Notes under the pieces: model-generated
Seen by the model: the letters and a program-made list of their open reading frames with translations, nothing else
What the model was told of the DNA's origin: nothing
Database searches by the model: none
Program-made: the position numbers and the translations under genes
Origin: an uncultured Gammaproteobacteria bacterium
GTDB lineage: Bacteria > Patescibacteriota > Microgenomatia > Daviesbacterales > UBA10151
DNA length: 64,000 nucleotides
NCBI GenBank assembly: GCA_964446685.1
Contig: CAYUPO010000001.1
Span: forward strand, 38,912-102,911
Reading direction: 5' to 3'
Shown: positions 1 to 64,000 of the stretch, in pieces
Position numbering within the stretch: the stretch's first letter is position 1
How the letters are laid out: each line of letters begins with the position of its first letter

Positions 1-469
1 TTGTCTGAGGACCTTTCTGATTTTTATGCGGTAAACAAAGAATAGTGCCACTAGTAGTCACAATCCCTGTACCCTTAGGTGACTCCTCCTGATTCAGAGA
101 ACAGTCAGCAAAACTGGTCTGCTCCCCTTCCTGAATAAAAGCCGTAACACCTTTAGTCCAAAAAACAAACATCTCGTCCTCTGAGGCATATCTTTCTCCA
201 GAAGCTGTTACAGCCTGCTTTACTTCCTTTTGTCTGCCATCACTCAGTTTTAGTAAAACTTTGTCTGATTTAAACTCAGCATCAATTTTTTTATTATCCT
301 GGCAAATAAAACTCATTTTTCTGGTGACTTCAGGTGAAGTATGACTACCAGTCTCAGGTAAAGCTTTAATATCTTTACTTTTAATATAGAGAGCGGCAAA
401 AATCAGACTAATTACCAATATTATAGAAAGATGAACCCGGTGAGATTTAAAATATTTCAAATAACGCAT
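1..469 (-). CDS. MliC-like (membrane-bound lysozyme inhibitor of C-type lysozyme) domain protein, 3' end truncated by window edge
   Basis: Open reverse frame from ATG (rc) at ~467-469 running off position 1 without a stop. Translation has N-terminal signal/TM, then ...KMSFICQDNKKIDAEFKSDKVLLKLSDGRQKEVKQAVTASGERYASEDEMFVFWTKGVTAFI..., which matches the MliC consensus (Y.C......L.L....SASGARY.....FWSKGDEA). Not in ORF track because no stop in window. Confidence 0.5.
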   Translation of the reverse strand, partial: MRYLKYFKSHRVHLSIILVISLIFAALYIKSKDIKALPETGSHTSPEVTRKMSFICQDNKKIDAEFKSDKVLLKLSDGRQKEVKQAVTASGERYASEDEMFVFWTKGVTAFIQEGEQTSFADCSLNQEESPKGTGIVTTSGTILCLPHKNQKGPQT

Positions 470-553
470 TCTAAATAAACCGTAGCAGATTTAAAATGAA
501 GTTACAATAATTGCAGAAACTAAAACGGAAATCAATTATACGAAAAGTTAAAA

Positions 554-2287
554 TCAACTTCCAAATGTAAAAGCATAAGTTTCAATACCTTCTGAGAAAC
601 GTAATTCCAACTGATGTTCACCGGGATTATTTTTTAAATTTACCAATTCATATGGCATATCTTTATCAACTAAAACCTCTCCATTTTTGACATCTTTGCC
701 ACTCAGGGAATAATCTATCGGTTTTCCATCAAGTAGTACTGTCACTTTTCCAGGAACTGATCCTGGTTTCATCACCAGGTAAACTTTGCCCGCGACAAAC
801 TGATAGCTAATGACTGAATCCGCCTCGGCTTTGGCAAAATAATCTGAGACTGACCATTGTCCTCCGAAAGAAAAATGATTGAGTGTTAGCTTGGGATCAA
901 CTGAATAAGATTTACTACCATTTGCTGCCTTTCCACCGGGGGACAAATAAAGCATTCGTTTGGATCCCAGATAGGTTTCTGGTGATAGTTCGATATCAGG
1001 CGTTTCATCCGGCAGACTGGTTAGTTCAGTATCAACCTCTGCTCCGGCTTCTTTAAGCAGCAATTGAATTGCCTGTTCCATTTTGTCATACTCCCCTTCT
1101 CCGAAATGAACCCGTCTGATCACACCTTTTGCATCAATCAAATATTCAGCCGGCCAATACCGGTTGGAGTAAGCATTCCAGGTCGCATAGTCGTTGTCCT
1201 GAGCTACCGGATAATGAATATTATATTGTTCAATAGCCTGTAAAACATTCTTGGTGTCCTTTTCAAAAGCAAACTCAGGTGTGTGAACACCTACGACGAC
1301 AAAGCCGTCATCTTTGTATTTGTCATACCAGGCAGTGACATGCGGCAGAGTCCGGATACAGTTGATACAGGTGTAAGTCCAAAAATCAACCAGCACTACT
1401 TTGCCTTTTAAATCAGCCATTGATAATGATTGCTCTGGGTTTAACCACTTGCTAATGCCTGTAAACTCCGGAGCAGGTGTATTGGTATTGAGCAGTTCTG
1501 TGGCATTTATTTCAGGACCGGTTTTTCCGGTTAATCTGGACAGTTGTTCAGTCACAGCTGAATTGCTTTCAAAGCCATTTAATGCCTGACCAAACTGAGG
1601 GAAAATTTCTAGTAATTTGACCTGGATCACTTTGTCATAATTAGTAAATATGGCGAGTGCGGTCAGTATCATAATGACGCCAAATACCTGCTGGATCCGG
1701 GCGGTATACTGGGAAATTCCGCGTGATTTGGTAATTAACTGCTGCCCGCCATAAGCAAAGAAAAAAAGCGGAATTCCAACTCCTGTAACATAAGCTAAAG
1801 TGACAAGCACTACTTCAAATGTAACCTGGCCGGTAGCAGCAAGTGTTGCTATAGAAGCGAGAATCGGTCCGGCACAGGGTGACCAGACTATCCCGAGAGA
1901 CAATCCGGTGACAAAACCTCCCAAAAAGCCATCATTCTGGGTTTGACCTGAAGTATTAAATAAACTGCTCAGTTTGGAAACTAAGATTTCAAATTTAACC
2001 ATCAAAAATGGCACGATCATGGTCAGCCCCAAAAAACCAATTACCACAACAGCCACCAGGCGCAAAATATTTGGATCCAGTCCAAACAACCTGACTAGAT
2101 AAGAAACAGCCAAAGTAAAAACCGTAAAAGACAGCATCACTCCAAGAGTAATCCCCAAAGGCCGCTTATGACTGGTACTTTTACCGGCAATAGAAGAGGA
2201 CAAAATAATCGGCAACAAAGGCCAGATGCAGGGAGCAAGAATAGTGACTAGGCCTGAGATAAATGCGAAAAATAAGAGTAGTATCAT
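554..2287 (-). CDS. DipZ-like cytochrome c-type biogenesis/thiol-disulfide transporter: CcdA/DsbD transmembrane domain fused to thioredoxin-like (TlpA/ResA) domain and a C-terminal beta-rich domain
   Basis: N-terminal polytopic region with the two conserved CcdA cysteines (LAPCIWPLLP, WSPCAGPIL). Periplasmic thioredoxin fold with CXXC (WTYTCINCIRT). About 180 aa extra C-terminal domain, as in mycobacterial DipZ. Confidence 0.75.
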   Translation of the reverse strand: MILLLFFAFISGLVTILAPCIWPLLPIILSSSIAGKSTSHKRPLGITLGVMLSFTVFTLAVSYLVRLFGLDPNILRLVAVVVIGFLGLTMIVPFLMVKFEILVSKLSSLFNTSGQTQNDGFLGGFVTGLSLGIVWSPCAGPILASIATLAATGQVTFEVVLVTLAYVTGVGIPLFFFAYGGQQLITKSRGISQYTARIQQVFGVIMILTALAIFTNYDKVIQVKLLEIFPQFGQALNGFESNSAVTEQLSRLTGKTGPEINATELLNTNTPAPEFTGISKWLNPEQSLSMADLKGKVVLVDFWTYTCINCIRTLPHVTAWYDKYKDDGFVVVGVHTPEFAFEKDTKNVLQAIEQYNIHYPVAQDNDYATWNAYSNRYWPAEYLIDAKGVIRRVHFGEGEYDKMEQAIQLLLKEAGAEVDTELTSLPDETPDIELSPETYLGSKRMLYLSPGGKAANGSKSYSVDPKLTLNHFSFGGQWSVSDYFAKAEADSVISYQFVAGKVYLVMKPGSVPGKVTVLLDGKPIDYSLSGKDVKNGEVLVDKDMPYELVNLKNNPGEHQLELRFSEGIETYAFTFGS

Positions 2288-2291
2288 AATT

Positions 2292-2343
2292 TAATTTCTA
2301 ATTTCTAATTTCTAATTTCTAATTTCTAATTACTAATTACTAA
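2292..2343. repeat. Tandem 9-bp repeat (TAATTTCTA x5, then ATTACTAATTACTAA) immediately upstream of the DipZ-like start codon
   Basis: Direct reading: taatttctaatttctaatttctaatttctaatttctaattactaattactaa. Further inverted copies of the same word lie at ~2385-2430 (atttctaatttgaaattatttagaaattagaataattagaaatt). Confidence 0.8.
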
Positions 2344-2473
2344 ACAATTTCTAAATCCAAATATCAAAAAAATAAATGATTTCTAATTTGAAATTATTTA
2401 GAAATTAGAATAATTAGAAATTTTCTCATCTCTCCCCGGTGAATACCAGGGAGATGAGATCTGTACTTTCATC

Positions 2474-3091
2474 TTACTTCGGTAAGAGGACAGTATCAAT
2501 AACGTGGGTTACCCCGTTTGAGGAAATAACGTCAGCGATGGTTACCATAGCTGATTCGTTGATCCACCATTTGCCATCTTTCATATTGAAAGTCAGCATC
2601 TGGCCATTAACTGTTTTAAGAGTCATGCCATCTTTCATATCAGCTGCCCGGTATGCACCTGGGACTACATGATATGTCAAAACTCCCGCCAGTTTAGTTT
2701 TATTCTCTGGTTTTAAGAGAGTATCAACTGTTCCAGCTGGTAATTTATCAAAAGCGGCATTTGTCGGTGCAAAAACGGTAAATGGTCCGGCTCCTTTCAG
2801 AGTTTCAACCAAACCGGCTGCTTTAACAGCAGCTACCACTGTAGTGTGGTCTTTTGAATTTACCGCGTTGTCTACTATATCTTTATCAGGAGTCATCATT
2901 GCTCCGCCAACCATTACGCCACCTGGCATAGCTGAAGGCTGAGACATTTCAGAAGTCTGATTCATAGGAGATGATTGCATTGTTGTTTTAGAATCAGCCA
3001 TCATTGAGTTATTTTTATTCATCATTAGCCATCCTCCAACTCCAACAACTGCGATTACTGCGACGATTGCAATTATTATTTTTGAATCCAT
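2474..3091 (-). CDS. Fasciclin (FAS1) domain protein with N-terminal membrane anchor and Met-rich linker
   Basis: FAS1 H1/H2 boxes (TVFAPTNAAFDKLPAGTVDTLL, VLTYHVVPG). N-terminal TM helix. Met-rich stretch MMADSKTTMQSSPMNQTSEMSQPSAMPGGVMVGGAMM. Confidence 0.7.
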   Translation of the reverse strand: MDSKIIIAIVAVIAVVGVGGWLMMNKNNSMMADSKTTMQSSPMNQTSEMSQPSAMPGGVMVGGAMMTPDKDIVDNAVNSKDHTTVVAAVKAAGLVETLKGAGPFTVFAPTNAAFDKLPAGTVDTLLKPENKTKLAGVLTYHVVPGAYRAADMKDGMTLKTVNGQMLTFNMKDGKWWINESAMVTIADVISSNGVTHVIDTVLLPK

Positions 3092-3286
3092 ATTTGTTTA
3101 AATCCGAAATCCTAAATCAGAAATTCGAGACAATATGAATTGTTTCGTTTTTCGGGATTCGTGTTTCGAATTTTTATTTCTCACCTCCTTTATTTTTTGT
3201 TGCCTATGTGAATAGTTAACTTAGTTAAGTATATCTCAGAAAAAACTCAGGTCAAGTATGGGATTTGTAAGAAGAGAGGATAAAAG

Positions 3287-3424
3287 TACTAATTTCTAAT
3301 TACTAATTTCTAAACAATGACTAATGAATAAATGTCTAAGTAGTTTGGTCATTAGTATTTGGGATTTGTTTAGTAATTTAGAAATAAGCAAAGCTTGCGA
3401 CTTCGCCTTTAGTAATTAGAAATT
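3287..3424. promoter_or_regulatory. Promoter-proximal repeat element (AATTTCTAATTACTAATTTCTAA + AATGACTAATGAATAAA) with inverted partner copies, between the MarR 3' end and the fasciclin start
   Basis: tactaatttctaattactaatttctaaacaatgactaatgaataaatg at ~3287-3330. Inverted copies ttagtaatttagaaat (~3370-3385) and tagtaattagaaatt (~3410-3424). The same composite motif recurs at ~27262-27313 upstream of the MFS gene. Confidence 0.45.
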
Positions 3425-3886
3425 TTAAGAATTATTTACTATTAATGAAAGAACTTTGATGTATGTGCGTAGTTCATCTGGGGTGATGCCTTTGAGAAGT
3501 TTGGCCATCAGTTTTTTAACTTCTGGTTCAGTTTTTTTGACTATTTTATTGCCATTTGGAGTAATGGAAATAACTTTGGCTCTTTCATCAGTGCTATCAG
3601 CTGATCTTTGGATTAAGCCTTTTTTCTCTAAGTTTTTAGCTAGTTTAGTAACCATTGGCGGGTCATAACTTAAATATTCAGCGAGAACCGCTAAACGCAT
3701 TTTGCCATGTTCATGTAACTGACCCAAAAGTTTCCATTCCGGAATAGAAACATTATACGAACTCAGAGCTCTACTCAGTGCATCCTGAAGTGCGTTATAG
3801 GCTTTACCTTGTAGCAGACCAGTACTGTAGGCTTTTAGTTGAATCAGATCAATATTCAATAATTCTAATATTGGATTTTTATTCAT
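3425..3886 (-). CDS. MarR-family winged-helix transcriptional regulator
   Basis: 153 aa. wHTH region LAEYLSYDPPMVTKLAKNLEKKGLIQRSADSTDERAKVISITPNG is typical of MarR. Divergent from the glycosyltransferase locus and directly upstream of the repeat-bearing fasciclin promoter. Confidence 0.7.
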   Translation of the reverse strand: MNKNPILELLNIDLIQLKAYSTGLLQGKAYNALQDALSRALSSYNVSIPEWKLLGQLHEHGKMRLAVLAEYLSYDPPMVTKLAKNLEKKGLIQRSADSTDERAKVISITPNGNKIVKKTEPEVKKLMAKLLKGITPDELRTYIKVLSLIVNNS

Positions 3887-4143
3887 ATACTTTAGTAACT
3901 AAATTAATTAACTAGGTTAATATTATATGTTTTTTTCTTACTTTCTGCAAGTTTGTGCTCAAATATACTAAAAAACAGCATAATTCTTACATTATTCTTA
4001 ACAATTATTTTTAAAATTAACTACAACTCAACAATTGTTTGAATTTGCTAAATAAGCTGAAGTGTTATATAGTATTAATCTCATAGTTAGTTAGACAACT
4101 CGTCGTACTATTTTCAACTTTTAGTCTAATCAGTCATTTATAT

Positions 4144-6348
4144 ATGAAAATACACGGACTCTCATTGGTAATCTTTTCGCATAATCATTTTGATTCTCTC
4201 CCTGCTCTTTTAGAACAGATCGATAAATCTCTGTTAAGTAAAGGCCTGCCTTATGAGGTGATCTTAATGGATAAAGCTGAGGCCTCTGAAGACCAAACTG
4301 TTATTCGGAATTTATCTTCAAGCTATCCACTGACACACTCTAACCAACATCATGGTCAGTCAAAGTCGGCTCAACTGATAAAGACTTTTTCTAAAACCAA
4401 GTATGATCTGATCGGAATTTTAGATCTACCTCTGGGATATTCAGCAGATATTATTCCGGAAATGATAAAGAAGCTGGAAAATGATCAGGCGGATATTATG
4501 ATTGTCCATCGCAATAAAATGAGCTGGTCAAGCCGGTTTTTTGGTGTTCTGGCTGATGGAGCAAATTATGATATTCATTCAGGGCTTAAAATTTTTAAAA
4601 AGGAGATTGTTGAGAGACTCTATCCTCATTTTTCCCCGATCTCATTTGATCTGGAATTTTTGGCCAAAGCAGCGGATGCTGGGTATGTATTGGAGAAATT
4701 TGATGTTGAAGTGGAACATTCCTCCCTGGTCCCCAAAAAATCACATGATTCTTTCTGGAAGCTGACTCTGTCACATTTTCTGGTTCGTTATCTTCGGTCT
4801 GATGTAATCCCTTTTCATCCGGATACAGTAGCGGCCAAAGGCAAAGGGTTTCATTACAAAGGACAGGAATTTGTCCATCATTCAAATTTAAAACCTTCAC
4901 AAAGTGCAATTCATCGACTGTCTGGAATGCAGATGTTTATTTTGCTGGGCATTTTGGTCGAAGTTGTGATCTTCTTTATTATTAACTGGCATGTGGCGCT
5001 AGTAATTCTGATCGCCATGCTGACTTGTTTATATTTTGCTGATTTATTGTTTAATCTGTTTTTGATTTACCGAAGCTTTTCCAAGCCAGCTGAAGTTCAG
5101 ATCGAGCAGTCGGAGATTGATGATGTAAATGACTGGCCGACTTATACTATTTTATGTCCGCTCTATAAAGAATGGCAGGTGGTACCGCAATTTGTGACCG
5201 CCATGAGTCATCTGGATTACCCCAAAAGCAAGCTACAGGTGATGCTGCTTTTAGAAGAAGATGACAAAGACACTATCAAAGAGATCAACAATTATGATCT
5301 GCCCTCCTATTTTCAGACAGTGATCGTGCCAGATTCCAAACCAAAAACCAAACCAAAAGCTTCAAATTACGGACTTTTACAAGCTACCGGAGAATACATT
5401 GTTATATATGATGCCGAAGATGTGCCAGATCCATTACAGTTGAAAAAAGCAGTTGTCGCTTTTAGAAAATCCGGTCGGAGAATTAAATGCATTCAGGCAA
5501 AACTAAATTTTTACAATCCGCATCAGAATTTATTAACCCGAGTTTTTACTGCTGAATACTCACTTTGGTTTGATCTGGTTTTGACCGGACTGCAGTCAAT
5601 TCATGCCCCGATTCCTCTGGGTGGTACATCTAATCATTTTAGAAAAGCCGACCTGGTCAAATTAAATGGCTGGGATTCTTTTAACGTGACCGAAGACTGC
5701 GATCTGGGGATGCGACTGGTGAAAGCCGGTTTTCAGACAGCTGTCATCAACTCCACTACACTTGAGGAAGCTAACAGTGATATGGCCAACTGGTTTAGCC
5801 AGCGGACCAGATGGATTAAAGGTTACATGCAAACTTATCTGATCCATATGCGGGATCCTCACCAGTTTTTGAAAAACTGGCGCGAACCTCACGCTATAAC
5901 TTTTCAGTTGGTAGTGGGAGGAAAAGTGTTGTCGATGTTTATCAATCCGCTGATGTGGGTGATTACTTTAATGTATTTTATGTTTAGAGCCAATATCGGC
6001 ACATTTATCGAATCATTCTTCCCGGCTCCTGTTTTGTACATGGGTGTCATCTCTCTGCTGCTGGGTAACTTTTTGTATATCTACTATTACATGATCGGCT
6101 GTGCCAAACACGGACATCATGAACTAGTCAAATACGGCGTTTTTATTCCTTTCTACTGGCTGGCGATGAGTGTGGCCGCCTGGATGGCTTTTTATAAACT
6201 AATTGTGGCTCCTCACTACTGGGCCAAAACCAAACATGGACTTCACTTGAATAATGCCAAAGCTGTAAACCATGCCAGTCAGGCAATCGGCCAGCAAAGT
6301 CTGGTTGATAAAGATCTCACACATGTCCGTTTAAATCCGGCTATTTAA
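4144..6348 (+). CDS. Dual-domain family-2 glycosyltransferase: N-terminal degenerate GT2-like region plus C-terminal processive beta-glycan synthase domain (NodC/HAS/CesA/PgaC type) with TM helices
   Basis: C-terminal half carries D,D,D,QxxRW signature set: YDAEDVPD, VTEDCDLGMRL, QRTRWIKG. Several TM helices between and after domains (FILLGILVEVVIFFIINW...; LMWVITLMYFMF...). Confidence 0.7.
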   Translation: MKIHGLSLVIFSHNHFDSLPALLEQIDKSLLSKGLPYEVILMDKAEASEDQTVIRNLSSSYPLTHSNQHHGQSKSAQLIKTFSKTKYDLIGILDLPLGYSADIIPEMIKKLENDQADIMIVHRNKMSWSSRFFGVLADGANYDIHSGLKIFKKEIVERLYPHFSPISFDLEFLAKAADAGYVLEKFDVEVEHSSLVPKKSHDSFWKLTLSHFLVRYLRSDVIPFHPDTVAAKGKGFHYKGQEFVHHSNLKPSQSAIHRLSGMQMFILLGILVEVVIFFIINWHVALVILIAMLTCLYFADLLFNLFLIYRSFSKPAEVQIEQSEIDDVNDWPTYTILCPLYKEWQVVPQFVTAMSHLDYPKSKLQVMLLLEEDDKDTIKEINNYDLPSYFQTVIVPDSKPKTKPKASNYGLLQATGEYIVIYDAEDVPDPLQLKKAVVAFRKSGRRIKCIQAKLNFYNPHQNLLTRVFTAEYSLWFDLVLTGLQSIHAPIPLGGTSNHFRKADLVKLNGWDSFNVTEDCDLGMRLVKAGFQTAVINSTTLEEANSDMANWFSQRTRWIKGYMQTYLIHMRDPHQFLKNWREPHAITFQLVVGGKVLSMFINPLMWVITLMYFMFRANIGTFIESFFPAPVLYMGVISLLLGNFLYIYYYMIGCAKHGHHELVKYGVFIPFYWLAMSVAAWMAFYKLIVAPHYWAKTKHGLHLNNAKAVNHASQAIGQQSLVDKDLTHVRLNPAI

Positions 6349-6384
6349 AAATTTTAAAGCAGGTGCTTTAGTCTTTTAGCTCTT

Positions 6385-7665
6385 ATGAAAATAAATAATT
6401 CCTCAGTTTTAATATCAGGCACTACCCTGGCGTTTGCAGTGATGTCAGCCAATGTGATTAATCTTTTTTTTAATGCTTATTTAGGCCGGGTTATTTCCTC
6501 AGAAGAATTTGGTGTATTGGCTTTGATTAATACATTTATGTATTTTGGGTCACTTTTTTATAACGCTGTTGGAGGTATTACCAACCGGGAAGTAGCTTTT
6601 CTGGATAAGGATTTATCAAATCAGGAAGGAACAGTTTTTTTTCTTTCCCTGACCAAACAGTTAATGATCGTCAACTGTGTCCTGGCCATAATTTGGATTC
6701 TGTTGGTCCCTTTTTCAAGCAGCTTTTTTCATATCAGTGACCCGACAATTTTTTATCTGTTTACTCCCCTATTTATTTTGTATCCCCTGGCTTTTTTGGG
6801 CAGAGGGTACTTACAGGGAAAACTACTATTTGTGCTAGCTGGTGTAACTATTTTTATTGAGCCGCTAATCAAATTACTCAGTGCTTATTTTTTGCTGGCT
6901 TTTGGAATGCATCAGATGATTTATCTCTCAATATATATTTCAGCTCTACTGACTGGAATAATCACTTTTTATCTGGCCTGGAAAAGAAAACCGGCACTCT
7001 CCCAAATTTCCAGTGTCCCTTTTCCATTTACTTTTTTTGGAGCAGCCTTACTCTCTGGTATCTCAACCATCTCTTTTCTGGCACTGGATATGATCTTGGT
7101 GAAACATTACCTGCCACCTGATCTGGCCGGACAATATGCATTTTTGTCCTTGCTGGGGAAAATTATTTTCTTTGCTGGATCGCTGCTAAATGTTTTTACT
7201 ATTTCACTAGTCAGCCGCGAGGCCAGTCATCAGAAAAATCCTTTTGTCTCTTTTTATCTGCTCCTTTTAGGAAGTTTTGTGTTAGCAGCTAGTGGAGTGA
7301 TCGTTTTTGGAGTATTTGGTTATTTTTCAATCCCTCTTATTTTTACTGAAAAAGCCAGTGTTGTGGTTCCTTTTGCACTGCCATATCTTATTGCAATTGC
7401 TCTTTTTACTCTGGGTAACACCATCGTCACTTATCATCTGGCACTTAAACAATATCTCTTTGCTGTTCTAAGTGTGATCATGTCAGTATTTTTAATTGGA
7501 GGCATCATTATTTATCACACAACTATTACAGATGTTGTTTATACTCTACTGTTAGTAAGCATATTTTATAGTCTGGTTTTGGCTCTGGCTCATATCAGAC
7601 AAAACTTTTTCTCACCACGTGTTGCACTAACATCACTGGAAAAAATATCCGAGGAGGTCATATGA
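6385..7665 (+). CDS. Polytopic membrane protein, Wzx/MATE-like oligosaccharide flippase family
   Basis: 426 aa, about 12-14 predicted TM helices, no soluble domain. Stop overlaps start of next GT2 gene (7662/7665). Context is a glycan locus. Confidence 0.45.
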   Translation: MKINNSSVLISGTTLAFAVMSANVINLFFNAYLGRVISSEEFGVLALINTFMYFGSLFYNAVGGITNREVAFLDKDLSNQEGTVFFLSLTKQLMIVNCVLAIIWILLVPFSSSFFHISDPTIFYLFTPLFILYPLAFLGRGYLQGKLLFVLAGVTIFIEPLIKLLSAYFLLAFGMHQMIYLSIYISALLTGIITFYLAWKRKPALSQISSVPFPFTFFGAALLSGISTISFLALDMILVKHYLPPDLAGQYAFLSLLGKIIFFAGSLLNVFTISLVSREASHQKNPFVSFYLLLLGSFVLAASGVIVFGVFGYFSIPLIFTEKASVVVPFALPYLIAIALFTLGNTIVTYHLALKQYLFAVLSVIMSVFLIGGIIIYHTTITDVVYTLLLVSIFYSLVLALAHIRQNFFSPRVALTSLEKISEEVI

Positions 7666-8570
7666 CAGAAAAAACATCCGTCTCTATTTGCGTGCCCGCC
7701 TACAATGAAGAAAAAAATATTGAAAAAATATTGCTCGCTCTGTTAGCTCAGAAAACGAATAAAATAGCTATCAATAAAATAGTGGTCGTCTCCTCTGCCA
7801 GTACTGACAAAACAGATGACATTGTAAAAAAATATACTACTGAATATCCGCAGGTAATACTGATCCAGCAGAAAAAAAGAGAAGGCAAAGCTGCAGCTAT
7901 TAATGCCTTTTTAAAAATCACCACTGACCCTTTAATCGTCATCGAAAGCGCTGATACTATTCCCCAGCCAAATACCATCGAACACCTCTGTCTGCCCTTT
8001 TTACGCGACCAGAATATCGGCATGACAGGCGGCGCCCCGATCCCGGTCAATGATCCAAAAACTTTTTTGGGATACATCATCCATACCTGGTGGTGGTTTC
8101 ACCGCAATATCCCCCGTTTTGGAGAGATTATTGCCTGTCGAAACATCATCGAAGCCATCTCCCAAACCACCGCCGTTGATGAAGCCTACATCCAGGCCAA
8201 GATGATCCAGATGAATTTGAAAGCCGTCCATGTCGATGAAGCGATCGTTTTTAACAAAGGTGCAGAAACTGTAAAAGATCTAATTAAACAGCGAAGAAGA
8301 GTTTTTAATGGTCATGCCCGACTTTTAAATAAAGAAAATATTAAAATAGATAATATGACTAAATCAACTTTAAAACTTTTACTTTTTAAATTTCCGATTA
8401 ACAATTTTAAAGAATTAGTATGGTTGGGTTGTGGAATTTTAATTGAGTTATATTCTCAATTGCTAGGTATGTATGATTTGAAAATAAATAAGAAAAATCC
8501 ATTTATTTGGGATACTGCCAAAACAACAAAAAATTTAAAAAAGAAAAGAGCTTATGATTTTATTTCTTAA
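7662..8570 (+). CDS. GT2 family glycosyltransferase (3' ~250 bp compositionally different, possibly mosaic)
   Basis: N-terminal SICVPAYNEEKNIEKILLALLAQ. GAGGAGG Shine-Dalgarno at ~7651-7657. GC drops sharply from ~42% to <25% near 8320. Confidence 0.65.
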   Translation: MTEKTSVSICVPAYNEEKNIEKILLALLAQKTNKIAINKIVVVSSASTDKTDDIVKKYTTEYPQVILIQQKKREGKAAAINAFLKITTDPLIVIESADTIPQPNTIEHLCLPFLRDQNIGMTGGAPIPVNDPKTFLGYIIHTWWWFHRNIPRFGEIIACRNIIEAISQTTAVDEAYIQAKMIQMNLKAVHVDEAIVFNKGAETVKDLIKQRRRVFNGHARLLNKENIKIDNMTKSTLKLLLFKFPINNFKELVWLGCGILIELYSQLLGMYDLKINKKNPFIWDTAKTTKNLKKKRAYDFIS

Positions 8571-8583
8571 TTAACTAAATTAT

Positions 8584-9528
8584 ATGATTTCAATAATTAT
8601 TCCGGTAAAAGGTCATCGTATCATTGATAGATTATTAACTAAACTTTCAGAAATCCCAAAACCAGAAGATACTGAGATATTAGTTATAGATGCAGCAAAA
8701 GGGACCCTTAATGATATTAAAAATAAATTTCCTCTGGTTCGATGGTTATATTATAAATCTAATTATAAACAATCAATATCTGAGCAAAGAAATTTTGGCT
8801 TACTTAAGTCTAAAGGAGATATTATTGTTTTCATTGATGCTGATTGTATTCCGACAAATTCTTGGTTATTAAATTTGATAAACCCAATAAGAAAAGACAA
8901 TGAATCGGTAACCTCCGGTAAAATTATTTCAATGTCTAAGTATCCTTTAAAATGGAAGTTTGATTATGAACTTCTTAAATCAACCCGATACTTACTTTTT
9001 ATTCCAACCATGAATTCTGCATTTTTAAAAAGAGTTTTTAATCAAATTGGAGGATTTGATAATATTTTTAAATATGGAGGTGAAGATGGGGATATTAGCA
9101 TTAGATTACATGAACAAGGATTTAAAATTCGTTATGTACACAATGCAGAAATTTATCATGACTGGGGCGATATAAATAAAAACATCAAGCGAATATTTCT
9201 ATACGGAAGAGCCAACTTTGTTTTAATTTTCAAACACAAATATAAACTTTTTAAATATATAAATTTAATTGAAGTTTCTGCATTTCCCATTTATTTATTT
9301 TTTTTACCAATTACATTATTTTGGCCACTATACTTACTGTTTCTGATTATCCCTTTTTTTAAAGGATTAATTAAAAGTTATTCACTTACTTATGCTCTTG
9401 AGAGTGTTGTTTATGGTTTGTTAATGGGTTCTGGATTTATATTTCAATTTGTTAATTCCTTATTTTTGCCCAAACAAATACAAACTGTTCCTTTAATTAA
9501 AGTATCAAATATTTCACACAAAATATGA
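8584..9528 (+). CDS. GT2 family glycosyltransferase with C-terminal TM helices
   Basis: ISIIIPVKGH... and DxD-like FIDADCIP. C-terminal hydrophobic segments. Very AT-rich coding. Confidence 0.6.
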   Translation: MISIIIPVKGHRIIDRLLTKLSEIPKPEDTEILVIDAAKGTLNDIKNKFPLVRWLYYKSNYKQSISEQRNFGLLKSKGDIIVFIDADCIPTNSWLLNLINPIRKDNESVTSGKIISMSKYPLKWKFDYELLKSTRYLLFIPTMNSAFLKRVFNQIGGFDNIFKYGGEDGDISIRLHEQGFKIRYVHNAEIYHDWGDINKNIKRIFLYGRANFVLIFKHKYKLFKYINLIEVSAFPIYLFFLPITLFWPLYLLFLIIPFFKGLIKSYSLTYALESVVYGLLMGSGFIFQFVNSLFLPKQIQTVPLIKVSNISHKI

Positions 9529-10790
9529 AAAAAATCGTTCTTTTATCCGTTTATGGTGACAAAAATATAGGGGATGCTGCCATATTACAATCCTCACTTA
9601 AAATAATTGATAAATCTATTGATAGACTTTCAGAATTAACTATTTTTTGCGCTGATCCCAAATTCCTAACATTACCCAAATTAAATAGGCTGAAAATAAA
9701 TATCGCTCAAAAACCTTATGGTTATGCTATTCGTCATAAAGGACATTTTTATTCTGAAATATTAAAAATATTTTATTTTATCGAAATCTTCTTTTTTTCA
9801 GGAGTTTATTATGCTTTAGGTAAAATAAATCTAAAATTCTTACCTGATGCAGGATTTTATTCATATATTGGGATTATTCAAAGAGCCGACAGTGTTTTTA
9901 GCATCGGTGGCGGATATCTTAGAACAAAAAGTAAATATAAGGACTATTTCGGTTTATTGCTTACATTACTTCCTATAATTATTGCAAAAAAATTTAAAAA
10001 AAAGATCATATTTTTACCTATGTCATTTGGCAATTTTGCATCAAGTATCCATGCTAAGTTAAGTTTCAATGCAATAAAGGATTCTGTTTTATATATACGA
10101 GACGAAATTAGTCTTAAAACATTGAATAACATGTCTCCTAATTATACTTTAAACATTACTACAAGCCCTGATCTTGCATTATATATGAATTTTGAAGAAG
10201 CAAATTTAGCAAAAAAAATGCGTAGTAAATACATTGTCATGACTGCTAGAGTTTGGTTTAGTAATAGAAAAAAACAGGCATATTACGAAAACTCACTCAA
10301 ACTGTTAATCGAATTTTTATGGGATTCATTTCAAATTAAAACTATTTTTATACCAATGACATGGAATCAGAATGAAGATAATGATGAAGAAGTAGCTATA
10401 AGAATTCAAAAAAAATTATCCAATAGGAAAAGTTTTGAAATACTGAATGCAAAACATCCTTCAGAAGTATTAGAAATCTTAAGTAAAGCTTATTTTTCTG
10501 TTTGTACTCGAATGCATTCCGCGATTCTTTCTTCAGTAGTCAAAACACCATTCATATGTATTGAGTATGAATATAAAACATCAGGATTTCTTAAATTAAT
10601 GAATTTATCAAAGTGGAATATAAATATAAATAATGTAACTTTTGATTTATTAAAAGATAAAGTCTTAAAACTAAAAAAAGAGAAAAATTATTCTAAAATT
10701 CATAAACTGCTAAAAACTAAACATACGCAATTTAAAAAAGAAGAAGACAAACTTATAGAAATGCTTAATAAACAACTGAAAACTATATGA
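9525..10790 (+). CDS. Polysaccharide pyruvyl transferase-like (CsaB/WcaK family) protein
   Basis: N-terminus KKIVLLSVYGDKNIGDAAILQSS matches the PS_pyruv_trans start motif (...G.YG..N.GD.A.L). 421 aa. Start/stop overlaps with neighbours. Confidence 0.45.
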   Translation: MKKIVLLSVYGDKNIGDAAILQSSLKIIDKSIDRLSELTIFCADPKFLTLPKLNRLKINIAQKPYGYAIRHKGHFYSEILKIFYFIEIFFFSGVYYALGKINLKFLPDAGFYSYIGIIQRADSVFSIGGGYLRTKSKYKDYFGLLLTLLPIIIAKKFKKKIIFLPMSFGNFASSIHAKLSFNAIKDSVLYIRDEISLKTLNNMSPNYTLNITTSPDLALYMNFEEANLAKKMRSKYIVMTARVWFSNRKKQAYYENSLKLLIEFLWDSFQIKTIFIPMTWNQNEDNDEEVAIRIQKKLSNRKSFEILNAKHPSEVLEILSKAYFSVCTRMHSAILSSVVKTPFICIEYEYKTSGFLKLMNLSKWNININNVTFDLLKDKVLKLKKEKNYSKIHKLLKTKHTQFKKEEDKLIEMLNKQLKTI

Positions 10791-11599
10791 ATAATCCATT
10801 AGTAACAATAATTATGTCAGCTTATAATGATGAAAAGTATATACATTCTGCGATTGAAAGTATTATTAATCAAACATATAAAAACTGGAAACTGATATTA
10901 ATAAATGACGACTCTTCCGATAACACCGAGGCGGTCATCAAACCTTTTTTAAAAAATACAAATAGGATCAACTACATTAAGAATAAAAAGACTAATGGAT
11001 TAATTACAAACCTCAACTACGCGTTGGATTTGGCAGATGGCAAATACATAGCAAGATTAGATAGTGATGATATCTGGATTGATTCTGAGAAATTAAATGA
11101 TCAAGTAAATTATTTAGAAAATCATAAGGATTACGTTTTGACAGGTACGTGGGGATTTAAAATCTCATCAGATGAAACGCCGAAAGCTCCAATAATGTAT
11201 CCTGTTACTGATAAGAAAATTCATAACTATTTTTTAATTGAGAATTGTTTCATTCATAGTAGTGTGCTTATACGAAAAAGCACATTAGATAAAGTCGGAT
11301 TTTATGATCCTGAATTTCCATCTGCTGAAGATTATGGTCTCTGGGTAAAACTTGGAACGTCTGGGAAATTATATAATTTACCAAAATATATGACAGGTTA
11401 TAGAGTAAATCCTAAGGGTATAAGCTATAATAAATATGCTGAACAAATATCAAGTTCAATAAAAATTGTAAACAAATTTAAAGATTATTACCCTTTTTAT
11501 ACAATTGGTCTATTATTATGGTATGTGCGCAAGTTTTTTCCAAGAGATTTAAGAGAGGCGCTCTCAAGAAATTTTCGTTCACGTTTTGTATCTAAGTAG
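10787..11599 (+). CDS. GT2 family glycosyltransferase
   Basis: VTIIMSAYNDEKYIHSAIESIINQTYKNWKLILINDDSSDNT, a classic GT2 N-terminus with DxD (RLDSDD). Confidence 0.7.
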   Translation: MNNPLVTIIMSAYNDEKYIHSAIESIINQTYKNWKLILINDDSSDNTEAVIKPFLKNTNRINYIKNKKTNGLITNLNYALDLADGKYIARLDSDDIWIDSEKLNDQVNYLENHKDYVLTGTWGFKISSDETPKAPIMYPVTDKKIHNYFLIENCFIHSSVLIRKSTLDKVGFYDPEFPSAEDYGLWVKLGTSGKLYNLPKYMTGYRVNPKGISYNKYAEQISSSIKIVNKFKDYYPFYTIGLLLWYVRKFFPRDLREALSRNFRSRFVSK

Positions 11600-11602
11600 T
11601 AT

Positions 11603-13183
11603 ATGAATATTGTTAATAAATTATTATTAATGGCTAAAAGAAATGAAAATAAGATTATTATTTTAATATTGTTTCTGTTGAGTTTTTTTTCTTTTTTATA
11701 TTATTTTCAAGATTATAAACATCTCCCCTATGCAGATTCCCTTTCTCGATTAAATATAGCAAGGAAAATTGTTGATAATATTAACCCAGGATTGGCCCAA
11801 ATTGGTAATGTATGGTTACCCTTACCTCAACTATTGATGCTCCCCTTTATCTGGAATGATTATTTGTGGCACTCAGGCATAGCTGGTTACATAATGTCTG
11901 GTTCTATGTATATTCTTGGTGGTTACTTTGTATTTAAATCAGCTAAAAGAATCAGTAAATCCAGTATCGGAGCGATATGCAGTTTGGGTATATTTGCATT
12001 AAATATAAATCTCCTTTACCTTCAAACTACTGCAATGTCAGAGTCAATATTTTTGTGCTCCTTAGCTGCAACCATTTACTTTTTTCTACTTTGGTTTGAA
12101 AATAAAAAAACTTCCTATTTGATACTAGCCGCATTATCAGTTAGTGCAATGACATTAATCCGCTATGAGGGACTTGCACTTTTATTACCTTCGATTCCTA
12201 TGGTTTTCATCTATTCATATATACAAGACAGAAAGTATCACAATGCTGAAGGAGTAATCTGGCTATATTCAATGTTAGCATGCTTAGGTTTTAGTTTATG
12301 GACTCTCTACTTAACTGCTATATTTGGTGATCCACTTTATTGGAAAAATTATTATGCAACACCGCAAGCAACAGGTGGGGCAGTTGCTGCATATACTCAA
12401 GCAAAACCATTTATTGCTGCATTATGGCAATATTTTACATCATTTATATGGATGATAGGAATTATACCTACATTATTTGCAGGTTTAGGAACTGTAATCA
12501 TGATAATTATGTCAGTAAAAAAACGTAGCTGGATTTTTATGCCTTTGTTATTACCACTTTCAATTTTTCTTTTCATGGTTCTAACACTTCAACGCAACAC
12601 ACCGATTGTTCAACCAGATTTGACATGGACCAATATACTAAATCCACAAACTAGCCATGGTACTGGATTTAACATCCGTTATGGATTACTTCTACTTCCC
12701 TGGGTAGCAATAATGTCATCATACATTTTCAGATTTAGAATAAGAGCATTAAATGTACTTTTATTTATGCTAATGCTAGTTCAATTCCATACATACTGGT
12801 CACCTGATTATACAGTTATGTATAAAATTCCGGACCGAATAGCTCCTAAACCATATACTAATTTTACAAGTTGGATTCAGAAAAACCATGATGGAGGAAA
12901 AATATTAATAAGTGCGGGTTCTATGGAAGATCAGATGTTTCAAACAGGTTTTAATTACAGTACCTTTATTCATGAAGGAGCGGGTAAATACTGGACTGAA
13001 TCGCTTGATAACCCTTCGAGATATGCAAAATGGGTAGTAATTGATTACGGAAATAATACAGATACTCTTGCCAAAAAAATGAACCGTGTAGATATTTTAG
13101 AGAGAGAATATCAATTAGTTTATGAAGAAAGACAACTAAAAGTATTTAAGAAAATATCGGATCCGTATTTTGTTCTTAAATAA
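11603..13183 (+). CDS. GT-C fold membrane glycosyltransferase (ArnT/PMT-like), paralog 1 (AT-rich copy)
   Basis: About 12 TM helices plus ~100 aa C-terminal soluble domain. First-loop motif YADSLSRLNIARKIVDNINPGLAQIGNVWLPLPQLLMLPFIWNDYLWHSGIAGY is shared with paralogs at 13187 and 18721. Confidence 0.55.
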   Translation: MNIVNKLLLMAKRNENKIIILILFLLSFFSFLYYFQDYKHLPYADSLSRLNIARKIVDNINPGLAQIGNVWLPLPQLLMLPFIWNDYLWHSGIAGYIMSGSMYILGGYFVFKSAKRISKSSIGAICSLGIFALNINLLYLQTTAMSESIFLCSLAATIYFFLLWFENKKTSYLILAALSVSAMTLIRYEGLALLLPSIPMVFIYSYIQDRKYHNAEGVIWLYSMLACLGFSLWTLYLTAIFGDPLYWKNYYATPQATGGAVAAYTQAKPFIAALWQYFTSFIWMIGIIPTLFAGLGTVIMIIMSVKKRSWIFMPLLLPLSIFLFMVLTLQRNTPIVQPDLTWTNILNPQTSHGTGFNIRYGLLLLPWVAIMSSYIFRFRIRALNVLLFMLMLVQFHTYWSPDYTVMYKIPDRIAPKPYTNFTSWIQKNHDGGKILISAGSMEDQMFQTGFNYSTFIHEGAGKYWTESLDNPSRYAKWVVIDYGNNTDTLAKKMNRVDILEREYQLVYEERQLKVFKKISDPYFVLK

Positions 13184-13186
13184 CTT

Positions 13187-14698
13187 ATGAGTCTGGCAAA
13201 TCGTATTTCTGAGAATGGTGTGTTGATTGTTACTTTCTTTCTTTCCTGTGTTGCTCTTTATTTTAGTTTTATTAACAACTATATCCTGACTTACAATGAT
13301 GCAGCTTCTCATTTGAATATTGCCAGGAGAATTTTTGATAATCTGACTCCGGGTATTGCTCAGATTGGGACTGTTTGGTTGCCTTTGCCGCATTTGTTGA
13401 TGTTGCCTTTTGCCTGGAATGACTGGTTGTGGAATACCGGGTTTGCGGGGAGTGTGGTTTCGATGGGGGCTTTTTTGGGGAGTGTTTTTTTTACTTATAA
13501 AACAATTTATCTGGTCAGTAAAAGCTGGGTGGGAGGGATAATTGGGGCTTTGGTGATGGCTTTGAATCCGAATTTTTTGTATATCCAGACAACACCGATG
13601 ACAGAGCCGCTGTTGATCGCTAGCTTTATCATGTCGGTTTATTTTCTGGCTAAATATGTCCAGAACTGGCAGGTGCAATCTTTGCTGATTTCGAGTATTT
13701 TTGTCGCCTGCGCCACCCTGATTCGTTATGACGGCTGGTTTTTGTATGCTTTTCTGACTGCGCTACTGCCAATATGGATCTGGAAGTGGCGAGGGATAAA
13801 AGAAGCTGAGAGTAGTGTGATTTTGTTTTTGTTTATGGGTGGATTTGGGATTGTGACCTGGGTGGTGTGGAACTGGATGATTTTTGGAGATCCGCTTTAT
13901 TTTATTACTGGACCTTACTCGGCTTATGCTCAGCAGAGAGTTTTGAGTCAGGTCGGGCAGCTGCCGACTGAGGGAAATATTTATAACGCTGTTTTGTATT
14001 ATTTTTGGGCGGTTGTCAGTAATAATGGGATGATTTTATTTTTTAGTTCAGCGTTAAGTCTGCTGATTATCCCTTTTTTTGTAAAGCAGAAAAAGTTTTT
14101 AATTCTTTTTATGGCGGCTTTTTCACCAATTTTATTTAATGTAATTGCTTTATTTGTTGGTCAGTCGGCAATGAATGTGCCACAGGCCCCAACAAATCCA
14201 GGAATGTTTAATATCCGCTACGGGATGATGGCGTTGCCTTTTATTGCTTTGAGTCTGGGAATATTAGCTTCAGATAAATGGATGAGATTTCTGGTGATAT
14301 TTGTTTTGCTGCTGCAAAGTTGGGTGTTTTTTAAAGAAGGAATTCCTGTTTCACTGGCGGATGGTATTCATGGTAGAGAGCAGACTTATTATACTGTTGA
14401 AGCCAGTAAATGGCTGAGAGAAAATTATACCGGTGGTCTGATACTGACTAGTCTGGCTTCACATGATGCATTTGTAGCGAGAACTCAGCTGCCGATGAAA
14501 AATTATATTCATGAAGGGACTCAGGATCATTGGTATGACGCTCTGCATGATCCGTCTGAGGAAGTAGAATATATCGCCACCCTATCTTTTCCGCCAGATA
14601 GCGTCTATAAACAACTAGCGACCAATCCGACATTTTTGAAAAAGTATAAGATGATTCATAGTTATGAAAAGTTTGGGATTTATAAGAGGATAGACTAG
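13187..14698 (+). CDS. GT-C fold membrane glycosyltransferase (ArnT/PMT-like), paralog 2 (GC-normal copy)
   Basis: NDAASHLNIARRIFDNLTPGIAQIGTVWLPLPHLLMLPFAWNDWLWNTGFAGS aligns with paralog 1 but at ~40% GC versus ~30% for paralog 1. Confidence 0.55.
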   Translation: MSLANRISENGVLIVTFFLSCVALYFSFINNYILTYNDAASHLNIARRIFDNLTPGIAQIGTVWLPLPHLLMLPFAWNDWLWNTGFAGSVVSMGAFLGSVFFTYKTIYLVSKSWVGGIIGALVMALNPNFLYIQTTPMTEPLLIASFIMSVYFLAKYVQNWQVQSLLISSIFVACATLIRYDGWFLYAFLTALLPIWIWKWRGIKEAESSVILFLFMGGFGIVTWVVWNWMIFGDPLYFITGPYSAYAQQRVLSQVGQLPTEGNIYNAVLYYFWAVVSNNGMILFFSSALSLLIIPFFVKQKKFLILFMAAFSPILFNVIALFVGQSAMNVPQAPTNPGMFNIRYGMMALPFIALSLGILASDKWMRFLVIFVLLLQSWVFFKEGIPVSLADGIHGREQTYYTVEASKWLRENYTGGLILTSLASHDAFVARTQLPMKNYIHEGTQDHWYDALHDPSEEVEYIATLSFPPDSVYKQLATNPTFLKKYKMIHSYEKFGIYKRID

Positions 14699-14726
14699 TA
14701 ACTTTTGTTGTTTGTGGCTCCATCAC

Positions 14727-14863
14727 GTCATTTCGAGTGTAACGAGAAATCCCTGCCTCGAGCGAAGTCGAGAGGTCAAGACTAGATGACCAAGCTCCTG
14801 CTTCGTAAAAAGGAACAAACCTGGTTTTAATCATGAGATCTCTCGCTCCTCGCTCGAGATGAC
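14727..14863. mobile_element. MITE-like GC-rich palindromic element, copy 1 (termini gtcatttcgag ... ctcgagatgac)
   Basis: gtcatttcgagtgtaacgagaaatc...ggttttaatcatgagatctctcgctcctcgctcgagatgac. Same termini at 32619-32708 and 21469-21618 (inverted). Locally ~55% GC in a ~35% GC genome. Confidence 0.6.
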
Positions 14864-14889
14864 ATAGAAATAATTAATATAAAAGCTTT

Positions 14890-16215
14890 ATGAGAAGACA
14901 CGATAATACTACGCAAAAAAAACTGACATCTGTTTTAACATTTATTCTGGTTTTGATTATTCTGCCGGTGGTTTTTGGGACGGTCTTTTCCAGTCAGTCT
15001 GAAAATACTTCTGGACTGTCTACCCCTGTTGTACAGACCTCTCCCTGCATCTGGCAGATCTGTTCGATTGATACCATGAAAACTTCCCGTGATCTGGCCA
15101 GAACCCATTTAAACAATCCGGCATATGATAGTGAAATCCAAAACCAGCTGCGTCTGATTAAACAAACCGGCGCTTCCTATGTCTCGATCACCACTCCCTA
15201 TGATGAGGAATTCAGACCCTATCTAAAAAGGTGGGTCACACTAGCCAGACAGGAGGGCTTAAAGGTCTGGTTTCGGGGCAACTGGTCATCCTGGGAAGGA
15301 TGGTTTGGATATCCCAAAGATATGTCACCTGAACAACATCTGATAAAAAATTCACAATTTATTACCAGTAACACAGCTTTATTTCAAAACGGTGATATTT
15401 TTGATCCCTGTCCGGAATGTGAGAACGCTGCCTTCTGGCCGCAGGACGCGAAAAATCAGGATTATCGCAACTTTTTGCAGACTCAGCAAAAGCAAACCAA
15501 AGAAGACTTTAAAAAAATTAACAAACAGGTAAGGGTTTTACCATCAGTAATTGGTGGAAGAGCCAAAGATGTTTTGGATAAACAATCTTTTGATAGTCTG
15601 GATAAAATCATCAGTATCGATCATTACATCAAACAACCACAGGGAATGGCTGAATATGTTGATTATTTTGATAAAAAGTTTGATACCAAAGTATTGGTCA
15701 GTGAATTTGGAGCACCAATTCCGGATATGAACGGACCGATGGATGAAAAACAACAGGCTGCATTTATCAAAAGTATTTTAGAGACTTTGTATAAAAAAGG
15801 TGACAAAGTGGTCGGATTAAATTACTGGGTTTTATCTGAAGGGACAACTATGCTGGTAAACAATGATGGCTCAACCAGACTGGCCTATGACATAGTAAAG
15901 CAGTATTTTAATCCATCTGTTGTGGAGGGCAGAGTGACTGATTCACTGGATCAGGGAGTGTCAGGGCTGGTGGTAAAAACAACGGATAATGCCTCTGTCA
16001 CAAAAACTAATGAAAATGGCTATTTCCAGCTGCATATTCCACCCCGGAAATTTGAAATAGTAGTTGATGATCCATCTTTTTATTCACAAACAGCTTCACT
16101 TACGACAACTACCAGTGGAGAAAAAATTTCCTATAATTTTTTTGTGGCACCTAAGAATCCGGGAATCTGGTATAAATTAAAACTGTTCTGGAAGAATACC
16201 ATCCACAAAAGCTAG
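14890..16215 (+). CDS. Secreted putative TIM-barrel glycoside hydrolase (GH5-like) with C-terminal carboxypeptidase-regulatory-like (CarboxypepD_reg) domain
   Basis: N-terminal TM/signal. Candidate nucleophile motif LVSEFGAP. C-terminal EGRVTDSLDQGVSGLVVKTTDNASVTKTNENGYFQL resembles the CarboxypepD_reg beta-sandwich. Family assignment tentative. Confidence 0.35.
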   Translation: MRRHDNTTQKKLTSVLTFILVLIILPVVFGTVFSSQSENTSGLSTPVVQTSPCIWQICSIDTMKTSRDLARTHLNNPAYDSEIQNQLRLIKQTGASYVSITTPYDEEFRPYLKRWVTLARQEGLKVWFRGNWSSWEGWFGYPKDMSPEQHLIKNSQFITSNTALFQNGDIFDPCPECENAAFWPQDAKNQDYRNFLQTQQKQTKEDFKKINKQVRVLPSVIGGRAKDVLDKQSFDSLDKIISIDHYIKQPQGMAEYVDYFDKKFDTKVLVSEFGAPIPDMNGPMDEKQQAAFIKSILETLYKKGDKVVGLNYWVLSEGTTMLVNNDGSTRLAYDIVKQYFNPSVVEGRVTDSLDQGVSGLVVKTTDNASVTKTNENGYFQLHIPPRKFEIVVDDPSFYSQTASLTTTTSGEKISYNFFVAPKNPGIWYKLKLFWKNTIHKS

Positions 16216-16230
16216 CTTTTTTTTAAAAAT

Positions 16231-17799
16231 ATGTCCCCCTCTTTCAAATTATTGGTGATCCGAAGCGTGATGTGGCTAAGTTTTTTGGCCTTAATAGGAT
16301 ATATCTATCAGGACAATTTATTAACCTGGTTTAAAACAACTCCTCAGGAATCGGAGAAAGCGAAATTTGCCCGGACACCTTTTGTTAGCGTTGTTGGTAC
16401 AAAACTGTATCTGGAGGGAGAGGAATACCGTTTTACAGGTGTTAATGCTTATCATCTGGCCACTTTAAACGGAGCTAATGCCGGCTGTGGCGGACAGGAA
16501 AATGATCTGACTGGTTTTATGTCAAAACTGCGGCCTTTTTCTGTGATCAGACTGTGGGCATTTCAGGGAGGACAGGCTACCAATGTCACAACCAGACAGA
16601 TCGACTGGTCTGGAATTGACCGGGTGGTGAACTCAGCCCAGCAGAATAATATTAAACTAATACTGACGCTAGCAGATCAATCCGGCACCTGTGATGATGG
16701 CCATTGGAAAGATTTAAGCTGGTATCTGGGTGGATATAAAAAGCCGGTAAATGATTTAAACAACGGCCTGACTCCTCTGTCTTATTTAGACTATGTGAAG
16801 TTGATTGTCTCCAGTTACAAAGACTCCACTGCTATTGCGATGTGGGAAATGATTAATGAACCGGAAGCTTCTGACTGCCCGGCAGGCTTTAAAGGTTCTG
16901 CCTGTTACCAAAAACAGATTTGCCCGGATGAGCAAAAAGCTACCAAAGCCATGCGTAGTTTTTTTGACACTGTGGGGGGAACAATTAAATCAATTGATAA
17001 AAACCATCTGATCAGCTCCGGACTTTTGGGAGACGGACAATGCGGAGCAGTCTGGGAAGATTATCAGTATCTGCATCAAAGTGACATGATAGATGTAGCC
17101 AGCTACCATGATTATCAAAGAGACAATGAACCATTTCCAGGAGATCAGTGGAATGGTCTGCAAAAAAGACTGGATCAGATGAAACAGATTAATAAACCAC
17201 TAATTATTGGTGAAGTCGGAATAAAAGCAGCAAATAATTCATCAGAATGTGTCAGTCTGACAGTCCGCAAAGATAAATTTAAAGCTAAAATGGATGCCCA
17301 GTTTGCAGCAGGTATCGCTGGATTTCTTCCCTGGTCTTTTACAAACGGAAAAACAGTTAACTGTAACTACGATATTATAGATGATGATCCGGTATTGAAA
17401 CTGCTTAATGATTACCCATTAAGCCAAAGCTCTTTCAATAACCCAGTTCCCTCTTCTCTGCTACAATTTTATACTTTTAGTCCTCTCCCCTCACCACTTA
17501 TTCCCTCTCCTTCTCCAGACATGACTCCTCCGACAGCTCCAACCCTTCTTAAGGCTCTATCTGTTACAGCCACCCAAATTAACTTAAGCTGGAAAGCTTC
17601 AACTGATAATAAAGGCATCATCAGATATGACATCTTCCGCAATGGCAGCTATCTGACATCAACCGATCAAACCAGTTTTAATAATACTGGTCTGACGCCC
17701 TCCACTTCCTATTCCTATCAGGTAAAAGGGAAAGATGAAGCAGCAAATAATTCACCTGCTTCAAATACTTTAAATATAACTACTCTTACTCTTAATTAG
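16231..17799 (+). CDS. Secreted GH5-family glycoside hydrolase (mannanase/cellulase-like) with Pro-rich linker and C-terminal fibronectin type III domain
   Basis: GH5 acid/base motif MWEMINEPEAS and nucleophile IIGEVGIK. Linker SPLPSPLIPSPSPDMTPPTAPT. FN3-like LSVTATQINLSWKASTDNKGIIRYDIFRNGSYL. Confidence 0.6.
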   Translation: MSPSFKLLVIRSVMWLSFLALIGYIYQDNLLTWFKTTPQESEKAKFARTPFVSVVGTKLYLEGEEYRFTGVNAYHLATLNGANAGCGGQENDLTGFMSKLRPFSVIRLWAFQGGQATNVTTRQIDWSGIDRVVNSAQQNNIKLILTLADQSGTCDDGHWKDLSWYLGGYKKPVNDLNNGLTPLSYLDYVKLIVSSYKDSTAIAMWEMINEPEASDCPAGFKGSACYQKQICPDEQKATKAMRSFFDTVGGTIKSIDKNHLISSGLLGDGQCGAVWEDYQYLHQSDMIDVASYHDYQRDNEPFPGDQWNGLQKRLDQMKQINKPLIIGEVGIKAANNSSECVSLTVRKDKFKAKMDAQFAAGIAGFLPWSFTNGKTVNCNYDIIDDDPVLKLLNDYPLSQSSFNNPVPSSLLQFYTFSPLPSPLIPSPSPDMTPPTAPTLLKALSVTATQINLSWKASTDNKGIIRYDIFRNGSYLTSTDQTSFNNTGLTPSTSYSYQVKGKDEAANNSPASNTLNITTLTLN

Positions 17800-17857
17800 T
17801 TTTATATAGTAATGTTAATGTTTTGCTTTCTTACAACTTTCTGATACGATAACCACG

Positions 17858-18667
17858 ATGAATTTTGAAACCCTTCAAAAAGGAATCTACAGTTTAGTCA
17901 TGAGTGTGAGTGTTACATTAGGTTCTACTCTTCTCCCCCCCTCTCCTTCTTCACCCTCTCAAAATGCCCTGCAGGATCCTGGAGTAATTGAATCTTTTAA
18001 TGTACCAGCTGAAAATTCGCTGGACAATTACAATATCGAAATCCCAACAGCAATTGCGTCTTCTGAGGAAACCACACCCTCTCCCCTGCCTGAAGTCAAA
18101 GTGCTGGGTACTGAACATAAAATTTTAGCCTCAGAAATTGTTGAAGAAGCTACAAAAGCCGCAATAGTCACTGTCGAACTACCTGCCAAACCTCAAAAAA
18201 AGCTTGTTAAAGCAGATGAAAAAGCAAAAATAGAGCCCAAAGCAGAAAGCCCAAAAAAAGAGGAATCTGAAGTAGCCAAAGAAACCCCCTCTTCTGTTCC
18301 GGTAATTCAGAAACTGGCAGCAAATGCCGAAAAACTGTTTGAAATGGCCAATCAACATCGGAAAGAGTTAGGTCTGGCTCCATTTGAGAAAGAGGAAAAA
18401 ATTTGCAAAATTGCTGAAACAAGAGCTCCACAGGTCCATGATGAGGTATTTGTCGAAGGACCGCTACACAAAGGCTTTAAAGCTTTAAACCTGCCTTACT
18501 GGGCAACTGAAAATATAGCTGCTTATTCCACTATTGAACAAAATTTTAAATTCTGGATCACTGATGCAATTCATAAAAAAGCGGTTGAAGGACCTTCCAA
18601 ATATAGCTGTATTGCCTGCTCCGGCACCTCCTGCTCCCAAATATTCACCAGCTTTATTCCAAAATAA
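17858..18667 (+). CDS. Secreted CAP/SCP/PR-1 (YkwD-like) domain protein with Pro/Lys/Glu-rich low-complexity N-terminal region
   Basis: C-terminal ANQHRKELGLAPFEKEE...HDEVFVEGPLHKGFKALNLPYWATENIAAYS...FKFWITDAIHKKAVEGP matches CAP domain signatures. Signal-like N-terminus. Confidence 0.5.
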   Translation: MNFETLQKGIYSLVMSVSVTLGSTLLPPSPSSPSQNALQDPGVIESFNVPAENSLDNYNIEIPTAIASSEETTPSPLPEVKVLGTEHKILASEIVEEATKAAIVTVELPAKPQKKLVKADEKAKIEPKAESPKKEESEVAKETPSSVPVIQKLAANAEKLFEMANQHRKELGLAPFEKEEKICKIAETRAPQVHDEVFVEGPLHKGFKALNLPYWATENIAAYSTIEQNFKFWITDAIHKKAVEGPSKYSCIACSGTSCSQIFTSFIPK

Positions 18668-18720
18668 TACAACTACTCTTGTCATCCAACTTATAGTTAT
18701 ATATACTGCTTTTTTGCATT

Positions 18721-20274
18721 ATGAAACATATCACTTTAGGGCGGATGCTCTTTTTTTATTTTCTGATAATTTACGCCTCTTTAAGTTATATCTTTGCTTT
18801 GGTGCTGGAAATTTATCATAACGATGCCATTTCCCGAACTGCTTTGGCTTTTTTTACAATTTTTGGCCGCGATCCTCATTTGGCGGCAATCGGTTTTGTC
18901 TGGCAACCATTACCAAGTTTGCTTCAAATCCCTTTTTTACTGCTGTTTAAATCAATCGGCTTAATGCTTTTGTCAGGACCCCTTGTGACCTCTCTTGCGG
19001 GAGCATTTTCAGTGGCAATCGTCTATAAAATTGGCCGGATCTTACTAAATAAGCAAAGCAAAATTTTGGCTTTAGTTGTGGCCATTTTATTTGGTCTAAA
19101 CCCGATGATTATTTTATATTCGATTGTTGGAACCAGTGAGATGATTTTTATGACCTGCCTACTGCTATCTTCTTATTATTTAATTCGCTATTTTTACCGG
19201 CATGATCAGGCCGGACTATTGCTGGCCAGTCTGGCCATGGCTGCTTCCTTTTGGTCACGCTATGAAGCTCTGCCGGCATTTGCCGGATCCGTCGGAGTAA
19301 TTAGTTTACACTTATTGATCCATAAAAATAATTTTAAAAAGATTGAATCCGTGGTTTTGCAATATAGTCTGCCATTTTTTTATTCAGTCTTAATCTGGAT
19401 ACTAGCTAACTGGCTGATTATGAAAGATCCGTTTTACTTTATGAACAGCCCGTACTCAAACGCTTCATTTACCACTATTTTTAAAAATAATCCTGGACTG
19501 TTGGGAAATTCTTATCAGTCACTGGTAAATAGTTTAATATTTGGTTTAGACCGTATTATTTACTTAGCTCCGGTTATTTTTCTGACACCATTAATAGGAA
19601 TTTATTTTATAAAAAAGGCTCATGAAAAACTGGAAGATTTATTGCTATTAGGATTTTTAACTTTTCCTTACCTTGCCATAATTTTTTTTCATGCCTATCA
19701 GTTGTATAAGGGTGAATCTTTTGGCTGGTTGAGATTTTTCATTTATGTTATTCCCTTAGGGGTCTTACTGTCATTTTATTTTATTCGGAAACATTGGCTT
19801 TTAGGGATCGCCACAATAGTGTTGTTAGGGGTAGGAATTTTCAGCAGTTGGTATGCAATTAACGATTCTTCCCTGGGCAGAGAAGAAAGATCGTTTGCTT
19901 TAAAACTGACCGATCCGATGGCTGAAGTTGATTTCTCCCGCACCTATCTTGATCAAAAAAAGGTGGCCCGTGAGATTGATAATTTGCCAGGCAAAGTGCT
20001 GATTGATACTGATAAGGGCTTTGCTGTTCCGATATTTTCCAAAGACCCAAACCGGTTTATTATTACCTCAGATATTGATTATCTGGATATTGTCAAAGAT
20101 TATCCAAACCAGGTCGACTGGGTGATAGTTCCTCAACCAGCTTCAGATGACAGAGGGCAAAATAAGATCTATGAATACTATCCAAAAATCTGGGAGGGGG
20201 ATGCTCCGTCAATAACCTTGCATCAACAGATTGAAGGTTGGAAAATTTATCAGGTCACAAAACCCCAGAGTTAA
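18721..20274 (+). CDS. GT-C fold membrane glycosyltransferase (ArnT/PMT-like), paralog 3
   Basis: NDAISRTALAFFTIFGRDPHLAAIGFVWQPLPSLLQIPFLLLFKSIGLMLLSGPLVTSLAGAF aligns with the loop-1 region of paralogs 1 and 2. Same 12-TM + C-terminal-domain architecture. Confidence 0.55.
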   Translation: MKHITLGRMLFFYFLIIYASLSYIFALVLEIYHNDAISRTALAFFTIFGRDPHLAAIGFVWQPLPSLLQIPFLLLFKSIGLMLLSGPLVTSLAGAFSVAIVYKIGRILLNKQSKILALVVAILFGLNPMIILYSIVGTSEMIFMTCLLLSSYYLIRYFYRHDQAGLLLASLAMAASFWSRYEALPAFAGSVGVISLHLLIHKNNFKKIESVVLQYSLPFFYSVLIWILANWLIMKDPFYFMNSPYSNASFTTIFKNNPGLLGNSYQSLVNSLIFGLDRIIYLAPVIFLTPLIGIYFIKKAHEKLEDLLLLGFLTFPYLAIIFFHAYQLYKGESFGWLRFFIYVIPLGVLLSFYFIRKHWLLGIATIVLLGVGIFSSWYAINDSSLGREERSFALKLTDPMAEVDFSRTYLDQKKVAREIDNLPGKVLIDTDKGFAVPIFSKDPNRFIITSDIDYLDIVKDYPNQVDWVIVPQPASDDRGQNKIYEYYPKIWEGDAPSITLHQQIEGWKIYQVTKPQS

Positions 20275-20342
20275 ATCCATTCAGCTTGATCTTGTGTGGT
20301 ATATTTAATATTACATTTTTTAACACTAAGGATCCAAAAACA

Positions 20343-21440
20343 ATGTCAGATGAAATAGTCACTCAGTTAAAATACATTATTAAAAAAGCAATCCTACTCC
20401 AGTCCAAATTAAATCTGGGAACAAGTATGTTGACTCCCACTAATTTATTGGAGGAAAGGGAGAAATTTTTTGCTTCAGCAGATTATAATCCGGTGTTTGT
20501 TTATAAGAAAAAGAAATTAATGGTCACAGAAGATGATATTGAGCTACTTTTAACAGATTTAAATAACCTGGAAATTGATCAGGATTTAAAAGATTATTTT
20601 TTTAATGCAATTTATAAATTTAAGCTGGTAAAAAAAACAATTGAAGCAATTGGCACTGATAATTTCGCATCATTTTCTAGTCAGCTGTTTAATATCTCCC
20701 AGACTGAAATTGATACTCATCTGAATATGATTCCAGAGCTCAAGTTTAATGAACCATCAAAAAAAGAGTTATGGTCTGCTCTGACAATCAAAAACCATTT
20801 TGAGCAAATTATTATGGAGCGGTATGGTTTGGATGAGGTGAAGATATTACTTGATGAATTTAATCCATTTACCATCAGAGTCAGTAACCAGAAAGTGATA
20901 GTTGGCGGAAAGATTAAAAGGTACTCTCACAACGTTGAGCGTCTGACTGTACATGAAATTGAAAGCCATGTTCTAAGACGCCAGAGTCTGCTTCAGACAA
21001 AAAATGTTTTACACCGATTGTCTTCCTATGATCAGTCTATTTTATATTCGGAAGGACTGGCTGTTTATAACGAGATCACAACCGGAAAGATTACTGAATC
21101 AGCAATGAATATTTATATTAATAGGATGCAGTCTGTAAACCGGATTCATCTGAGTTTTAGAGAAATTTACAACTATCTGATCAATTTTCTTGAACCAAAA
21201 ATTGCCTTTATCATGACTTACCGGGTAAAAAGAGGGATGCGCGATACTTCACAGCCAGGCGGATTTAAAAAAGATGCCTATTATCTGATGGGATATTTTA
21301 GAGTGAAAGAGTTTGTTGATAAAGGTGGAGATATTAAAGATTTATACCGATTTGCATTACCGGAGCTAATTACTTTACTCCGAAAACATAATCTCGCGAG
21401 TACAAAATATACAATTTTGCCCCGCTTTCTTAGTTCATAA
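20343..21440 (+). CDS. DUF1704 family ('QEGLA-motif' protein; MATCAP-like putative metallocarboxypeptidase)
   Basis: HExxxH-type motif VHEIESHVLRRQS and SEGLAV (QEGLA-like) motif. Start refined to ATG at 20343 (aagga ~12 nt upstream); the track start at 20238 overlaps the preceding gene. Confidence 0.45.
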   Translation: MSDEIVTQLKYIIKKAILLQSKLNLGTSMLTPTNLLEEREKFFASADYNPVFVYKKKKLMVTEDDIELLLTDLNNLEIDQDLKDYFFNAIYKFKLVKKTIEAIGTDNFASFSSQLFNISQTEIDTHLNMIPELKFNEPSKKELWSALTIKNHFEQIIMERYGLDEVKILLDEFNPFTIRVSNQKVIVGGKIKRYSHNVERLTVHEIESHVLRRQSLLQTKNVLHRLSSYDQSILYSEGLAVYNEITTGKITESAMNIYINRMQSVNRIHLSFREIYNYLINFLEPKIAFIMTYRVKRGMRDTSQPGGFKKDAYYLMGYFRVKEFVDKGGDIKDLYRFALPELITLLRKHNLASTKYTILPRFLSS

Positions 21441-21468
21441 ATTATTATCTAAGTTAACTGTTTGATTT

Positions 21469-21760
21469 GTCATGTCGAGCCCTTCGACTTCGCTCAGGAC
21501 AGGCGAGGAGCGACCCGTCCACATCGCTTCACGAAGTGATGCGGGTGGAGAGATCTAATTATTAAAAACTGGTTAGTTCTTTGTAAGTCTTGAGATTTCT
21601 CACTTCGTTCGAAATGACAGAAAAATAGATTTTGGCGACCCCTTCTGTCATCTCGAGTCCTTCGACTTCGTTCAGGGCCTGAATGACAGAATAAAGCAGA
21701 TTTTGACAACTCCTTCTGTCATCTCGAGCGAGGAGCGAGAGATCTCTAGATTAAAACTAA
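21469..21760. mobile_element. Cluster of three MITE-like elements of the GTCATYTCGAG family (full inverted copy ~21469-21618; 41-bp mini-palindrome ~21647-21687; solo right end ~21718-21757)
   Basis: Reverse strand of 21469-21618 reads gtcatttcgaacgaagtgagaaatc...ctcgacatgac. gtcatctcgagtccttcgacttcgttcagggcctgaatgac is palindromic. gtcatctcgagcgaggagcgagagatctctagattaaaac is near-identical to the rc of the 32.7 kb copy end. ORF 21494..21709 lies entirely inside these repeats. Confidence 0.6.
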
Positions 21761-21798
21761 GGTTATTAATATTTATGCTGGGTCAACTTCTGATTCTT

Positions 21799-22653
21799 TC
21801 ATTTAATAGCAGCTTCTATAACTAATCTTCCTAAGTCTATTCCGCTAATCTCTTTAAACCTATTAAACTGTGGACTTAAATTGGCTTCTAGAAAATAATA
21901 TTTGCCTGACTGAGTCAGTATTACATCCACTCCCAGAAAATCAGCCCCCAAATATTCACTCAGTTTTAGACAATCTTTTATAATCTGTGGATTTTCTATC
22001 CTAAAAAGCTTATCGACCTTGACTGATAATCTGTTGTTACCTCTGATTGATGGCTTTCTGGTGACAGCACCAATAATTTTTTGATTTAAAATATTAATCC
22101 GGATATCTGTCTTAAAATCTATTTTTTTCTGAAATATAAACTTATTAATTCTGTTTTTGGTTTTGGTAAATACATCATCTGAAGAACCTACCAAAAAATT
22201 GCCTTTGGAACGGCTGCTAATTCTTTTTTTTACAACCAAAGGATAACTGACTTTGTTTTCCTGGAAATGATGTTTATTCTGAAAAAAATAAGTCATTGGA
22301 GTTGGGATTTTAAGAACATCAAAAATTTGTGACTGAAACAGTTTATCTTCATAAAAAGGTGAAAGTGTCGATAAAACATTTTTATCTAAAACTATATTTT
22401 TGGCAAATCTAATAAATAATATTTTAACCCAGTAATTAAAATCCATTAAATTTACTGCATCCCACGGCCAGCGAATCAGTATTTTATCTTTCAAACCGAC
22501 TTTCAGTAACTGGTGATTTACAAAGATTTGATTATCCTCAAGATGCAGATGAGAAAAATAGATTACTTTAGTTTCAACTTCAACATCTTTTGCTCCAGAT
22601 AAAAGCAGTGGTAATGAAAGATCTTTATGAGTAGTGAAAATATATAAAACCAT
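21799..22653 (-). CDS. ATP-grasp fold ligase (RimK/GshB/LysX-like)
   Basis: Central PLVVKKRISSRSKGNFLV and C-terminal GADFLGVDVILTQSGKYYFLEANLSPQF match the ATP-grasp nucleotide-binding core. AT-rich gene. Confidence 0.55.
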   Translation of the reverse strand: MVLYIFTTHKDLSLPLLLSGAKDVEVETKVIYFSHLHLEDNQIFVNHQLLKVGLKDKILIRWPWDAVNLMDFNYWVKILFIRFAKNIVLDKNVLSTLSPFYEDKLFQSQIFDVLKIPTPMTYFFQNKHHFQENKVSYPLVVKKRISSRSKGNFLVGSSDDVFTKTKNRINKFIFQKKIDFKTDIRINILNQKIIGAVTRKPSIRGNNRLSVKVDKLFRIENPQIIKDCLKLSEYLGADFLGVDVILTQSGKYYFLEANLSPQFNRFKEISGIDLGRLVIEAAIK

Positions 22654-22732
22654 ATTAGTCTAAATCTTTACCTGATTATACATCCAAAGTAAACAGCTTA
22701 GTCTGGAAGATTTATGATTTTTGATTTTTGAT

Positions 22733-23848
22733 TTATGATTTAAGGTATTTGTTAAAAAAAGAGATCGTGTTTTGCATGGCAGAGTTAAAACTTGTTCCGG
22801 AAATATTGTGTCCGCCATCAAGGTATTCATGTAATTCATGTGGAACGTCTGTCTGGTCTAAAAGTTTATTTAAATTACGACTGTATTCGATAGAGACCAC
22901 ATCATCATTCACTGCATGATTTAACTGAATTGCGCCTTTTAGATCTGTTAAATAATTTGCCGGAGCTACCTGTTTCCAAAACCAACTATCGGACGTAGGA
23001 TCTCCATAAAGTTGTCTTAGCTGCTGTCTTTTTCTTTGTCTTTCAGTATCAGAGGGCTGAGGCTGATAACTTGAATCCTGGATTCCATATTGCTGCATAT
23101 CAGTATAGGTATAAACAGCCCCTGCCCAAATTACGGCTGCCGGTATCTCTGGCATAGCCGCCATCGATCGTAAAGCGACATTCCCAGCCATACTATGCCC
23201 CCATAAACCAATTTTTTGTTTATTCACAAAATCAGCTGACTGCAGAGCTTTATAAGCATTTAAAGTATCTGTGACATAATCCCCGGAATAATAGCCCCCT
23301 CCTGGTTCACCTTCTGAGTTACCATGACCTCTTAAATCAATTTTAAAAACTACAAAGCCACTTCTGGCCAGGGATGCTACATGATCCAAATATCTGGTTT
23401 GAGTCTGATACTGATTTGGTGGAATATAACCATGTATAAAAACGATAGCCGGAAATCCCTCCTCAGGTTTTTCTCCATCAGGAATAGTTAATAAGCCATT
23501 TACTTTCAATCCGTCTGAAGAAAAACTGCTGAGATATGATGTGTAGTTGCCGTTATCAGTAATTTTTTGAAGTTCCCCCAGTGAGCTCTGATAGTTTTTT
23601 TGCCGCAGATAAGGCACTGTCAGCTCTTGGAATGGAAATGGAGTGGCTGATGGAGATATCTTCTCATTGCCCTGCTGAATGGCTGAAGCTAGTTCAGCCT
23701 TGGGAGAGGCCGATTTTGAAACTAACAAGGCAATCATGATCGCACTGACAATCAGTAAAACACAGATTATTCCTCCAATAATCAGTTTTTTATGGCTCGG
23801 GTTTGAGGATGGGAGAGTATCGGGAATCATTTCCGGAGAATTTGGCAT
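22733..23848 (-). CDS. Membrane-anchored alpha/beta hydrolase (S9 peptidase/dienelactone hydrolase-like)
   Basis: N-terminal TM (IIGGIICVLLIVSAIMIALLV). Nucleophile elbow GLWGHSMAGN (GxSxG). Acidic/His residues downstream. Confidence 0.6.
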   Translation of the reverse strand: MPNSPEMIPDTLPSSNPSHKKLIIGGIICVLLIVSAIMIALLVSKSASPKAELASAIQQGNEKISPSATPFPFQELTVPYLRQKNYQSSLGELQKITDNGNYTSYLSSFSSDGLKVNGLLTIPDGEKPEEGFPAIVFIHGYIPPNQYQTQTRYLDHVASLARSGFVVFKIDLRGHGNSEGEPGGGYYSGDYVTDTLNAYKALQSADFVNKQKIGLWGHSMAGNVALRSMAAMPEIPAAVIWAGAVYTYTDMQQYGIQDSSYQPQPSDTERQRKRQQLRQLYGDPTSDSWFWKQVAPANYLTDLKGAIQLNHAVNDDVVSIEYSRNLNKLLDQTDVPHELHEYLDGGHNISGTSFNSAMQNTISFFNKYLKS

Positions 23849-23907
23849 GGGTAATAGTGTAATACATCAATGTAAATTTTCCAACCAATATCCCTCTTTT
23901 TTTTGGT

Positions 23908-23913
23908 TATAAT
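23908..23913 (+). promoter_or_regulatory. Candidate -10 box (TATAAT) 6 nt upstream of murJ ATG; possible leaderless transcript
   Basis: ttttttttggttataatgaaacaATG. No Shine-Dalgarno between -10 and start. Confidence 0.25.
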
Positions 23914-23919
23914 GAAACA

Positions 23920-25404
23920 ATGTCGACCCTTTTTAAAGCTTCCCTGTTGCTGACTTTTTTCTTTGGCATCAATAAACTAGTCGCTCTGGGAAGGCAAGCC
24001 TTAATTGCTAAACAGTTCGGATTCTCACCAGAGATAGACGCCTTTAATGTTGCCAATAACGTACCAGATCTACTTTTTTCACTGATTACTGGTGGAGCAC
24101 TGGCTGTGGCATTTATTCCGGTTTTATCTGATTATCTGGAAAAAAGAGGCTATACACATGCCTGGAGGCTCTTTTCAATTGTGGCCAACTTAGTTTTCCT
24201 AACTACTGCAGTACTTTCTGTGATCGTGGCTATTTTTGCTCATAATCTGGTAACTTCTCAGTTTGGTATTGCTCCCGGTTTTACTACAGAGCAGCAAAAT
24301 CTGGCAACTCAGCTGATGAGATACAACTTAATCGCCACTTTAATTTTTTCCCTGAGTGGATTGGTGATGGCCGGACTTCAGGCACATAAACATTTTTTGC
24401 TCCCGGCAATCGCTCCTATTTTATACAACCTAGGACTTATTTTTGGGGCGGTTTTTCTGGTGCCTTACTTTGGCGTTTTTGGATTGGTTTACGGAGTGAT
24501 AATTGGTGCAGTTTTGCATCTGGTTGTTCAACTCCCTGGTCTTTGGTATTACAAGTTTAAATGGTCTGCTTCGCTGGATTTAAAAGAACCAGGTGTCAGA
24601 CAAACTTTGTTACTGATGGGACCGCGAATTTTGACTGTTTTATTTATTCAGGTTATTTTTCTGGCACGGGACAACTTCGCATCCCGTCTGGCAGAAGGCT
24701 CTGTAACAGCACTGACTTATGGATACTTTATAATGCAGGTTCCTGAAACACTGATAGGTACAGCCATCGCCACTGCTCTTTTGCCTACACTTTCAACACT
24801 GGTGGCTGAAGATAAAAAAGCCGAATTTTCCCAACTGATGAACCGGGCAATTAATGTGATTTTGGCAATCACCGTACTCACCGCCACAATTTTATCAGTC
24901 AGTCTGGAATATCTTTTAGAACCGGTTTTTGGTTTTAATCCCAGCCAAACCGGATTACTGGTCTGGACAACCAGAGCTTATCTTCTGGGGCTGCTGGGCC
25001 AATGTATACTAGAAGTAATCACCAGAGCTTTTTATTCACAGAAAAATGCTCGTACTCCACTGATTGCAACCTGCATCAGAATGATTGCTTTTCTGGGACT
25101 TGCAGTGCTTCTAGTCTCCCCACTCAATGCAGTAGGTCTGGCCTTGGCTGATTCACTAACTATTACTCTGGAAGTAGCGATTTTGCTTTATCTAATGAAA
25201 AGGTCATCACCGGAATTTTTCAGACCGTATAAAACAATAATCCACTTAACACTTGCTTCGGTAGCCAGCGGGGCTATTATTTACGGACTAATTTACCTGT
25301 CCCCCTTGCCCATACTGGCAACAGTTATTATTGGAATGATTATTGGAGGCTTGGCAGGACTATGGTTTATAAGGCAGGAAATAAAAGTCTTGTTAAAACT
25401 TTAA
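23920..25404 (+). CDS. murJ: Lipid II flippase MurJ (MviN)
   Basis: N-terminus LLTFFFGINKLVALGRQALIAKQFGFSPEIDAFNVANNVPDLLFSLITGGALAVAFIPV is the characteristic MurJ start. 14 TM, 494 aa. Confidence 0.8.
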   Translation: MSTLFKASLLLTFFFGINKLVALGRQALIAKQFGFSPEIDAFNVANNVPDLLFSLITGGALAVAFIPVLSDYLEKRGYTHAWRLFSIVANLVFLTTAVLSVIVAIFAHNLVTSQFGIAPGFTTEQQNLATQLMRYNLIATLIFSLSGLVMAGLQAHKHFLLPAIAPILYNLGLIFGAVFLVPYFGVFGLVYGVIIGAVLHLVVQLPGLWYYKFKWSASLDLKEPGVRQTLLLMGPRILTVLFIQVIFLARDNFASRLAEGSVTALTYGYFIMQVPETLIGTAIATALLPTLSTLVAEDKKAEFSQLMNRAINVILAITVLTATILSVSLEYLLEPVFGFNPSQTGLLVWTTRAYLLGLLGQCILEVITRAFYSQKNARTPLIATCIRMIAFLGLAVLLVSPLNAVGLALADSLTITLEVAILLYLMKRSSPEFFRPYKTIIHLTLASVASGAIIYGLIYLSPLPILATVIIGMIIGGLAGLWFIRQEIKVLLKL

Positions 25405-25411
25405 ATGATTT

Positions 25412-25439
25412 TAGTCTTTAGTCTTTAGTCTTTAGTCTT
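25412..25439. repeat. Tandem 7-bp repeat TAGTCTT x4
   Basis: ttagtctttagtctttagtctttagtcttt between murJ stop and the 3' end of the convergent gene 25425..25922. Confidence 0.8.
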
Positions 25440-25922
25440 TATTCGGGTTATTATAATAGTTTCTCTTTTTGATCTATCATCTCTGTCATTTCTAAGATTA
25501 ATCCTGCGACGATCATGTTCTAAAGCCCGATCAAAATAACCTCGATCTGGAAAGACATGATGCACAGTATGAAGAGTTTCCTGAATACGATCTAAGTCTT
25601 CAGTAGTTCGATCATTTCGAGCACACCAAGTCCAGCGAGCTATCAAAGCACCTTCCGAAGCTAATGCAACTGCCATTACTCCAAGGGCCGGTTCACGATA
25701 ACCGGCTGCTGCGGTTAAAACTGATGCAGCAATCCCTCCAAAAAAACCGGTCTGTAAAGCAGGGTATAACCATTTATTAAGCCTCAAAGAGCCTCTGATT
25801 TCTGCTTCATCAGCCAATAAGGCTTGTTTATGTGCTTCACGACGATCAGCCCCTCTTTGGGCACTAGCCAATCTTGCTTTCTTGATGTTAGATGGAAGTG
25901 ATGGTTTTTCACGGCGCGGCAT
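25425..25922 (-). CDS. Hypothetical small membrane protein, compositionally atypical (GC ~46%)
   Basis: 165 aa. Arg-rich N-terminus, one or two hydrophobic helices (GFFGGIAASVLTAAAGY), charged C-terminus. GC clearly above flanking genes. Confidence 0.4.
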   Translation of the reverse strand: MPRREKPSLPSNIKKARLASAQRGADRREAHKQALLADEAEIRGSLRLNKWLYPALQTGFFGGIAASVLTAAAGYREPALGVMAVALASEGALIARWTWCARNDRTTEDLDRIQETLHTVHHVFPDRGYFDRALEHDRRRINLRNDRDDRSKRETIIITRIKTKD

Positions 25923-25996
25923 TCTAGTATTATAATCAACACTAATTGTAAGTCAAGCATAGATTAGATTGCCAGTATAGGAATTACTGGATGTCC

Positions 25997-27241
25997 TTAT
26001 TTTTTAAAGACTTCATCTTGTGTATGATTGTGATAATTGCGCAGTTGAGGGACTTTCCACCAGATGAAGAGTGTGGCGAAGACTGTGGCTATGCCTCCGG
26101 ATACAACGGAAAATGGAGCTCCGAGGAAATGGGCGACAAAGCCGGCTTCTGTTTCGCCGATCATTGGGCCACCTTGGATAAATAAGGTGTTTACAGCCAG
26201 CATTCTGCCTCTTAAATGATCCGGTGTGATCATCTGGCGGATAGTATTTCGAAGGACTGTAGAAATCATATCGCCTACACCTACTAAACTAAGCAGTATC
26301 ATGGCCAAATAAAAAGAATTGGTCAATCCAAACAAAGCAGTGGCAGCGCCATATAAAATTACCGAGCTTAAAATAATCTTTCCCTGATTTCTGATAGTTC
26401 CAAGAGATGCCATGACTAAGCCAGCGATGATTGATCCCAATGCCGGTGCTGCGTATAAAAAGCCTAAACCCTGAGGGCCAACAGCAAAGATGTCTTTGGC
26501 AAAAATTGGTAAAAGCGTGGTAGCGGATGAGAAAAAATTGGCGATAAAATCCAGCAGCATGGTGTAAAAAAGGATTGGATTTGTCCAGACAAAATGAATT
26601 CCATCCCACATTGATTTAAAGGAATATGAGATCTCATGAGCTTTATCATGCATCATTATTTTCAGTGGTGCTAAAGTTGCAATATATAGTACAAATGAAA
26701 CAGTATTTAAGAAATAAATACTGCCGACATCCCAGTACTGGATCATGAATCCGGCGATAGCAGGACCAATTACCAGCGAAAGCTGGCGACTGATTGTTTG
26801 TAAACTAAAAGCATTTATTAAATAATCTTTTGGCACCAACTGAGGAATGATTGCTTGGCGAGTAGGACCTTGGAAAGACCTGGCGGCAAATGTTAAAAAT
26901 ACCACCAGATAAATCATCCAAGGCTGAGTAGCCCCGTTAAACGTTGTAATTGCAAGCAATAAGGAAAATAAACAGGGTAATAACTGAGAGATCATCAGCA
27001 GTTTTTTTCGATCCCATTTATCAGCCAGCAATCCGGCTGGCAGGGCAAAAATAATTACTCCCAGAAATCCGGCCAGACCAATTAATCCAAGAGAAACTGC
27101 AGAATTAGTTAACTCATAGATCTGCCAATTGATAGCCACCAGCTGCATCTGAGAACCTATTTCAGACAGAACTGTGCCAGTGTAATACAGCCGAAACTCA
27201 GGAAACCGCAAAGAAGCAAAAGCTTTTAACTTATGAAGCAT
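25997..27241 (-). CDS. MFS family transporter
   Basis: 12 TM. MFS signature-like GLLADKWDRKKLLMISQ between TM2-3. Confidence 0.65.
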   Translation of the reverse strand: MLHKLKAFASLRFPEFRLYYTGTVLSEIGSQMQLVAINWQIYELTNSAVSLGLIGLAGFLGVIIFALPAGLLADKWDRKKLLMISQLLPCLFSLLLAITTFNGATQPWMIYLVVFLTFAARSFQGPTRQAIIPQLVPKDYLINAFSLQTISRQLSLVIGPAIAGFMIQYWDVGSIYFLNTVSFVLYIATLAPLKIMMHDKAHEISYSFKSMWDGIHFVWTNPILFYTMLLDFIANFFSSATTLLPIFAKDIFAVGPQGLGFLYAAPALGSIIAGLVMASLGTIRNQGKIILSSVILYGAATALFGLTNSFYLAMILLSLVGVGDMISTVLRNTIRQMITPDHLRGRMLAVNTLFIQGGPMIGETEAGFVAHFLGAPFSVVSGGIATVFATLFIWWKVPQLRNYHNHTQDEVFKK

Positions 27242-27261
27242 AAAGATAATTATACTTAAAA

Positions 27262-27381
27262 AATTTCTAATTACTAATTTCTAATTAACCTAAATAAATC
27301 CAAATGACTAATAAACCACCTTTTTAGACATTTATGATTTAGACCTTATTTAGGAATTAGTATTTAGGGTACTTAGAAATT
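27262..27381. promoter_or_regulatory. Second copy of the AATTTCTAATTACTAATTTCTAA / AATGACTAATAAA composite motif with downstream inverted partner, upstream of the MFS gene start
   Basis: aaatttctaattactaatttctaattaacctaaataaatccaaatgactaataaacc ... aattagtatttagggtacttagaaatt. Shares both words with the 3287-3424 element. Confidence 0.45.
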
Positions 27382-27391
27382 CTTAAAGCTT

Positions 27392-28054
27392 TCAGCAAGA
27401 CAGGGCTTTTTTGCATTGGTCTTTGGCTCCGCCGGGGAGTTTGTCACAGGCCCCACATTGGGCGGCTTTAAGATCTATAGTGCCGGAGTTTGTGGCTTTA
27501 GTCATATTTTGGTTTAGACTGCCCATATCCTGAAACTGAATATTCTGGGGCAGGGTGAATTTGCTGCTTTCAACTGCCTCTGACTGACATTCGACATTAA
27601 ATTCCCGGTTAAGATCTATTGCACCTGAGGAAGATGCTCCTATCTGCTGTGAGATATTTTCAATTGAAACTTTGTAACCCTGACTTTGTCCATCCATCCA
27701 GACATAAGAGCTGTCACCCTGAACAATCATATGAGAAGTAGTAGATTTACCATTTACAGATGTTGAAAAATCCCCTTTCATCTGACCATCTGAAACATAT
27801 GTTGTACCAGTGACACTGCCATCAGCAAATGTGCATTTTTGACTGACACCGTTTCGCCAAAGATCTTTTAGAGAAGTCTGTTGGTTTTGATTGGCTGAAG
27901 GAGCAAGACTGGCTGATGCAGAAGCAGTTATTTCAGTTGAAACACTTTCTTTAATTGGTGCAGAAAATACGTTATTTTTGACCCAGGAAATACCAGCTCC
28001 CGAAAGGGCAAGAGAAATTATAATAAATACACCAATCAAAACTTTATTAGTCAT
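27392..28054 (-). CDS. Secreted hypothetical protein with C-terminal Cys-rich tail
   Basis: Signal/TM VLIGVFIIISLALSGAGISW. Ser/Thr/Gly-rich body. C-terminal CGACDKLPGGAKDQCKKALSC. Confidence 0.35.
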   Translation of the reverse strand: MTNKVLIGVFIIISLALSGAGISWVKNNVFSAPIKESVSTEITASASASLAPSANQNQQTSLKDLWRNGVSQKCTFADGSVTGTTYVSDGQMKGDFSTSVNGKSTTSHMIVQGDSSYVWMDGQSQGYKVSIENISQQIGASSSGAIDLNREFNVECQSEAVESSKFTLPQNIQFQDMGSLNQNMTKATNSGTIDLKAAQCGACDKLPGGAKDQCKKALSC

Positions 28055-28134
28055 GAGTAGAGTAGTATACAGGTATTCTAGCTAAAGTAAATGAATAATT
28101 GGGTAAGAAAATACAGTTCTCTTACATTAAAAAA

Positions 28135-29499
28135 CTAGAAAATCTGAAAAAAAGCTGCTGCAATACTTGCTGTAATGATAATAACTGAACAAAGGAGGTA
28201 TTTCAGAGCAAACTCTCTGGTACCCTGTAAATAGCTGTATGTTGTTTTGGCTAATAAATTTACTCCGTTGGCCAAAACCAACGCCCAAACTCCAAGTGTG
28301 AGGGAGATCTGATTACCTGAAAGCTGGGAAGTGTTTATAACTATGGCGTCTATTCCGGTGAGAGCTCCCAGGGCAGAGGTGACTAAAAATCCATTGCTGC
28401 CATAAAATTCAATTGCAATTTTAGACATAATATTAATCACTAAATAAATTCCCATAAATCTTAAGGCGGAAGTTAAGGAAAATATCTGGTGTGACTGGTC
28501 TATTTTTTTACTGTCTACCACTTTTTGATTTTTACTTGCAGATGATGCTCGCAAAAAGAAAAACCCAATCATAAGAGAGCTGATTATTAATGAAGCCAGC
28601 ACCGGCAAAAATGATACAAATAACTGGGAATTTAATGATGCCAGAATCATTGCCACAGGTAAAAAACTGACTAAAGTTGCCAGAACTGCACCGGCAAGTA
28701 ATGGGTTCATATTTTTGGTTGTTTTACTTTCCTGAGCAATCGAAATAGTGGTGGCGGTAGATGAAACAAACCCACCGACCAGTGATGCGACAAGCCAGCC
28801 TTTACCCTGACCAATCGTTCTTTCCAAAACATAACCTAGAAGATCAACTCCTGTGATCAACACCACAATCAGCCATAATTTAAAAGGATTTATCAGTTCC
28901 AGACCAGCAATTTTGCTTATATCCCAACCAATATTATTAAAAAAGTTTTCAAAGCCATGAAAATCAGATAAAGCAAAAGTCTGATTTGGCAAAAAAGGCA
29001 GAATCACAAAAGCTAAAATAGCAAAACTAATTAAGGCATTAATTTCATGCTGTCTGATATCTTTGATAAATTTTTTGATCTCTTCTTTACGGGACATTAA
29101 CAGAACCAGTACTACTGTTAAGGCTGCAACTACCTGAACCGGGAGCAGATTGGTAACAATTAAAAATCCAATTAAATAAGTATAGATCACTGAAATTTCC
29201 GTTGTGATTCCAGGGTCCATTGTTAAGCGGCTGTCGAAGATGTAATAGATCATCAGCAGAACAAAAAATGCAATGGTAATAATTCCTGCAAAAATCGGAT
29301 TACTGGTAAAAAGTAATGCACTAATAGCACCCAAACCACTGACTAGAGAAAATGTTCGGAGTCCCAAAACAGCTTGCTTACCTGAAGAGTCACCCTGAAT
29401 ATCTTTTTGTTCATTGATCTCTCTTTCCAGTCCAATAACTGCACCCAAAGCAAAAGAGATCAGTAATTTAAGTGGTATATCAAGCGCATCCATGACCAA
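28135..29499 (-). CDS. MgtC/SapB-family membrane protein with C-terminal DUF4010-like extension
   Basis: N-terminus LKLLISFALGAVIGLEREINEQ...LGLRTFSLVSGLGAI matches the MgtC N-terminal domain. Remaining ~300 aa polytopic. Confidence 0.55.
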   Translation of the reverse strand: MVMDALDIPLKLLISFALGAVIGLEREINEQKDIQGDSSGKQAVLGLRTFSLVSGLGAISALLFTSNPIFAGIITIAFFVLLMIYYIFDSRLTMDPGITTEISVIYTYLIGFLIVTNLLPVQVVAALTVVLVLLMSRKEEIKKFIKDIRQHEINALISFAILAFVILPFLPNQTFALSDFHGFENFFNNIGWDISKIAGLELINPFKLWLIVVLITGVDLLGYVLERTIGQGKGWLVASLVGGFVSSTATTISIAQESKTTKNMNPLLAGAVLATLVSFLPVAMILASLNSQLFVSFLPVLASLIISSLMIGFFFLRASSASKNQKVVDSKKIDQSHQIFSLTSALRFMGIYLVINIMSKIAIEFYGSNGFLVTSALGALTGIDAIVINTSQLSGNQISLTLGVWALVLANGVNLLAKTTYSYLQGTREFALKYLLCSVIIITASIAAAFFQIF

Positions 29500-29559
29500 A
29501 GAGTATACAATATTTTCCCTAAACTTGAAAATTTAGCCAAAAGGTCTTAAACTCAACAT

Positions 29560-29964
29560 ATGTTAAAAGGCTTCAGAGATTTTTTGTTGAGAGGTAATGT
29601 GGTTGATTTAGCTGTTGCGGTAGTTGTTGGTGCAGCTTTTTCTCAGATTGTTACCGCTTTATCTAAAGATATTATCACTCCGGCAATCGGTATCATCGGC
29701 GGCACTCCGGATTTTTCATCTTACAAATATTCAATCAATGGCAGTGAACTTCTGCTGGGAGATTTTATTAATGCTATTGTCAGTTTTCTGATAACTGCTT
29801 CAGTTATTTACTTTTTTATCGTTGTACCAATGAACCGTTTATCAGCCAGACTGAAAAGAAATGAAAAAATAGATCCAACAGACAGACCCTGTCCGGAATG
29901 TCTAAGTGAAATCCCTCTTAAAGCAAAAAGATGCAAATTTTGCACAGCGATAATTAAAAAATAG
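29560..29964 (+). CDS. mscL: Large-conductance mechanosensitive channel MscL with C-terminal CPxC...CKxC zinc-ribbon-like extension
   Basis: MLKGFRDFLLRGNVVDLAVAVVVGAAFSQIVTALSKDIITPAIG is the MscL signature N-terminus. Two TM. Tail RPCPECLSEIPLKAKRCKFCTAIIKK. Confidence 0.75.
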   Translation: MLKGFRDFLLRGNVVDLAVAVVVGAAFSQIVTALSKDIITPAIGIIGGTPDFSSYKYSINGSELLLGDFINAIVSFLITASVIYFFIVVPMNRLSARLKRNEKIDPTDRPCPECLSEIPLKAKRCKFCTAIIKK

Positions 29965-30010
29965 TTTCTATTTTTCTTTTAAATTTTTCAACAAAAGGTT
30001 ACGGGTTGTT

Positions 30011-31246
30011 TTAAGGATATCTTTGAATAGCTTCTTCTGGGGTAAGCATCTCGCCTACTGAGTGGTCATCATTTATTATTACAACCTGGTTAGTATGCTC
30101 CGTGTCATGTACCAGATTTTTAATATGAATTCCTGGATGGACACTACGCCAGAAATAATGGACAAATTCAGTGATCTGATCATGAGTCATTCCCCCGCCC
30201 TTGGCGCGCAATGTTTCTTCTGCCTGATCTCTCCACTTTAAACTCATCTGATAATTGGCCACATATAAGACATTCAGAAACTCAAACATCATCCATAAAT
30301 GGGCATAGCTTTCCAGCTTTTTATTGACCATTTTGGCAAACTCCTGATCTGACTCTTTTTCCAATGCTGGTAATCCGCTTGAGAAAACTGATTCATCAGT
30401 TACCTGTCTTGCTCCCAGCATCCAGCCATCATAAAAAATAAAATCCGGTTTTTTGGTGACCAGTCTCCACGCAGTTGGTAAAGATTTCTTAGGAATTATC
30501 ACCTCCCCTGTTCCGCTAAAAAGGACATTATCCTGATCTTTTTCAGTTACTGTAACTGTTTGGCCTTTTTGGGTATTAAGAAATGTAATCAACTCTTCTG
30601 GTAATAATTTCTCAACAATTGGCACTAAAGAACCCATATTTTCTGATAACAAAATTTCTTTTCCAGCAAAAGTTAATTCAGTTAAACGAAGCGATAATAC
30701 TTCTTGGATTTGTTTGTTAACAGTCATTGTTTCAGTGACAACAGCAGCTTTTAACTCAGCTCCTTGCACAATATTGACCCATCTAAAGCGGTCTCCATCA
30801 CCTTGATGTGCACCTTTGTCATAACCTGAAACAATAATAGGAGATTCCCCCATCTGCTGCAGATCACGTAAATCCAAAATTGCCAAAGGAATATCATGCG
30901 TTACTCCCCTTCTAATAAACCGGGGATCCTGCTGTCTTATTTCACACAGCTTTTGATGGGTCACATAATGGTCATCAATTGATCTTGAAACTGAAGTAAA
31001 ACCAAGATGTTTTAAAAGTATTTCCAAAATCTCTCCCTGAGTCGTTTTACCTGCTCCCTGAATTGCCGAAACACCAACAATGATTCCGTCAGTGGAGCTC
31101 TTTTTTTTCTTTAGATCAATTAATTTAGCAATGTAAGGGAGATAATAATGCTCGAGGTTTTGCTTTAGCTGTTCTTTATTTACTTCTGGTCTTTTAGAAA
31201 AAAAATCATCAAATATTACAATATCTTTTTCCACATCAAAGTCCAT
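30011..31246 (-). CDS. P-loop kinase, D-glycerate 3-kinase (GLYK, plant/yeast type)-like
   Basis: Walker A GVSAIQGAGKTT and following SIDDHYVTH resemble the GLYK motifs GxSxPQGxGKTT / SIDDFYLT. 411 aa. Assignment tentative. Confidence 0.4.
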   Translation of the reverse strand: MDFDVEKDIVIFDDFFSKRPEVNKEQLKQNLEHYYLPYIAKLIDLKKKKSSTDGIIVGVSAIQGAGKTTQGEILEILLKHLGFTSVSRSIDDHYVTHQKLCEIRQQDPRFIRRGVTHDIPLAILDLRDLQQMGESPIIVSGYDKGAHQGDGDRFRWVNIVQGAELKAAVVTETMTVNKQIQEVLSLRLTELTFAGKEILLSENMGSLVPIVEKLLPEELITFLNTQKGQTVTVTEKDQDNVLFSGTGEVIIPKKSLPTAWRLVTKKPDFIFYDGWMLGARQVTDESVFSSGLPALEKESDQEFAKMVNKKLESYAHLWMMFEFLNVLYVANYQMSLKWRDQAEETLRAKGGGMTHDQITEFVHYFWRSVHPGIHIKNLVHDTEHTNQVVIINDDHSVGEMLTPEEAIQRYP

Positions 31247-31299
31247 TCATTATTATGGACATATTAGTATTAATGTAGCAATAGGAAGTTAATCCCTGC

Positions 31300-31350
31300 T
31301 ATTTGATATTAGATATTGGATATTTGATATTTGATATTTGATATTAATAT
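31300..31350. repeat. Tandem GATATT(T) repeats (~7 units)
   Basis: atttgatattagatattggatatttgatatttgatatttgatattaatatta upstream of the glycerate-kinase-like gene start. Confidence 0.75.
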
Positions 31351-31421
31351 TATCTTCTTTTTGAACATAAAAAAGGGACCTTTGCAGATCCCTGTTTTAT
31401 GTAAGATAGTGGGTAGATAGT

Positions 31422-31754
31422 TTAGTATCTATTTCTCCCATTATCGTAACCTCCGCCACCCCCACGGTTGTTAGAGCCATTTCTGTCTCCTCCACCTTGT
31501 GGACGTTCTTCACGAGGTCTGGCTACTGAAACACCGAGTCTTCGACCATCTTGGTCTGATCCTTCAAGTGCTTTGATTGCTGCTTGCGCTTCATCATCAT
31601 TAGCCATTTCTACAAATCCGAATCCTTTGCTTTGTCCAGTAAATTTATCAGTTATTACCTGAGCTGACTGAACTGTTCCAAAAGCTTCAAACATTGCTTG
31701 TAAATCTGAGCTCGTTTTAGCATAGGTTAATCCACCTACGAATAATTTTGTCAT
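31422..31754 (-). CDS. RRM-type RNA-binding protein with C-terminal Gly/Arg-rich (RGG) tail
   Basis: RNP-2 KLFVGGL and RNP-1 KGFGFVEM. Tail RPQGGGDRNGSNNRGGGGGYDNGRNRY. Confidence 0.8.
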   Translation of the reverse strand: MTKLFVGGLTYAKTSSDLQAMFEAFGTVQSAQVITDKFTGQSKGFGFVEMANDDEAQAAIKALEGSDQDGRRLGVSVARPREERPQGGGDRNGSNNRGGGGGYDNGRNRY

Positions 31755-31894
31755 TTTGCTTTCACCGCCTTCTTTTTAAAAAACCTCTTATGGAAATTGT
31801 TGCTTAGGAGAGTAAATCTTAAACGTTTATATCAACCAGAGTCTGTTAACTATAACCATTATCTATATAAATAGCAATCAGGCAGTCCAAACAA

Positions 31895-32311
31895 CTATTC
31901 ACCTGGCTTGGGTTTGGTTTCACCTTTTTTAATAATCTCTTTTAGTATCTCAAGATCTATATCTTCAATTTTTTTAAATCTAATACAGCTTTTTCCAATT
32001 GATGATTTTGGTAGCTTTGATTTATAACTTTCGGCAACATACTCTTTGCCATCAATAGCACAAACATAGACTGAGATATAATTTTTTTGTGAGGCCAATG
32101 CAATAATACACCAGTCCCCTTCTCTGCCTGAAGCATACTTATAGTGATAACTACCGTAGCCTATCATGCCGGAAATAATATATGGCTTAAGCTGAGGTAC
32201 TGTTTTTAAAATTAACTGATGCAGCTGCAGAATCTGACTTTTTCTTGGCTCGTCAATTCTTTCGATATACTCCTCTGGTGTTTTTGCATCAGTTACTTTG
32301 AACATGTTCAT
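31895..32311 (-). CDS. DUF1801-like (YdhG-like) domain protein
   Basis: 138 aa. ...GMIGYGSYHYKYASGREGDWCIIALASQKNYISVYV... fits DUF1801 pattern. Tentative. Confidence 0.35.
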   Translation of the reverse strand: MNMFKVTDAKTPEEYIERIDEPRKSQILQLHQLILKTVPQLKPYIISGMIGYGSYHYKYASGREGDWCIIALASQKNYISVYVCAIDGKEYVAESYKSKLPKSSIGKSCIRFKKIEDIDLEILKEIIKKGETKPKPGE

Positions 32312-32410
32312 AATTGGTTATTATAACTTATCACTTAATTATTAACCAAAACTTATCTGATACTTACTCAGCAGTATTACATTTAATACATGAGTATTAA
32401 TTTCTTTAAT

Positions 32411-32536
32411 ATGAATGGATTAACAGCTTTGCTGTTTGGAATATTAATTTTGATTTTCCCAAAAATTATAAATTATCTGATTGCAATTTACCTGATCATC
32501 ACAGGCCTAATCGCCATCTTCGGTCCAATCGGATAA
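32411..32536 (+). CDS. Unlisted 41-aa small membrane protein, DUF3096-like
   Basis: Hand translation: MNGLTALLFGILILIFPKIINYLIAIYLIITGLIAIFGPIG. Two short TM segments and Pro in the middle, like DUF3096. Below ORF-track length cut-off; coordinates hand-indexed. Confidence 0.35.
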   Translation: MNGLTALLFGILILIFPKIINYLIAIYLIITGLIAIFGPIG

Positions 32537-32559
32537 ACAGATAACCAATTATCCTATTT

Positions 32560-32708
32560 GTCATTTCGCAAGAAATAGCTTGCTCATTCTAGCTTGACCA
32601 GAATCATTTCAATAAAACGTCATTTGAAGTGTAGTGAGAAATCTTAATACTAGTCAGGAATTAACTTGGTTTTAATCTAGAGATCTCTCGCTCCTCGCTC
32701 GAGATGAC
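32560..32708. mobile_element. MITE-like element copy (partial left-end duplication 32560-32618 + complete ~90-bp element 32619-32708)
   Basis: gtcatttcgcaagaaat... then gtcatttgaagtgtagtgagaaatc...ttggttttaatctagagatctctcgctcctcgctcgagatgac. Termini identical to the 14.7 kb copy. Confidence 0.6.
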
Positions 32709-32731
32709 ACTGGGTCTATCTACTATCTAAA

Positions 32732-34036
32732 CTAATCGTCATCATCATCTTCCTGAGCTACATCTTCCATGTCTTTTGGTAAAGCTGGATTAATCAAAAA
32801 TCCTTTGAGATCTTTGCGGCCGACTATCAGAGGATATTTTAGATGACTTCTATCAACAACAGTAGCTGTTGAGACGATCTCTTTGCCGTGTAAAGTAAAT
32901 TTAATTTTTACGGCTGGTCTTGAACCAACCCCACTGGCGGATTTTATCATAATCTGCCTGTCCAAAATTTCTAATCCAAGCTCTTTGACCATTTTATGAT
33001 CCAGTGAAGTCCGGTAAGCGCCAGTATCAAGTTTGGCTAAATAAATCTTAGTTTCGTCCTCTTTCATAAATGTCACCTGCTCTACAGCATCCAAGATAAT
33101 TAATGAGTTTTCCTCTTCTTCGGATTCACTAAACAAAGACCTGGCCAGCTCTATTCCTCTTTCCGCTGATGGAATTGGTAAATTTTCGATTCTCTCAAGC
33201 CTGGTCCGCATTGAAGCCTGATTAGCTATCTGGATCTGTAATCCGGGTCGGGCATTAATTTCCAATACCAAAGGGCCTTTGTTTTTATCTATCACTATAT
33301 CCACACCGGCGTATCCCAGTCCTGAAGCTTCCTGAGCACGGGAAGCCATTAGTAAGATTTTTTCCCACTCTGGTATTCTCATGCCGATGATTGTGGCCAG
33401 CTTTTTTTGACTTTCAGGAGAGGTTGGATTTTTTATTAAAGCATGAAAAGCTTCACCATTTCGTAAATTGAGACCGACTGCAATAGCGCCCATATGAATA
33501 TTGGCTTTGCCTTCAGATTGTTTAGTTGGCAGTCTTAACATCGCCATCACCGGGACTTTATTAAAAACAATCACCCGGATATCAGGCAGACCAACATCAG
33601 TCATTTTCTTGAAAAAAGGATCAGGTCTGATCAACTCCTCAACATAAGCGATATCCGGCAGAGCTTGCAGTGAATAAACGCCATCTAAAACGTCAAAGAT
33701 ATGCGATTCGATATCCGCCCGGGAATATTTTTTGCCGGAAGTTGTAATCCCTTTTCTGCCATCCCAGCTTTCAAAAGCCAGAATTCCTTCACCACCATAC
33801 CCTCTGGATGGTTTGATCACAAAGCCATTTGTCGGTAAAGTCCAGTCAAAATCACGAATACTTTCCGGGGAATTAAAGGTAGTTATCAGCTGACTGGTCG
33901 GGACTTCATGCTTGATTAGCAGTTTTTTGGTCTCGATTTTATCATCCGCTCTTTTTTTAGCGCGGGCTTTGTTAAATTTACGTATATAAATGAAATTTCG
34001 GGCGTTCATCCCGAGAGCGCTGGTACTAATTGCCAT
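32732..34036 (-). CDS. RimK-type ATP-grasp amino-acid ligase fused to C-terminal retropepsin-like (DUF785) aspartyl protease domain
   Basis: ATP-grasp core (FVIKPSRGYGGEGI..., GYAGVDIVIDKNKGPLVLEINARPG). C-terminal ~120 aa with retroviral-type DTG motif (IYLAKLDTGAYRTSLD) and GRKDLKGFLINP. Confidence 0.65.
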   Translation of the reverse strand: MAISTSALGMNARNFIYIRKFNKARAKKRADDKIETKKLLIKHEVPTSQLITTFNSPESIRDFDWTLPTNGFVIKPSRGYGGEGILAFESWDGRKGITTSGKKYSRADIESHIFDVLDGVYSLQALPDIAYVEELIRPDPFFKKMTDVGLPDIRVIVFNKVPVMAMLRLPTKQSEGKANIHMGAIAVGLNLRNGEAFHALIKNPTSPESQKKLATIIGMRIPEWEKILLMASRAQEASGLGYAGVDIVIDKNKGPLVLEINARPGLQIQIANQASMRTRLERIENLPIPSAERGIELARSLFSESEEEENSLIILDAVEQVTFMKEDETKIYLAKLDTGAYRTSLDHKMVKELGLEILDRQIMIKSASGVGSRPAVKIKFTLHGKEIVSTATVVDRSHLKYPLIVGRKDLKGFLINPALPKDMEDVAQEDDDDD

Positions 34037-34955
34037 TGGTTTTTATTGCCTGAAAGCGGAAGTACTCGGTCAATCTGAGACCAAAATATCTTCCGATCAG
34101 TAAGTTGAGCGGGATAAGCAGCAGGATTAATTCAGGATAAAGCAAAACTGCGTCCCGCAGCGGATTGTATTGCAAAATGGCATACCCTAAAAGTCCTATG
34201 CCAACTGTCAGAATGGTGATATTCATAGTTTCGATCAGACTTCTTTGTAACTGTAAAGACACAATTTTGTCTGATAATAAAATGAAGACCAATATTGGGA
34301 AAATCGAGATGTACTGAACGGATAAAATACCCATCCTGGCACTAAATACGAGTGATAAAAAGACCATAATTGAGACCAAAAAGAGTGATAAAGCCATTTT
34401 TGGCAACTGCATGATTCTGACCTGCTTTAAGATAATCCGGGATGTTAATGAAGCAATTAAAATACTAATAATTAATATCGTTCCCGCAGTTAGACCTGTG
34501 GCAATCAAAGAGACAGATAAAATAATTGGTACCAGCATCTCCATACTTGGCAAACCAATCACCAACCTGATAAAAGCGATAATACTGGCTAAAACAGGCA
34601 GTAATAAAATAAGCACTATCGTGTTGGCAGGCACTCCCACAGCTACTGCATACTGTACAGTAAAAGCCATAAAATTTATTGGATTTAGACTGCCTTCGGG
34701 ACGCTGCTGAAACAGTTTTAAGACAGCTTCTTTCTCCTGGGTCTCCTCAGGCTTTGTAATATCATCTTTTTTAAGATCAGCCAAAAGTTGAGCCAAAGAA
34801 GCCGAATCAGTCGCAATGGTGGCAGATTCACTTGCTGAAGCAGTTGCTTCAAGAGAAGGTGATGGTGAAAATCGCAACGGATTTTGTACGGCCTCTACCG
34901 AACCTGGCAAAACAAAAAACAGGCTGAAGGCCAAAATTAATAGGGGGAGTTTCAT
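34026..34955 (-). CDS. Signal-peptide-bearing multi-TM membrane protein translationally coupled to the RimK-retropepsin gene
   Basis: Signal MKLPLLILAFSLFFVLPGSVEA. ~90 aa Ala/Ser/Thr/Glu-rich ectodomain. About 7 TM helices. 11-bp overlap with downstream ATP-grasp start. Confidence 0.5.
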   Translation of the reverse strand: MKLPLLILAFSLFFVLPGSVEAVQNPLRFSPSPSLEATASASESATIATDSASLAQLLADLKKDDITKPEETQEKEAVLKLFQQRPEGSLNPINFMAFTVQYAVAVGVPANTIVLILLLPVLASIIAFIRLVIGLPSMEMLVPIILSVSLIATGLTAGTILIISILIASLTSRIILKQVRIMQLPKMALSLFLVSIMVFLSLVFSARMGILSVQYISIFPILVFILLSDKIVSLQLQRSLIETMNITILTVGIGLLGYAILQYNPLRDAVLLYPELILLLIPLNLLIGRYFGLRLTEYFRFQAIKTNGN

Positions 34956-35034
34956 AAAAGAATGTTAACAGATATAGCAGCTCTAGTAAATGAGTTTTTG
35001 TAACTCTGCAGTAAGAATCAGGTGTGACTTTTTA

Positions 35035-36030
35035 TCATTTAGATTCAAAATAATTGTATACCGCTTTTGAGACATCTGCTATCCGATCTTCGGCTGCAGC
35101 GGGCGCTGGTGACTCTGACAGAACTACTATTATATATTCCCCCTTTTTGCCGTAGACAATTCCGGCATCATGAGTAAACATTCCCAGCTCCCCAGTTTTA
35201 TGAGCCACAGTCACACCTTCGGGCAAGGCTGCCGGTAATTTATTATTAAGTCTCTGTTTTTTGAGCAGTTCCAGCATTTTGTCGGTATTTTCCTGATTTG
35301 CTAGCTGGCCAGAACGAAGTTTTTCATAAAATTTGAGCATATCCAGGGCTGTAGTCTTTGGGTCCCCTCCAACAGCTGAGTCTTTAAAACCGTTTTCTGT
35401 TAGAAACTGCCTGACTGTTGAAAGCTTATTTTTTTCAGTTAAGAGCATTGCTGCGTAATTGTGTGAGATAGTGATCATTTGGGTTAAAGCCTGATTGACA
35501 GTCATGGTGATACCTCCGGAAGTTAACTCAGCATTTTCCGGGTCAATTCCAAAAGTTTGGTTTAAATCGGCTATAGTCCGACTCATCTTCTCTTCTGGAT
35601 CCAGCTCCCCTGACTGAATTTTGTGAAATGACTCAGCCATTACCCAAAGTTTATAAAGTGATCCGGTTTCAAATGATTTATTTTCATTTAAATAATATTC
35701 TTCACCAGTGCTGAGGTTTTTAATAGCTACTGCATACGATCCTTTGGTTCCCTCAAGTGCTGTCGCCACTATTTTGCCAAGTGGAGAAAGCTGTACTTCA
35801 GGAGATGGCGACGGCTGTGTTGGTTCAGGGGTCATGGAGGCTGTTTGGTTAGTTCCTAAAACCTGAACTTGGATTGAATCAGGTTCTACATCTTTCCATA
35901 ACCTGTATGCTTCAACTTTTTCCAAACTAAAATAAACTCCATAACTCATTATTCCCAGAAGAACTAAAAAAACTAATGGTGTTGCAGATGATCTGGGTGA
36001 TTGTCGCTTAAGGTGCACAGAGCGGCGCAT
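35035..36030 (-). CDS. Membrane-anchored class A beta-lactamase-like serine hydrolase
   Basis: SxxK (ETGSLYKLWV), SxN (ISHNYAAM), KTG (AHKTGELG) motifs in canonical order and spacing. N-terminal TM. Confidence 0.6.
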   Translation of the reverse strand: MRRSVHLKRQSPRSSATPLVFLVLLGIMSYGVYFSLEKVEAYRLWKDVEPDSIQVQVLGTNQTASMTPEPTQPSPSPEVQLSPLGKIVATALEGTKGSYAVAIKNLSTGEEYYLNENKSFETGSLYKLWVMAESFHKIQSGELDPEEKMSRTIADLNQTFGIDPENAELTSGGITMTVNQALTQMITISHNYAAMLLTEKNKLSTVRQFLTENGFKDSAVGGDPKTTALDMLKFYEKLRSGQLANQENTDKMLELLKKQRLNNKLPAALPEGVTVAHKTGELGMFTHDAGIVYGKKGEYIIVVLSESPAPAAAEDRIADVSKAVYNYFESK

Positions 36031-36152
36031 AACTACTTATTATATAGAAGTTAAAACAAGTTTGCCTGAGAAAAATTATTATTTAGGTAACTATTCTGAA
36101 TCAGCCTACTAAACGGAATATCCTATAGCAGCTTGCTTTTTGTAAAAAGATG

Positions 36153-36161
36153 TGTTACAAT
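36153..36161 (+). promoter_or_regulatory. Candidate extended -10 promoter (TGtTACAAT) ~210 nt upstream of the DEAD-box helicase start, implying a long 5' UTR
   Basis: ttgtaaaaagatgtgttacaatgac within the 340-bp intergenic region 36031-36372. Confidence 0.25.
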
Positions 36162-36372
36162 GACTTTTAGTTGATTTAGAATTTGAGCTATACAACGAAT
36201 TTTCCCTTCAAGTTCCTCCAGAAATACGGATGAATGCTACCAGGTTAGCGGGTCAGATCTCTTTGAAAGTAGCTCCAAAATAATTGCGATTTATATCCAT
36301 TTAATTTATTTCCAAGTCAATACTAATTTAACTCCTAATATATATGTTGGGAGTTAAAAACAAAGTAATTTA

Positions 36373-37920
36373 ATGTACAACGATAAACCAAACTATAGCT
36401 CCTCAAGACGCGGAGCATCATCATCAATCAGATCATCTTCCCAACCTTCAAGTGGTGGAGGATATTTTCGTAAACCAGGCGGAACTATGAGAACCACTAG
36501 TGGATCTTATAAAACACGTCCAGCCGGAGAAAATACGAATTCATATAAAACTCCGTCCCAATCATCAGCTAATTCATATTCAAGCAGACCTTCAACCAAT
36601 AGATCAGAAAGTACCGGTAACTCTTACTCAACCAGTCCGAGACCAAGCAGTGGATCTTCTTACCAAAACAGAGGATCAAATGCCGGATACCAAAGATCAT
36701 CTACCGGTTCATATGGCAGACCATCAAATGGATATTCACGTTCATCATCTTATGGCTCAAATAGTGGTGGCTATAATTCCAGACCAAGATTTGCTCCCCG
36801 AAGAGGACCAAAGACTCAGCTGGGTGGAGATGTTTCCATTTTTATTAAAAAGGCCCAGGTTTCAGAAGTAGAAGAAGTTATTCCACATAAAAGCTTTGAT
36901 GAATTTGATATCGCTGCTGCTTTAAAAGAAAATATTGCTCAAAAAGGTTTTACTCATCCAACACCGGTGCAGGATCAGGCAATTGAGCCAATTCTTGAAG
37001 GACGGGATTTAATTGGTTTGGCAAATACCGGAACTGGTAAAACAGGAGCTTTTTTGATACCTATTATCGACCGTATTTTTAAAGACCGTAATCACAAAGC
37101 TTTAATTATTGCTCCAACCAGAGAACTGGCAGTGCAGATCAATGATGAAATGAGATCTCTGGCAGCTGGTATGAAAATTTATTCAGCCCTAGTTATTGGC
37201 GGAGCAAATATGTACAGACAGATTCATGAAATCAGACGTAGTCCGCATGTAGTGATCGGAACCCCAGGAAGACTGAAAGATTTAGTTAAACAAAATGTGC
37301 TTCATTTGGAAGATTTTTCTATTATAGTCCTGGATGAAGTTGATCTGATGGTTGATATTGGATTTATCGAAGATGTTAAATACTTTATCTCAATGCTACC
37401 AAAGGAAAGACAGTCACTTTTCTTCTCAGCCACAATCTCACCCAAGATCAGAACTATTTTAGAAGCTTTTGTGAAAGATGCAGTGACTGTTTCTATTAAG
37501 AAACAAGTTTCTTCCGAAAATATTGAGCAAGATATCATCAGGGTCATCAATCCGGCTAAAAAAGTGGATCAGTTGCATGAGCTGCTGATCAAAGATGGCT
37601 TTGATAAAGTGTTAGTCTTTGGCAGAACAAAACATGGTGTTGAAAAGTTACAACAGGAGCTGACAACCAGAGGATTTAGAGTAGGTGCTATTCATGGAAA
37701 TAAATCACAGGGTCACAGACAACGAGTTTTACAAAGCTTTAAAAGAAACGAACTTCAGATATTACTTGCAACAGATGTAGCATCCAGAGGAATTGATATT
37801 GATAATGTTTCACATGTGATTAATTACGAATTACCTGAAACTTATGAAGACTATATTCACCGGATTGGAAGAACCGGACGAGCCGGAAAAACCGGATCTG
37901 CATTTACTTTCATCGGTTAA
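36373..37920 (+). CDS. DEAD-box ATP-dependent RNA helicase with ~150-aa N-terminal Ser/Tyr/Gly/Arg/Asn-rich low-complexity domain
   Basis: Q-motif GFTHPTPVQ, motif I ANTGTGKT, Ia PTRELA, II DEVD, III SAT, VI HRIGRTGR. N-terminus ...NSYKTPSQSSANSYSSRPSTNRSESTGNSYSTSPRPSSGSSYQNRGSNAGYQRSSTGSYGRPSNGYSRSSSYGSNSGGYNSRPRFAPRRG. Confidence 0.85.
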   Translation: MYNDKPNYSSSRRGASSSIRSSSQPSSGGGYFRKPGGTMRTTSGSYKTRPAGENTNSYKTPSQSSANSYSSRPSTNRSESTGNSYSTSPRPSSGSSYQNRGSNAGYQRSSTGSYGRPSNGYSRSSSYGSNSGGYNSRPRFAPRRGPKTQLGGDVSIFIKKAQVSEVEEVIPHKSFDEFDIAAALKENIAQKGFTHPTPVQDQAIEPILEGRDLIGLANTGTGKTGAFLIPIIDRIFKDRNHKALIIAPTRELAVQINDEMRSLAAGMKIYSALVIGGANMYRQIHEIRRSPHVVIGTPGRLKDLVKQNVLHLEDFSIIVLDEVDLMVDIGFIEDVKYFISMLPKERQSLFFSATISPKIRTILEAFVKDAVTVSIKKQVSSENIEQDIIRVINPAKKVDQLHELLIKDGFDKVLVFGRTKHGVEKLQQELTTRGFRVGAIHGNKSQGHRQRVLQSFKRNELQILLATDVASRGIDIDNVSHVINYELPETYEDYIHRIGRTGRAGKTGSAFTFIG

Positions 37921-37978
37921 AGAAAATCCCAGGCAATCTGTCTCCGTCTGACAAATCACCCAGGATATTTTCTTTTCC

Positions 37979-38455
37979 TTACATCATCTTATGACCGAAA
38001 TCTCGGGTCTTTTTTTCTCCGCGCATCATAATCAGTGAAAGGTCTATTCCCTGGGTCTTAGCCCAATTTTCTAACTCAGTTTTATGAGCTTCCATTTTTT
38101 GCCTTCGTTGTTCTGGAGTCAGATTTCTGAAATCTTCCCTTTCCGACTGTTTTTGATTCCTGAATTCTTCCAGTTTGGCAATAATTGCCTGCTTCTGAGT
38201 ATCTGTTATTTTGCCATCCGCCACTAACTGACTCAATCTTTCTTCCTGAGTTTTTTTCATTTCAGTCAGATGTTCAGTATGAACCTGATCAAATGCTGAT
38301 TTTACTTTATCTTCCGGAAGTCCAAGTTTTTGCGCCAATTTTTGAACCATATTGTTGTGTGTGCCGGGAGACTGGGCAAAGGTATTGGTTGATACAAAAG
38401 CAGTAGCACCAACTATAGTTAAAACAGCGGCTCCAATAATAAATGTTTTTCTCAT
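37979..38455 (-). CDS. Secreted LTXXQ-motif protein (CpxP/Spy family-like periplasmic stress protein)
   Basis: Signal peptide. Helical. LTPEQRRQ and LTEMKKTQEE motifs. Directly downstream and co-oriented with the HK/RR pair. Confidence 0.45.
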   Translation of the reverse strand: MRKTFIIGAAVLTIVGATAFVSTNTFAQSPGTHNNMVQKLAQKLGLPEDKVKSAFDQVHTEHLTEMKKTQEERLSQLVADGKITDTQKQAIIAKLEEFRNQKQSEREDFRNLTPEQRRQKMEAHKTELENWAKTQGIDLSLIMMRGEKKTRDFGHKMM

Positions 38456-38507
38456 TACTCACCACCTTTCAATAGAATAATAATATTACTTAAAGCTGAG
38501 ATAAAGC

Positions 38508-39572
38508 TTAAAATTGAGTGGGCTTCGGCAGATAGATAGTAAAAGTAGTGCCTTTATTTTCAGTAGATTTTACCTCAATTTTTCCTTCATTTGAGACAAT
38601 AATTTTTTTAGCAATTGAAAGCCCTAAACCAAAACCTTTGGAATTATTTTTATTCCGTGAAGTATCACTCCGGTAAAATCTATTGAATATAAGCGGTAGC
38701 TCTTTTTTTGGAATACCAATCCCCTGGTCTGAAACAGCAATAAAAATCATTCCATCTTTTTTCCCACTATTTAAGCTGATTGTAGTATTTTTTTCAGAAT
38801 ACTTAATGGCGTTATCAAGTAAAATTACCAGACAATCAGTTAAAGATTTAAAATTACCCTGCAAAATCTCATTACCAGTTTTATTTTCTATTACAATATG
38901 TTTGTCTTTGGCTAAGGGTATAACTTTCTTTAAGGCTGCAATCGTTAAATCAACAGCTTTTATACTTTCTAAAGCAGAGTGATTTTTTTGTTCATGATTT
39001 TGTGAAAGTGTTAATAACGATTCTGATAGATGCACTAAAGAATTTACTTCTTCAAGATTTGATTGCAATAATTTTTTTGAATCATTTAGTGATAAATTTT
39101 TGTCCCTTAAATTAACTTCTAGTTCTGTTTTTAAAGCGGTTAAAGGTGTTTTTAACTCATGAGAAGCATCTGAGATAAACTGATTTTGCTGTTTGACCAT
39201 TTCATCAATAGGTCTTAATGTTCTTCCGGCCAGAAAATATCCAAGTGTTCCAGAAGAAAATAAAATACCCAGATTTAGTAAAAGCAGTGTTAGTCTAATT
39301 CTTCTTTTTGACTCTTCAATAAAAGATCCCTCAGCCAGTCGTCTTTCCAATTCATTTCGGATTTCATCAGGTAACTCTGTAACAAAAGGGTCTCTTAATT
39401 TATTTTCCAGTCGTCTTTGTTGCTGTTGGTCAAACCGGTTTAGCTCATTGGTTGCAATCTCATATATCCCAACTGAAAAAGCAGCACTGATAATCAGTAT
39501 CAGCATGACGTACCAGGCAGTTAACTTAACTCTCGCAATTTGAAAAACAGACGAAGGAAAACGAATATTCAT
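38508..39572 (-). CDS. Sensor histidine kinase (HisKA + HATPase_c) with two TM helices
   Basis: H-box ISDASHELKTPLTALK. G-boxes GFGLGLSIAKKII. N-terminal TM pair flanking a short periplasmic loop. Confidence 0.8.
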   Translation of the reverse strand: MNIRFPSSVFQIARVKLTAWYVMLILIISAAFSVGIYEIATNELNRFDQQQQRRLENKLRDPFVTELPDEIRNELERRLAEGSFIEESKRRIRLTLLLLNLGILFSSGTLGYFLAGRTLRPIDEMVKQQNQFISDASHELKTPLTALKTELEVNLRDKNLSLNDSKKLLQSNLEEVNSLVHLSESLLTLSQNHEQKNHSALESIKAVDLTIAALKKVIPLAKDKHIVIENKTGNEILQGNFKSLTDCLVILLDNAIKYSEKNTTISLNSGKKDGMIFIAVSDQGIGIPKKELPLIFNRFYRSDTSRNKNNSKGFGLGLSIAKKIIVSNEGKIEVKSTENKGTTFTIYLPKPTQF

Positions 39573-40252
39573 TAGCGTTTTTCCCCAAGTTTATAACCAA
39601 AACCTCTAATTGTATGAATTAAAGGCGCCTGGTTGATAAAGGATTTATCAATTTTTTGTCTGAGATAACCAATATATACTTCAACTGTATTAGGCAAAAC
39701 ATCAGCATCATAATCCCAGACATGCTGAATTATCTGATCTTTAGATAAAATTTGGTTAGGATGGCGAATCATATATTCGAGAAGTGCAAATTCTTTTTGA
39801 GATAACTGGATAGTTCTTTGATCTCTTTTTACTTCAAATGTTTTCGTGTTTAAAGACAGATCATTTAAACTTAAGTTATCATTTAGAACATCTTTGGGAC
39901 GGCGACTTAAAGCTCGGACCCTGGCCAAAAGTTCCTCAAAAGCAAAAGGTTTTGGCAAATAATCATCTGCCCCGGCATCAAAACCAGCTATTTTATCTTC
40001 GAGCATGCCTTTGGCTGTTAACATCAGTATTGGAGTAAATTTTTTAGCTTCCCGTAATTTACGGCAGATCTCAAACCCATCCATTTTAGGTAACATCACA
40101 TCTAAAATTAAAACATCGTAATCCTCTGTAGATGCTAAATTGTACCCATCCTCTCCGTCATGGGAGATATCCACTACAAACTTTTCCTGCTCCAACCCTT
40201 TTTTCAAAGAAGCGGCGATTTTGTACTCATCTTCCACAATTAATAATTTCAT
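39572..40252 (-). CDS. OmpR-family response regulator (REC + winged-helix)
   Basis: MKLLIVEDE...DVLILDVMLPKMDGFEICRKLR receiver. C-terminal wHTH ...GYLRQKID...TIRGFGYKL. Confidence 0.85.
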   Translation of the reverse strand: MKLLIVEDEYKIAASLKKGLEQEKFVVDISHDGEDGYNLASTEDYDVLILDVMLPKMDGFEICRKLREAKKFTPILMLTAKGMLEDKIAGFDAGADDYLPKPFAFEELLARVRALSRRPKDVLNDNLSLNDLSLNTKTFEVKRDQRTIQLSQKEFALLEYMIRHPNQILSKDQIIQHVWDYDADVLPNTVEVYIGYLRQKIDKSFINQAPLIHTIRGFGYKLGEKR

Positions 40253-40297
40253 GAAGTTATTATACTCTTATTTACTGAGTAATTCCTGAGGATAGGT

Positions 40298-41812
40298 TTA
40301 AAAACCGGGGAAATAATCTGTTTTAATTTGCAGTTTTGGAACCCCTAAATCAGCCAATGTTTTTTCAAAAGCAGCCACCATTCCGTGTGGACCCGAGATA
40401 TAAAAAGTTCGGTCTTTAAAATCCGGAACATATTTTTGGATCTTTTCAGCAGTTAAAAAACCTCTGTCTCCTGTCCAATCAACAGGTAGTTGGGATTCAT
40501 CACTTAAAGAATAAATTGTTTTTAACCCGATTTCATTTGCAGCCTGAGAAAAAATATTTTGATAAGCTATCTCCTCTTTGGTTTTATTTGAATAAAACAA
40601 AACGATATCTCTTTTTTGTTTAATGTCAATTAAATATTTGATCATACTTCTAAAAGGCGTCACACCAATCCCACCTGCAATAAATACCAGTTTTTTAGAT
40701 GCATCTTCAGGTAATGTAAAATCTCCTGCCAGATTACCTATAGAAATATTTTTTCCGGGAGTAAGTTCTGATAAAGCTTTTTTAAACTCACTTGGATTCG
40801 GATAAAATTTTACTCCCAATTCAATATCCATTTCGGTTGGGGATGAGGCAATTGTAAAATAACGTCTGTTGCCACGGGAATCATAATGTTTCTGTGGTAA
40901 TGTCCATTCAATATATTGACCAGGTAAAAATGATAACTGCCTGTTTGGTGAAAAAATAAATCCAAAAGTATCTTTTGCCAGATCTATTTTTTGTTTAAAA
41001 GTGGCTACCCTTTTACTAAAAGGAGAAATAAAGAAGCTAAATAAATTACCCATAATTAAAGCTGATTCAGGAGTGGTATACCAAGATCCAATATGGACTT
41101 GCGGATTATATAAAATACCAACTAAGAGGCCATAGAATATTCTCGGCCATTTTCTGGCAGGAGTTGTAAAAGGCTCAGTTAACATCACTGTCGCCAGAAA
41201 TATTAAGGGAGTATTAATTAAAGTTCTTTGAAATAATGAGAATAAATCAGCTCCTTTAAAAAATCCCCCGATTAAAATACTACCCATTGCCGCAGCACCA
41301 AAAGCAATTATCAGATCAGGTCTGCGGATTTTTCTAACGATCAAAAAGCCACCTATTAAAACAGGAAAGAAAAACCATTTACTACCCACCCACCAGTTAG
41401 CAGACTGACCCAAAAAAGTTGAAGTCATTAGAACTGAGATTGCCACCGGATTGAACAGATGTTTTTTATCTATTGCCAATATAAACTTAGAAGCACTAAT
41501 CCAGATAGCAGCCCAGGCCAGGAAACCGAGGTCTTGAAAGGAACCAAGAGGGGGAATTATTAAAGTTAAAATAAGTGATGAAATATAGATAGATTCTGAA
41601 TTAGTAGTTGATTCAAAAAAATGTCCAAAAATGGTATTTGTCAGCCAGGCAACAGTGGTCAAAAGTACGGCAGTAAAAATAATCATCGGGCCGTTAAAAG
41701 GCAAAATACCTACAAAAGATAAGATAACTGCTTCAACCAATAAAAGTATTAAAAAGTACAGCACTAGCCTGTACATTGTTATTGAATTTAAAAAATTATC
41801 GATAAAATTCAT
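40298..41812 (-). CDS. Polytopic membrane protein with C-terminal ferredoxin-NADP reductase-like FAD/NAD(P)-binding domain
   Basis: About 8 N-terminal TM helices. C-terminal RRYFTIASSP (RxYS FAD motif) and FIAGGIGVTPFRSM (NAD motif). Start refined to ATG M11 (track start is TTG at 41842). Confidence 0.6.
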   Translation of the reverse strand: MNFIDNFLNSITMYRLVLYFLILLLVEAVILSFVGILPFNGPMIIFTAVLLTTVAWLTNTIFGHFFESTTNSESIYISSLILTLIIPPLGSFQDLGFLAWAAIWISASKFILAIDKKHLFNPVAISVLMTSTFLGQSANWWVGSKWFFFPVLIGGFLIVRKIRRPDLIIAFGAAAMGSILIGGFFKGADLFSLFQRTLINTPLIFLATVMLTEPFTTPARKWPRIFYGLLVGILYNPQVHIGSWYTTPESALIMGNLFSFFISPFSKRVATFKQKIDLAKDTFGFIFSPNRQLSFLPGQYIEWTLPQKHYDSRGNRRYFTIASSPTEMDIELGVKFYPNPSEFKKALSELTPGKNISIGNLAGDFTLPEDASKKLVFIAGGIGVTPFRSMIKYLIDIKQKRDIVLFYSNKTKEEIAYQNIFSQAANEIGLKTIYSLSDESQLPVDWTGDRGFLTAEKIQKYVPDFKDRTFYISGPHGMVAAFEKTLADLGVPKLQIKTDYFPGF

Positions 41813-41819
41813 ATTATTC

Positions 41820-42563
41820 CTATTGGACGACAAATCTAGCAAATCCTGTGGTCATGGTCGCAATTTTATTATACCCAATCATATATCCTTCACACATTGG
41901 CAGTTTTTCGATAAAATTAATTCCTTCTTCACCCATGGCAAAAGCAGCTGTGGCAAAACGGTCTGCTTCATAGATATTGGGGGCAATCACAGTCAGACTG
42001 GCAATTTCATTGGCAGATTGTTTTGAAATTGGATTATATATATGTGTTCCCCTTTCGTATGTGCCTGATGTTGCTACTCCTTCTGTTTCAACTTCGATTA
42101 CTTTTATTATTTCTAACGGACTGAAAGGGTTTTTGATTCCAACTTTCCAGGTCTTATTTTGACTATTTCTGCCGGACACCTGTATATCACCTCCAGCTGC
42201 TATATAAAAATTCTTGACTCCGAGTTTCTTTAATTTTATAGCAGCTTCATTTATTGCCCAGCCTTTAACTATGCCTGATGGATCAATTAATTTAATTATT
42301 GGATTAAATGAATCAAAAAAACCATTTGTATCCATCTTTGTTTGATCTGCCAAATCTAGAATTAATTTCATTTCCGGACTAAAGTTATTTTTTTTTATTT
42401 CCCCTTTATTTATCTGACTTATCTCACTATTTTTTTTGTAAGTACTAAACTTCTGATCAATTTTTCGGAAATAATTAAAAACTTTCTTAATTTTATTTTG
42501 ATCATTATCTCCTGGAATCTCCACAATAATGGGCATCCCCATAATTTGTTGTGTTTGCTTCAT
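41820..42563 (-). CDS. apbE: ApbE family FAD:protein FMN transferase (flavin transferase)
   Basis: GMPIIVEI, FSTYKKNSEISQIN, FFDSFNPIIKLIDPSGIVKGWAINEAA, IAAGGDIQVSG, WKVGIKNPF, VATSGTYERGTHIYNP, SLTVIAPNIYEADRFATAAF are all ApbE hallmarks. Start refined to ATG (MKQTQQ). Confidence 0.8.
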   Translation of the reverse strand: MKQTQQIMGMPIIVEIPGDNDQNKIKKVFNYFRKIDQKFSTYKKNSEISQINKGEIKKNNFSPEMKLILDLADQTKMDTNGFFDSFNPIIKLIDPSGIVKGWAINEAAIKLKKLGVKNFYIAAGGDIQVSGRNSQNKTWKVGIKNPFSPLEIIKVIEVETEGVATSGTYERGTHIYNPISKQSANEIASLTVIAPNIYEADRFATAAFAMGEEGINFIEKLPMCEGYMIGYNKIATMTTGFARFVVQ

Positions 42564-42564
42564 A

Positions 42565-42984
42565 TTAACTGGCCTGGGAAAGTGCTGATTTGAGTGATTC
42601 GATGAAAGCTTTACTAGTTTGGGTAGCACCAGCCACTATATCCACCTGATAGGTTTGAGCTTGCAACGCTTCCTGTATCAGATGAGGCATCGCCTGGGTA
42701 TTAATTCTTTCTGAAGTTCTCCGATCTGTTGGATATTCCAGAAACCTAACTTCACTAATTTTTCCATTCTTTATTGTTGCTTCAACCTGAACATTTCCAT
42801 AATAAGCATCAATACTTTTTCCCTTATAGATTCCAGTTTTGTATGCTTTTTCCGGTTCAGATTGGACTTCTGATATTTTGGGGGCTTTTACGACACCGTT
42901 ATCTTCTTCACCTTCCATTTTCTGAAGATAGACATAGCCAATAAATGCTGAAATGACTACCAAGGATAATATCCACTTTTTCAT
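42565..42984 (-). CDS. Membrane-anchored FMN-binding domain protein (predicted ApbE flavinylation substrate)
   Basis: N-terminal TM (WILSLVVISAFIGYVYL). C-terminal FMN_bind-like domain ending ...YQVDIVAGATQTSKAFIESLKSA (D-x-x-GAT-x-T flavinylation motif). Start refined to ATG M19. Confidence 0.6.
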   Translation of the reverse strand: MKKWILSLVVISAFIGYVYLQKMEGEEDNGVVKAPKISEVQSEPEKAYKTGIYKGKSIDAYYGNVQVEATIKNGKISEVRFLEYPTDRRTSERINTQAMPHLIQEALQAQTYQVDIVAGATQTSKAFIESLKSALSQAS

Positions 42985-43027
42985 CCTTTTATTGTACTGG
43001 AAAAAACCTGAGAATAAACTGGGTAAA

Positions 43028-43642
43028 TTAGTAGCCAACCGGAGTTTTGATGATAATCATCTGTATACGGGAAGGGTTTGGCTCCTTATTAAAAATTAGC
43101 AACTTACTGACAAAGCTACCCTCAACTCCATAAGCTTTTTTGGCGCGGTCTGATTCTAAAGGGAGTGTATGTTCGTAAATCCGTTTCATACCCTGGTCCA
43201 GATCTTTGACTATTTTTTGTGAACCGACAACCCAAATAATGTGAGGCGAACCATACGCATAACTTGGCAGATTGCTGCCTGAATTTGAAGCTATTATGAC
43301 TTTTCCATCTTCTGTGACAGCATGAACACTGCCTAAGGCCCATTCTGGACCGGCTCCCAGCTTTTGCATTTCAAGACCTTCCGTTTGACGACTCATCTGC
43401 ATTAGCTTTGGTTTTGTCGCATTATATTTGCCTGATTCATTAATTTCCTGGCTGATTCCTGATTCTTCCAAAGTTACTGAAGTATTCGTATGAACTTCAC
43501 TCCCCTGAGGAATAATATTTAATACTTTGGCTTTTGCTTCAGCCAACGATGGAACAACAAACGCGGTTATTCCATTTTGTTTGAGGGATATAATTGTCTT
43601 TTCAATTGCTGCATCACTGGCTGAGGTATTCCATCTGTCCAT
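43028..43642 (-). CDS. LUD (LutC-like) domain protein, tentative
   Basis: 204 aa soluble protein. General resemblance to DUF162/LutC. Weak assignment. Confidence 0.3.
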   Translation of the reverse strand: MDRWNTSASDAAIEKTIISLKQNGITAFVVPSLAEAKAKVLNIIPQGSEVHTNTSVTLEESGISQEINESGKYNATKPKLMQMSRQTEGLEMQKLGAGPEWALGSVHAVTEDGKVIIASNSGSNLPSYAYGSPHIIWVVGSQKIVKDLDQGMKRIYEHTLPLESDRAKKAYGVEGSFVSKLLIFNKEPNPSRIQMIIIKTPVGY

Positions 43643-43708
43643 ATGCTTTATTATAGCTATTTACTTTATTTTAGGAAGTAGTTACCTTTTTTGAAGTAAA
43701 AACTTTCT

Positions 43709-44380
43709 TTGCTTTCAATGATCCGGAGCTATATACTACTTTTCAGATTCAGTCAGATGAAATATTCCAAAGAAGATATTGAAAAAAATAATGCTCTCTA
43801 TCAAACATTTTTGCATATGCAGGTGGACGATGGATGGCCTTACTCTGATAAAATTGGTAACTTTGAATTACTAACCCGGATTGCCGATTACTCAGACTCC
43901 CCTATCTCACGTTCTTCAATCTTGGATGTTGGATGTGGCACGGGCGATCTATATGAATATCTGCTGCAGTTTGAGGATGTTGCCTATACCGGAGTAGATA
44001 TTTTCGAAAAAGGAATTGAAAAAGCTAAAATAAAATTTCCGAATGCATTATTTTTAATTGGTGATTTTTTAGATATCAACCTGACTTCCTTTGATTATGT
44101 TTTTTCAAGTGGAGCGATGACAACGAAACTGGCTAATGATAATTATCAGATCCTTTTTTCATGGGTTAAAAAAATGTGGAAATTAGCAAAAAAAGGTGTC
44201 GTTTTTAACTTACTGCTTGAAAGATACCCAGGTGAATATTCAAGCAGTCTTTTTGTCTACAATCGGCAAAAGGTTTTGGAACTCACAGCAAAAGCGGCCT
44301 CAACTGCCAAAATGAAAGTGATAGTGACAGATGCTGGATCAGGTGACGGAACTGAAGAGATGCATGTTTATTTATATTAA
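43709..44380 (+). CDS. Class I SAM-dependent methyltransferase
   Basis: Motif I ILDVGCGTGDLYEYL, motif II-like VDIFEKGIE, post-I acidic residue. Confidence 0.6.
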   Translation: MLSMIRSYILLFRFSQMKYSKEDIEKNNALYQTFLHMQVDDGWPYSDKIGNFELLTRIADYSDSPISRSSILDVGCGTGDLYEYLLQFEDVAYTGVDIFEKGIEKAKIKFPNALFLIGDFLDINLTSFDYVFSSGAMTTKLANDNYQILFSWVKKMWKLAKKGVVFNLLLERYPGEYSSSLFVYNRQKVLELTAKAASTAKMKVIVTDAGSGDGTEEMHVYLY

Positions 44381-45039
44381 TCTTTAATAACTTTTGGAAC
44401 CAAATACTTACTGAGATCATTGCCTTTTTCAGCATCACGAAGTAATTCGTCAGATACTAAATAATCTAAACCGACTACTGATGAATTACATTGATAGACA
44501 TCAGTATTTGCGTGATAATCAGCATATAATTGCGCTAATGCCTGGTTTGGAAATGGTCTTATATAAATTATTCGAGATATAGAAAAAATTGATGTTTCTT
44601 CCAGTGGTTTTGCTTCCGTAATGTGAGCGCCCCTAAAATCGGGGTCAGTTACCAAATATTCTGTAGTTTTTTTGACTCTTGTAGAACCAATACGCTCAGT
44701 GTATTTTAGATTTGAACCATGAATTTTACCTGTAATTTCATTAAATGTTTTTGGATCTAATCCCTCACTAGGTAATATTCCAGCTAAGTGTCTCATCCAT
44801 TCAGTTAATTGATAATTTGAGGCAAGTCCAGGCTGACCAGGCATATATAAACCAAATCTTACCTCTTCCCGCAAACCAGTAACATTTGCATAATCCATTC
44901 TTAAAACTTGGTGAACAGGACCAGTTACACCAACCTCAGGATCATTAGTTACTGTGTCAACTATTTGACGGTAAAGACTTTCTTTTTGATTACGAACAGA
45001 CATAGGGCTTATAGTACTTTTTTTCAGCTTATTTGTCAA
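44377..45039 (-). CDS. Hypothetical protein
   Basis: 220 aa, no recognisable motif. AT-rich. Confidence 0.3.
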   Translation of the reverse strand: MTNKLKKSTISPMSVRNQKESLYRQIVDTVTNDPEVGVTGPVHQVLRMDYANVTGLREEVRFGLYMPGQPGLASNYQLTEWMRHLAGILPSEGLDPKTFNEITGKIHGSNLKYTERIGSTRVKKTTEYLVTDPDFRGAHITEAKPLEETSIFSISRIIYIRPFPNQALAQLYADYHANTDVYQCNSSVVGLDYLVSDELLRDAEKGNDLSKYLVPKVIKD

Positions 45040-45041
45040 TC

Positions 45042-45629
45042 CTAAATGTCTTCAATATAGTAAGGAATAGGCTCTATCTCTGGTGTAAATAAATGATAAA
45101 GAAAGGTGATGTCTTCATCAGTATGTCGGATACAGCCCGAACTTCCCGGATCTTCATCTGATAGCTTAGAATAATCCCCTGCAACCCCATGCAGGCCAAA
45201 ACTACCTGGTAACTGCCAGTTGCACTGACCATAACATTCATCATAAGGGGATGGACCATAGGGGGCTTCTGGTGTAAACGGAATATCCAATGTCAGAAAA
45301 TATGGGGCGGTCTCTTGACTATCAGGGGTTGCTTGTTTAGCTGTAATCAGCCAATACTCCCGGCCTAATTTTTGCGGTAAAGGCGTTGGCCGCTTGAATG
45401 GAATTCCCGTTTTTACATTAAATGATCTACTTAAAATACTTCGTTCAATATTCCCAGTAACTCCGTGATAAAGCTTCTCAATCCCGGATTTTCTTTCCAG
45501 CATCATCCAATAACTGTTTTTTTGAATTACTGGCTGGGGCACTTCTTTTTTTGATGAAACTAAGAAAGCTATGAAAAATAGTCCTACCAAAAATATGATT
45601 AAAATAAGACCTATTATTTTATTTTTCAT
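45042..45629 (-). CDS. L,D-transpeptidase (YkuD) catalytic domain protein with N-terminal TM
   Basis: FGLHGVAGD...GSSGCIRHTDEDITFLYH fits the H...S-x-G-C-[IV]-R active-site motif. Confidence 0.55.
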   Translation of the reverse strand: MKNKIIGLILIIFLVGLFFIAFLVSSKKEVPQPVIQKNSYWMMLERKSGIEKLYHGVTGNIERSILSRSFNVKTGIPFKRPTPLPQKLGREYWLITAKQATPDSQETAPYFLTLDIPFTPEAPYGPSPYDECYGQCNWQLPGSFGLHGVAGDYSKLSDEDPGSSGCIRHTDEDITFLYHLFTPEIEPIPYYIEDI

Positions 45630-45678
45630 TTAAAGTATCTTACCAAATATTTTGATTAACAATGTTAAAATATAAGCC

Positions 45679-46779
45679 ATGTTAAAATTATCAATATTTC
45701 TTTCAATTATATTTGTTCTAGGTAGTCTGTATTACTGGAAAACTATTCCTTCAAAAAATGCTGAGAATTTTATCTCGCCTTTTCCCTCTGAAACAGTAAC
45801 TATCAATTCACCGGTTCCTCATAGTAGTTCCTCTGACACTGTTATCCCAAAAAGCAAAACTCTGACCAATAATTATCATATTTTCCAGTCATTTAATAAC
45901 TGCGGACCAGCTGCTTTATCAATGGCTTTATCTTACTATGGAATAAATAAATCCCAGGAAGAGTTAGGACAGTCTCTAAGACCCTATCAGAATCCCCAGG
46001 GAGACAACGATGATAAGTCAGTAACTTTGGAAGAAGTGGGCAAAAAAGCCGAAGAGTTTGGGTTGATAGCCTATCACCGCCCTAATGGATCTGTCGAGAT
46101 ATTAAAACAATTTATAGCCCAGGGTATTCCCGTTCTGGCCAGAACTTATTTAAAGAAAGATGACGATATTGGCCATTTCCGAATTATAAAAGGCTATGAT
46201 GATGCTGCTTCACAACTGATACAGGATGATTCTTTTCAGGGCAAAAATCTGAGATATTCTTATACTGAGTTTAATGAACTTTGGGAAGATTTTAATTTTG
46301 AATATTTAGTTTTGGTCCCACCTGACAAAAAAGTAGTAGCTGAATCCATCATCGGATCTGATATTGATCAGACATCTGCCTGGAAGAAATCAGTCGTTGT
46401 GCTGAATAACAAACTTAAACTTAATCCTGAGGACACCACGACTCTTTTTAATTTATCAGTAGCAAAATTTAATTCCGGTGATTTTGAAGGTTCAGTTAAA
46501 TCTTTCGAACGAGTTGAAAATAAACTAACTTTTCGGACTCTCTGGTATCAAATTGAACCAATTGAAGCCTACTATGAAACAGGAAGATATGACAAAGTAC
46601 TCAGTATGACCTCCAAAATTTTAAACAACCAAAACAGAGCCTTTTCGGAGTTGTATATTTTAAGAGCTAAAGTATATTTAAAACAAAACAACCAACAACA
46701 GGCAGCCGAGGAGATTGCTAAAGCAATGCTGTATAACAAAAATATGAAAATAGGTAATGAATTATTAAACCAACTTTAA
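45679..46779 (+). CDS. Secreted/membrane-anchored peptidase C39-like domain protein with C-terminal TPR-like repeats
   Basis: FQSFNNCGPAALSMALSYYG (C39-like Cys box) and downstream His (GHFRIIKGYDD). C-terminal helical repeats (...AKVYLKQNNQQQAAEEIAKAMLYN). Confidence 0.5.
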   Translation: MLKLSIFLSIIFVLGSLYYWKTIPSKNAENFISPFPSETVTINSPVPHSSSSDTVIPKSKTLTNNYHIFQSFNNCGPAALSMALSYYGINKSQEELGQSLRPYQNPQGDNDDKSVTLEEVGKKAEEFGLIAYHRPNGSVEILKQFIAQGIPVLARTYLKKDDDIGHFRIIKGYDDAASQLIQDDSFQGKNLRYSYTEFNELWEDFNFEYLVLVPPDKKVVAESIIGSDIDQTSAWKKSVVVLNNKLKLNPEDTTTLFNLSVAKFNSGDFEGSVKSFERVENKLTFRTLWYQIEPIEAYYETGRYDKVLSMTSKILNNQNRAFSELYILRAKVYLKQNNQQQAAEEIAKAMLYNKNMKIGNELLNQL

Positions 46780-47957
46780 AAAGCTGATTCTTTGACAGCT
46801 CCAGGTCTTAATACCCAGAAAGATAATATAAATCCGATTAATACAAACACTGCTGACCCCATAAATGGAGCGGCCAATGAATACTGAGCCAGTGCCCCTG
46901 CAACCAAAGGTCCAATGATTTGTCCGACACTCATATAGGAAGAATTAAGCCCCTGCATTGATCCCTGGGATTTGGCATCTGTTTCCTGTGACAGGATGGC
47001 CTGGGTTAAGGGTTGAACTGAGTTATTAAAAAATCCCATGATCAGAGATGCCAAAAGGAAAGTAACCAGACTATTGCTTAAAGCAATCAGTAAAAAGCCA
47101 ATGGAAACAATCAAGAGAGATGTTCTAAAAGCTTTTTTAAGCCCCAGCCATTTAGAAAATCTTTGAACAAAAAAGACCTGGCTGAGTATGCCCAACAAAC
47201 CAAAGAAGGAAAAAATAAATGAGATATGCTGTGCATCAAGCCCTAACTGACCTTGAGCAAAAGGCTGAAATGAGGTTATAAAAATCCCAAATGAAACAAA
47301 GAAACAAAGTGTGATCAAAAATGTCACCCCGACATTCGGATCAAATAAAGCATGAAACAATTTTGAAAAATTAAATAAACTGCCCTGTTTTACTTCTCCA
47401 ATATGCTTATTGGTTTCTGGAAGCAGAAAGTATGTTAGTAAAACAGCAATAATCGAGATAATCCCTGCAATAATAAATGGAATTGCGGGAGAGATAGCAA
47501 CTGTAAATCCGGAAATGGCCGGACCGACAAACAGACCGAAACCAAATGAAGCACCTATAATGCCAAAACCTTTGACCCGGTCTTTTTCTTCAGTTGTGTC
47601 TGAGATAACTGCAGCGGCCACCGGAATATTACCAGCTGTTAAACCATCCAGGGCTCTGGCTAAAAATAGAATAATTGCATTTGGAGCAAAAGCCATCATA
47701 AAAAAGGAAACAGCGGTACCGGCAATCGATGCCAAAAGAAGCGGTTTTCTTCCGTATTTATCAGATAATCTGCCAATCAGAGGTGTAGCAATAAACTGAC
47801 AAAGAGAAAAAAGTGCAAACAGCAGCCCATACTGAAAAGCATTTAAGCCAAACCGTTCAGTATAGGTATACAAGATCGGAATAATAATGCCATATCCAAG
47901 TGCATTGACCACCGCAATTAGCGCAATAATTAATAAATTTCGATTATTTTTAAACAT
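46776..47957 (-). CDS. MFS family transporter
   Basis: 12 TM. GRLSDKYGRKPLLL MFS loop motif. Confidence 0.7.
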   Translation of the reverse strand: MFKNNRNLLIIALIAVVNALGYGIIIPILYTYTERFGLNAFQYGLLFALFSLCQFIATPLIGRLSDKYGRKPLLLASIAGTAVSFFMMAFAPNAIILFLARALDGLTAGNIPVAAAVISDTTEEKDRVKGFGIIGASFGFGLFVGPAISGFTVAISPAIPFIIAGIISIIAVLLTYFLLPETNKHIGEVKQGSLFNFSKLFHALFDPNVGVTFLITLCFFVSFGIFITSFQPFAQGQLGLDAQHISFIFSFFGLLGILSQVFFVQRFSKWLGLKKAFRTSLLIVSIGFLLIALSNSLVTFLLASLIMGFFNNSVQPLTQAILSQETDAKSQGSMQGLNSSYMSVGQIIGPLVAGALAQYSLAAPFMGSAVFVLIGFILSFWVLRPGAVKESAF

Positions 47958-48041
47958 ATGAATTATACTTTCCTTTATGAAGTACCGGATAAAACACGAA
48001 AATTAATTCTAAAACATTTAGATATTAATTACCAGTGGCGA

Positions 48042-48170
48042 TTACATCATTGAACCAAAGAGTGATAAGAATAAGACTCCTACAACAAATCCCAGAACAA
48101 ATCCTGCGAGTAAATCTGAATTTATGATAGTTTTTTTAGCTGGTGAGCTAGTGACAGTTTTTTTAGACAT
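48042..48170 (-). CDS. Unlisted 42-aa single-TM small protein with strong Shine-Dalgarno
   Basis: Reverse-strand AAGGAGATCT-ATG, then MSKKTVTSSPAKKTIINSDLLAGFVLGFVVGVLFLSLFGSMM*. Below ORF-track length cut-off. Confidence 0.4.
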   Translation of the reverse strand: MSKKTVTSSPAKKTIINSDLLAGFVLGFVVGVLFLSLFGSMM

Positions 48171-48355
48171 AGATCTCCTTTCTTAATTAACTGTAGAAAA
48201 ATTACTAATTACTGTCAATATAGCTCAGATATTATAAGCCGAGCCGTTTTTGTCAGTACTATGGAAGTATTACGTAAGAATCAGGCAAAATTTGTTTACT
48301 TGCAAGCCTAAATAGCCTATAATGAATGATGTGAAAAGCAGCCCAAGTTTATTCT

Positions 48356-50053
48356 ATGAATCCACAACTGATTTCCTTACTCAAACCCTTATATAAAAAA
48401 GAATCCGAACGGATTGTACTGGAGCTGGAGAAATACGCCAAAACTATTCAGAAGATTGAATTACAAAAACCAGATCTTAACTGGTACAAATTTATTGATA
48501 TGTATTCAACCTACCCAGATGGTTTGAGATTAAACAGACAAAAAAAGCCATTCGAGAATCTGGAAGACCACATCGATATTATTCAGAAACTAGGCTGTAA
48601 TGCGTTACATATTTTACCTTTTTTAAAATCTCCCATGATTGATAAAGGGTTTGATATCTCAGATTTTTACCAACCACGAAGCGAACTTGGAACTTTAAAA
48701 CAGCTGCAAAGCGTTGTTAAAAAAGCCAGTGACAACGGAGTCTGGGTATTTATGGATCTGGTATTTAATCATGTTTCTGAGGAACATGATTGGTTTAAAA
48801 AAGCCCAGAGTGGTGATGAAAAATATCGAAATTATTTTCTGTTCACTAAAGAAAAACCAAAATACATCAGATCTTTTGAAAAGGATAGTGCGGTCTGGGC
48901 AGAATTTGAAGTTGAGCAGAAAAAAATTGCCGTTAATATTGCTTTTCCTGATCGTCCGGGAGAGATCCCTTTATTCCGCCAAGGAAGTGATGGTTATTGG
49001 TATTATCACACTTATTATCCGGAGGAAATAGATTTAAATTGGTTTAATCCGGATGTTTTTATTGAAATGGCCAAAATAATGATGTTTTGGTGTAGTCAGG
49101 GTTTTAATTTCAGATTAGATGCGATCCCTTTTATTGGTAAAAAAATGTATAAAAATCCGAGTGTGGCGAATGATTTTACTCATAAAATAGTAGCAGCTCT
49201 ACGGAATATTGCTACATCAATAAATCCGGAGTGTGTTTTGCTTGTTGAAACATATGAAAAACTGGATTCTATTATTCAGTACTTTGGAACTACCAATGAA
49301 GCAGAAGCTAATTTGGCTTACAACTTTTTCCTGACAACTGCAACCTGGGTTAGTATGGCTACAGAAGACAACAGCCATATCTGGAAGAATTTAGGTAAGA
49401 TGAGTATCACACCGAAGCACGCAGAATGGATAAATTTTTTAAGAAATCATGATGAACTGAGTTTGGCCTATCTGGCAGAAAAAGATTTGCAGGTTGTTCA
49501 TCAAAAATTGTCTTCTTTAGGTCAGCCCTTCAGAAGCAAATTTGGAATCTCCGGTCGGACTTATTCTTTACTCAAGCATAATCAAAAAAAGTTTTTCATG
49601 GCTTACTTTCTGCTGATGTCCTTACCAGGAGGAGTTATGATCCAGTACGGTGATGAGATTGGAAAAGGTAATATCCCCCTGGATAAACTTCCCACAAAAC
49701 TGCAGCAAGACACCAGAAATATTAATCGAGGTGTGATCACAAGGAAAGAATATTTTTCTAAAAAGTCACAGACTTTTTTTAAATTTATGTCTTACTTTTT
49801 TCATAAAAGACGGGAGTTTCGTGATTATTTAAATGTCTGGCCTAAAAAAATATCAACTGCTAAAGAAATAATTGCGGCCAGTTATCAGCTGGGTATTTCT
49901 GAATTACGATTTTATGTCAACCTATCTTCTCTGAGTAAAAAAATTTCAGCCAAAACAGCTGATTTTCAAATATTGGCAACAGTTAATAATGCAAAAATGA
50001 CTAATGGAAAGATTGAATTAGGACCATATGGCGGCATCTGGATCCAAAAATAA
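48356..50053 (+). CDS. GH13 alpha-amylase-family enzyme (sucrose phosphorylase/amylosucrase-like)
   Basis: Region I DLVFNHVS, region II GFNFRLDAIPFIG, region IV FLRNHDE. 565 aa. Confidence 0.65.
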   Translation: MNPQLISLLKPLYKKESERIVLELEKYAKTIQKIELQKPDLNWYKFIDMYSTYPDGLRLNRQKKPFENLEDHIDIIQKLGCNALHILPFLKSPMIDKGFDISDFYQPRSELGTLKQLQSVVKKASDNGVWVFMDLVFNHVSEEHDWFKKAQSGDEKYRNYFLFTKEKPKYIRSFEKDSAVWAEFEVEQKKIAVNIAFPDRPGEIPLFRQGSDGYWYYHTYYPEEIDLNWFNPDVFIEMAKIMMFWCSQGFNFRLDAIPFIGKKMYKNPSVANDFTHKIVAALRNIATSINPECVLLVETYEKLDSIIQYFGTTNEAEANLAYNFFLTTATWVSMATEDNSHIWKNLGKMSITPKHAEWINFLRNHDELSLAYLAEKDLQVVHQKLSSLGQPFRSKFGISGRTYSLLKHNQKKFFMAYFLLMSLPGGVMIQYGDEIGKGNIPLDKLPTKLQQDTRNINRGVITRKEYFSKKSQTFFKFMSYFFHKRREFRDYLNVWPKKISTAKEIIAASYQLGISELRFYVNLSSLSKKISAKTADFQILATVNNAKMTNGKIELGPYGGIWIQK

Positions 50054-50209
50054 ATCAACCATGGGCTAACGCTGCGTAGTGTCCTTGTTCTCGCATTACC
50101 CAACCTTCCTACGGTGGAATGGCTTCATCCCCAATGCAAGCATCGAGGTACCACACTCACAAATGAAGCCAAAACATTTCGATCAAATGAGATAGTCTCG
50201 GTAAAAAGT

Positions 50210-51820
50210 TTAGGTGAGTTCGATAACAAGGCCTTCATTTGCAGCTAGTGAAATTGTTGTAAGTAAAACTGATTTATCTATTTTTTCAAGTTTAGTATCA
50301 ACTAATATTTTTCCTTTGCTAAAAGGAGTTTTTATACTCTGTTTTTGATGACTATAGTTTAATAGGACCAAAATCATTGAATCATGAAAAATTCTTAGAA
50401 AGGCCAAAATCTGGTCATTATTTAAAGTCAGTATTTGCTGAGAGCCAAACTGAAAAGCTTTGTGTGACTTTCTTAACCTTAACAACTTTTTATATAAAGA
50501 AAGCAGAGAATGAGGATCCTTGTTTTCTTTTCTGGTGTTGACCTGCTTATAATTTGGATTAATAGGTAACCAGCTTTCTTCGGCTGTGGTAAATCCGGCC
50601 ATTGAGTCATCAGTCCACTGCATTGGTGTTCTGGCCGGATCTCTGCCTAATCCAAGACCTGGAGTCTTTATTTCAAATGGATCCTGAATTTTATCAGGTG
50701 GAATTTCAGTATTAGACATTCCAATTTCATCACCATTATAAATATATGCCATCCCTCTCAAAGATAAGATCAGCATCGCCGCTATTCTGGATTGTGCTAA
50801 ACCAATTCTGGAAACTAATCTTGGTCTATCATGATTACCTGTGACATAAGTTGGAACATATAGAGAACCTACTTTTTTGTCATATTTATCAATAAAATCA
50901 CGGTGAACTTCCGGTGTCCAGGGAAGTGTAATTAGACCAAAATTAAATGGCGTAAACCAATCTTTTTCAATCCGGTTGTACCATTTGACTGCATCTTCCA
51001 TTTCTGACCAGACTTCAATCACCATAAATTTATCATTGAAATTTTCTAATGGTCTGGTCAACTCTTTAATAATCTGGGTCAGTTCAGGAAGAGCAAAAGT
51101 TTTGGTATGTAAAACCATATGGTATGGATCTGCCCCCTGAACAAAAGCCAGATTTTCCGGTTCGTCTTCAAAACTGGGATCTTTCACCATCCATTCAATC
51201 GCATCTATCCGGAATCCATCAACTCCCAGTTCCAGCCAATAGCTTAAGATATCCTGCATTTCTTTGACTACCGCCGGATTATGCCAGTTTAAATCAATCT
51301 GATCTTCATCAAATGAATGGAGATAATACTGCTTGGTGTGTTCATCAAATTTCCAGGCAGAACCGCCAAATACACTTCGCCAGTTGTTGGGAGGAGAACC
51401 ATCTGCTTTAGGATCTTTCCAGATATAGTAGTCTCTTTTTGGATTGTCTTTTGAAGAGCGGGATTCTTTGAACCATTGATGTTCAGACGAGGTGTGATTT
51501 GGTACAAAATCCATCATCACCTTGATACCACGATTATGCGCTTCTGTAATTAATTTTTTAAATGTTGTTAAATCCCCAAAAAGTGGGTCAATGTTTTTAT
51601 AATCAGAAGTGTCATAGCCAAAATCAGCCTGCGGGGAGTTGTAAATTGGTGATAACCAGATGGCATCAACACCCAAAGAAAATTCAGTGTTACCATTTAG
51701 ATAATTCAGCCGGTCAATAACACCGTTAAGATCCCCTACCCCATCAGCATTGGTATCTTTAAAGCTACGAACATAAATATGATAAACAACAGAATAGGGA
51801 TTCCACTTGATCGAAGACAT
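50210..51820 (-). CDS. GH13 alpha-glucosidase (oligo-1,6-glucosidase/trehalose-6-phosphate hydrolase-like)
   Basis: DAIWLSPIYNSPQADFGYDTSDY, VMMDFVPNHTSSEHQWF, GVDGFRIDAIEWM, IEVWSEM, YVTGNHDRPR. Confidence 0.75.
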   Translation of the reverse strand: MSSIKWNPYSVVYHIYVRSFKDTNADGVGDLNGVIDRLNYLNGNTEFSLGVDAIWLSPIYNSPQADFGYDTSDYKNIDPLFGDLTTFKKLITEAHNRGIKVMMDFVPNHTSSEHQWFKESRSSKDNPKRDYYIWKDPKADGSPPNNWRSVFGGSAWKFDEHTKQYYLHSFDEDQIDLNWHNPAVVKEMQDILSYWLELGVDGFRIDAIEWMVKDPSFEDEPENLAFVQGADPYHMVLHTKTFALPELTQIIKELTRPLENFNDKFMVIEVWSEMEDAVKWYNRIEKDWFTPFNFGLITLPWTPEVHRDFIDKYDKKVGSLYVPTYVTGNHDRPRLVSRIGLAQSRIAAMLILSLRGMAYIYNGDEIGMSNTEIPPDKIQDPFEIKTPGLGLGRDPARTPMQWTDDSMAGFTTAEESWLPINPNYKQVNTRKENKDPHSLLSLYKKLLRLRKSHKAFQFGSQQILTLNNDQILAFLRIFHDSMILVLLNYSHQKQSIKTPFSKGKILVDTKLEKIDKSVLLTTISLAANEGLVIELT

Positions 51821-51823
51821 AAG

Positions 51824-52066
51824 TTAATCAAGGTTAGTACTTCCAACCGGAACAGGCAAGTCTTCATTTGCATCGGGATACAAACCCATTTCTTTGGCAT
51901 CTTCAAAAGTGTTAGTTTTAGTTGCCAGCTCGGGATCGGATTCTGTACCATATTTAGTTAACTCATCATAATTTTCAGGCGAAGTTTTTTGGATTTCTTC
52001 ACTCATTTCATCTCCGCCGGCAGTCGGATCCGCAATATTTAAATTTTGATCATCTGTATTATCCAT
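51824..52066 (-). CDS. Small acidic hypothetical protein, translationally coupled to GH13 gene
   Basis: 80 aa, highly acidic/disordered. Stop 3 bp before downstream GH13 start. Confidence 0.3.
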   Translation of the reverse strand: MDNTDDQNLNIADPTAGGDEMSEEIQKTSPENYDELTKYGTESDPELATKTNTFEDAKEMGLYPDANEDLPVPVGSTNLD

Positions 52067-52131
52067 AAAACTAGAATAAGTGAACCATAAGAAAAGTAAA
52101 TTTTATTTAGGTAAGAAAAGAGTAATAGAGG

Positions 52132-52425
52132 CTATTTAGTATTAATTTTAAACAAAACAGCAACTGACAGAGCGGCTATAGCTAAGTTTAAAACTGCCAT
52201 TTCAACCATCCCTGAAACAGCGGCATCATAGACTAAAACTAAAGTCCCCAGTCCATAAATAAAAATAAATAGGTTGTTTATTGATTTATCTTTATGAGTA
52301 ATCAGCAGAAATTGAATTAACCAGGCAACTGTGATCATTATCAGGCCAAATAGTGTCATATATTTATAATCCTCATTTAGAAGCAAAAAGTCAAGCAAAA
52401 CAAAGAATATAATAGTTACTGGCAA
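52132..52425 (-). CDS. Small membrane protein (3 TM), hypothetical
   Basis: 97 aa hydrophobic. Confidence 0.35.
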   Translation of the reverse strand: MPVTIIFFVLLDFLLLNEDYKYMTLFGLIMITVAWLIQFLLITHKDKSINNLFIFIYGLGTLVLVYDAAVSGMVEMAVLNLAIAALSVAVLFKINTK

Positions 52426-52461
52426 AATTAAGACTTATAGGATAAAATTATAAAACTATTT

Positions 52462-53424
52462 ATGCAATTTTTAACTATCAAGCGTATTATCATTTCTGCC
52501 TTGATTATTCTTTCATTAATTTGGGGAGTAATTTTATTTTTGGTATTGACTGACTCATCATACCATCTGATTCAGCTTCCTTTACCTGATATTAAAGGAA
52601 TTGCCACCTCAGTTCAGCCGATAGATGAGAGTAAAGTCAGACAACTTCAGCCACTTCAACAAGATCTAATCTTGGCAACAGGTGATGGATCCAGTTTTAC
52701 TGATAAAGCAGTTTTGGTCACAGGTGCAGCTACCCCGAGCGCAATTTTAAAAAATAATGAATTGATCGCCTATTTTAATTATTTTCCTGAAGGACAAAGA
52801 CGTTCTTATGGCAGTATTCATCAAATAAAATCAGTGGATAAAGGCCAAACCTGGAGTAATCCCGCACAAATAATGATATTTAATGCTCCCGCTCTAGCAA
52901 CCGTTCCGTTTTCTCCTAAAGTAGTGCTACTGCCAAATAATAAAATAAAGCTGTATTTCTTAGCCCGGAAAAGAGATGAGGAACAAACTAAACTGTTTGC
53001 GGCTGTATCTGATGACGGCATAAAATTTGCTTTTGATCCTTCAACCTCTTTTGAACTTGAAGGTCAATCTCTGATTAGTTATGCAGTAACTATTTTGGAT
53101 TATAAAATGCATTTACTTGCATATACTAGGGAAGGAAGTGCATCCTTTACCGCTCATCATGCTATTTCCTATGACACAAGCGTGTTTACCAGACTAGCTG
53201 ATGTAGTAATTAAAGATTCCTATTATGGGCAAAATTCCTTAGTTACTGATGGTTCAAAACTCATTTTATATGGTGCATCTGATAAAGGGTTATGGAAAAG
53301 CAATTCACCAGATGGTAATTCCTGGAGCTCAATCAACTATTTAAATAACCAAACAGAAAACCCCGGGCTGATATATAAAGATAATTTATATTACCTATTT
53401 TATACAAAAACTTCAGAAAGATAG
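52462..53424 (+). CDS. Secreted BNR/Asp-box repeat (sialidase-like beta-propeller) protein
   Basis: N-terminal TM/signal. Asp-boxes SVDKGQTWSNP and SPDGNSWSS. Confidence 0.45.
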   Translation: MQFLTIKRIIISALIILSLIWGVILFLVLTDSSYHLIQLPLPDIKGIATSVQPIDESKVRQLQPLQQDLILATGDGSSFTDKAVLVTGAATPSAILKNNELIAYFNYFPEGQRRSYGSIHQIKSVDKGQTWSNPAQIMIFNAPALATVPFSPKVVLLPNNKIKLYFLARKRDEEQTKLFAAVSDDGIKFAFDPSTSFELEGQSLISYAVTILDYKMHLLAYTREGSASFTAHHAISYDTSVFTRLADVVIKDSYYGQNSLVTDGSKLILYGASDKGLWKSNSPDGNSWSSINYLNNQTENPGLIYKDNLYYLFYTKTSER

Positions 53425-53425
53425 A

Positions 53426-53641
53426 TTAACCCTGGAATAATTTTAAAAGAGCAGTTAAAACAAAACTGATAATAAGCGAACTTAAAAGTGGGTAGTAAAC
53501 TGCGACCGCACCTTTTTTAGATAAAAGTACAGCATGTACCCGGCCAATCAGGGATTTTTTGGGAGCAACAGCAAAAGCAATTCCGAGTAAAATAATAGCA
53601 AAACTAAAGTAAACGACTGGACTGATGGCAGATCCGAACAT
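53426..53641 (-). CDS. Small membrane protein, hypothetical
   Basis: 71 aa, two TM. Confidence 0.3.
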   Translation of the reverse strand: MFGSAISPVVYFSFAIILLGIAFAVAPKKSLIGRVHAVLLSKKGAVAVYYPLLSSLIISFVLTALLKLFQG

Positions 53642-53781
53642 AAAAACAGTCTATCAAAGAATATGGTATTTTTCCAGTATGAATTATGTAAATAAGCTCA
53701 GCAGTACAGGCTAATCTACTGATTGTAGATTCTTTTACTCCCACCTTCCAGACTTCACAAAAATAATAGTAACCGCTTGTT

Positions 53782-54504
53782 TTAAAAGTAAATTTTAATC
53801 TTATTTTTTAAATATTTTTGGCGTAAATCTTCCGAAAAGTGTTCAATAGCATATCGCAGCATTGTTCGGGGCATCACCTGATAATGTTTGTTTAAGAATT
53901 CTTTTTCAATTTCTGGGGAAATTCTTTTGCCTATTTCTCGAAGCATCCAGCCGACTGCTTTCTGAATTAAATCATGTTTATCATCGAGCAACATTTCGGC
54001 TAAATTAAAAGTATCTTGATATTCTTTGGCATTAATAAACCGAGCAGTAGTTAAAACAGCAATCCGTCTTTCCCACCACTTATCTGATTTCACTAATTTA
54101 TATATGATTTGCCTATCTTTTCTTAGTAAATAATCACCCAAAATATAGCTAGCAGATGAATCTACCAAATCCCACGAATTGATAAAATTAGTGTGTTTTA
54201 AATAAAATCTGGCAATTTGATCCTTCAGATGATCATCTGCTCTTTTATACTTTAAAACCAATATAAACAAAGCAATTAATTTTTCCTCATGTATATTACT
54301 TTCAAGTAAGATCTGCACATCATTGAAATCTAAATCAATAAACTGCTTAGCAACTTTTCTTGAGTCTGGCACTCTAATACCCAGAAATATTTCATCAGAA
54401 GGAATTGTTTCCTTAGTAAAATATTTTTTTAAAAACATAGATTTGGCAGGATTCTGGTACTGTTTAAGTTCGCTTTTTAAATCTTCAAGACGGAGAGCCT
54501 GCAT
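53782..54504 (-). CDS. DNA alkylation repair enzyme family (AlkC/AlkD-like HEAT-repeat glycosylase)
   Basis: N-terminus LEDLKSELKQYQNPAKSMFLKKYFTKE...FLGIRVPDSRKVAKQF and W/R-rich helical repeats typical of PF08713. Confidence 0.5.
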   Translation of the reverse strand: MQALRLEDLKSELKQYQNPAKSMFLKKYFTKETIPSDEIFLGIRVPDSRKVAKQFIDLDFNDVQILLESNIHEEKLIALFILVLKYKRADDHLKDQIARFYLKHTNFINSWDLVDSSASYILGDYLLRKDRQIIYKLVKSDKWWERRIAVLTTARFINAKEYQDTFNLAEMLLDDKHDLIQKAVGWMLREIGKRISPEIEKEFLNKHYQVMPRTMLRYAIEHFSEDLRQKYLKNKIKIYF

Positions 54505-54618
54505 GAATGTAGAATACTGAAGCTAAATAGGTATTGCAAGAGGTTGATAAATGGAATAAGATTTGTGATATTTATTTAATTATTTCTTTTAAATTTTAAT
54601 AAGTGATAAACTAAATTA

Positions 54619-54903
54619 ATGACAAAAACTGATCAATATTACAATTTAATGCTTGAACAAAATAAACAGGCTTTTGAGCTTTTTAAGCAAGTCCATGATG
54701 AATTTGCGAAAAATCCTGATCACTACCGGGAAGTTTTTAATGAAATGGGACGAGAAATCCAGGATATCGTCAGAAGGTATGAAAATATGCTTTGTTCAGG
54801 TAGTGAGAATGGCGGATACGGTAAGTTTAGTACCAAATTATCGGAAAAATTTCAGGCCAAGATCCTCAAAGAATTTCCTAAATATAATCATATCGGATTT
54901 TAA
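54619..54903 (+). CDS. Hypothetical small protein
   Basis: 94 aa helical, no motif. Confidence 0.3.
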   Translation: MTKTDQYYNLMLEQNKQAFELFKQVHDEFAKNPDHYREVFNEMGREIQDIVRRYENMLCSGSENGGYGKFSTKLSEKFQAKILKEFPKYNHIGF

Positions 54904-54905
54904 TC

Positions 54906-55943
54906 ATGGAGGAATGGAAGCCATCCCGGATACTTATTAAAAATATATATGGCGGAAGACTGCTTGAGTATTTTCTGATTGCGGCGATTAGTTCAATACT
55001 GGGAATTCGTTTTTACTTAAATCTAACCGGTTATCCTCAAATTGGTCTGTTACAGCTTCATATTGCCCATGTGTTGTGGGGAGGATTGTTGATGATGGCC
55101 GGAGTCGTCTTTATGCTGGCTTATTTATCTAGCAATTCCCGGACAATTGGCGCTATTGTTACAGGTATTGGATTTGGTGCATTTATCGATGAACTTGGTA
55201 AATTTATTACCTCAGACAATAATTACTTTTTTCAGCCAACTGCGGCCATTATTTATGTCTTATTTGTCGCTTTGTTTTTATTATTTAGGTATTTTGACAG
55301 GCAGCAAAAAATCTCCAAAGAAGAGTATCTGGCAAATGCTCTGGAACTAATGGAAGACTTGGTTTTTGAAGATTTGGATACTGATGAGAAAAGCAGAATA
55401 AAACAGTTTTTAAAAAAATCAGATCAGAAAAATCAATTTGTCATAAGTTTAAGATCTTTACTGGAGGAAACAGAAACACATCACCCTGGAAAACCAGGTA
55501 TATTTTCCAGGATCAAAAGTGATTTAGCCTGGCGTTATCAAAGACTTGTGCTGCACCCCTGGTTTATTAGACTGTTGGTTATCTTTTTTCTGCTTCAGGC
55601 TCTTTATTCAATTGCACAAGCTTTTCAGTATGGCAAACTATTTTTGGCGACCAACTCAAATCAGTTTTTAGATTTTAGTTTTTCTGAAGCTGGTGAATTG
55701 ATTGCTGCTTCATTTGCCGGTTTCTTAGTTTTAATTGGAATATTAAATATTTTTAGAGACAGATTATTTTCTTTTAGAATGTTTAGATACTCTATTTTAA
55801 TAACTATTTTATTGGTTCAGTTTTTTGAATTTTATCAAAACCAGTTTTCAGCTGTAGGTGGACTTTTTGGAAATATTCTGACTCTAATTGCTTTAAATTA
55901 TATGATTACCAGGGAAGTAACAATCAGAACGAACAAAGATTAA
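54906..55943 (+). CDS. Polytopic membrane protein, hypothetical
   Basis: 345 aa, ~7 TM with a central charged loop. Confidence 0.35.
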   Translation: MEEWKPSRILIKNIYGGRLLEYFLIAAISSILGIRFYLNLTGYPQIGLLQLHIAHVLWGGLLMMAGVVFMLAYLSSNSRTIGAIVTGIGFGAFIDELGKFITSDNNYFFQPTAAIIYVLFVALFLLFRYFDRQQKISKEEYLANALELMEDLVFEDLDTDEKSRIKQFLKKSDQKNQFVISLRSLLEETETHHPGKPGIFSRIKSDLAWRYQRLVLHPWFIRLLVIFFLLQALYSIAQAFQYGKLFLATNSNQFLDFSFSEAGELIAASFAGFLVLIGILNIFRDRLFSFRMFRYSILITILLVQFFEFYQNQFSAVGGLFGNILTLIALNYMITREVTIRTNKD

Positions 55944-56857
55944 TTGATCAAAAAAGCTTCAGGATGTTCTTTGGAATAATCCCTGCATCCCATTGGGCAA
56001 TGAATAGTCTTTTTTCCGTCCAAACATTTTAAACAGGCAATAAAATGTCTATGGCAAAATTCATCTGTACAATTAATAAAATTTTCCGAAGAGTCACCGC
56101 ATTTAGCGCATTTTCCAATGATTTGTCTTGGTTTAGAAGTTTTTTCCCCAAAATGCATCACCATCCGGTTATCAAAGACGTATAAAGCTCCTTTAAAATC
56201 CTCATTGGGATATTCCTCCATGTAAGTCACGATACCTCCATATAACTGATAGACATTGGTAAATCCATGTTTAATTAAAAATCCTGAAGCTTTTTCACAT
56301 CTGACCCCACCGGTACAGACTGTCACAATCGGTTCATTTTTGGGAATATTTTCAAGTTGAGATAACATTTTTGGCAGATCTTCAGAATGCCCCATCTGCA
56401 TTAAGGTTGATCCTTCAAAATGGCCGACTTCCTGCTCAAAACCATTTCGCATATCAACTATATAAAACTTTTTGCCGGAATGAATCCACTGATGTAAATC
56501 TTTGGCTAAAATATATTTTCCGGTCGTTTCCCATGGTTTGACCTCACCTTCGCCCAGGCGATAGGCCACAATTTCGTTTCTAGTTTTAACAGATAACTTG
56601 GGAAATGCCATTCCATCACCATTACTGTATTTAAAATGGATGTCCTCAAAAATTGATTGTTCTTTCATCCAACTGACATATCTATCAACATCTTCTTTTA
56701 AGCCTTCCAGTGTGCCATTTATACCCTCATGAGCCACAATGATCCGACCTTTTAAATTGTGTTCTTTGCAAAATACTTTTTGAGCTTCCCTGATAAGATC
56801 AGGATTTTCTAAAGGTAAATATTTATAGTAAAGCAAAATTATAAAATTATTATTCAT
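55940..56857 (-). CDS. trhO: Rhodanese-domain tRNA U34 hydroxylase TrhO (YceA/UPF0176)
   Basis: ILLYYKY...GRIIVAHEGINGT, rhodanese CTGGVRCEKASGF, C-terminal Cys-rich CAKCGDS...CTDEFCHRHFIACLKC. Start refined to MNNNF (the track ORF start overlaps the upstream gene). Confidence 0.75.
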   Translation of the reverse strand: MNNNFIILLYYKYLPLENPDLIREAQKVFCKEHNLKGRIIVAHEGINGTLEGLKEDVDRYVSWMKEQSIFEDIHFKYSNGDGMAFPKLSVKTRNEIVAYRLGEGEVKPWETTGKYILAKDLHQWIHSGKKFYIVDMRNGFEQEVGHFEGSTLMQMGHSEDLPKMLSQLENIPKNEPIVTVCTGGVRCEKASGFLIKHGFTNVYQLYGGIVTYMEEYPNEDFKGALYVFDNRMVMHFGEKTSKPRQIIGKCAKCGDSSENFINCTDEFCHRHFIACLKCLDGKKTIHCPMGCRDYSKEHPEAFLIN

Positions 56858-56897
56858 AAGTGTGTATTGTACGAAGTTTTTAGCAATTTGTGAAGTT

Positions 56898-58559
56898 TTA
56901 CCAGCTGCCTCCGCCACCGCCTCCCCCGCCACCGCCGGATGATCCGCCGCCAGAAAAACCGGAAGATGAAGATGGAGCACTGGTTGTAAAGTTTGATTGC
57001 ATGGAAGACGCAAAAGCATATCTGGCTGCATAGAAATTGGAATTTCCGGAATACCAGCTGGGGTTATAATCTGGTGCAATATCTTTTAACTGATCCATAA
57101 ATTCATCTATGTGACCCAGGGCCATTGCATAAGGAATATATTTTTCTACCGTAATGGCATTTTTGACCTGAAAATTATAGTGTCGTTTCATATTTTTCAG
57201 AAAGATTTTTAAGCCATCAATCTGATTGTCTAACAAATCACCTTTTTCAGTTCGTCCATTCAACTTCTGCGAAAGAAATATTAAAACTGCTCCAAAAATA
57301 ATATTTAATGTCACAAGCCCGATGATCCCAAAAACCATTAATAATGACTTTTGCGACTTAGGGTTTTTTGTATACAGTTTTCTGTCGAGTAGGATTTGAA
57401 AACTCTTTGTTTCCAGACTTTGAAAGGTTGTATAAAATGTTTTAACTTCACTCAGTTTTTTTTCATTTCCTCCGCCTAAAAGCTTGTCCAAAAGAGTCAT
57501 TTCTACTACATTTAACTGGTTATCGAAATTTTTCAATTTAACAATTTTGTAATCATCTTTTCCTCCAAAAATACCCAACTTTTTCTTTCCTTCGATCTGT
57601 TCGATTTTAATATATTTTCTGATTGCCAGATCAAAAATAGTCGCCATAACATCATTTTGCTCAAGCTTGGTATTATCAATGATTCCTGCCTCAAGTGGTG
57701 TCACCACTTTGTGATCTAGTTTGGGAATATCAAAATTTACTGCGGGTTTTCCAAGCCGGGTTTTATTTTTATTTTTTAAATACCAGCGGATCAAAAAAGG
57801 GGTCACTATAATATTTAAAATGATCCAAACTAATCCATAAATTCCAAGAATTACTTTCCCGTCTTTACCAAGCAAAGGGGGATTTTCAACTAACTGAGAT
57901 TTAGGGAAGGTATTCACCGGAAAGGCAGTCACAACTGTCAGTCCTTCATTTTCCTCAAGTAGTTTAGTTGTAATTGTTTCAGATAAATTTTGTTTGATAG
58001 ATGATGAGCAATTTGAATCGTTAGATCCTGCTATACCTGTAAAACAAATTGTCTTTGTTGGAAAAGCATTAAAATCTGTTGTAATGGTGGCGGATACTTT
58101 TTCTATTGGTATATCCCATTTATTGCCGGTTATATTCCAGTAGATCTCATCATGATCTTCATAATTGCTGCCAATACCATTTTTCACCGTATAAACGATC
58201 TTATATGTATGAACTCCAAAAATGGTTCTATCAGCATCACCTATTTTGGTTTCAACTTCATCGGCTCCATAAGAGTTTTCGTGAGGTTCTTTTTTATTAT
58301 CCCGAAGCACTTCAGTAAATTTGATGTCAGAAACCCGGTAGAGGTTCCCCACAGAAGTATAGGTTGGGATAAATCGGTAAATCCCATGCCTATTATCACT
58401 ACCAAAATCATATTCAATAGTTTCAGTAATAGTCATCTCGCCGTTTTGGTGGGCGGTGATTTCGGTATTAAAGTTTTTGATTTTTTCCTGAGCCCGTACT
58501 GAGGTAGGTACCAAAAGAATTATAGCTAAAAGCAGAATAAAGGAGATTAAATGTTTCAC
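56898..58559 (-). CDS. DUF2207-family membrane protein with C-terminal poly-Gly tail
   Basis: Signal peptide, ~200-aa ectodomain, TM helices, C-terminal SSSGFSGGGSSGGGGGGGGGGSW. Confidence 0.5.
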   Translation of the reverse strand: MKHLISFILLLAIILLVPTSVRAQEKIKNFNTEITAHQNGEMTITETIEYDFGSDNRHGIYRFIPTYTSVGNLYRVSDIKFTEVLRDNKKEPHENSYGADEVETKIGDADRTIFGVHTYKIVYTVKNGIGSNYEDHDEIYWNITGNKWDIPIEKVSATITTDFNAFPTKTICFTGIAGSNDSNCSSSIKQNLSETITTKLLEENEGLTVVTAFPVNTFPKSQLVENPPLLGKDGKVILGIYGLVWIILNIIVTPFLIRWYLKNKNKTRLGKPAVNFDIPKLDHKVVTPLEAGIIDNTKLEQNDVMATIFDLAIRKYIKIEQIEGKKKLGIFGGKDDYKIVKLKNFDNQLNVVEMTLLDKLLGGGNEKKLSEVKTFYTTFQSLETKSFQILLDRKLYTKNPKSQKSLLMVFGIIGLVTLNIIFGAVLIFLSQKLNGRTEKGDLLDNQIDGLKIFLKNMKRHYNFQVKNAITVEKYIPYAMALGHIDEFMDQLKDIAPDYNPSWYSGNSNFYAARYAFASSMQSNFTTSAPSSSSGFSGGGSSGGGGGGGGGGSW

Positions 58560-58591
58560 CCTGTGATTATACTCCTGAATGAGAAAATGTT

Positions 58592-58921
58592 CTAGTTAAT
58601 ACCGAGGAGTTCAACTTCAAAAATTAAGGTTGAATTGGCAGGGATGATACTGACAGCCCGGTCTCCGTAAGCTAGTTCTGCTGGAATCGTTAATTTTCTT
58701 TTACTGCCTTTTTTCATGCCGATAACTCCCATATCCCATCCGGCAATTACATCTCCAACACCAATCTGAGTTTTAAAAGGAATACCTCTTTTTACTGAAC
58801 TATCAAAAACAGTTCCATCCTCTAACCAACCTGTGTAGTGGATTGTGACCTGGTCACCACTTTGAACCTCTTCACCTTCACCTGGAGCCAGTTCTTCAAT
58901 TTTGAATTTTGTATCAGACAT
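58592..58921 (-). CDS. FKBP-type peptidyl-prolyl cis-trans isomerase
   Basis: GDQVTIHYTGWLEDGTVFDSS...GVGDVIAGWDMGVIGMKKGSKRKLTIPAELAYG. Confidence 0.85.
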   Translation of the reverse strand: MSDTKFKIEELAPGEGEEVQSGDQVTIHYTGWLEDGTVFDSSVKRGIPFKTQIGVGDVIAGWDMGVIGMKKGSKRKLTIPAELAYGDRAVSIIPANSTLIFEVELLGIN

Positions 58922-59030
58922 GAAAAGATTTTAACCAATGATTTATATATTATCAAGTGTTTATATTTTTCGAGTGCAAACGAGAAATTACATTATTTTA
59001 AGGTATTTTCTCACTTAAGTTCGAAAAATA

Positions 59031-59990
59031 TTATTTTTGCTTTAACTGCTGAACTGTTTCTCTGACGTCTTCAACATTCTCTGCTTTCATCAGCTCTACT
59101 CTCATCTCAGATGCTCCGTCAAAATCGTGCAGGTAGGCTTTAAAAAACTTTTTTAAAATTGCAAAATGTTTTGTTTCACCCCAGACTTGATGAAAAAGTT
59201 CGGCATGTTTTAAAAGCAGATCTAGTCTTTCTTCAACTGTCGGCTGATATGTTTCTGGTTGTTTATTAAAAATATATTGGTCATGAAAAATGCCTCTGCC
59301 GATCATCACTCCATCTACTCCGGATTGCTTTATCTTGTTAAAAGCATCAGCGCTACTTATAACATCACCGTTACCAAGAATTACAGTATCCACACCCAAT
59401 TCATCTCTGATCTTAACTGCTTTGGCTATCTCATCCCATTTAGCTGGAAAATGGCTCATTTCTTTGGCAATTCGGCCATGAACTGTCAGACACTGGATAT
59501 CCTGCTTTAACAGGAAAGTGATCCATTCTTCTGTTTTCCATTCTTTGAAACCGCATCTGGTTTTAACGCTGACTGGTAAATCCCCTGCCCCATCTTTCAC
59601 AGCCTGAATTATCTGACCAGCTAATTCCGGATTATCTATCAAAGCACTACAGCAACCTCTTTTTGTAATACCTCTTTCAGGACATCCCATATTAATATCG
59701 ACACCGTCAAAACCTAGTTCTTTGACCATTGCCGCAACTTCCCTGAATGCTGCCAAATCTTTTCCCCAAATTTGGGCTATCAACGGCTTTTCATCTTCAG
59801 TAAATTTAAAACGGTTTATTACTTTGTCGGCTCCTTTTGATGTTAACCCTTCTACTGAAGTAAACTCTGTAAACATCACATCAGGTCTGGCGCATGATGT
59901 CACAATCCGCCTAAAAACAGTATCAGTCACTTCATCTAAAGGGGCTAAAGCAAAGATTGGTTTTGGTAATGTATTCCAGAAGTTTTTCAT
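59031..59990 (-). CDS. tRNA-dihydrouridine synthase (Dus family)
   Basis: FALAPLDEVTDTVFRR, GFDGVDINMGCP, catalytic Cys region KRGCCSAL. Confidence 0.8.
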   Translation of the reverse strand: MKNFWNTLPKPIFALAPLDEVTDTVFRRIVTSCARPDVMFTEFTSVEGLTSKGADKVINRFKFTEDEKPLIAQIWGKDLAAFREVAAMVKELGFDGVDINMGCPERGITKRGCCSALIDNPELAGQIIQAVKDGAGDLPVSVKTRCGFKEWKTEEWITFLLKQDIQCLTVHGRIAKEMSHFPAKWDEIAKAVKIRDELGVDTVILGNGDVISSADAFNKIKQSGVDGVMIGRGIFHDQYIFNKQPETYQPTVEERLDLLLKHAELFHQVWGETKHFAILKKFFKAYLHDFDGASEMRVELMKAENVEDVRETVQQLKQK

Positions 59991-60032
59991 ATTGTTAATT
60001 ATACCTAAAAAAGAAATTTAATGCCTATTTAT

Positions 60033-60099
60033 GTCATCCCGAGCGAGGTATCCGAGTTGAGGGATCCCTCCACTTCGCTTTCGCTTTGGTCGGGATGAC
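60033..60099. mobile_element. Short palindromic MITE-like element (gtcatcccgagcgagg ... ctttggtcgggatgac)
   Basis: Imperfect 16-bp terminal inverted repeats around a 35-bp GC-rich core. Related to the GTCATYTCGAG family. Confidence 0.5.
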
Positions 60100-60127
60100 A
60101 AAGGGGTGTGATTCGCTGATTGCTTAA

Positions 60128-60544
60128 TTATCGGCAGTCTTTGCAGTAACCAAAAAATTCTAGTGAGTGATTGATAACTTTAAAATTATTTTGTTTTAAA
60201 AAACGGGCTTCTTCCTTTTCTAAATCTGTTTTTAGCTCAATATCTTCAACTTTGCGACAGTTTAAACAAATTAAATGATGATGATGTTTAAAATCTTCCA
60301 ATTCATATCTTTTCTGTCCTTCACCAAATTCAATCTCTTTAATAATATTCTCAGAAAGCAAAAATGTTAATTCCCGATAAATAGTTGTCTTGTTTACTCT
60401 TATTTCTTGGGTATGAAAAGATTCAATCAGATCGTTGGCAGATAATGGAACTTTTGAATCTATAAATCTTTCAACTATACCCAACCTGATCTTGGTAATT
60501 TTAAATCCTTTATCTCTTAATGTAGAAATGATCTGATTATCCAT
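60128..60544 (-). CDS. Fur-family metalloregulator (Fur/Zur/PerR)
   Basis: DNA-binding N-terminus. HHHHLICLNCRKVEDIE and C-terminal CKDC metal sites. Confidence 0.75.
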   Translation of the reverse strand: MDNQIISTLRDKGFKITKIRLGIVERFIDSKVPLSANDLIESFHTQEIRVNKTTIYRELTFLLSENIIKEIEFGEGQKRYELEDFKHHHHLICLNCRKVEDIELKTDLEKEEARFLKQNNFKVINHSLEFFGYCKDCR

Positions 60545-61289
60545 TATATTTATCTCCTTTTTCCCATTTTGCAGCAGTTAAAAAGGGCGCATAAATATCA
60601 TCCTCCAAAGATATTTTCATCTCCTCAATTTCCTCCTCTGAAGGGTTATTATCGACAAATTTCACAAATGGCAAATCTTCGATAATTGTTAATGGCTGCT
60701 GTTCCTGGCCTTCACCCATAAGTAAAGTTGCAGCAGCAGCTAAATTTTCGGCGATATTAACTTTTGTCATCACCAGTGCTCTACCAAAAATATCTTCTGT
60801 CCCTATCAGATCATGCAATGCTTTAAACCCGCTGTGTCCGATTGAGGTACCTGTTACTCCCCATTTGAGAGGCATCGTTTTACTATCTGTGATGATGACA
60901 CCAAGATTTTTAATATTAAATTTTTTTCTTAAGAAATCTCTAATTTTATTTGCACTATCATAAGAATTTTTAGGCCACAACACATAAAAACCATTACCAT
61001 TTGATTCATCTATCCCGGCACTGGCTGTCAGTAAATTATCCGTCACAGTCAAAGCAACATGGTATTTGTTTTTATCCCGGGGGATGAAATACTGTGATTC
61101 CTGTCTGATTAACTGATCTTTATCAGTTTCTTCTACTTTGACAACCCTGCCTTCACAAATTGCAACAATTTTAGAAGTTACAGCCACGATACTGCCTTCA
61201 TCCAAAGAAGTAATATATTTATCAATCACATCCAAAATATTTTTATCTGCAGTTGTGATTTTATGAGTTTTGATGGCACTAATTTTCAT
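60537..61289 (-). CDS. CofE-like (F420-0:gamma-glutamyl ligase family, PF01996) protein
   Basis: IVAVTSKIVAICEGR, SAGIDESN, LGVIITDSKTMPLKWGVTGTSIGHSGF, DIFGRALVMTKVNIAENLAAAATLLMGEG align motif-by-motif with archaeal CofE. Start taken at internal ATG (MKISAIK) to avoid 35-bp overlap. Confidence 0.6.
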   Translation of the reverse strand: MKISAIKTHKITTADKNILDVIDKYITSLDEGSIVAVTSKIVAICEGRVVKVEETDKDQLIRQESQYFIPRDKNKYHVALTVTDNLLTASAGIDESNGNGFYVLWPKNSYDSANKIRDFLRKKFNIKNLGVIITDSKTMPLKWGVTGTSIGHSGFKALHDLIGTEDIFGRALVMTKVNIAENLAAAATLLMGEGQEQQPLTIIEDLPFVKFVDNNPSEEEIEEMKISLEDDIYAPFLTAAKWEKGDKYNG

Positions 61290-61293
61290 TTTG

Positions 61294-61824
61294 TTAAATA
61301 AAATCGTATCTATAAAGTTGCGTACCAATGCTGTTCAAAGTAACTGGATATCCTAATTTTATTTGTTTTGGTTTTTGATCCCATGCTTCTAATTTTAACC
61401 CCTCTCCTAGTTTAACAGGTTCGACAGTTAATTGGGCTGAGGTCAACTTGTTTCCAAGAAGTAGATCGTTTGCCGGTCTACCGCTCACTACAACAATTTT
61501 TTCTTTTCCTTTTCCTACTAAATAATCAACTGCCTCATCCGCACTCATATTTGCAAATTCTAATTGCCCATCAACCTTATATTGCTGAAATCTTTCTGGA
61601 AAATGTGTTAAACCTAGTCTCAATAAATCTGGTCTAAGACCTTTTAAAATCCTCTCAATATTATCTCTAGCAGTATCAGCACCCATTAATGTGGCATCGG
61701 CTTCATCAAGCATTTTTTTGAATTCTCTTTGGTCTTCAACTGATGTTTTAAATCCTCCTTGGAGAGGTTTATAGAATCCATCCTTAGATACAGCAAAACA
61801 TAATATAACGTCAGGTTTTTTCAT
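61294..61824 (-). CDS. RibD C-terminal-domain-like (DHFR-fold) reductase
   Basis: VILCFAVSKDGFY...SVEDQREFKKMLDEADATLMGADT fits PF01872. Confidence 0.55.
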   Translation of the reverse strand: MKKPDVILCFAVSKDGFYKPLQGGFKTSVEDQREFKKMLDEADATLMGADTARDNIERILKGLRPDLLRLGLTHFPERFQQYKVDGQLEFANMSADEAVDYLVGKGKEKIVVVSGRPANDLLLGNKLTSAQLTVEPVKLGEGLKLEAWDQKPKQIKLGYPVTLNSIGTQLYRYDFI

Positions 61825-61900
61825 TCTGCAAATTTAACAGATAGCGGGTTATTTGTATAGATTCCCGCTTGCGTGGGAATGACGATACGCTGGTGATGGT

Positions 61901-63385
61901 CTAAACTGCGTAGAGTATTTCCTGTTTTCTTTCCTGGATATCTATCGGGTATTCACCGGTAAAACTGGCGGTGCAGAACATAGTGGCGGGCAGACCAATG
62001 GCTTTTATTGTGCCTTTCAGAGATAAGTAATTTACTGAGTCTGCATCTAGCACTTTAGCTATTTCATCAACTGACAGATATGACGCTATTAGATCTTTTT
62101 GATTTGGCGTATCAATTCCGTAATAATCAGGATACTTTACCGGAGGAGAAGTGACTACGATATGGACTTCCAAGGCTCCAGCTTTTTTTAGCATTTGAAC
62201 CAGTTTTTTGGTGGTCGTTCCCCTGACAATAGAATCATCAACGATGATTATTCTTTTCCCTTTGATGACAGCTGGTATTGGATTTAGTTTCATTTTGACC
62301 CGGGATTCACGGAGTCTCTGATCCGGCATTATAAAAGTTCTTCCAATATATCTGTTTTTAATAAGTCCCATTTGAAAAGGAATGCCAGATTCCATTGAAT
62401 ACCCGATAGCTCCTGGAATACCAGTTTCCGGAACAGGAATAACTAAATCAGCTTTTATGGGATATTCTTTAGCCAAAGTTTTACCCATTTCCAGACGAGT
62501 TTGGTAAACATTTTTTCCTAATATATTTGAATCCGGTCTGGCAAAATAAATAAACTCAAAGATATCAATTTTTCTTTCTCCTTTGACCAGATTAAATGTT
62601 TTAAGTCCTTCTGAAGAGATCTCAACAATTTCACCCGGACCTACTTCCTGTAAAAAAGTTGCCCCAACTATATCCAGACCACAAGTTTCAGAAGAGATAA
62701 TAAATCCATTATCTAATTTGCCTATACATAATGGTCTGATGCCGCAGGGATCGACCGCTGCGACAATTTTTTCCTTATTCATCACCAGGATACAAAAAAC
62801 CCCTGTAAACAGGGGGTATGCTTTGGCTATTGCCTCTTCCAGGGGATCTCCCTGATGGACGAAATAATTAATTGCGTCATACATCATGCTGGAATCATTT
62901 GAATCAGCAACTGAGATTCCTTTGCTGGTTAGAAAATCTTTCAGTCGGGTGAGAGAAGGTAAATTACCGTTGTGAACTAAAGATAAATTTTCACCTTTAT
63001 TGTGGATTGGTTGAATAAAACAGTGTTCTTTGCTTCCGCCTGATGTTGAATATCTGTTATGGCCGATTGCCATGGATCCCTGAAGGTGACCAAAGTCTTC
63101 TTCTTTATAGACCTGACTGACCAGTCCAAAATCTTTGTGAACATGCATCTTGCCATTAACAGCGGCAATGCCTGAAGCTTCCTGGCCACGGTGCTGCAGT
63201 GCCTGGAGACCTAAATAACAGTATCTGGAAGCATTTTCTAAATTAAAAACCCCAAAAATGCCGCACTTCTCTCTTGGTTTATCAGATTTAATATCATCCA
63301 GATCGTCAGAATTCATGAGGAGAAAAGAAAAAAAGGCAATTAGCCTTTCTTGCTTAAGATTACTCTCAATCATATCTATTTTCAA
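61901..63385 (-). CDS. purF: Amidophosphoribosyltransferase PurF with unusually long (~40 aa) N-terminal propeptide
   Basis: Class-II GATase Cys (REKCGIFGVF), PRTase motif IIIVDDSIVRGTT. Track start codon is TTG. Confidence 0.85.
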   Translation of the reverse strand: MKIDMIESNLKQERLIAFFSFLLMNSDDLDDIKSDKPREKCGIFGVFNLENASRYCYLGLQALQHRGQEASGIAAVNGKMHVHKDFGLVSQVYKEEDFGHLQGSMAIGHNRYSTSGGSKEHCFIQPIHNKGENLSLVHNGNLPSLTRLKDFLTSKGISVADSNDSSMMYDAINYFVHQGDPLEEAIAKAYPLFTGVFCILVMNKEKIVAAVDPCGIRPLCIGKLDNGFIISSETCGLDIVGATFLQEVGPGEIVEISSEGLKTFNLVKGERKIDIFEFIYFARPDSNILGKNVYQTRLEMGKTLAKEYPIKADLVIPVPETGIPGAIGYSMESGIPFQMGLIKNRYIGRTFIMPDQRLRESRVKMKLNPIPAVIKGKRIIIVDDSIVRGTTTKKLVQMLKKAGALEVHIVVTSPPVKYPDYYGIDTPNQKDLIASYLSVDEIAKVLDADSVNYLSLKGTIKAIGLPATMFCTASFTGEYPIDIQERKQEILYAV

Positions 63386-63461
63386 CCCCGCAAATGTCAG
63401 GTCTTTGTCTGAAACAGACTATCTCTTGCATTTGCGAATACTTTTTCAATATAGTAAGCCC

Positions 63462-64000
63462 ATGAATAATCAAAAACCCCGAATGGTGAACAAGATTAGT
63501 TATGCTTCATCCGGAGTTCAATATGAACTACTGGATCCGATCAAAAAATTAGCTCAAAAAAGTGCATTGGCTACAAAAAAATTAATGGCACCGGCAATAG
63601 AAATTTCTGCCAGTCGCGGAGAATCAGCTTATGTCTGGGATGAAGGGAATGCTTACAAAGCCTTTGTTATTGAAGGCCTGGGAACAAAAAATCTGGTCGC
63701 AGATGAAATGGAAAGATTAACAGGTAGAACTTATTACCATGCAATTGCTCAGGATACTGTAGCAATGATCGTAAATGACATTATTGTGGTTGGAGCAAAA
63801 CCTCAGGTCATAAATGCTTACTTTGCAGTTGGTGATTCAAATTGGATGAGTAATCAACCACGAGCTGAAGCACTTATCAGAGGTTGGGCTGATGCTTGCA
63901 GATTATCTGGCGCAACCTGGGGTGGTGGTGAGACTCCCACACTGAAGGATATTATTTATCCTGAAACAATTGATTTGGGTGGTTCTTGTATTGGAACAAT
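63462..64000 (+). CDS. purM: PurM-like (AIR synthase-related) protein, 3' end truncated by window edge
   Basis: Open frame from ATG ~63462 to window end. IEGLGTKNLVAD, DTVAMIVNDIIVVGAKPQVINAYFA, SGATWGGGETP match PurM N-domain motifs. Divergent from purF. Confidence 0.6.
   Translation, partial: MNNQKPRMVNKISYASSGVQYELLDPIKKLAQKSALATKKLMAPAIEISASRGESAYVWDEGNAYKAFVIEGLGTKNLVADEMERLTGRTYYHAIAQDTVAMIVNDIIVVGAKPQVINAYFAVGDSNWMSNQPRAEALIRGWADACRLSGATWGGGETPTLKDIIYPETIDLGGSCIGT

Follow-up and report, generated by a model that had tools for sequence, protein, structure and literature searches.

The window, i.e. the whole analyzed stretch of 64,000 nucleotides, carries at positions 4144-20274 twelve genes (O1 to O12) that all lie on the plus strand, with open reading frames exactly where an earlier, sequence-only reading had placed one contiguous block. 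Neighboring genes overlap or are separated by at most 59 bp, the sole exception being a 192-bp gap between O8 and O9. The block encodes a QRTRW-type GT2 synthase, a flippase-like protein with multiple transmembrane segments, three other GT2 enzymes, a pyruvyl transferase, three GT-C proteins, two anchored hydrolases of clan GH-A and one secreted protein. A divergent MarR-family gene on the minus strand (3425..3886, Pfam MarR 56 bits), which is kept at the same position in the relative L081, is a candidate regulator.

O1 (4144..6348, 734 aa) is a two-domain membrane GT2 that matches Pfam Glyco_tranf_2_3 and Glyco_trans_2_3 at ~76 bits each and also has NCBIfam matches. Residues ~260-700 form a BcsA-like synthase domain, preceded by two hydrophobic helices and followed by several more. 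It contains the sequence FSQRTRWIKGY, and D374, D423-A-E-D426, T516-E-D518 and Q553-R-x-R-W557 are invariant across 42 family members, which bears out the earlier assignment as a QRTRW-type synthase. A profile of this domain finds E. coli BcsA at E 3.7e-20 and Rhodobacter BcsA at 9e-17, with alignments through QxxRW and the subsequent helices, but DPMS at merely 5e-3. O1 may be a processive enzyme that exports its own product. Residues 1-200 form a DPMS/ArnC-like GT2 domain (E 3.5e-7 against P. furiosus DPMS, 5mlz) that is degenerate, with D-L-P in place of DAD and D-K in place of DD, and thus has lost the DxD.

O2 (6385..7665) is a polytopic membrane protein with ~10-12 hydrophobic segments. 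O2 itself has no Pfam match, even at E<=10; its full-length homologs (33-35% identity) match Polysacc_synt_3 at 45.5 and 33.5 bits (cutoff 23), and the assignment as a Wzx/MOP-type flippase-like protein, in agreement with the sequence-only reading, therefore relies on these homologs and is not direct. The three further GT2 enzymes and the pyruvyl-transferase-like protein proposed for the block are recovered by Pfam: O3 (7662..8570, Glycos_transf_2 85 bits), a soluble enzyme with 77% identity to its L001 counterpart and PcManGT (6yv7, E 1e-10) and DPMS (4e-6) as best PDB matches; O4 (8584-9528, Glycos_transf_2 56 bits), which has a C-terminal hydrophobic segment; the pyruvyl transferase O5 (9525-10790, PS_pyruv_trans 103 bits); and the EpsE/TuaG-like O6 (10787-11599, Glycos_transf_2 117 bits). 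O3, O4 and O6 weakly match AglJ/AglG and are not clearly DPMS/GtrB-like. As the DPMS-like domain of O1 lacks its DxD, no gene of this locus is clearly placed as the one that charges a lipid carrier.

The three supposed GT-C paralogs, O7 (11603..13183), O8 (13187..14698) and O12 (18721..20274), are indeed related: O7 and O8 share 29% identity over their full length (E 6e-60), and O7 and O12 share 28% across the N-terminal 233 aa (E 9e-16). Their sole Pfam match is PMT_2, with 31.1 bits for O7, 28.6 for O12 and 18.8 for O8, the latter being below the cutoff of 26.1. The AF2 model of O8 (pLDDT 89) has ~12 transmembrane helices and, past the last of them, a small C-terminal alpha/beta domain of only ~100 residues. 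It matches STT3, DPY19, ArnT, PglB and Pmt4, but the ranking among these GT-C families is uninformative, since all matches have 10-12% identity and a TM score of ~0.55. No non-glycosyltransferase family was matched, and profile and fold both support an assignment of the three paralogs to PMT_2/ArnT-like GT-C enzymes. An identity as YfhO or DUF2079 proteins was rejected. The motif N-D-A-x-S-x-x-N-I-A-R, described earlier as shared by the paralogs, is exact in O8 only; O7 has A-D-S-L-S-R-L-N-I-A-R and O12 has N-D-A-I-S-R-T-A-L-A-F at this position. What is common to all three is the core D-x-x-S ... G-x-V-W-x-P-L-P, which is kept in homologs of both clades, and Asp38 of O8, which opens the first extracytoplasmic loop just after TM1, is invariant. 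O8 is the canonical GT-C of the module, with a family of >1,300 cluster representatives at E<=1e-30, while O7 forms its own small clade with orthologs at 53-54% identity. The more distant O12, which is absent from L001, belongs to a further clade that is common to Chloroflexi and Firmicutes 'ArnT family/GT39' proteins, has the invariant residues D35, R39, G58, W61 and P63, and includes orthologs with a C-terminal LysM domain.

Secreted GH5-type enzymes had also been proposed. Both O9 (14890..16215) and O10 (16231-17799) carry one N-terminal membrane anchor, and GH5 is recognized by sequence only in O10 (Cellulase 35 bits), which has an FN3 domain and resembles beta-mannanases (4awe, 1rh9). O9 was assigned by structure to the clan GH-A barrels and not to GH5. 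Its AF2 model (pLDDT 91) shows a (beta/alpha)8 barrel and a CarboxypepD_reg beta-sandwich, with Foldseek matches to GH157 (2e-12) and PslG (2.5e-10); E176, E178 and E272 are invariant, and the barrel strands 4 and 7 end in invariant glutamates. O11 (17858..18667) is a secreted protein with a weak CAP-like C-terminus that is kept in L001 and L081 and for which neither Pfam nor PDB gave a match above noise.

The same order recurs next to GT-C homologs in 80 genomes, most of them of the ultrasmall Patescibacteria (CPR): synthase, flippase, variable glycosyltransferases, GT-C and hydrolase. The locus is thus syntenic in related genomes, and we regard it as a Microgenomates/Levyibacteria-like form of a module for envelope-glycan assembly, conserved and widespread in Patescibacteria, in line with the earlier view of a surface-glycan locus. 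Where at least 9 kb of sequence precedes the GT-C gene (54 loci), an O1-like gene is present in 44 and an O2-like gene in 35; in 25 of the 54, both are fused in one reading frame, together with a DPMS-like domain that is intact and a C-terminal GT4. Fused forms include GT2-GT2-Wzx-GT4 proteins of 1,400-1,650 aa. Of the 70 loci whose sequence extends far enough downstream, 34 have an O9-like gene within 300 bp behind the GT-C gene, across many CPR classes. We found no paper on this module and no experiment on any of its members.

In L001 and L081, the two closest relatives found (GT-C identity 72% in one and 97% in the other), this frame, including O3, is kept, while other genes occupy two cassettes. 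Cassette 1 (8571..11668; O4 to O6) has a GC content of 0.28-0.29 versus ~0.39 in the flanks and shows no DNA homology to L081, where the flanks align at 81-84%. Its place is taken by a GT4, a split pyruvyl transferase and a methyltransferase in L081 and by two GT4 genes in L001. Cassette 2 (16258..17814), with O10 in the window, holds a Polysacc_synt flippase and two GT2 genes in L081 and three ORFs of no known kind in L001.

It could be argued that O9 and O10 simply scavenge environmental or host polysaccharides, next to glycosyltransferase genes of unrelated pathways that are adjacent by chance. CPR glycoside hydrolases are usually interpreted as carbon-degradation genes (PMC5581439), O10, being a cassette gene, is not kept in relatives, and two enzymes of the alpha-amylase family are encoded in the window as well. 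However, O9 adjoins the GT-C in about half of the loci, several proteins combine the two in one chain, the synthase, the flippase and the GT-C are also neighbors or fusion partners, and the genes are tightly spaced or overlapping on one strand, which makes a chance association highly improbable.

We tentatively favor, as quite possible, a model in which the BcsA-like synthase makes a beta-glycan that the GT-C enzymes modify outside the membrane with flipped, polyprenyl-phosphate-linked sugars, and that the hydrolase trims. On the inner side of the membrane, the synthase domain of O1 would polymerize a nucleotide sugar into the beta-linked glycan, and its own transmembrane helices probably carry the chain outward. 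O3, O4 and O6 together with O5 would build or modify sugars or short oligosaccharides on the polyprenyl-phosphate carrier, a step that in most other lineages may be shared by the intact DPMS-like domain fused to the synthase and a GT4. The Wzx-like O2 would flip these units, from which O7, O8 and O12 would add branches to the glycan, lengthen it or attach it. O9, an anchored retaining hydrolase, here possibly aided by the GH5 enzyme O10, would trim or release the polymer, much like PslG and BcsZ in their own pathways, and the differing cassette genes would result in glycan structures that differ among relatives. Observed are the domain identities, catalytic motifs, GT-C and GH-A folds, gene order, fusions and cassette differences; what we infer in this model are processivity and export by O1, the nature of the lipid-linked donor, the carrier-charging enzyme of this lineage, the acceptor, the sugar composition and the effect of the cassettes on glycan structure.

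Parts of this model have precedents. In three-component systems (GtrA/GtrB/Gtr*, ArnC/ArnT, GacI-L, CsbB/YfhO, C. youngae ORF12-15; PMC11127046), a GT2 polyprenyl-phosphate sugar synthase, a flippase and a GT-C whose first outer loop bears a conserved Asp are likewise co-encoded, and more than one GT-C per locus occurs there as well. Unlike these, the module links such parts to a BcsA-like synthase, a GT4 and a clan GH-A hydrolase through gene order and often also by fusion, its flippase is Wzx-like and not GtrA/SMR-like, and the DPMS-like domain in the window has lost its DxD. Synthase-dependent exopolysaccharide systems (BcsA/BcsZ cellulose, PgaC, PslG in Psl) share the membrane GT2 with D, DxD, TED and QxxRW, the BcsA-like helices behind it, and an operon-encoded anchored hydrolase, but BcsB, PilZ, PgaD and outer-membrane parts are absent here, and O1 lies far under the NCBIfam CelA and PgaC equivalog cutoffs, which counts against our model. 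The partner here is a GT-C, sometimes fused to the synthase, which to our knowledge has not been described for any synthase system. In mycobacterial arabinogalactan and lipoarabinomannan synthesis (GlfT2, Ppm1, Emb/Aft/Mpt), several paralogous GT-C enzymes with extra glycan-binding domains similarly extend and branch a GT2-made backbone outside the membrane, drawing on polyprenyl-phosphate sugars. In the module the extra domains are catalytic-looking GH-A barrels and not CBMs, the backbone enzyme is BcsA-like, and there is no sequence-level kinship to Emb/Aft, with fold matches no better than E 1e-3 to 1e-1.

The fusions, which together with the gene order speak for a functional coupling of the parts, also permit another interpretation. 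Among the best 150 family representatives, there are at least 10 synthase+GT-C and at least 12 GT-C+GH fusions; three fusions include the DPMS-like domain, P0399 combines DPMS-like domain, synthase and GT-C, and P0370 joins an O9-type hydrolase to a GT-C. Minimal synthase/GT-C gene pairs that have neither flippase nor DPMS-like domain occur in Acidimicrobiales, Actinoplanes, Chloroflexi and Terriglobales. In principle, the DPMS-like domain or another glycosyltransferase could thus prime polyprenyl-phosphate, the BcsA-like domain could elongate and export a lipid-linked polymer, similar to what is seen for the synthase-dependent Salmonella O:54 antigen, and the GT-C could move the whole chain from the lipid onto wall, membrane lipid or protein as its final anchor, while the hydrolase determines chain length. 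This would explain the lack of a separate ligase or LCP gene; scans of the locus and of other window ORFs recovered neither these nor a phosphoglycosyl transferase or Wzy, and the anchoring of the product is indeed left unexplained by the glycan-modification model. Nevertheless, we consider whole-chain transfer doubtful: a lipid primer is not known to be required by BcsA-type synthases, the Wzx, GT4 and variable cassettes conserved in CPR would have no role, and the presence of three GT-C paralogs in a single locus would remain unaccounted for.

The sequence-only reading had considered pilins or S-layer proteins as acceptors. Cytoplasmic glycosyltransferases would then build a lipid-linked oligosaccharide from a polyprenyl-phosphate sugar, Wzx would flip it, and the GT-C enzymes would act as oligosaccharyl- or mannosyltransferases on surface proteins, comparable to Haloferax AglJ/G/I/E-AglR-AglB or actinobacterial Ppm1/Pmt. 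STT3, PglB and Pmt4 are top fold matches, PMT_2 is the only Pfam match, and the weak AglJ/AglG matches fit; that the best structural matches are oligosaccharyltransferases, and that the combination of many soluble glycosyltransferases with a Wzx suits en-bloc oligosaccharide transfer no less than the addition of side chains to a synthase product, counts against our favored model, as does the lack of a clearly DPMS/GtrB-like enzyme among O3, O4 and O6. The Wzx, the variable glycosyltransferases, the pyruvyl transferase and the methyltransferase look like a set for oligosaccharide assembly. As in the archaeal Dol-P pathway (AglJ, AglG/I/E, AglP, AglR, AglB), a DPMS-like initiating GT2, further GT2/GT4 enzymes, a methyl- or other modifying transferase, a Wzx-like flippase and a final GT-C occur without a phosphoglycosyl transferase. 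In non-CPR genomes, giant secreted proteins adjoin the GT2+GT-C pair and could be substrates. Unlike AglB/STT3, however, the PMT_2/ArnT-like GT-C proteins lack the WWDYG motif of oligosaccharyltransferases and have only the small C-terminal domain, and the conserved core includes a BcsA-like synthase and a hydrolase. The repeated GT-C fusions to GH domains and to a BcsA-like synthase are difficult to reconcile with a protein glycosyltransferase. No pilin or S-layer gene was recognized within or adjoining the locus, no acceptor candidate is conserved in the module, and no glycoprotein substrate is known. Protein glycosylation therefore appears rather unlikely. Because of the GT-C fusions to GH-A hydrolases and the LysM fusions in the O12 clade, which point to the wall, we favor from these domain architectures a glycan or cell-wall acceptor for the proposed glycan modification.

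Outside the pathway, the O8/O9 gap contains a palindromic intergenic repeat (14715..14865) that has no Rfam match. It is predicted to fold into a long hairpin (z = -2.7), and its 29-bp core occurs in three exact copies in the window, versus 0 expected by chance.

The twelve plus-strand ORFs of the block at 4144-20274 (O1 to O12) follow one another with 4-bp overlaps or gaps of at most 59 bp, and the sole larger gap, of 192 bp, lies between O8 and O9. ORFs and family matches agree on the gene inventory that the sequence-only reading had proposed: a GT2 enzyme carrying a QRTRW motif (O1, 4144-6348), a polytopic membrane protein (O2, 6385-7665), three other GT2 enzymes (O3, 7662-8570; O4, 8584-9528; O6, 10787-11599), a pyruvyl-transferase-like protein (O5, 9525-10790), three GT-C paralogs (O7, 11603-13183; O8, 13187-14698; O12, 18721-20274), two proteins with a single N-terminal membrane anchor followed by a hydrolase-like domain (O9, 14890-16215; O10, 16231-17799), and a secreted protein of no recognised family (O11, 17858-18667), which found neither a Pfam nor a PDB match by sequence. 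O5 reaches 103 bits against the Pfam family PS_pyruv_trans (cutoff 25.3) and 92.8 bits against the CsaB model TIGR03609 of NCBIfam (cutoff 213.1), and is thus a predicted pyruvyl transferase and not a CsaB equivalog. The flippase-like nature of O2 gives no signal in its own sequence, which has no Pfam match, and is supported via homologs: these align with it end to end (O2 residues 1-404) at 33% identity and match Polysacc_synt_3 with 45.5 and 33.5 bits (cutoff 23), and O2 is therefore read as a divergent Wzx/MOP-type protein. Promoter and terminator scans of the window gave signals at background level, and an Rfam scan of the window gave no match.

O1 has the features of a synthase. The motifs D374, D423-x-x-D426, T516-E-D518 and Q553-R-T-R-W557 are invariant in 42 homologs, and hydrophobic segments at residues 258-309 and 589-683 flank the GT-A domain, which together are the motifs and helices of processive membrane GT2 synthases of the BcsA, PgaC, HAS and chitin synthase type. 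The profile of the synthase domain matches BcsA of E. coli (3.7e-20) and Rhodobacter (9e-17) over the GT core, the QxxRW motif and the following helices, while hyaluronan synthase is matched more weakly and DPMS only with E 5e-3. As the NCBIfam scores for CelA (81.5, cutoff 699) and PgaC (59.5, cutoff 422) are far under the cutoffs, O1 is the equivalog of neither. By analogy with the characterized synthases, O1 would be processive and would export its product through its own channel. The N-terminal 200 residues (window 4144-4750) align with the Pyrococcus DPMS 5mlz and with ArnC, and in this domain the metal-binding motif DAD has become D-L-P and DD has become D-K. Most O1 relatives retain 'IDDHSTD ... 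DADLQYPPE ... DVQSGLKVF', an ortholog with the DPMS-like domain intact being encoded at L061:8-4696, and the motif loss recurs in L001, one of the two closest relatives found, and in the loci L041 and L027. Judged from these residues, the DPMS-like domain is probably a decayed copy, inactive in this lineage and kept in the fusion as a pseudo-enzyme domain. The active polyprenyl-phosphate sugar synthase with a DxD motif that belongs to three-component systems is thus not represented by the N-terminal domain of O1, and another gene may supply this activity. Neither in the locus nor in the other window ORFs scanned was a phosphoglycosyl transferase, a Wzy, a ligase or an LCP enzyme found.

The GT-C proteins O7, O8 and O12 are mutually homologous (E 6e-60 and 9e-16), and as each paralog has orthologs of its own, they go back to old rather than recent duplications. 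Their only Pfam match is PMT_2, with 31.1 bits for O7, 28.6 bits for O12, which is just above the gathering cutoff of 26.1, and 18.8 bits for O8, which is below it. YfhO and DUF2079 gave no profile match, and for O8 PMT_2 was the only family reported even at E<=10; membership in YfhO or DUF2079 was rejected. The 'family 39' names of public homologs are automatic annotation. A PDB sequence search with a profile of the three paralogs found no chain at E<=1 and missed ArnT and the PMTs, so that a fold comparison was required. The AlphaFold model of O8 (30 homologs as input, pLDDT 89, pTM 0.90) has about 12 helices, in agreement with the about 7-13 helices of the GT-C architecture, and O7 and O12 are covered by their homology to O8. 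With a Foldseek probability of 1.00, the model matches STT3, DPY19, ALG12, ArnT, PglB, Pmt4, AftA/B and Emb (TM 0.5-0.58, 10-12% identity), and the best matches are all GT-C enzymes. All of 30 diverse homologs have the aspartate D38 (O8 numbering), and the equivalent D35 of the O12 clade is likewise invariant; in the O8 model, D38 opens the first outer-loop helix (37-51), directly after TM1 (3-29). The start of the first outer loop after TM1 is the usual place of the GT-C catalytic acid. Of the loop-1 motif that had been called diagnostic, the core D-x-x-S ... G-x-V-W-x-P-L-P is common to the paralogs, and the exact form quoted occurs only in O8. In sum, the three proteins are PMT_2/ArnT-like, with marginal scores and without a close solved relative, and by analogy they would use a polyprenyl-phosphate-linked donor. 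The family is large, with 1,326 cluster representatives (50% identity clusters) at E<=1e-30.

Do these GT-Cs glycosylate proteins? The fold matches are OST/PMT-like and the gene set is Agl-like, as expected for such a function. We nevertheless consider protein glycosylation improbable, because OST features are missing and because members of this GT-C family are fused to hydrolase, synthase or LysM domains. Membership in the OST family (STT3/PglB/AglB, GT66) was rejected, as O7, O8 and O12 have no WWDYG-type motif and the O8 model has only ~100 residues beyond the last membrane helix and no large C-terminal domain.

Both anchored hydrolases had been described as GH5-type, which applies by sequence to O10 and not to O9. 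O10 matches the Pfam family Cellulase with 35 bits (cutoff 23.5) and beta-mannanases of the PDB with E 7.5e-10, carries an FN3 domain, and is accordingly assigned to GH5 as a putative endo-beta-1,4-mannanase-like enzyme. O9 scores 19.8 bits for Glyco_hydro_cc, under the cutoff of 21, and its model (pLDDT 91) consists of a membrane anchor, a (beta/alpha)8 barrel and a CarboxypepD_reg sandwich. The fold matches of the barrel, GH157, PslG, GH5_18, GH158 and GH113, all belong to clan GH-A. The invariant glutamates E176 and E178 follow strand 4, and the likewise invariant E272 ('SEFG') lies where strand 7 ends, a placement in the model that suits an active retaining enzyme. The putative acid/base glutamate of the O9 family lies in the motif C-P-E-C-E-N (residues 174-179), in which E176 and E178 are invariant and the rest is at least 90% conserved. 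The two cysteines of the motif flank the catalytic region, which is uncommon in clan GH-A, and could be joined in a disulfide or coordinate a metal. Glycoside hydrolases of CPR bacteria are routinely counted as capacity for carbon degradation (PMC5581439), but for O9-type enzymes a role in the envelope glycan is the better reading. Some of the CPR 'cellulase/hemicellulase' genes (PMC5581439) may serve the cell's own envelope glycan, which calls for caution in metabolic reconstructions.

A scan with one genome per species yielded 80 loci around GT-C homologs, mostly from Patescibacteria and there from many classes. The recurrent order is an O1-like gene, an O2-like gene, GT2/GT4 genes in varying number, to which a pyruvyl transferase is sometimes added, the GT-C and an O9-like gene. 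A Saccharimonadales locus, L013, also has the module. Where at least 9 kb of DNA precedes the GT-C (54 loci), 44 loci have an O1-like and 35 an O2-like gene, and an O9-like gene lies within 300 bp of the GT-C in 34, and within 6 kb in 44, of the 70 loci with at least 1.5 kb downstream. O1 and O2 are joined, in 25 loci, in a single reading frame of 1,400-1,650 codons that encodes a DPMS-like GT2, a BcsA-like GT2, a Wzx-like region and a GT4. The 150 best GT-C family representatives include further fusions: at least 10, P0434 for example, join a BcsA-like GT2 to the GT-C, at least 12 join the GT-C to a glycoside hydrolase (O9-like or GH5), one comprises DPMS-like, BcsA-like and GT-C parts, and two comprise DPMS-like and GT-C parts, in one case together with GH5. 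All that is left of the module in high-GC genomes (Acidimicrobiales, Actinoplanes, Chloroflexi, Terriglobales and others) is a short BcsA-like GT2 and an adjoining GT-C, often with giant secreted beta-propeller/ConA-like proteins encoded in the vicinity. The case for one pathway shared by synthase, flippase, GT-C and hydrolase rests mainly on these fusions and adjacencies, and the same statistics make a chance co-location with scavenging hydrolases unlikely.

Six loci from Acidimicrobiales, Terriglobales and Chloroflexi (L060, L065, L067, L070, L072, L077) have giant ORFs of 1,450-1,900 aa beside synthase and GT-C. In all of these but L072, domains were scanned, on rough high-GC ORF calls, and include PQQ-like beta-propeller, DUF1349/ConA-like, PKD, Big_9 and cadherin-like domains. 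These giant proteins could be substrates or glycan-binding partners. Many contigs among L001-L080 that carry the patescibacterial module, with low GC and CPR-type genes, have 'uncultured Gammaproteobacteria' or 'Pseudomonadales' as title in third-party assemblies, and these labels look unreliable.

Between close genomes, parts of the locus differ. In L081, the other of the two closest relatives, the O8 protein is 97% identical and the DNA 78-87% identical to the window, and the frame of MarR, O1, O2, O3 ... O7, O8, O9 ... O11, O12, MATCAP, RimK and hydrolase genes is kept, but DNA homology is absent at two places. At the first (8571-11668), the window has a GT2, the pyruvyl transferase and another GT2 at a GC content of 0.28-0.29 versus ~0.39 in the flanks, L081 has a GT4, a split pyruvyl transferase and a methyltransferase, and L001 (72% GT-C identity) has two GT4 genes. 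At the second (16258-17814), the window has the GH5 gene O10, L081 a second Polysacc_synt flippase with two GT2 genes, and L001 three ORFs of unknown function; O12 is absent from L001. The breakpoints coincide with gene boundaries in the two relatives compared, at the DNA level in L081 only. As far as two relatives can tell, the locus varies as serotype-variable O-antigen and capsule loci do. In L001, a Fic/DOC-family gene with an HTH domain (11325-12320) is inserted between the O8 and O9 orthologs.

How could the parts work together? The best-supported scheme is a hybrid of synthase logic and three-component logic. In the latter, a GT2 charges polyprenyl phosphate, a flippase exports the product, and a GT-C transfers it to the outer glycan (PMC11127046). 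In the hybrid scheme, the BcsA-like enzyme would make a beta-linked backbone, which the operon-encoded, anchored GH-A enzyme would trim, as BcsZ and PslG do. The pyruvyl and methyl transferases of the cassettes and the soluble GTs would elaborate a lipid-linked unit ahead of flipping, and the three GT-Cs would serve different donors or positions. Such a scheme, for which we infer the donor, the acceptor and the sugars, accounts for every conserved part and every fusion type. It would also explain why a synthase and a GT-C suffice in the actinobacterial versions, since actinobacteria have a housekeeping synthesis of polyprenyl-phosphate-mannose. Minimal pairs and fusions would also agree with another arrangement, in which the GT-C as a ligase moves a lipid-linked polymer to its anchor, but this leaves Wzx, GT4 and the cassettes without a role, and we hold it to be rather improbable.

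Each single part of the hybrid system belongs to a known superfamily, and the locus is no surprise in principle. Our literature searches found no description of the module in CPR, of the conserved combination of BcsA-like synthase, GT-C and GH-A enzyme, or of megaproteins with two GT2 domains, Wzx and GT4. The EPS locus SEML1_0079-0083 of Southlakia, a cultured Saccharibacterium, which is important for growth by Tn-seq, is not the same, as it is a classical PGT/Wzy/Wzx locus. We tentatively suggest, as a possibility on the doubtful side, a new mode of polysaccharide assembly, in which a cellulose-synthase-like GT2 is coupled, by adjacency or fusion, to a GT-C and a retaining GH-A enzyme that both work on the growing chain, whether as co-polymerase, branching enzyme or ligase. 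This mode would be common in Patescibacteria and occur in some Actinomycetota, Chloroflexota and Acidobacteriota, and would yield the main surface glycan, variable between strains, for epibiont-host or phage recognition. Much of bacterial diversity is patescibacterial, and these bacteria, which live attached to other cells, have a surface chemistry of which almost nothing is known. Being kept across many CPR classes with cassettes that differ between close genomes, the module is a strong candidate for a major surface polymer, which could set host or phage specificity. As a concrete candidate for the main surface glycan in a little-understood part of the bacterial tree, the locus is testable and widely conserved, and the fusions (GT2-GT2-Wzx-GT4, synthase-GT-C, GT-C-hydrolase) offer glycobiologists evidence on which enzymes cooperate and hint at a union of synthase with GT-C chemistry.

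The window further contains three exact intergenic copies of the 29-bp sequence GAGATCTCTCGCTCCTCGCTCGAGATGAC, at 14835-14863 (+), 21718-21746 (-) and 32680-32708 (+), where chance would give none. At 14715-14865 and 32620-32710, it makes up the right arm of a palindromic element (~90-150 bp) that forms a long hairpin (z = -2.7), and related copies occur in L081 at 11601-11654 and 20054-20107, in matching intergenic spots. The repeat has no Rfam match and could be a MITE/REP-like or terminator family. Just downstream of the glycan locus, a MATCAP/DUF1704-type metallopeptidase gene (20238-21440, +) is convergent with a gene for a RimK-like ATP-grasp ligase (21799-22653, -), and the two may form a peptide-tail ligase/peptidase pair. 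Their position is kept in L081, and that of the peptidase also in L001. The TTG start of the MATCAP gene at 20238 overlaps O12, and the start call in L081 implies a shorter protein. Two overlapping minus-strand genes encode an ATPgrasp_ST protein (32732-34036; 212 bits, with a weak Zn_protease-like C-terminal region) and a 7TM_transglut membrane protein (34026-34955). Pfam descriptions connect these families, the first as 'sugar-transfer associated ATP-grasp', the second as '7 transmembrane helices usually fused to an inactive transglutaminase'. Finally, two alpha-amylase-family (GH13) genes (48356-50053, +; 50210-51820, -) and a nearby MFS transporter gene (46776-47957) look like ordinary starch/maltodextrin use, separate from the glycan locus.

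Follow-up and report, generated by a model that had tools for sequence, protein, structure and literature searches.

The 64,000-nucleotide stretch of patescibacterial DNA analysed here (hereafter the window) carries a palindromic element at 14727-14863 with look-alikes in other intergenic gaps, and the question that this locus raises is what kind of repeat these elements represent and which enzyme, if any, acts on them. The earlier note had described conserved ends around variable middles, solo ends and nested or tandem copies, a description that proved correct, and had hesitated between a MITE-like and a REP-like family without being able to name one. A name can be given. The elements belong to the CGTC/TGTC-tagged REPs (PMC3733652), also known as NTS or Ssn-related motifs (PMC11893778). 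The window elements are real and find most of their explanation in a family described in 2013 and 2025, and we consider it probable that they form a local CGTC/TGTC-REP population, of the same kind as dRS3/NTS and SRMs, on which a putative Ssn encoded elsewhere in the genome acts.

All six elements listed in the earlier note were found, and their coordinates hold in general, with the exception of the copy at 21718, which reaches about 21767. The count of six was too low, as more copies exist at 61856-61884(-), 32559-32579, 32618-32645, 58963-59031 and 14752-14775. In total, at least 12 copies of a unit of ~27-30 nt are spread over six intergenic gaps of the window (Table 1).

Table 1. Coordinates, strand and make-up of the repeat units and composite elements in the 64-kb window.
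Feature	Coordinates	Strand	Details
Unit A of the 14727 element	14726..14751	+	cGTCATTTCGAGTGTAACGAGAAATC; CGTC tag, ATTTC/GAAAT stem, GA/AG tandem mismatch, G-C and T-A pairs, GTA loop; kept in the 90% relative L162
24-nt headless hairpin	14752..14775	+	CCTGCCTCGAGCGAAGTCGAGAGG; immediately 3' of the ATC tail in unit A; missing from the otherwise collinear L162 element
Spacer of the 14727 element	14776..14834	.	right part AAACCTGGTTTTAATCAT common to other long elements
Unit B	14835..14864	-	tGTCATCTCGAGCGAGGAGCGAGAGATCTC; 29-mer identical at two other sites; ATCTC/GAGAT stem, GA/AG, G-C and C-G pairs, GAGGA loop
Left unit of the 21469 element	21468..21556	+	B-like head and tail (GTCATGTCGAG ... 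GAGAGATCT); interior long and hypervariable, unrelated in L162/L163, flanks ~95% identical
Spacer of the 21469 element	21557..21591	.	contains ATTATTAAAAACTGGTTAG, akin to the conserved spacer next to unit B
A-type unit of the 21469 element	21592..21619	-	tGTCATTTCGAACGAAGTGAGAAATCTC
71-bp segment	21641..21711	+	double-headed mini element 21646-21688 (GTCAT...ATGAC) plus duplicated ~30-nt spacer (direct repeat); missing from L162/L163
Solo B unit with conserved adjoining sequence	21717..21767	+	TAGATTAAAACTAAGGTTATT; inverted-repeat pairs
Short tagged hairpin	32559..32579	+	tGTCATTTCGCAAGAAATAGC; internal unit of the 32560 element
Degenerate A-type unit	32618..32645	+	cGTCATTTGAAGTGTAGTGAGAAATCTT; internal to the 32560 element
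B unit (32680-32709) with conserved spacer	32659..32709	-	AATTAACTTGGTTTTAATCTA; direct repeat 91% identical, inverted repeat 94% complementary
Headless AT-decayed pair of A-type units	58963..59031	.	TTTTTCGAGTGCAAACGAGAAAT and its inverse; inverted repeat
Two ATCCC-type units, tags outward, tails overlapping	60032..60100	.	60033-60068 (+), 60099-60061 (-); L150 (99% relative) has an identical copy, the ~85% relatives have none
NTS/dRS3-like unit	61856..61884	-	CGTCATTCCCACGCAAGCGGGAATCTAT; 8-position stem, one mismatch, GCAA loop

Read on the strand that carries GTCAT, a unit starts with an unpaired YGTC tag, which is CGTC at 14726, 32618 and 61884(-) and TGTC in all remaining headed units. 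The stem opens with A-T and T-A pairs, continues with two variable pairs and a C-G pair, and leads into a conserved CGAG...CGAG core in which G.A and A.G face each other as a tandem G.A/A.G mismatch. Inside this core are one or two further pairs and a loop of 3-5 nt, and the 3' end consists of the closing AT followed by an unpaired C and then Y (the ATC-Y tail). GTC-AT...AT-C can be read in every headed unit of the window, with the stem starting A-T, T-A; a C lies directly 3' of the stem in all units, the full tail being C-Y-C or C-T-A. Unit B has nine stem positions including the G.A/A.G tandem and a GAGGA loop, the loop of unit A measures 3 nt, and the interiors of the units at 60033, 60099 and 21469 are long.

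Units occur solo, in tags-outward pairs 40-90 bp apart and in mosaic clusters. The three elements of ~140 bp each join an A-type and a B-type unit, tags outward, across a partly conserved spacer whose conserved part beside unit B reads AACYTGGTTTTAATC. Composite elements measure 137-150 bp and have inverted termini and variable cores, and the two termini within a single element differ in subtype (ATTTC versus ATCTC). Three sites, 14835-14863(-), 32680-32708(-) and 21718-21746(+), carry the 29-nt terminus GTCATCTCGAGCGAGGAGCGAGAGATCTC without any difference. All copies are intergenic, as had been claimed, with co-directional or convergent but never divergent neighbours. The uniform GC content of ~55% attributed to them was not borne out, since the listed elements range from 38 to 58% and the degenerate pair has 25%, in a window of 36.8%.

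The abundance of these units exceeded chance expectation. A search for GTCATYYCGAG with at most one mismatch gave 11 matches against 1.9 expected from shuffles, a number reached in 0 of 100 shuffles. Nine of the 11 are element termini, and those at 25611 and 34005, which lie inside ORFs, are probably due to chance. A stricter hairpin finder, which required GTCAT, a 5-bp AT-stem and a closing C, returned 10 matches (two of them AT-rich false positives) versus 1.7 +/- 1.35 in 200 shuffles.

The REP-like part of the earlier assignment was confirmed by the tag, stem opening, tail, dimer form and location of the units, all of which match CGTC/TGTC-tagged REPs. The CGTC-tagged REP superfamily, with families CGTC-1 to CGTC-4, was defined by Di Nocera, De Gregorio & Rocco in 2013, and counts Neisseria dRS3, Rickettsia RPE-4 and RPE-6 and Wolbachia CGTC-4 among its members (PMC3733652). 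Its repeats have a CGTC tag (TGTC in many repeats, with CCTC allowed), a stem of 8-9 bp with an AT opening, a loop of 4-5 nt and an unpaired 3-nt tail with the consensus CCA. Most form inverted dimers with spacers of 20-100 bp and sit between unidirectional or convergent ORFs; the survey found no transposase link, and the hosts that it reported are Proteobacteria, Chlorobi, Bacteroidetes, Spirochaetes and Thermotogae (PMC3733652). The window units share with this superfamily the tag, the A-T/T-A opening and a tail starting with C, together with the arrangement as inverted dimers, often heterodimers, with partly conserved spacers, the intergenic location and the lack of an adjacent transposase. 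Stem and loop lengths agree in part: the NTS-like copy, with 8 positions and a GCAA loop, and unit B come close to the published sizes, whereas across the window units the loop length varies between 3 nt and more than 20 nt. They differ in that the main units break the stem with a conserved tandem G.A/A.G, the tail reads CYC/CTA instead of CCA, and the host is Patescibacteria-type, outside the host groups of that survey.

In 2025 the CGTC/TGTC-tagged REPs were renamed Ssn-related motifs (SRM) by Chenal et al., who describe the oriented form of dRS3 as the 28-nt NTS, CGTCATTCCCGCGMAVGCGGGAATCYRG (PMC11893778). In that study the NTS is bound by SsnA, a GIY-YIG protein of 94 aa with a single domain, assigned to CDD family cd10448, which cleaves a few nucleotides further upstream; its substrates are ssDNA only and the tagged strand only, and Ssn does not act on RNA. 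The critical positions of the NTS are the three bases that precede the palindrome and the C that follows it, SRMs are found near 71% of ssn genes, and these genes are typically bracketed by SRMs (PMC11893778). In the window units, as in the NTS, GTC lies directly 5' of the palindrome and C directly 3' of it, and the tags point outward as they do in NTS-ssnA-NTS. The main window units, however, are outside both the NTS consensus and the degenerate SRM pattern, the 64-kb window is without an ssn gene, and CPR hosts are unmentioned in PMC11893778. Neither PMC3733652 nor PMC11893778 lists Patescibacteria as hosts of the family.

The copy at 61884-61856 comes closest to the NTS, with 26 of 28 positions identical and two substitutions; the other units are far off, and no window unit qualifies when the NTS is searched at one mismatch or fewer. 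The ATTCCC-N8-GGGAAT core of Neisseria dRS3 is found once in the window, at 61860-61879, whereas the other copies use ATTTC, ATCTC, ATCCC or ATGTC stems. The cluster at 21468-21767 resembles the Neisseria NIMEs, which are short repeat blocks bounded by hairpin units, but the phage or IS110 association of the Neisseria repeats has no counterpart in the window.

The SRM search sequence, HGTCWYN(0-2)YYVSBRHN(0-5)WNVSBRGN(0-2)RNCYNB (PMC11893778), is an operational pattern and not a mechanistic criterion. It gave no match in the window and none among 148 sampled tandem-G.A units, while the positive controls (NTS, NTSvar and the units of loci L157 and L158) were matched; the main units fail because of the A in the conserved GA step. 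The tandem-G.A form could have been missed by both Di Nocera 2013 and Chenal 2025, because it is excluded by the SRM pattern and because the available text of the earlier survey states that repeats with more than one stem mismatch were discarded (PMC3733652, PMC11893778).

This form extends well beyond the window. The pattern GTCATYTCGAGN{5,7}CGAGARATC matches 25 viral contigs, and GTCATYYCGAGN{5,7}CGAGRRATC matches at least 120 genome stretches, with more than 15 phyla by record title among the matches listed, where Komeili-, Uhr- and Berkelbacteria and one Nanoarchaeota MAG also appear. The outcomes that the earlier note had named as refuting its reading did not occur: copies are present in close relatives (see below), units of the same type in these genome stretches and in viral contigs, and the termini stay conserved when aligned. 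The 148 sampled units come from other genomes, and the search pattern left two stem positions per side free; Both free positions were Watson-Crick paired in 143 of 148 units, where independence of the positions would predict 52.6. Single units as ssDNA reach folding energies of -1 to -5 kcal/mol and are no more stable than shuffles, with nearest-neighbour energy parameters that give no credit to sheared G.A pairs. The hairpin is supported by covariation, not by folding energy. The sequence 5'-Y-GA-R-3' is the favoured context for tandem sheared G.A in DNA.

The sampled units also agree outside the stem. T or C precedes GTC in 135 of the 148 (T 110, C 25), and the tail C is followed by T in 112 and by C in 32. 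An inverted head was found within 150 nt past the tail in 80 of 135 units, at a median of 62 nt, compared with a direct head in 17 of 135, and the tags-outward dimer is therefore the usual form, just as it is found in the window. The exact 27-mer of unit B had no match in 185,579 species-representative genomes, and in JGI metagenomes it occurred in one unrelated contig (L147), which carries a tail-overlapping dimer; judging from these matches, the exact unit-B sequence is lineage-private.

Evidence for an enzyme comes from the surroundings of such units in other genomes. A GIY-YIG ORF is present in 4 of 120 stretches among the tandem-G.A matches listed. In L050 (Kiritimatiellae) and L144 (Terriglobia), a single-domain GIY-YIG gene of ~95 aa (PF01541) has tags-outward CGAG...CGAG units on both sides, and in L146 (Flavobacteriales) a tags-outward tandem-G.A pair lies just upstream of a ~95-aa GIY-YIG gene. 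The unit variant of the window thus brackets Ssn-like genes in other phyla, the enzyme link for the variant consisting of these three pattern-selected loci from three phyla. As an independent check, viral contigs were seeded with these GIY-YIG proteins, which provided four loci; in three of them the gene is bracketed on both sides by NTS or ATTGC-type units. The L157 protein is 56% identical to that of L144, and its gene is flanked by NTS-type units that match the SRM pattern. No curated NCBIfam model names the Ssn-like proteins, and their nearest solved structures are the UPF0213 GIY-YIG proteins 1ZG2 and 1YWL.

Neither the 64-kb window, searched by motif regex, HMMs and Pfam, nor ~60 kb from relatives yielded an Ssn/GIY-YIG gene. 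For the HMM search, six-frame translations were scanned with two purpose-built HMMs, the second of them run up to an E of 50 and with the filters disabled. Pfam analysis of essentially all sizeable ORFs in the window identified glycosyltransferases, transporters, purine genes and similar functions, and no transposase, RAYT or IS200-like tyrosine (Y1) transposase. Named homologues of the Dus and DUF1704/MATCAP proteins of the window belong to Dojkabacteria, Daviesbacteria, Levybacteria and WWE3, which places the host among the Patescibacteria (CPR), with a Microgenomates-type affiliation. Separately, the conserved spacer next to unit B (MIKT(K/R)F...) was considered as the remnant of an Ssn N-terminus; it gave no detectable HMM signal, and the idea is retained as no more than a speculation.

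An Ssn homologue is found in 81% of genomes having more than 200 SRMs, according to Chenal et al. (PMC11893778), and on this basis we infer a cognate Ssn for the present genome, which would be encoded outside the 64 kb and would bind and cut the units as ssDNA. In the mechanism we propose, DNA would become single-stranded during replication, repair or DNA uptake, and the tagged strand of a unit would then fold. A small single-domain nuclease of the Ssn GIY-YIG family, encoded elsewhere in the genome, would bind the folded tagged strand and cleave it some nucleotides 5' of the tag. Pairs with outward tags would correspond to an SRM-ssn-SRM gene unit minus the gene, and hence to its non-autonomous form. 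Control of incoming ssDNA is, to our knowledge, the sole function demonstrated so far for an Ssn system, in Neisseria.

The history of the elements was examined in three groups of relatives. The 99% relatives (L150-152, Logan SRR21621035/36/38) carry the same three units in the same three gaps as the window at 58.9-61.9 kb. The ~85% relatives (L148, L149 and L153-156, from GCA_964636275.1, a Logan assembly (SRR16481186) and JGI samples) have no unit at the three orthologous gaps and none in ~41 kb. In the 90% relatives (L162 and L163, Logan ERR8482639/38), the sites of the 14727 element and of the 21469 cluster are occupied as in the window, but by altered forms of both. Compared with them, the window has an additional headless hairpin of 24 nt immediately past the ATC of unit A and an additional 71 bp made up of a double-headed mini element and a duplicated spacer, and the left-unit interior of the 21469 element is wholly different between flanks that are ~95% identical. 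These changes are hairpin-sized indels and exchanges within existing sites, not clean transposon-like insertions, and the gains, losses and remodelling relative to the relatives point to a repeat population that is young and still changing.

These observations bear on the alternatives, beginning with the MITE reading of the earlier note, by which the elements would be internally deleted DDE-type insertion sequences moved by a transposase sharing their terminal inverted repeats. The size of 137-150 bp, the inverted termini and the variable cores of the composites would suit such an origin. The target-site duplications and the transposase expected of it, however, were sought without success: none of the four composite elements has a target-site duplication (each reads T-GTCAT...ATGAC-A across its borders, with unrelated sequence outside), and the window encodes no transposase. 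Each terminus is moreover an autonomous, self-folding hairpin unit that also occurs alone, here and across many phyla, the termini of one element belong to different subtypes (ATTTC, ATCTC), and the differences from the 90% relatives are hairpin-sized indels inside elements and not excisions or insertions of whole elements. We regard this as the least probable of the readings considered. The REPIN/RAYT system, in which a single-copy IS200-like tyrosine (HUH) transposase recognises hairpins in ssDNA and mobilises REPs in trans, is closer in layout and remains very unlikely. Its description by Bertels & Rainey (2011, PMC3116915) has inverted REP doublets replicating and solo REPs as their remnants, with a single-copy ssDNA-hairpin enzyme as the proposed partner, and the window agrees in its inverted doublets with spacer, solo remnants, intergenic placement and vertical persistence; recognition of an ssDNA hairpin follows the same logic. 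The tag speaks against it, being GTAG in REPINs and YGTC here, with an HUH tyrosine transposase there (PMC3116915) in place of the GIY-YIG nuclease that we propose. Furthermore, RAYT genes exist in many CGTC-bearing species, but none was found flanked by CGTC repeats (PMC3733652), a Y1 transposase is absent from the window, and in the sampled genomes the gene bracketed by tandem-G.A units is a GIY-YIG gene and not a RAYT.

A role at the RNA level, in which transcribed hairpins in 3' UTRs would protect mRNA from decay or terminate transcription, or in which the units would form a small RNA gene, has somewhat more weight, although we consider it improbable as the main explanation. Every copy is found downstream of a gene, with neighbouring ORFs that are co-directional or convergent, and the RNA folding suggested by the earlier note showed whole composites to be more stable than shuffles (z of -2 to -4.5); PMC3733652 also argues that many REPs act as RNA. 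Yet no T-tract follows any unit, none of 24 terminator-like sites at 14-33 kb coincides with an element, both unit orientations occur relative to the flanking genes, and the unpaired tag and tail give the units a strand polarity that fits an ssDNA enzyme inactive on RNA. An RNA role could exist as a secondary effect. Rfam produced no match at the gathering score over the whole window, and at E up to 10 (14650-14950 and the whole window) it gave unrelated chance matches only. The sites might alternatively be passive landing pads, kept mainly as targets for IS110-type elements or filamentous phages, a role known for Neisseria dRS3, which is an integration target for both. Hypervariable unit interiors (loops), one of them with long inserts (21481-21547), and mosaic clusters resembling Neisseria intergenic mosaic elements are in line with this possibility. 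No IS110-type or phage genes were found in or near the elements, though, and landing pads would explain the use of the sites but not their origin or conservation, so that we give this reading very little weight, even less than REPIN/RAYT. Other motifs were also compared with the units. A hammerhead-like ribozyme, suggested by GUC beside a helix, was rejected by eye for want of a CUGAUGA/GAAA core, and attC, CRISPR repeat and dif were rejected on their consensus sequences.

The reading as a CGTC/TGTC-REP population served by an Ssn accordingly remains the one that we prefer, and a more far-reaching version of it can be formulated, which we hold to be doubtful. Tandem-G.A units would constitute a distinct specificity class of Ssn sites spanning many phyla, within which the two covarying stem pairs (TT, CT, CC, TC or GT) determine the match between nuclease and site, several such classes would coexist in this small CPR genome, and the tags-outward ~140 bp elements would be internally deleted SRM-ssn-SRM units. 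The last part is favoured by the sequence beside unit B (ATC-TC-ATG-ATT-AAA-ACC...), which shares its geometry with the start of the ssn gene in L050.

Three aspects appear to be new: the CPR host, a cross-phyla tandem-G.A variant invisible to the published pattern, and rapid remodelling between near-identical genomes. There are practical consequences for genome analysis. GC-rich hairpins in AT-rich CPR genomes create spurious ORFs, such as that at 14448-14834, and break short-read assemblies; a Logan contig of the same strain (L161), for example, ends within the 21469 cluster. Given that the SRM pattern finds 0 of 148 units of a variant that over 15 phyla and some viral contigs contain, Ssn sites, like 'orphan' Ssn genes, are probably undercounted at present.

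For the biology of the family, the meaning depends on which parts of the proposal hold. If two stem pairs set specificity, they would offer a simple code for engineering ssDNA cutters, and if the ~140 bp elements are deleted SRM-ssn-SRM units, they would be the first direct sign of Ssn-unit mobility, present or recent, that leaves non-autonomous derivatives. The genomes of CPR bacteria are tiny, and a dependence on DNA uptake has been proposed for them. A CPR bacterium with dense, fast-evolving sites for a putative ssDNA nuclease would be a natural test case for Ssn outside Neisseria.

Within the tagged hairpin elements, sequence differences from the 90% identical relative were found. Directly 3' of the ATC tail of unit A, the plus-strand unit that opens the element at 14727, the window carries a headless 24-nt hairpin, CCTGCCTCGAGCGAAGTCGAGAGG (14752-14775), that is missing from this relative; here a hairpin core that lacks the GTCAT tag was either inserted or deleted. 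Comparison of window positions 21481-21547, inside the left unit of the element at 21469, with positions 11130-11200 of the same relative (L162) revealed that the unit interior was wholly replaced between flanks that remain about 95% identical. In this comparison, the loop region of the unit behaves as a hot spot for exchange or insertion.

Five intergenic tandem arrays of 7-nt units, the sequence of which differs from site to site, were also identified in the window, most of them directly upstream of minus-strand genes.

Heptamer arrays in intergenic gaps of the window
Unit	Copies	Position
TAATTTC	7.4	2292-2343
CTAATTT	3.6	3289-3313
GATTTAT	4.9	22709-22742
TTTAGTC	4.6	25410-25441
TATTTGA	6.6	31300-31345

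Relative to the 90% and approximately 85% identical relatives, the copy number of these arrays varies, as does even the unit itself, with units such as ACGCTTT, TAAATCG and AATCCAAT found at the corresponding gaps. The arrays look to be a second system of hypervariable repeats in the intergenic regions of this lineage. Two of them are adjoined by a pair of 78-nt inverted repeats, 77% complementary and 24 kb apart (3296-3373 and 27290-27367), which lie upstream of two different genes.

Differences from the 90% relative extended to gene content. Within the surface-glycan gene cluster, window positions 16231-17799 carry a GH5 cellulase-fn3 gene, in place of which the relative (L162 4335-7387) has two genes for family-2 glycosyltransferases and one of the Polysacc_synt family. 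At 25425-25922 (minus strand) the window encodes a 165-aa Arg/Asp-rich ORF for which no Pfam match was found; two different small ORFs occupy this position instead in the relative.

Units of the tandem-G.A variant were matched by pattern in other genomes. On the Dehalococcoidia chromosome OZ244885.1 (L040 6247-7141), seven units within about 900 bp alternate in strand with a regular period of approximately 329 bp, a tandem arrangement of composite elements. A perfect GTCATTCCGAGCGTAGCGAGGAATC unit was found in the Nanoarchaeota MAG contig JAHIPG010000372.1 (L083 2730-2754), together with a second tagged hairpin, GTCATGCTGAACTTGTTTCAGCATC; this contig was binned as archaeal, and these units could represent either a genuine archaeal occurrence or mis-binning.

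Read on the opposite strand, the tagged head gives ATGACA, which matches the -35 hexamer at five of six positions (heads at 21468-21473, 21646-21651 and others) and is used by two outward-facing promoter-like sites in the window; overall, promoter-like sites were not enriched (62 versus 55 expected). A 128-aa minus-strand ORF (14448-14834) has its ATG start two bases past unit B, the minus-strand unit of the element at 14727, crosses that element and continues antisense to the upstream gene. This ORF is almost certainly spurious, and exemplifies the false gene calls seeded by GC-rich tagged hairpin repeats.

What the first reader, a model, noticed from the sequence alone, without database searches (positions are those of the whole stretch)
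32732..34955. Candidate peptide-modification system: RimK-type ATP-grasp fused to a retropepsin-like (DTG) protease, translationally coupled to a signal-peptide multi-TM partner
The 434-aa protein joins an N-terminal RimK-like ATP-grasp amino-acid ligase to a C-terminal aspartyl-protease domain with the retroviral D-T-G-A catalytic motif (KLDTGAYRT). In Pseudomonas these are separate genes (rimK and rimB), and comparative genomics has linked RimK-like ligases to DUF785 peptidases and 7TM partners. Here ligase and protease are fused. The upstream gene, overlapping by 11 bp, encodes a secreted-ectodomain 7-TM-like membrane protein. Ligate, trim and membrane sensor or transporter looks like a compact, uncharacterised peptide-tagging or small-peptide-synthesis module. 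A GTCATYTCGAG MITE copy abuts its 3' end.
Basis: partly seen in the sequence, partly recalled or inferred. Interest (0 to 1): 0.7.

Follow-up and report, generated by a model that had tools for sequence, protein, structure and literature searches.

The report
Fused ligase-protease with 7TM membrane partner
A two-gene unit in a candidate-phyla-radiation (Patescibacteria) bacterium encodes a RimK-like amino-acid ligase fused to a retrovirus-type protease, next to a seven-helix membrane protein; it is a compact, untested variant of the Pseudomonas rloABC stress-tolerance system, and in related systems the same protease sits outside the membrane rather than inside.

Summary
A 309-aa protein (signal peptide plus 7TM) and a 434-aa ATP-grasp–retropepsin fusion overlap by 11 nt on the minus strand.

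Profile and fold searches support both halves of the fusion. The N-terminal half is an ATPgrasp_ST/RloC-type, RimK-like ligase. The C-terminal half has a DUF785/RloA/RimB-type retropepsin fold with an invariant K-x-D-T-G-A motif and the two arginines that RloA uses to bind polyglutamate. The partner is the 7TM_transglut domain of RloB without its transglutaminase-like ectodomain.

The pair is therefore a two-gene variant of rloABC (Lormand 2025), which is itself related to RimK/RimB. It is not rare: the 120 listed database homologues are all full-length fusions, and the named ones are Patescibacteria. The 7TM gene lies directly upstream in 71 of 72 evaluable loci.

Close relatives shuffle the same domains:
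- signal peptide–protease–7TM followed by an unfused ligase;
- a protease–7TM–ligase triple fusion;
- ligase–protease–MATCAP.

The protease is therefore cytoplasmic here and extracytoplasmic elsewhere.

The most likely function is a membrane-docked Glu-rich peptide (poly-α-glutamate) synthetase with a built-in trimming protease. The substrate and the role of the 7TM protein are inferred. It is a new variant of a known kind, of moderate interest.

The parts
34026..34955 (-). Gene for the 309-aa membrane partner (short form of the RloB 7TM domain)
   Evidence: ORF. Pfam 7TM_transglut at 4.4e-23. NCBIfam RloB NF052267 matches only its C-terminal positions 311-505 of 508. Found directly upstream of the fusion gene in 71 of 72 evaluable loci.
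34890..34955 (-). Signal peptide, residues 1-22 (MKLPLLILAFSLFFVLPGSVEA)
   Evidence: Sequence and hydropathy. An N-terminal hydrophobic segment is present in 108 of 120 partner homologues.
34629..34889 (-). Extracytoplasmic region, residues 23-109: a variable E/A/S/T-rich linker followed by a conserved juxtamembrane segment (D65, T67, P69, E70, R85, N94)
   Evidence: Conservation profile and composition. No transglutaminase-like domain was detected.
34044..34628 (-). 7TM core, residues 110-304, with conserved cytoplasmic motifs IMQLPK (181-186) and GRYFGLRxxExxRF (288-301)
   Evidence: Pfam match over residues 111-304. Seven hydrophobic helices, with 10 K/R on the predicted inside against 2 on the outside (inference). 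The C-terminal motif is present in 120 of 120 homologues.
34026..34036 (-). 11-nt overlap of the partner's stop codon with the fusion gene's start codon (translational coupling)
   Evidence: Sequence. In related loci the overlap is 14 nt in 32 cases and 11 nt in 7.
32732..34036 (-). Gene for the 434-aa ATP-grasp-retropepsin fusion protein
   Evidence: The 120 listed database homologues are all full-length. Both domains lie in one ORF in 87 of 90 loci.
33122..34036 (-). ATP-grasp ligase domain, residues 1-305, RloC/ATPgrasp_ST type. K75, the G79-G84 loop, D246, E259 and N261 are invariant.
   Evidence: PF14397 at 1.1e-62 and TIGR02291 at 5e-80. AF2 model with pLDDT around 90. Foldseek best match is RimK at 2e-11. 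D246, E259 and N261 align with RimK D248, E260 and N262 and are invariant in the family.
33101..33121 (-). Inter-domain linker, residues 306-312 (EEEENSL)
   Evidence: pLDDT below 50 in the AF2 model. Sequence.
32777..33100 (-). Retropepsin-like aspartic protease domain, residues 313-420. The catalytic motif K335-L-D337-T-G-A is coded at 33017..33034. R373 and R396 are invariant.
   Evidence: Pfam PF05618. Profile hits to 9g59, 9g58 and 2pma. The fold search returns only retropepsins. Invariant columns. K-x-D-[TS]-G-A is kept in 82 of 87 loci and 120 of 120 homologues.
32735..32776 (-). Acidic C-terminal tail, residues 421-434 (KDMEDVAQEDDDDD)
   Evidence: Family-wide feature. Tails are 42% D/E against 10% in the rest of the protein. 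Median net charge is -7, negative in 112 of 117. The last residue is Glu in 46 of 117. The tail is absent from unfused ligases of type-B systems.
32619..32708 (-). MITE-like repeat element of about 90 bp (GTCATCTCGAG...CTTCAAATGAC), 24 nt downstream of the stop codon. Not part of the system; it may act as a hairpin or terminator.
   Evidence: Motif enrichment. The first 40 nt are identical to the copy at 21718. Full elements with terminal inverted repeats lie at 14727-14863 and 21469-21618.

Best explanation
This is the Patescibacteria (CPR) two-gene form of the Rlo-type ligase / retropepsin / 7TM module.

Proposed mechanism:
- The 7TM protein sits in the membrane with its N-terminus out and C-terminus in. 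Its conserved cytoplasmic motifs, the IMQLPK loop and the G-R-Y-x-G-L-R-x-x-E-x-x-R-F tail, dock the soluble fusion protein at the inner face of the membrane.
- The RloC/RimK-like ATP-grasp domain uses ATP to add acidic residues, most likely L-glutamate through alpha-peptide bonds. It either makes free poly-alpha-glutamate or extends an acidic C-terminus.
- The cis-fused retropepsin domain must pair with a second copy to form the two-Asp active site. It cleaves the Glu-rich product and so limits or recycles it. This copies what RimB does for RimK and RloA does for RloBC.
- The 7TM domain either passes the product across the membrane or gates the ligase.

By analogy with rloABC, the physiological role is probably cell-envelope or osmotic homeostasis.

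Shown here: the domain identities, conservation of the catalytic and substrate-binding residues, the obligate gene pairing, the sidedness of the domains, and the alternative fusions that tie the three domains together.

Inferred: glutamate as the substrate, the nature of the acceptor, the role of the 7TM domain, and the physiology.
For: Identity of the parts:
- ATPgrasp_ST at 1.1e-62, TIGR02291 at 5e-80, PF05618 above its cut-off, and 7TM_transglut at 4e-23.
- The ligase fold is closest to RimK, the poly-alpha-L-glutamate synthetase. The metal-binding D246, E259 and N261 are invariant.
- The protease fold matches RloA/DUF785 first and retroviral proteases next.

Substrate-binding residues:
- K335, D337, R373 and R396 align with the AK.DTGA, ERP and DRS motifs of RloA.
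- The K-x-D and R-(23)-R spacings equal those of RloA K46/D48 and R114/R137. Those residues coordinate polyglutamate, and R114A and R137A have the strongest effects on RloA's cleavage activity (PMC12239564).
- These residues are invariant across the family.

Cytoplasmic location of the protease:
- The fusion proteins have no signal peptide or TM segment, and the protease domain has no cysteines in 116 of 120 homologues. This matches cytosolic RimB rather than secreted RloA.

Functional linkage of the three domains:
- The partner gene lies directly upstream in 71 of 72 loci, mostly overlapping by 14 or 11 nt, in otherwise unrelated neighbourhoods.
- Rosetta-stone fusions exist among close relatives: signal peptide-protease-7TM followed by an overlapping unfused ligase; a protease-7TM-ligase triple fusion with 7 TM helices between the protease and the ligase; and ligase-protease-MATCAP carboxypeptidase.

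Literature:
- RimB binds RimK, stimulates it, and cleaves poly-Glu tails (PMC11957791).
- Loss of RloB or RloC suppresses the defects caused by loss of the RloA proteases.
Against: - No biochemical data exist for any RloC/ATPgrasp_ST ligase, so glutamate specificity rests on homology to RimK and on the protease's basic channel.
- The ligase scores below NCBIfam's TIGR02291 equivalog cut-off (268.8 against 314.2) and far below the RimK cut-off.
- The flap region between the catalytic Asp and the first conserved Arg is about 30 residues shorter than in RloA (36 against 66-68 residues), so specificity could differ.
- If the product is exported through the 7TM domain, it is unclear why the CPR form keeps the protease inside when relatives and RloA keep it outside.
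- Pfam's name for the ligase family ('sugar-transfer associated') points to a different class of acceptor.
- The window contains neither rpsF nor any protein with a run of 8 or more Glu.
Confidence: 0.55

Rival explanations
1. A reversible protein-tail modification switch, RimK/RimB-style. The ligase polyglutamylates the C-terminus of one specific protein: ribosomal protein S6, its own acidic tail, or another cytoplasmic target. The fused protease removes the tail. The 7TM protein is a membrane or envelope sensor that tunes the balance between the two activities and transports nothing.
For: - RimK extends the Glu-Glu end of RpsF and RimB trims it.
- Every fusion protein ends in an acidic tail, with Glu as the last residue in 46 of 117. 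The tail is missing when the protease is not fused in cis. This fits self-priming or a pseudo-substrate.
- In this family the protease is cytoplasmic, like RimB.
- The partner's ectodomain is modular, as in sensors: absent, low-complexity, or PKD plus an unassigned domain.
- The ligase-protease-MATCAP fusions recall the tubulin TTL / carboxypeptidase tail code.
Against: - In relatives and in RloABC the protease is outside the membrane while the ligase is inside. That is difficult to reconcile with a purely cytoplasmic protein target.
- The ligase is not a RimK orthologue.
- No target could be identified, and rpsF is not in the window.
- No tail has a D/E run longer than 6, below the 8 Glu that RloA needs.
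Confidence: 0.25
2. An envelope-decoration enzyme. The ATP-grasp adds amino acids to a lipid-linked sugar, a peptidoglycan precursor or a surface-polymer precursor at the membrane. The 7TM protein presents or flips that precursor, and the protease edits the peptide part.
For: - Pfam names PF14397 'sugar-transfer associated ATP-grasp'.
- rlo mutants show cell-shape and beta-lactam phenotypes consistent with cell-wall defects.
- Ddl and cyanophycin synthetase are among the structural neighbours.
- A class-A beta-lactamase/PBP-like gene lies directly upstream in this window.
Against: - That neighbour is present in only 9 of 90 related loci. No glycosyltransferase or Mur gene is consistently linked.
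- The protease keeps the polyglutamate-coordinating K and R residues of RloA.
- The closest fold and sequence relatives are peptide ligases (RimK), not sugar-modifying enzymes.
Confidence: 0.1
3. A RiPP/graspetide-type peptide natural-product cluster, or an anti-phage defence module.
For: - ATP-grasp plus protease plus membrane protein resembles a RiPP maturation and export set.
- PsnB-type graspetide ligases appear lower in the fold list, at about 1e-8.
- PADLOC gives marginal hits: PDC-M08B at 0.0015 and PDC-M07A at 0.0043.
Against: - No conserved small precursor gene accompanies the pair. Apart from the two genes, the neighbourhoods differ completely.
- The ligase groups with RimK/RloC, not with graspetide ligases.
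- The PADLOC hits are far from significant for membership and probably reflect the shared retropepsin fold.
- The pair sits among housekeeping genes.
Confidence: 0.03

Closest known systems
RloABC of Pseudomonas aeruginosa / P. fluorescens (Lormand et al. 2025, mBio, PMC12239564)
   Same: The same three domain families are present: an ATPgrasp_ST/TIGR02291-type cytoplasmic ligase (RloC), a DUF785/RimB-like DTGA retropepsin (RloA) and a 7TM_transglut membrane domain (RloB). The genes are adjacent and co-directional. The Lys and two Arg that coordinate polyglutamate in RloA are conserved.
   Different: - Two genes rather than three.
- The protease is fused to the C-terminus of the ligase, so it is cytoplasmic. 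It has no signal peptide and no disulfide cysteines.
- The flap region is about 30 residues shorter.
- An acidic tail is added.
- The membrane protein lacks the inactive-transglutaminase ectodomain.
- The host is a monoderm-type CPR bacterium, whereas the paper reports 96% of RloB hits in Proteobacteria.
- Scores are below the NCBIfam equivalog cut-offs for RloA, RloB and TIGR02291.
RimK / RimB (/RimA) ribosomal protein S6 polyglutamylation system (PMC11957791)
   Same: An ATP-grasp alpha-L-glutamate ligase works with a cytosolic retropepsin that binds it and trims poly-Glu. The fusion seen here is the covalent version of that documented RimB-RimK interaction. RimK is the best structural match for the ligase half.
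   Different: - The ligase is not a RimK orthologue: TIGR00768 scores 59.9 bits against a cut-off of 143.4, and PRK10446 scores 26.7 against 331.
- It appears to lack the N-terminal domain of about 85 residues found in RimK, since query residue 20 aligns with RimK residue 87.
- An obligate 7TM partner is present, which Rim systems do not have.
- RpsF as target is untested.
Poly-gamma-glutamate synthase PgsBCA/CapBCA with the depolymerase PgdS/CapD (from general knowledge; families unrelated)
   Same: A working analogy only. A cytoplasmic ATP-dependent amide ligase is coupled to membrane subunits that extrude a polyglutamate, and a dedicated hydrolase acts on the product. This fits the relatives and RloABC, in which the protease is outside.
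   Different: The protein families are different (Mur-ligase-like PgsB rather than an ATP-grasp). The linkage there is gamma, whereas alpha is expected here. In the CPR form the hydrolase is inside the cell.
Cyanophycin synthetase CphA / cyanophycinase CphB
   Same: An ATP-grasp polymerase of an amino-acid polymer is paired with a dedicated cytoplasmic depolymerase. CphA is among the top structural neighbours.
   Different: CphA is a multi-domain enzyme of about 880 aa that makes a branched Asp-Arg polymer. It has no membrane partner. Its peptidase is a serine enzyme, not a retropepsin.
Tubulin tail code: TTL/TTLL ligases with MATCAP and CCP carboxypeptidases
   Same: ATP-grasp ligases add C-terminal Tyr or poly-Glu, and peptidases remove them. 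Some relatives of this protein carry a C-terminal MATCAP (PF08014) domain (P0284 and P0353). There is a weak TTL Pfam hit.
   Different: That system is eukaryotic and cytoskeletal. The window protein has no MATCAP domain. The resemblance is at the level of enzyme logic only.

Membership tests
Rlo system (rloABC) | RloC-type ATP-grasp ligase (Pfam ATPgrasp_ST PF14397) | tested here: met
   212.2 bits against a cut-off of 31.4, covering residues 13-285 and profile positions 2-278 of 278.
Rlo system (rloABC) | Ligase reaches the NCBIfam TIGR02291 (alpha-L-glutamate ligase-like) equivalog cut-off | tested here: not met
   268.8 bits against a cut-off of 314.2. It is a relative but not an equivalog.
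Rlo system (rloABC) | Retropepsin-like DTGA peptidase of the DUF785/RimB-like family, with a retropepsin fold | tested here: met
   PF05618 scores 29.5 bits against 27. The domain profile hits 9g59, 9g58 and 2pma. The Foldseek top 50 are all retropepsins, with RloA/DUF785 first. The RloA1-3 equivalog cut-offs are not reached (34.6 against 210).
Rlo system (rloABC) | Polyglutamate-coordinating residues of RloA (K46, R114, R137) conserved | tested here: met
   K335, R373 and R396 are invariant and align with the AK.DTGA, ERP and DRS motifs of the RloA structures with identical spacings. The mapping onto RloA-Pa numbering is inferred from spacing and from the paper.
Rlo system (rloABC) | Peptidase is a separate, secreted protein (signal peptide, conserved disulfide) | tested here: not met
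   Here it is fused C-terminally to the ligase. There is no hydrophobic segment in the fusion proteins, and the protease domain has no Cys in 116 of 120 homologues.
Rlo system (rloABC) | Membrane protein with the 7TM_transglut domain | tested here: met
   PF14402 at 4.4e-23. NF052267 (RloB) positions 311-505 of 508 are matched.
Rlo system (rloABC) | Inactive transglutaminase ectodomain on the membrane protein | tested here: not met
   There is no match to the first 310 positions of the RloB model and no transglutaminase Pfam hit. The long forms in relatives carry PKD plus an unassigned domain instead.
Rlo system (rloABC) | Role in hypo-osmotic tolerance, cell shape, biofilm formation and beta-lactam tolerance | not testable with these tools
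   These are phenotypes known only for P. aeruginosa.
RimK/RimB system | RimK-family ligase (TIGR00768 / PRK10446) | tested here: not met
   59.9 bits against 143.4, and 26.7 against 331. RimK is nevertheless the best structural match.
RimK/RimB system | Cytosolic retropepsin that associates physically with the ligase | tested here: met
   The two are covalently fused in one ORF in 87 of 90 loci, with no export signal.
RimK/RimB system | [quoted passage not shown] | not testable with these tools
   No rpsF-like ORF is present in the window.
Known anti-phage defence systems (PADLOC) | Significant match to a PADLOC system protein | tested here: not met
   Only marginal hits, at 0.0015 and 0.0043.

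The most novel reading that the evidence does not exclude
The 7TM_transglut domain is a dedicated conduit, or a membrane-state-gated scaffold, for a ligase-made poly-alpha-glutamate. That would make these modules the alpha-linked counterpart of the PgsBCA poly-gamma-glutamate machinery. The protease lies outside the membrane in RloABC, in the signal peptide-protease-7TM forms and in the triple fusion, but inside in the CPR form, which would mean that the polymer is handled on both faces. The CPR version, with its internal depolymerase and acidic (primer or pseudo-substrate) tail, would then be a self-limiting glutamate/polyglutamate buffer. Such a buffer could adjust osmolyte load or surface charge in these very small cells that lack an outer membrane.
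Probability: 0.15. Interest if true: 0.75.

Novelty: new variant of a known kind. Interest (0 to 1): 0.5.

Why it matters
rloABC was described only in 2025. It affects osmotic tolerance, cell shape, biofilm formation and antibiotic tolerance in P. aeruginosa, but the product of RloC and the role of RloB are unknown. The authors also regarded the system as essentially proteobacterial.

The locus studied here shows that a stripped-down two-gene version is widespread in Patescibacteria. It has no transglutaminase-like domain, and the protease is welded to the ligase. Close relatives fuse the same three domains in other orders, including a single-chain protease–7TM–ligase protein.

These natural fusions have three consequences:
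- They are strong genomic evidence that the ligase, the protease and the 7TM domain act as one machine.
- They fix the membrane topology: ligase inside, N-terminal ectodomain outside.
- They show that the transglutaminase-like domain is dispensable for the core function.

They also offer simpler proteins for biochemistry. A soluble 434-aa enzyme carrying both activities could be used to find the ligase's substrate.

The fact that the protease is inside in one lineage and outside in others constrains any model of what the system makes and where that product goes.

Tried and rejected
- **Original comparative-genomics paper.** Iyer et al. 2009 (PMC3268129) is not held. Whether it already lists this fusion could not be checked, and what I say about it rests on the Pfam family names and on memory.
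- **AFDB structure search.** The afdb50 library was unavailable, so the fused architecture could not be mapped onto named organisms that way.
- **Single-sequence search against PDB.** It gave only marginal protease hits (0.025). A family profile and a separate domain model were needed.
- **Full-length Foldseek.** The list was swamped by ATP-grasp hits, so the C-terminal domain was modelled separately.
- **Promoter and terminator scan.** It was uninformative: 13 promoter-like sites against 10.9 expected. I make no claim about co-transcription with the upstream beta-lactamase-like gene.
- **Beta-lactamase-like neighbour as a fourth component.** Rejected, because it is present in only 9 of 90 loci.
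- **Defence-system membership.** Rejected.
- **RpsF as a testable substrate.** rpsF is not in the window.
- **Genome-collection scan.** It returned only 3 loci, two of them labelled 'uncultured Gammaproteobacteria'. Named homologues of the fusion and of the window's DEAD-box helicase are all Patescibacteria, for example Daviesbacteria at 69-72% identity. I therefore treat the Gammaproteobacteria label as a probable mis-assignment.
- **Short 'protease-only' representatives.** About 95 of the 150 representatives are short protease-only sequences. They could not be sorted into true standalone proteins and contig-end fragments, so no frequency of standalone forms is claimed.
- **Literature searches.** Searches for the Pfam and TIGRFAM identifiers, and for CPR plus retropepsin, found nothing beyond the two Pseudomonas papers.


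Full report
**1. Observation**

The stop codon of the upstream gene and the ATG of the downstream gene share 11 nt (…ACCAATGGCAATTAGT…).

Pfam assigns the 434-aa protein an N-terminal ATPgrasp_ST domain (PF14397, 1.1e-62, residues 13-285). It also gives a C-terminal Zn_protease/RimB-like match (PF05618, 29.5 bits against a cut-off of 27) and sub-threshold gag-asp_proteas and Asp_protease_2 hits. The 309-aa protein matches 7TM_transglut (PF14402, 4.4e-23).

NCBIfam points to a named system:
- TIGR02291, 'alpha-L-glutamate ligase-like', at 5e-80;
- RloA3 and RloA2, retropepsin-like peptidases;
- RloB, 'osmotic stress tolerance membrane protein', matched only over its C-terminal 7TM part (positions 311-505 of 508).

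All of these score below the equivalog cut-offs.

**2. The ligase half**

A 51-sequence family alignment (A1) gave an AlphaFold2 model with mean pLDDT 84 and two well-defined domains joined by a disordered linker at residues 306-312.

Foldseek against the PDB ranks RimK, the poly-α-L-glutamate synthetase / S6 glutamate ligase, first at about 2e-11. Cyanophycin synthetase, LysX/ArgX and Ddl follow.

HMMER aligns D246, E259 and N261 with RimK D248, E260 and N262. From memory, these are the metal-binding triad of RimK. They are invariant in the family, as are K75 and the G79-G84 loop.

The protein is not a RimK orthologue: TIGR00768 scores 59.9 bits against a cut-off of 143.4. Residue 20 aligns with RimK residue 87, so it appears to lack the N-terminal domain of about 85 residues found in RimK. 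That last point is an inference.

**3. The protease half**

A profile of the C-terminal domain alone (A2) hits these chains:
- 9g59_A, P. aeruginosa RloA2, at 2e-7;
- 9g58_A, P. fluorescens RloA, at 1.6e-5;
- 2pma, Legionella DUF785, at 2.2e-5;
- weak tails to Ddi1 and a foamy-virus protease.

A separate model of residues 305-434 (pLDDT 84.3) returns only retropepsin folds among the top 50 Foldseek hits. DUF785/RloA come first, then HIV-1, foamy-virus, FIV, XMRV and EIAV proteases and Ddi1.

K335-x-D337-T-G-A340, R373 and R396 are invariant. They align with the AK(L/M)DTGA, ERP and DRS motifs of RloA. The K-x-D and R-(23)-R spacings equal those of RloA K46/D48 and R114/R137. According to Lormand et al., those residues coordinate an octaglutamate substrate, and R114A and R137A have the strongest effects on RloA's activity.

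The segment between the catalytic Asp and the first Arg is 36 residues here against 66-68 in RloA, so the flap is about 30 residues shorter.

K-x-D-[TS]-G-A is retained in 82 of 87 related loci and in 120 of 120 database homologues.

The fusion proteins have no hydrophobic segment, and the protease domain has no cysteines in 116 of 120 homologues. Lormand et al. note that the disulfide cysteines are conserved in periplasmic orthologues but not in cytosolic RimB. The protease is therefore cytoplasmic here.

Every family member ends in an acidic tail:
- 42% D/E against 10% in the rest of the protein;
- median net charge of -7;
- Glu as the last residue in 46 of 117;
- no D/E run longer than 6.

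**4. The membrane partner**

The partner has these parts:
- a Sec-type signal peptide, residues 1-22;
- a variable E/A/S/T-rich stretch followed by a conserved juxtamembrane segment, up to about residue 109;
- seven hydrophobic helices, residues 110-290.

Ten K/R residues fall in the predicted cytoplasmic loops and tail, against two outside. This gives an N-out, C-in topology (inference).

Two cytoplasmic motifs stand out: IMQLPK at residues 181-186, and G[RK][YWF]xG[LIM]RxxExxxF at the C-terminus. The second is present in 120 of 120 homologues.

The ectodomain varies across relatives. It can be absent (218-240-aa proteins), about 60-195 aa of low-complexity sequence, or a PKD domain plus an unassigned region of about 180 aa (511-569-aa proteins). 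It never gives a transglutaminase Pfam hit.

**5. Distribution and co-conservation**

The fusion is common. All 120 listed hits in the 5.8-billion-protein search are 424-458 aa and cover 94-100% of the query. The named ones are Levy-, Curtiss- and Daviesbacteria, Saccharimonadia, and 'Patescibacteria group'. The named closest relatives of the window's DEAD-box helicase are also Patescibacteria and Daviesbacteria.

In four unrelated neighbourhoods, a 290-305-aa 7TM_transglut gene lies directly upstream and overlaps the fusion gene by 14 nt.

Across 90 loci:
- Both domains lie in one ORF in 87. The three exceptions are an unfused Rickettsiales relative and two contig-end cases.
- The partner lies directly upstream on the same strand in 71 of 72 evaluable loci. 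The overlap is 14 nt in 32 loci and 11 nt in 7.

No other gene is consistently linked. The class-A β-lactamase-like gene upstream in this window recurs in only 9 of 90 loci.

**6. Alternative architectures**

Searching the protease-domain profile against 1.84 billion cluster representatives gave 2028 hits at E ≤ 1e-3 and 517 at E ≤ 1e-10. Among the best 150:

- **(A)** ligase–protease fusions like the one here.
- **(B)** 18 proteins with a signal peptide or membrane anchor, one or two retropepsin domains, and then the 7TM domain. One is from a Chloroflexi MAG. In two loci this gene is followed, with an 8- or 17-nt overlap, by an unfused 287-288-aa ATPgrasp_ST gene that lacks the acidic tail.
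- **(C)** a single-chain anchor–retropepsin–7TM–ATP-grasp protein (P0296, 657 aa). It has seven helices between the protease and the ligase. Its 7TM C-terminal motif lies about 20 residues from the ligase's N-terminal LGMNxRN motif.
- **(D)** ligase–retropepsin–MATCAP (PF08014) proteins of about 800 aa.

These Rosetta-stone fusions tie the three domains into one functional unit. They also fix the topology as ligase inside and N-terminal ectodomain outside. The protease is outside in types B and C and in RloABC, but inside in type A.

**7. Mechanism**

The evidence fits a membrane-docked ligase that builds Glu-rich, probably poly-α-glutamate, peptides or tails. A dimerising retropepsin cuts those products. 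The 7TM domain either passes the product across the membrane or regulates the enzymes.

What is known from Pseudomonas:
- RimB binds and stimulates RimK and cleaves poly-Glu.
- RloA cleaves runs of 8 or more Glu.
- Loss of RloB or RloC suppresses the defects caused by loss of the RloA proteases.

Still inferred: glutamate specificity, the acceptor, the role of the 7TM domain, the role of the acidic tail (primer or pseudo-substrate), and the physiology.

The main rival is a RimK/RimB-like protein-tail switch with the 7TM protein acting as a sensor. Envelope decoration, RiPP biosynthesis and anti-phage defence are less likely.

**8. Comparison and novelty**

The domain families, and the association between them, are known. 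Evidence for that comes from the Pfam names derived from earlier comparative genomics, the rloABC paper of 2025, and the RimK/RimB work.

The locus fails several defining features of rloABC as described. The peptidase is not secreted, there is no transglutaminase-like ectodomain, there are two genes rather than three, and scores fall below the equivalog cut-offs. It is also not a RimK/RimB system: it has no RimK orthologue, and it has an obligate membrane partner.

I found no paper in the held library that discusses the CPR fusion or the alternative architectures. The key 2009 comparative-genomics paper could not be read.

I classify it as a new variant of a known kind, of moderate interest. 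The gene itself is an ordinary, widespread database entry. The comparative pattern it leads to is more useful: a minimal two-gene core, a dispensable ectodomain, and a protease on either side of the membrane. That pattern bears on how Rlo-type systems work.

Noticed in passing
window 14727-14863, 21469-21618, 21647-21760, 32619-32708, 60033-~60110: A family of short MITE-like elements of about 90-150 bp with GTCAT(Y)TCGAG... terminal inverted repeats. The motif occurs 9 times in the window (one mismatch allowed) against 1.26 expected. The copy after the fusion gene shares its first 40 nt exactly with the copy at 21718.
   Followed up: partly
window 35035-36030 (-): A class-A beta-lactamase / PBP-like gene (PF13354, 1.4e-45) with an N-terminal membrane anchor lies 79 bp upstream of the 7TM gene on the same strand. 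A homologous neighbour is present in only 9 of 90 related loci, so it is a sub-clade-specific neighbour and not part of the module.
   Followed up: yes
P0284 and P0353 (about 800 aa; relatives found): Relatives carry ATP-grasp-retropepsin-MATCAP (PF08014, tyrosine-carboxypeptidase-like) triple-domain proteins. This puts a ligase, an endopeptidase and a carboxypeptidase in one chain, which recalls the eukaryotic tubulin-tail enzymes.
   Followed up: partly
L091 6412-7695: In one type-B locus (signal peptide-2x retropepsin-7TM followed by an unfused ligase), a glutamate dehydrogenase gene directly follows the ATP-grasp gene. This is a single case and only an anecdotal link to glutamate metabolism.
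   Followed up: no
L077, L079, L081, L084 (partner genes of 511-569 aa): Some 7TM partners carry a signal peptide, a PKD domain and a region of about 180 aa with no Pfam match in place of the short ectodomain. That region may be an undescribed ectodomain.
   Followed up: partly
window 36373-37920 (+) and 31422-31754 (-): A DEAD-box helicase has an S/N/G/R-rich low-complexity N-terminus of about 150 aa. A small RRM-type RNA-binding protein has an RGG-rich tail. Both are unusual-looking extensions for bacterial proteins.
   Followed up: no
L001, L002 (genome contigs records CAZWRN010000044.1 and CAYOMO010000089.1): Contigs encoding 77%-identical copies of the fusion are labelled 'uncultured Gammaproteobacteria bacterium'. 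All named homologues of this gene and of the window's helicase are Patescibacteria, so the label is probably a taxonomic mis-assignment in the MAG records.
   Followed up: partly
window 33101-33121 (-), residues 306-312: In this lineage the inter-domain linker itself contains a run of four glutamates (SESEEEENSL). Most relatives have a non-acidic linker (AExFSxKV).
   Followed up: no
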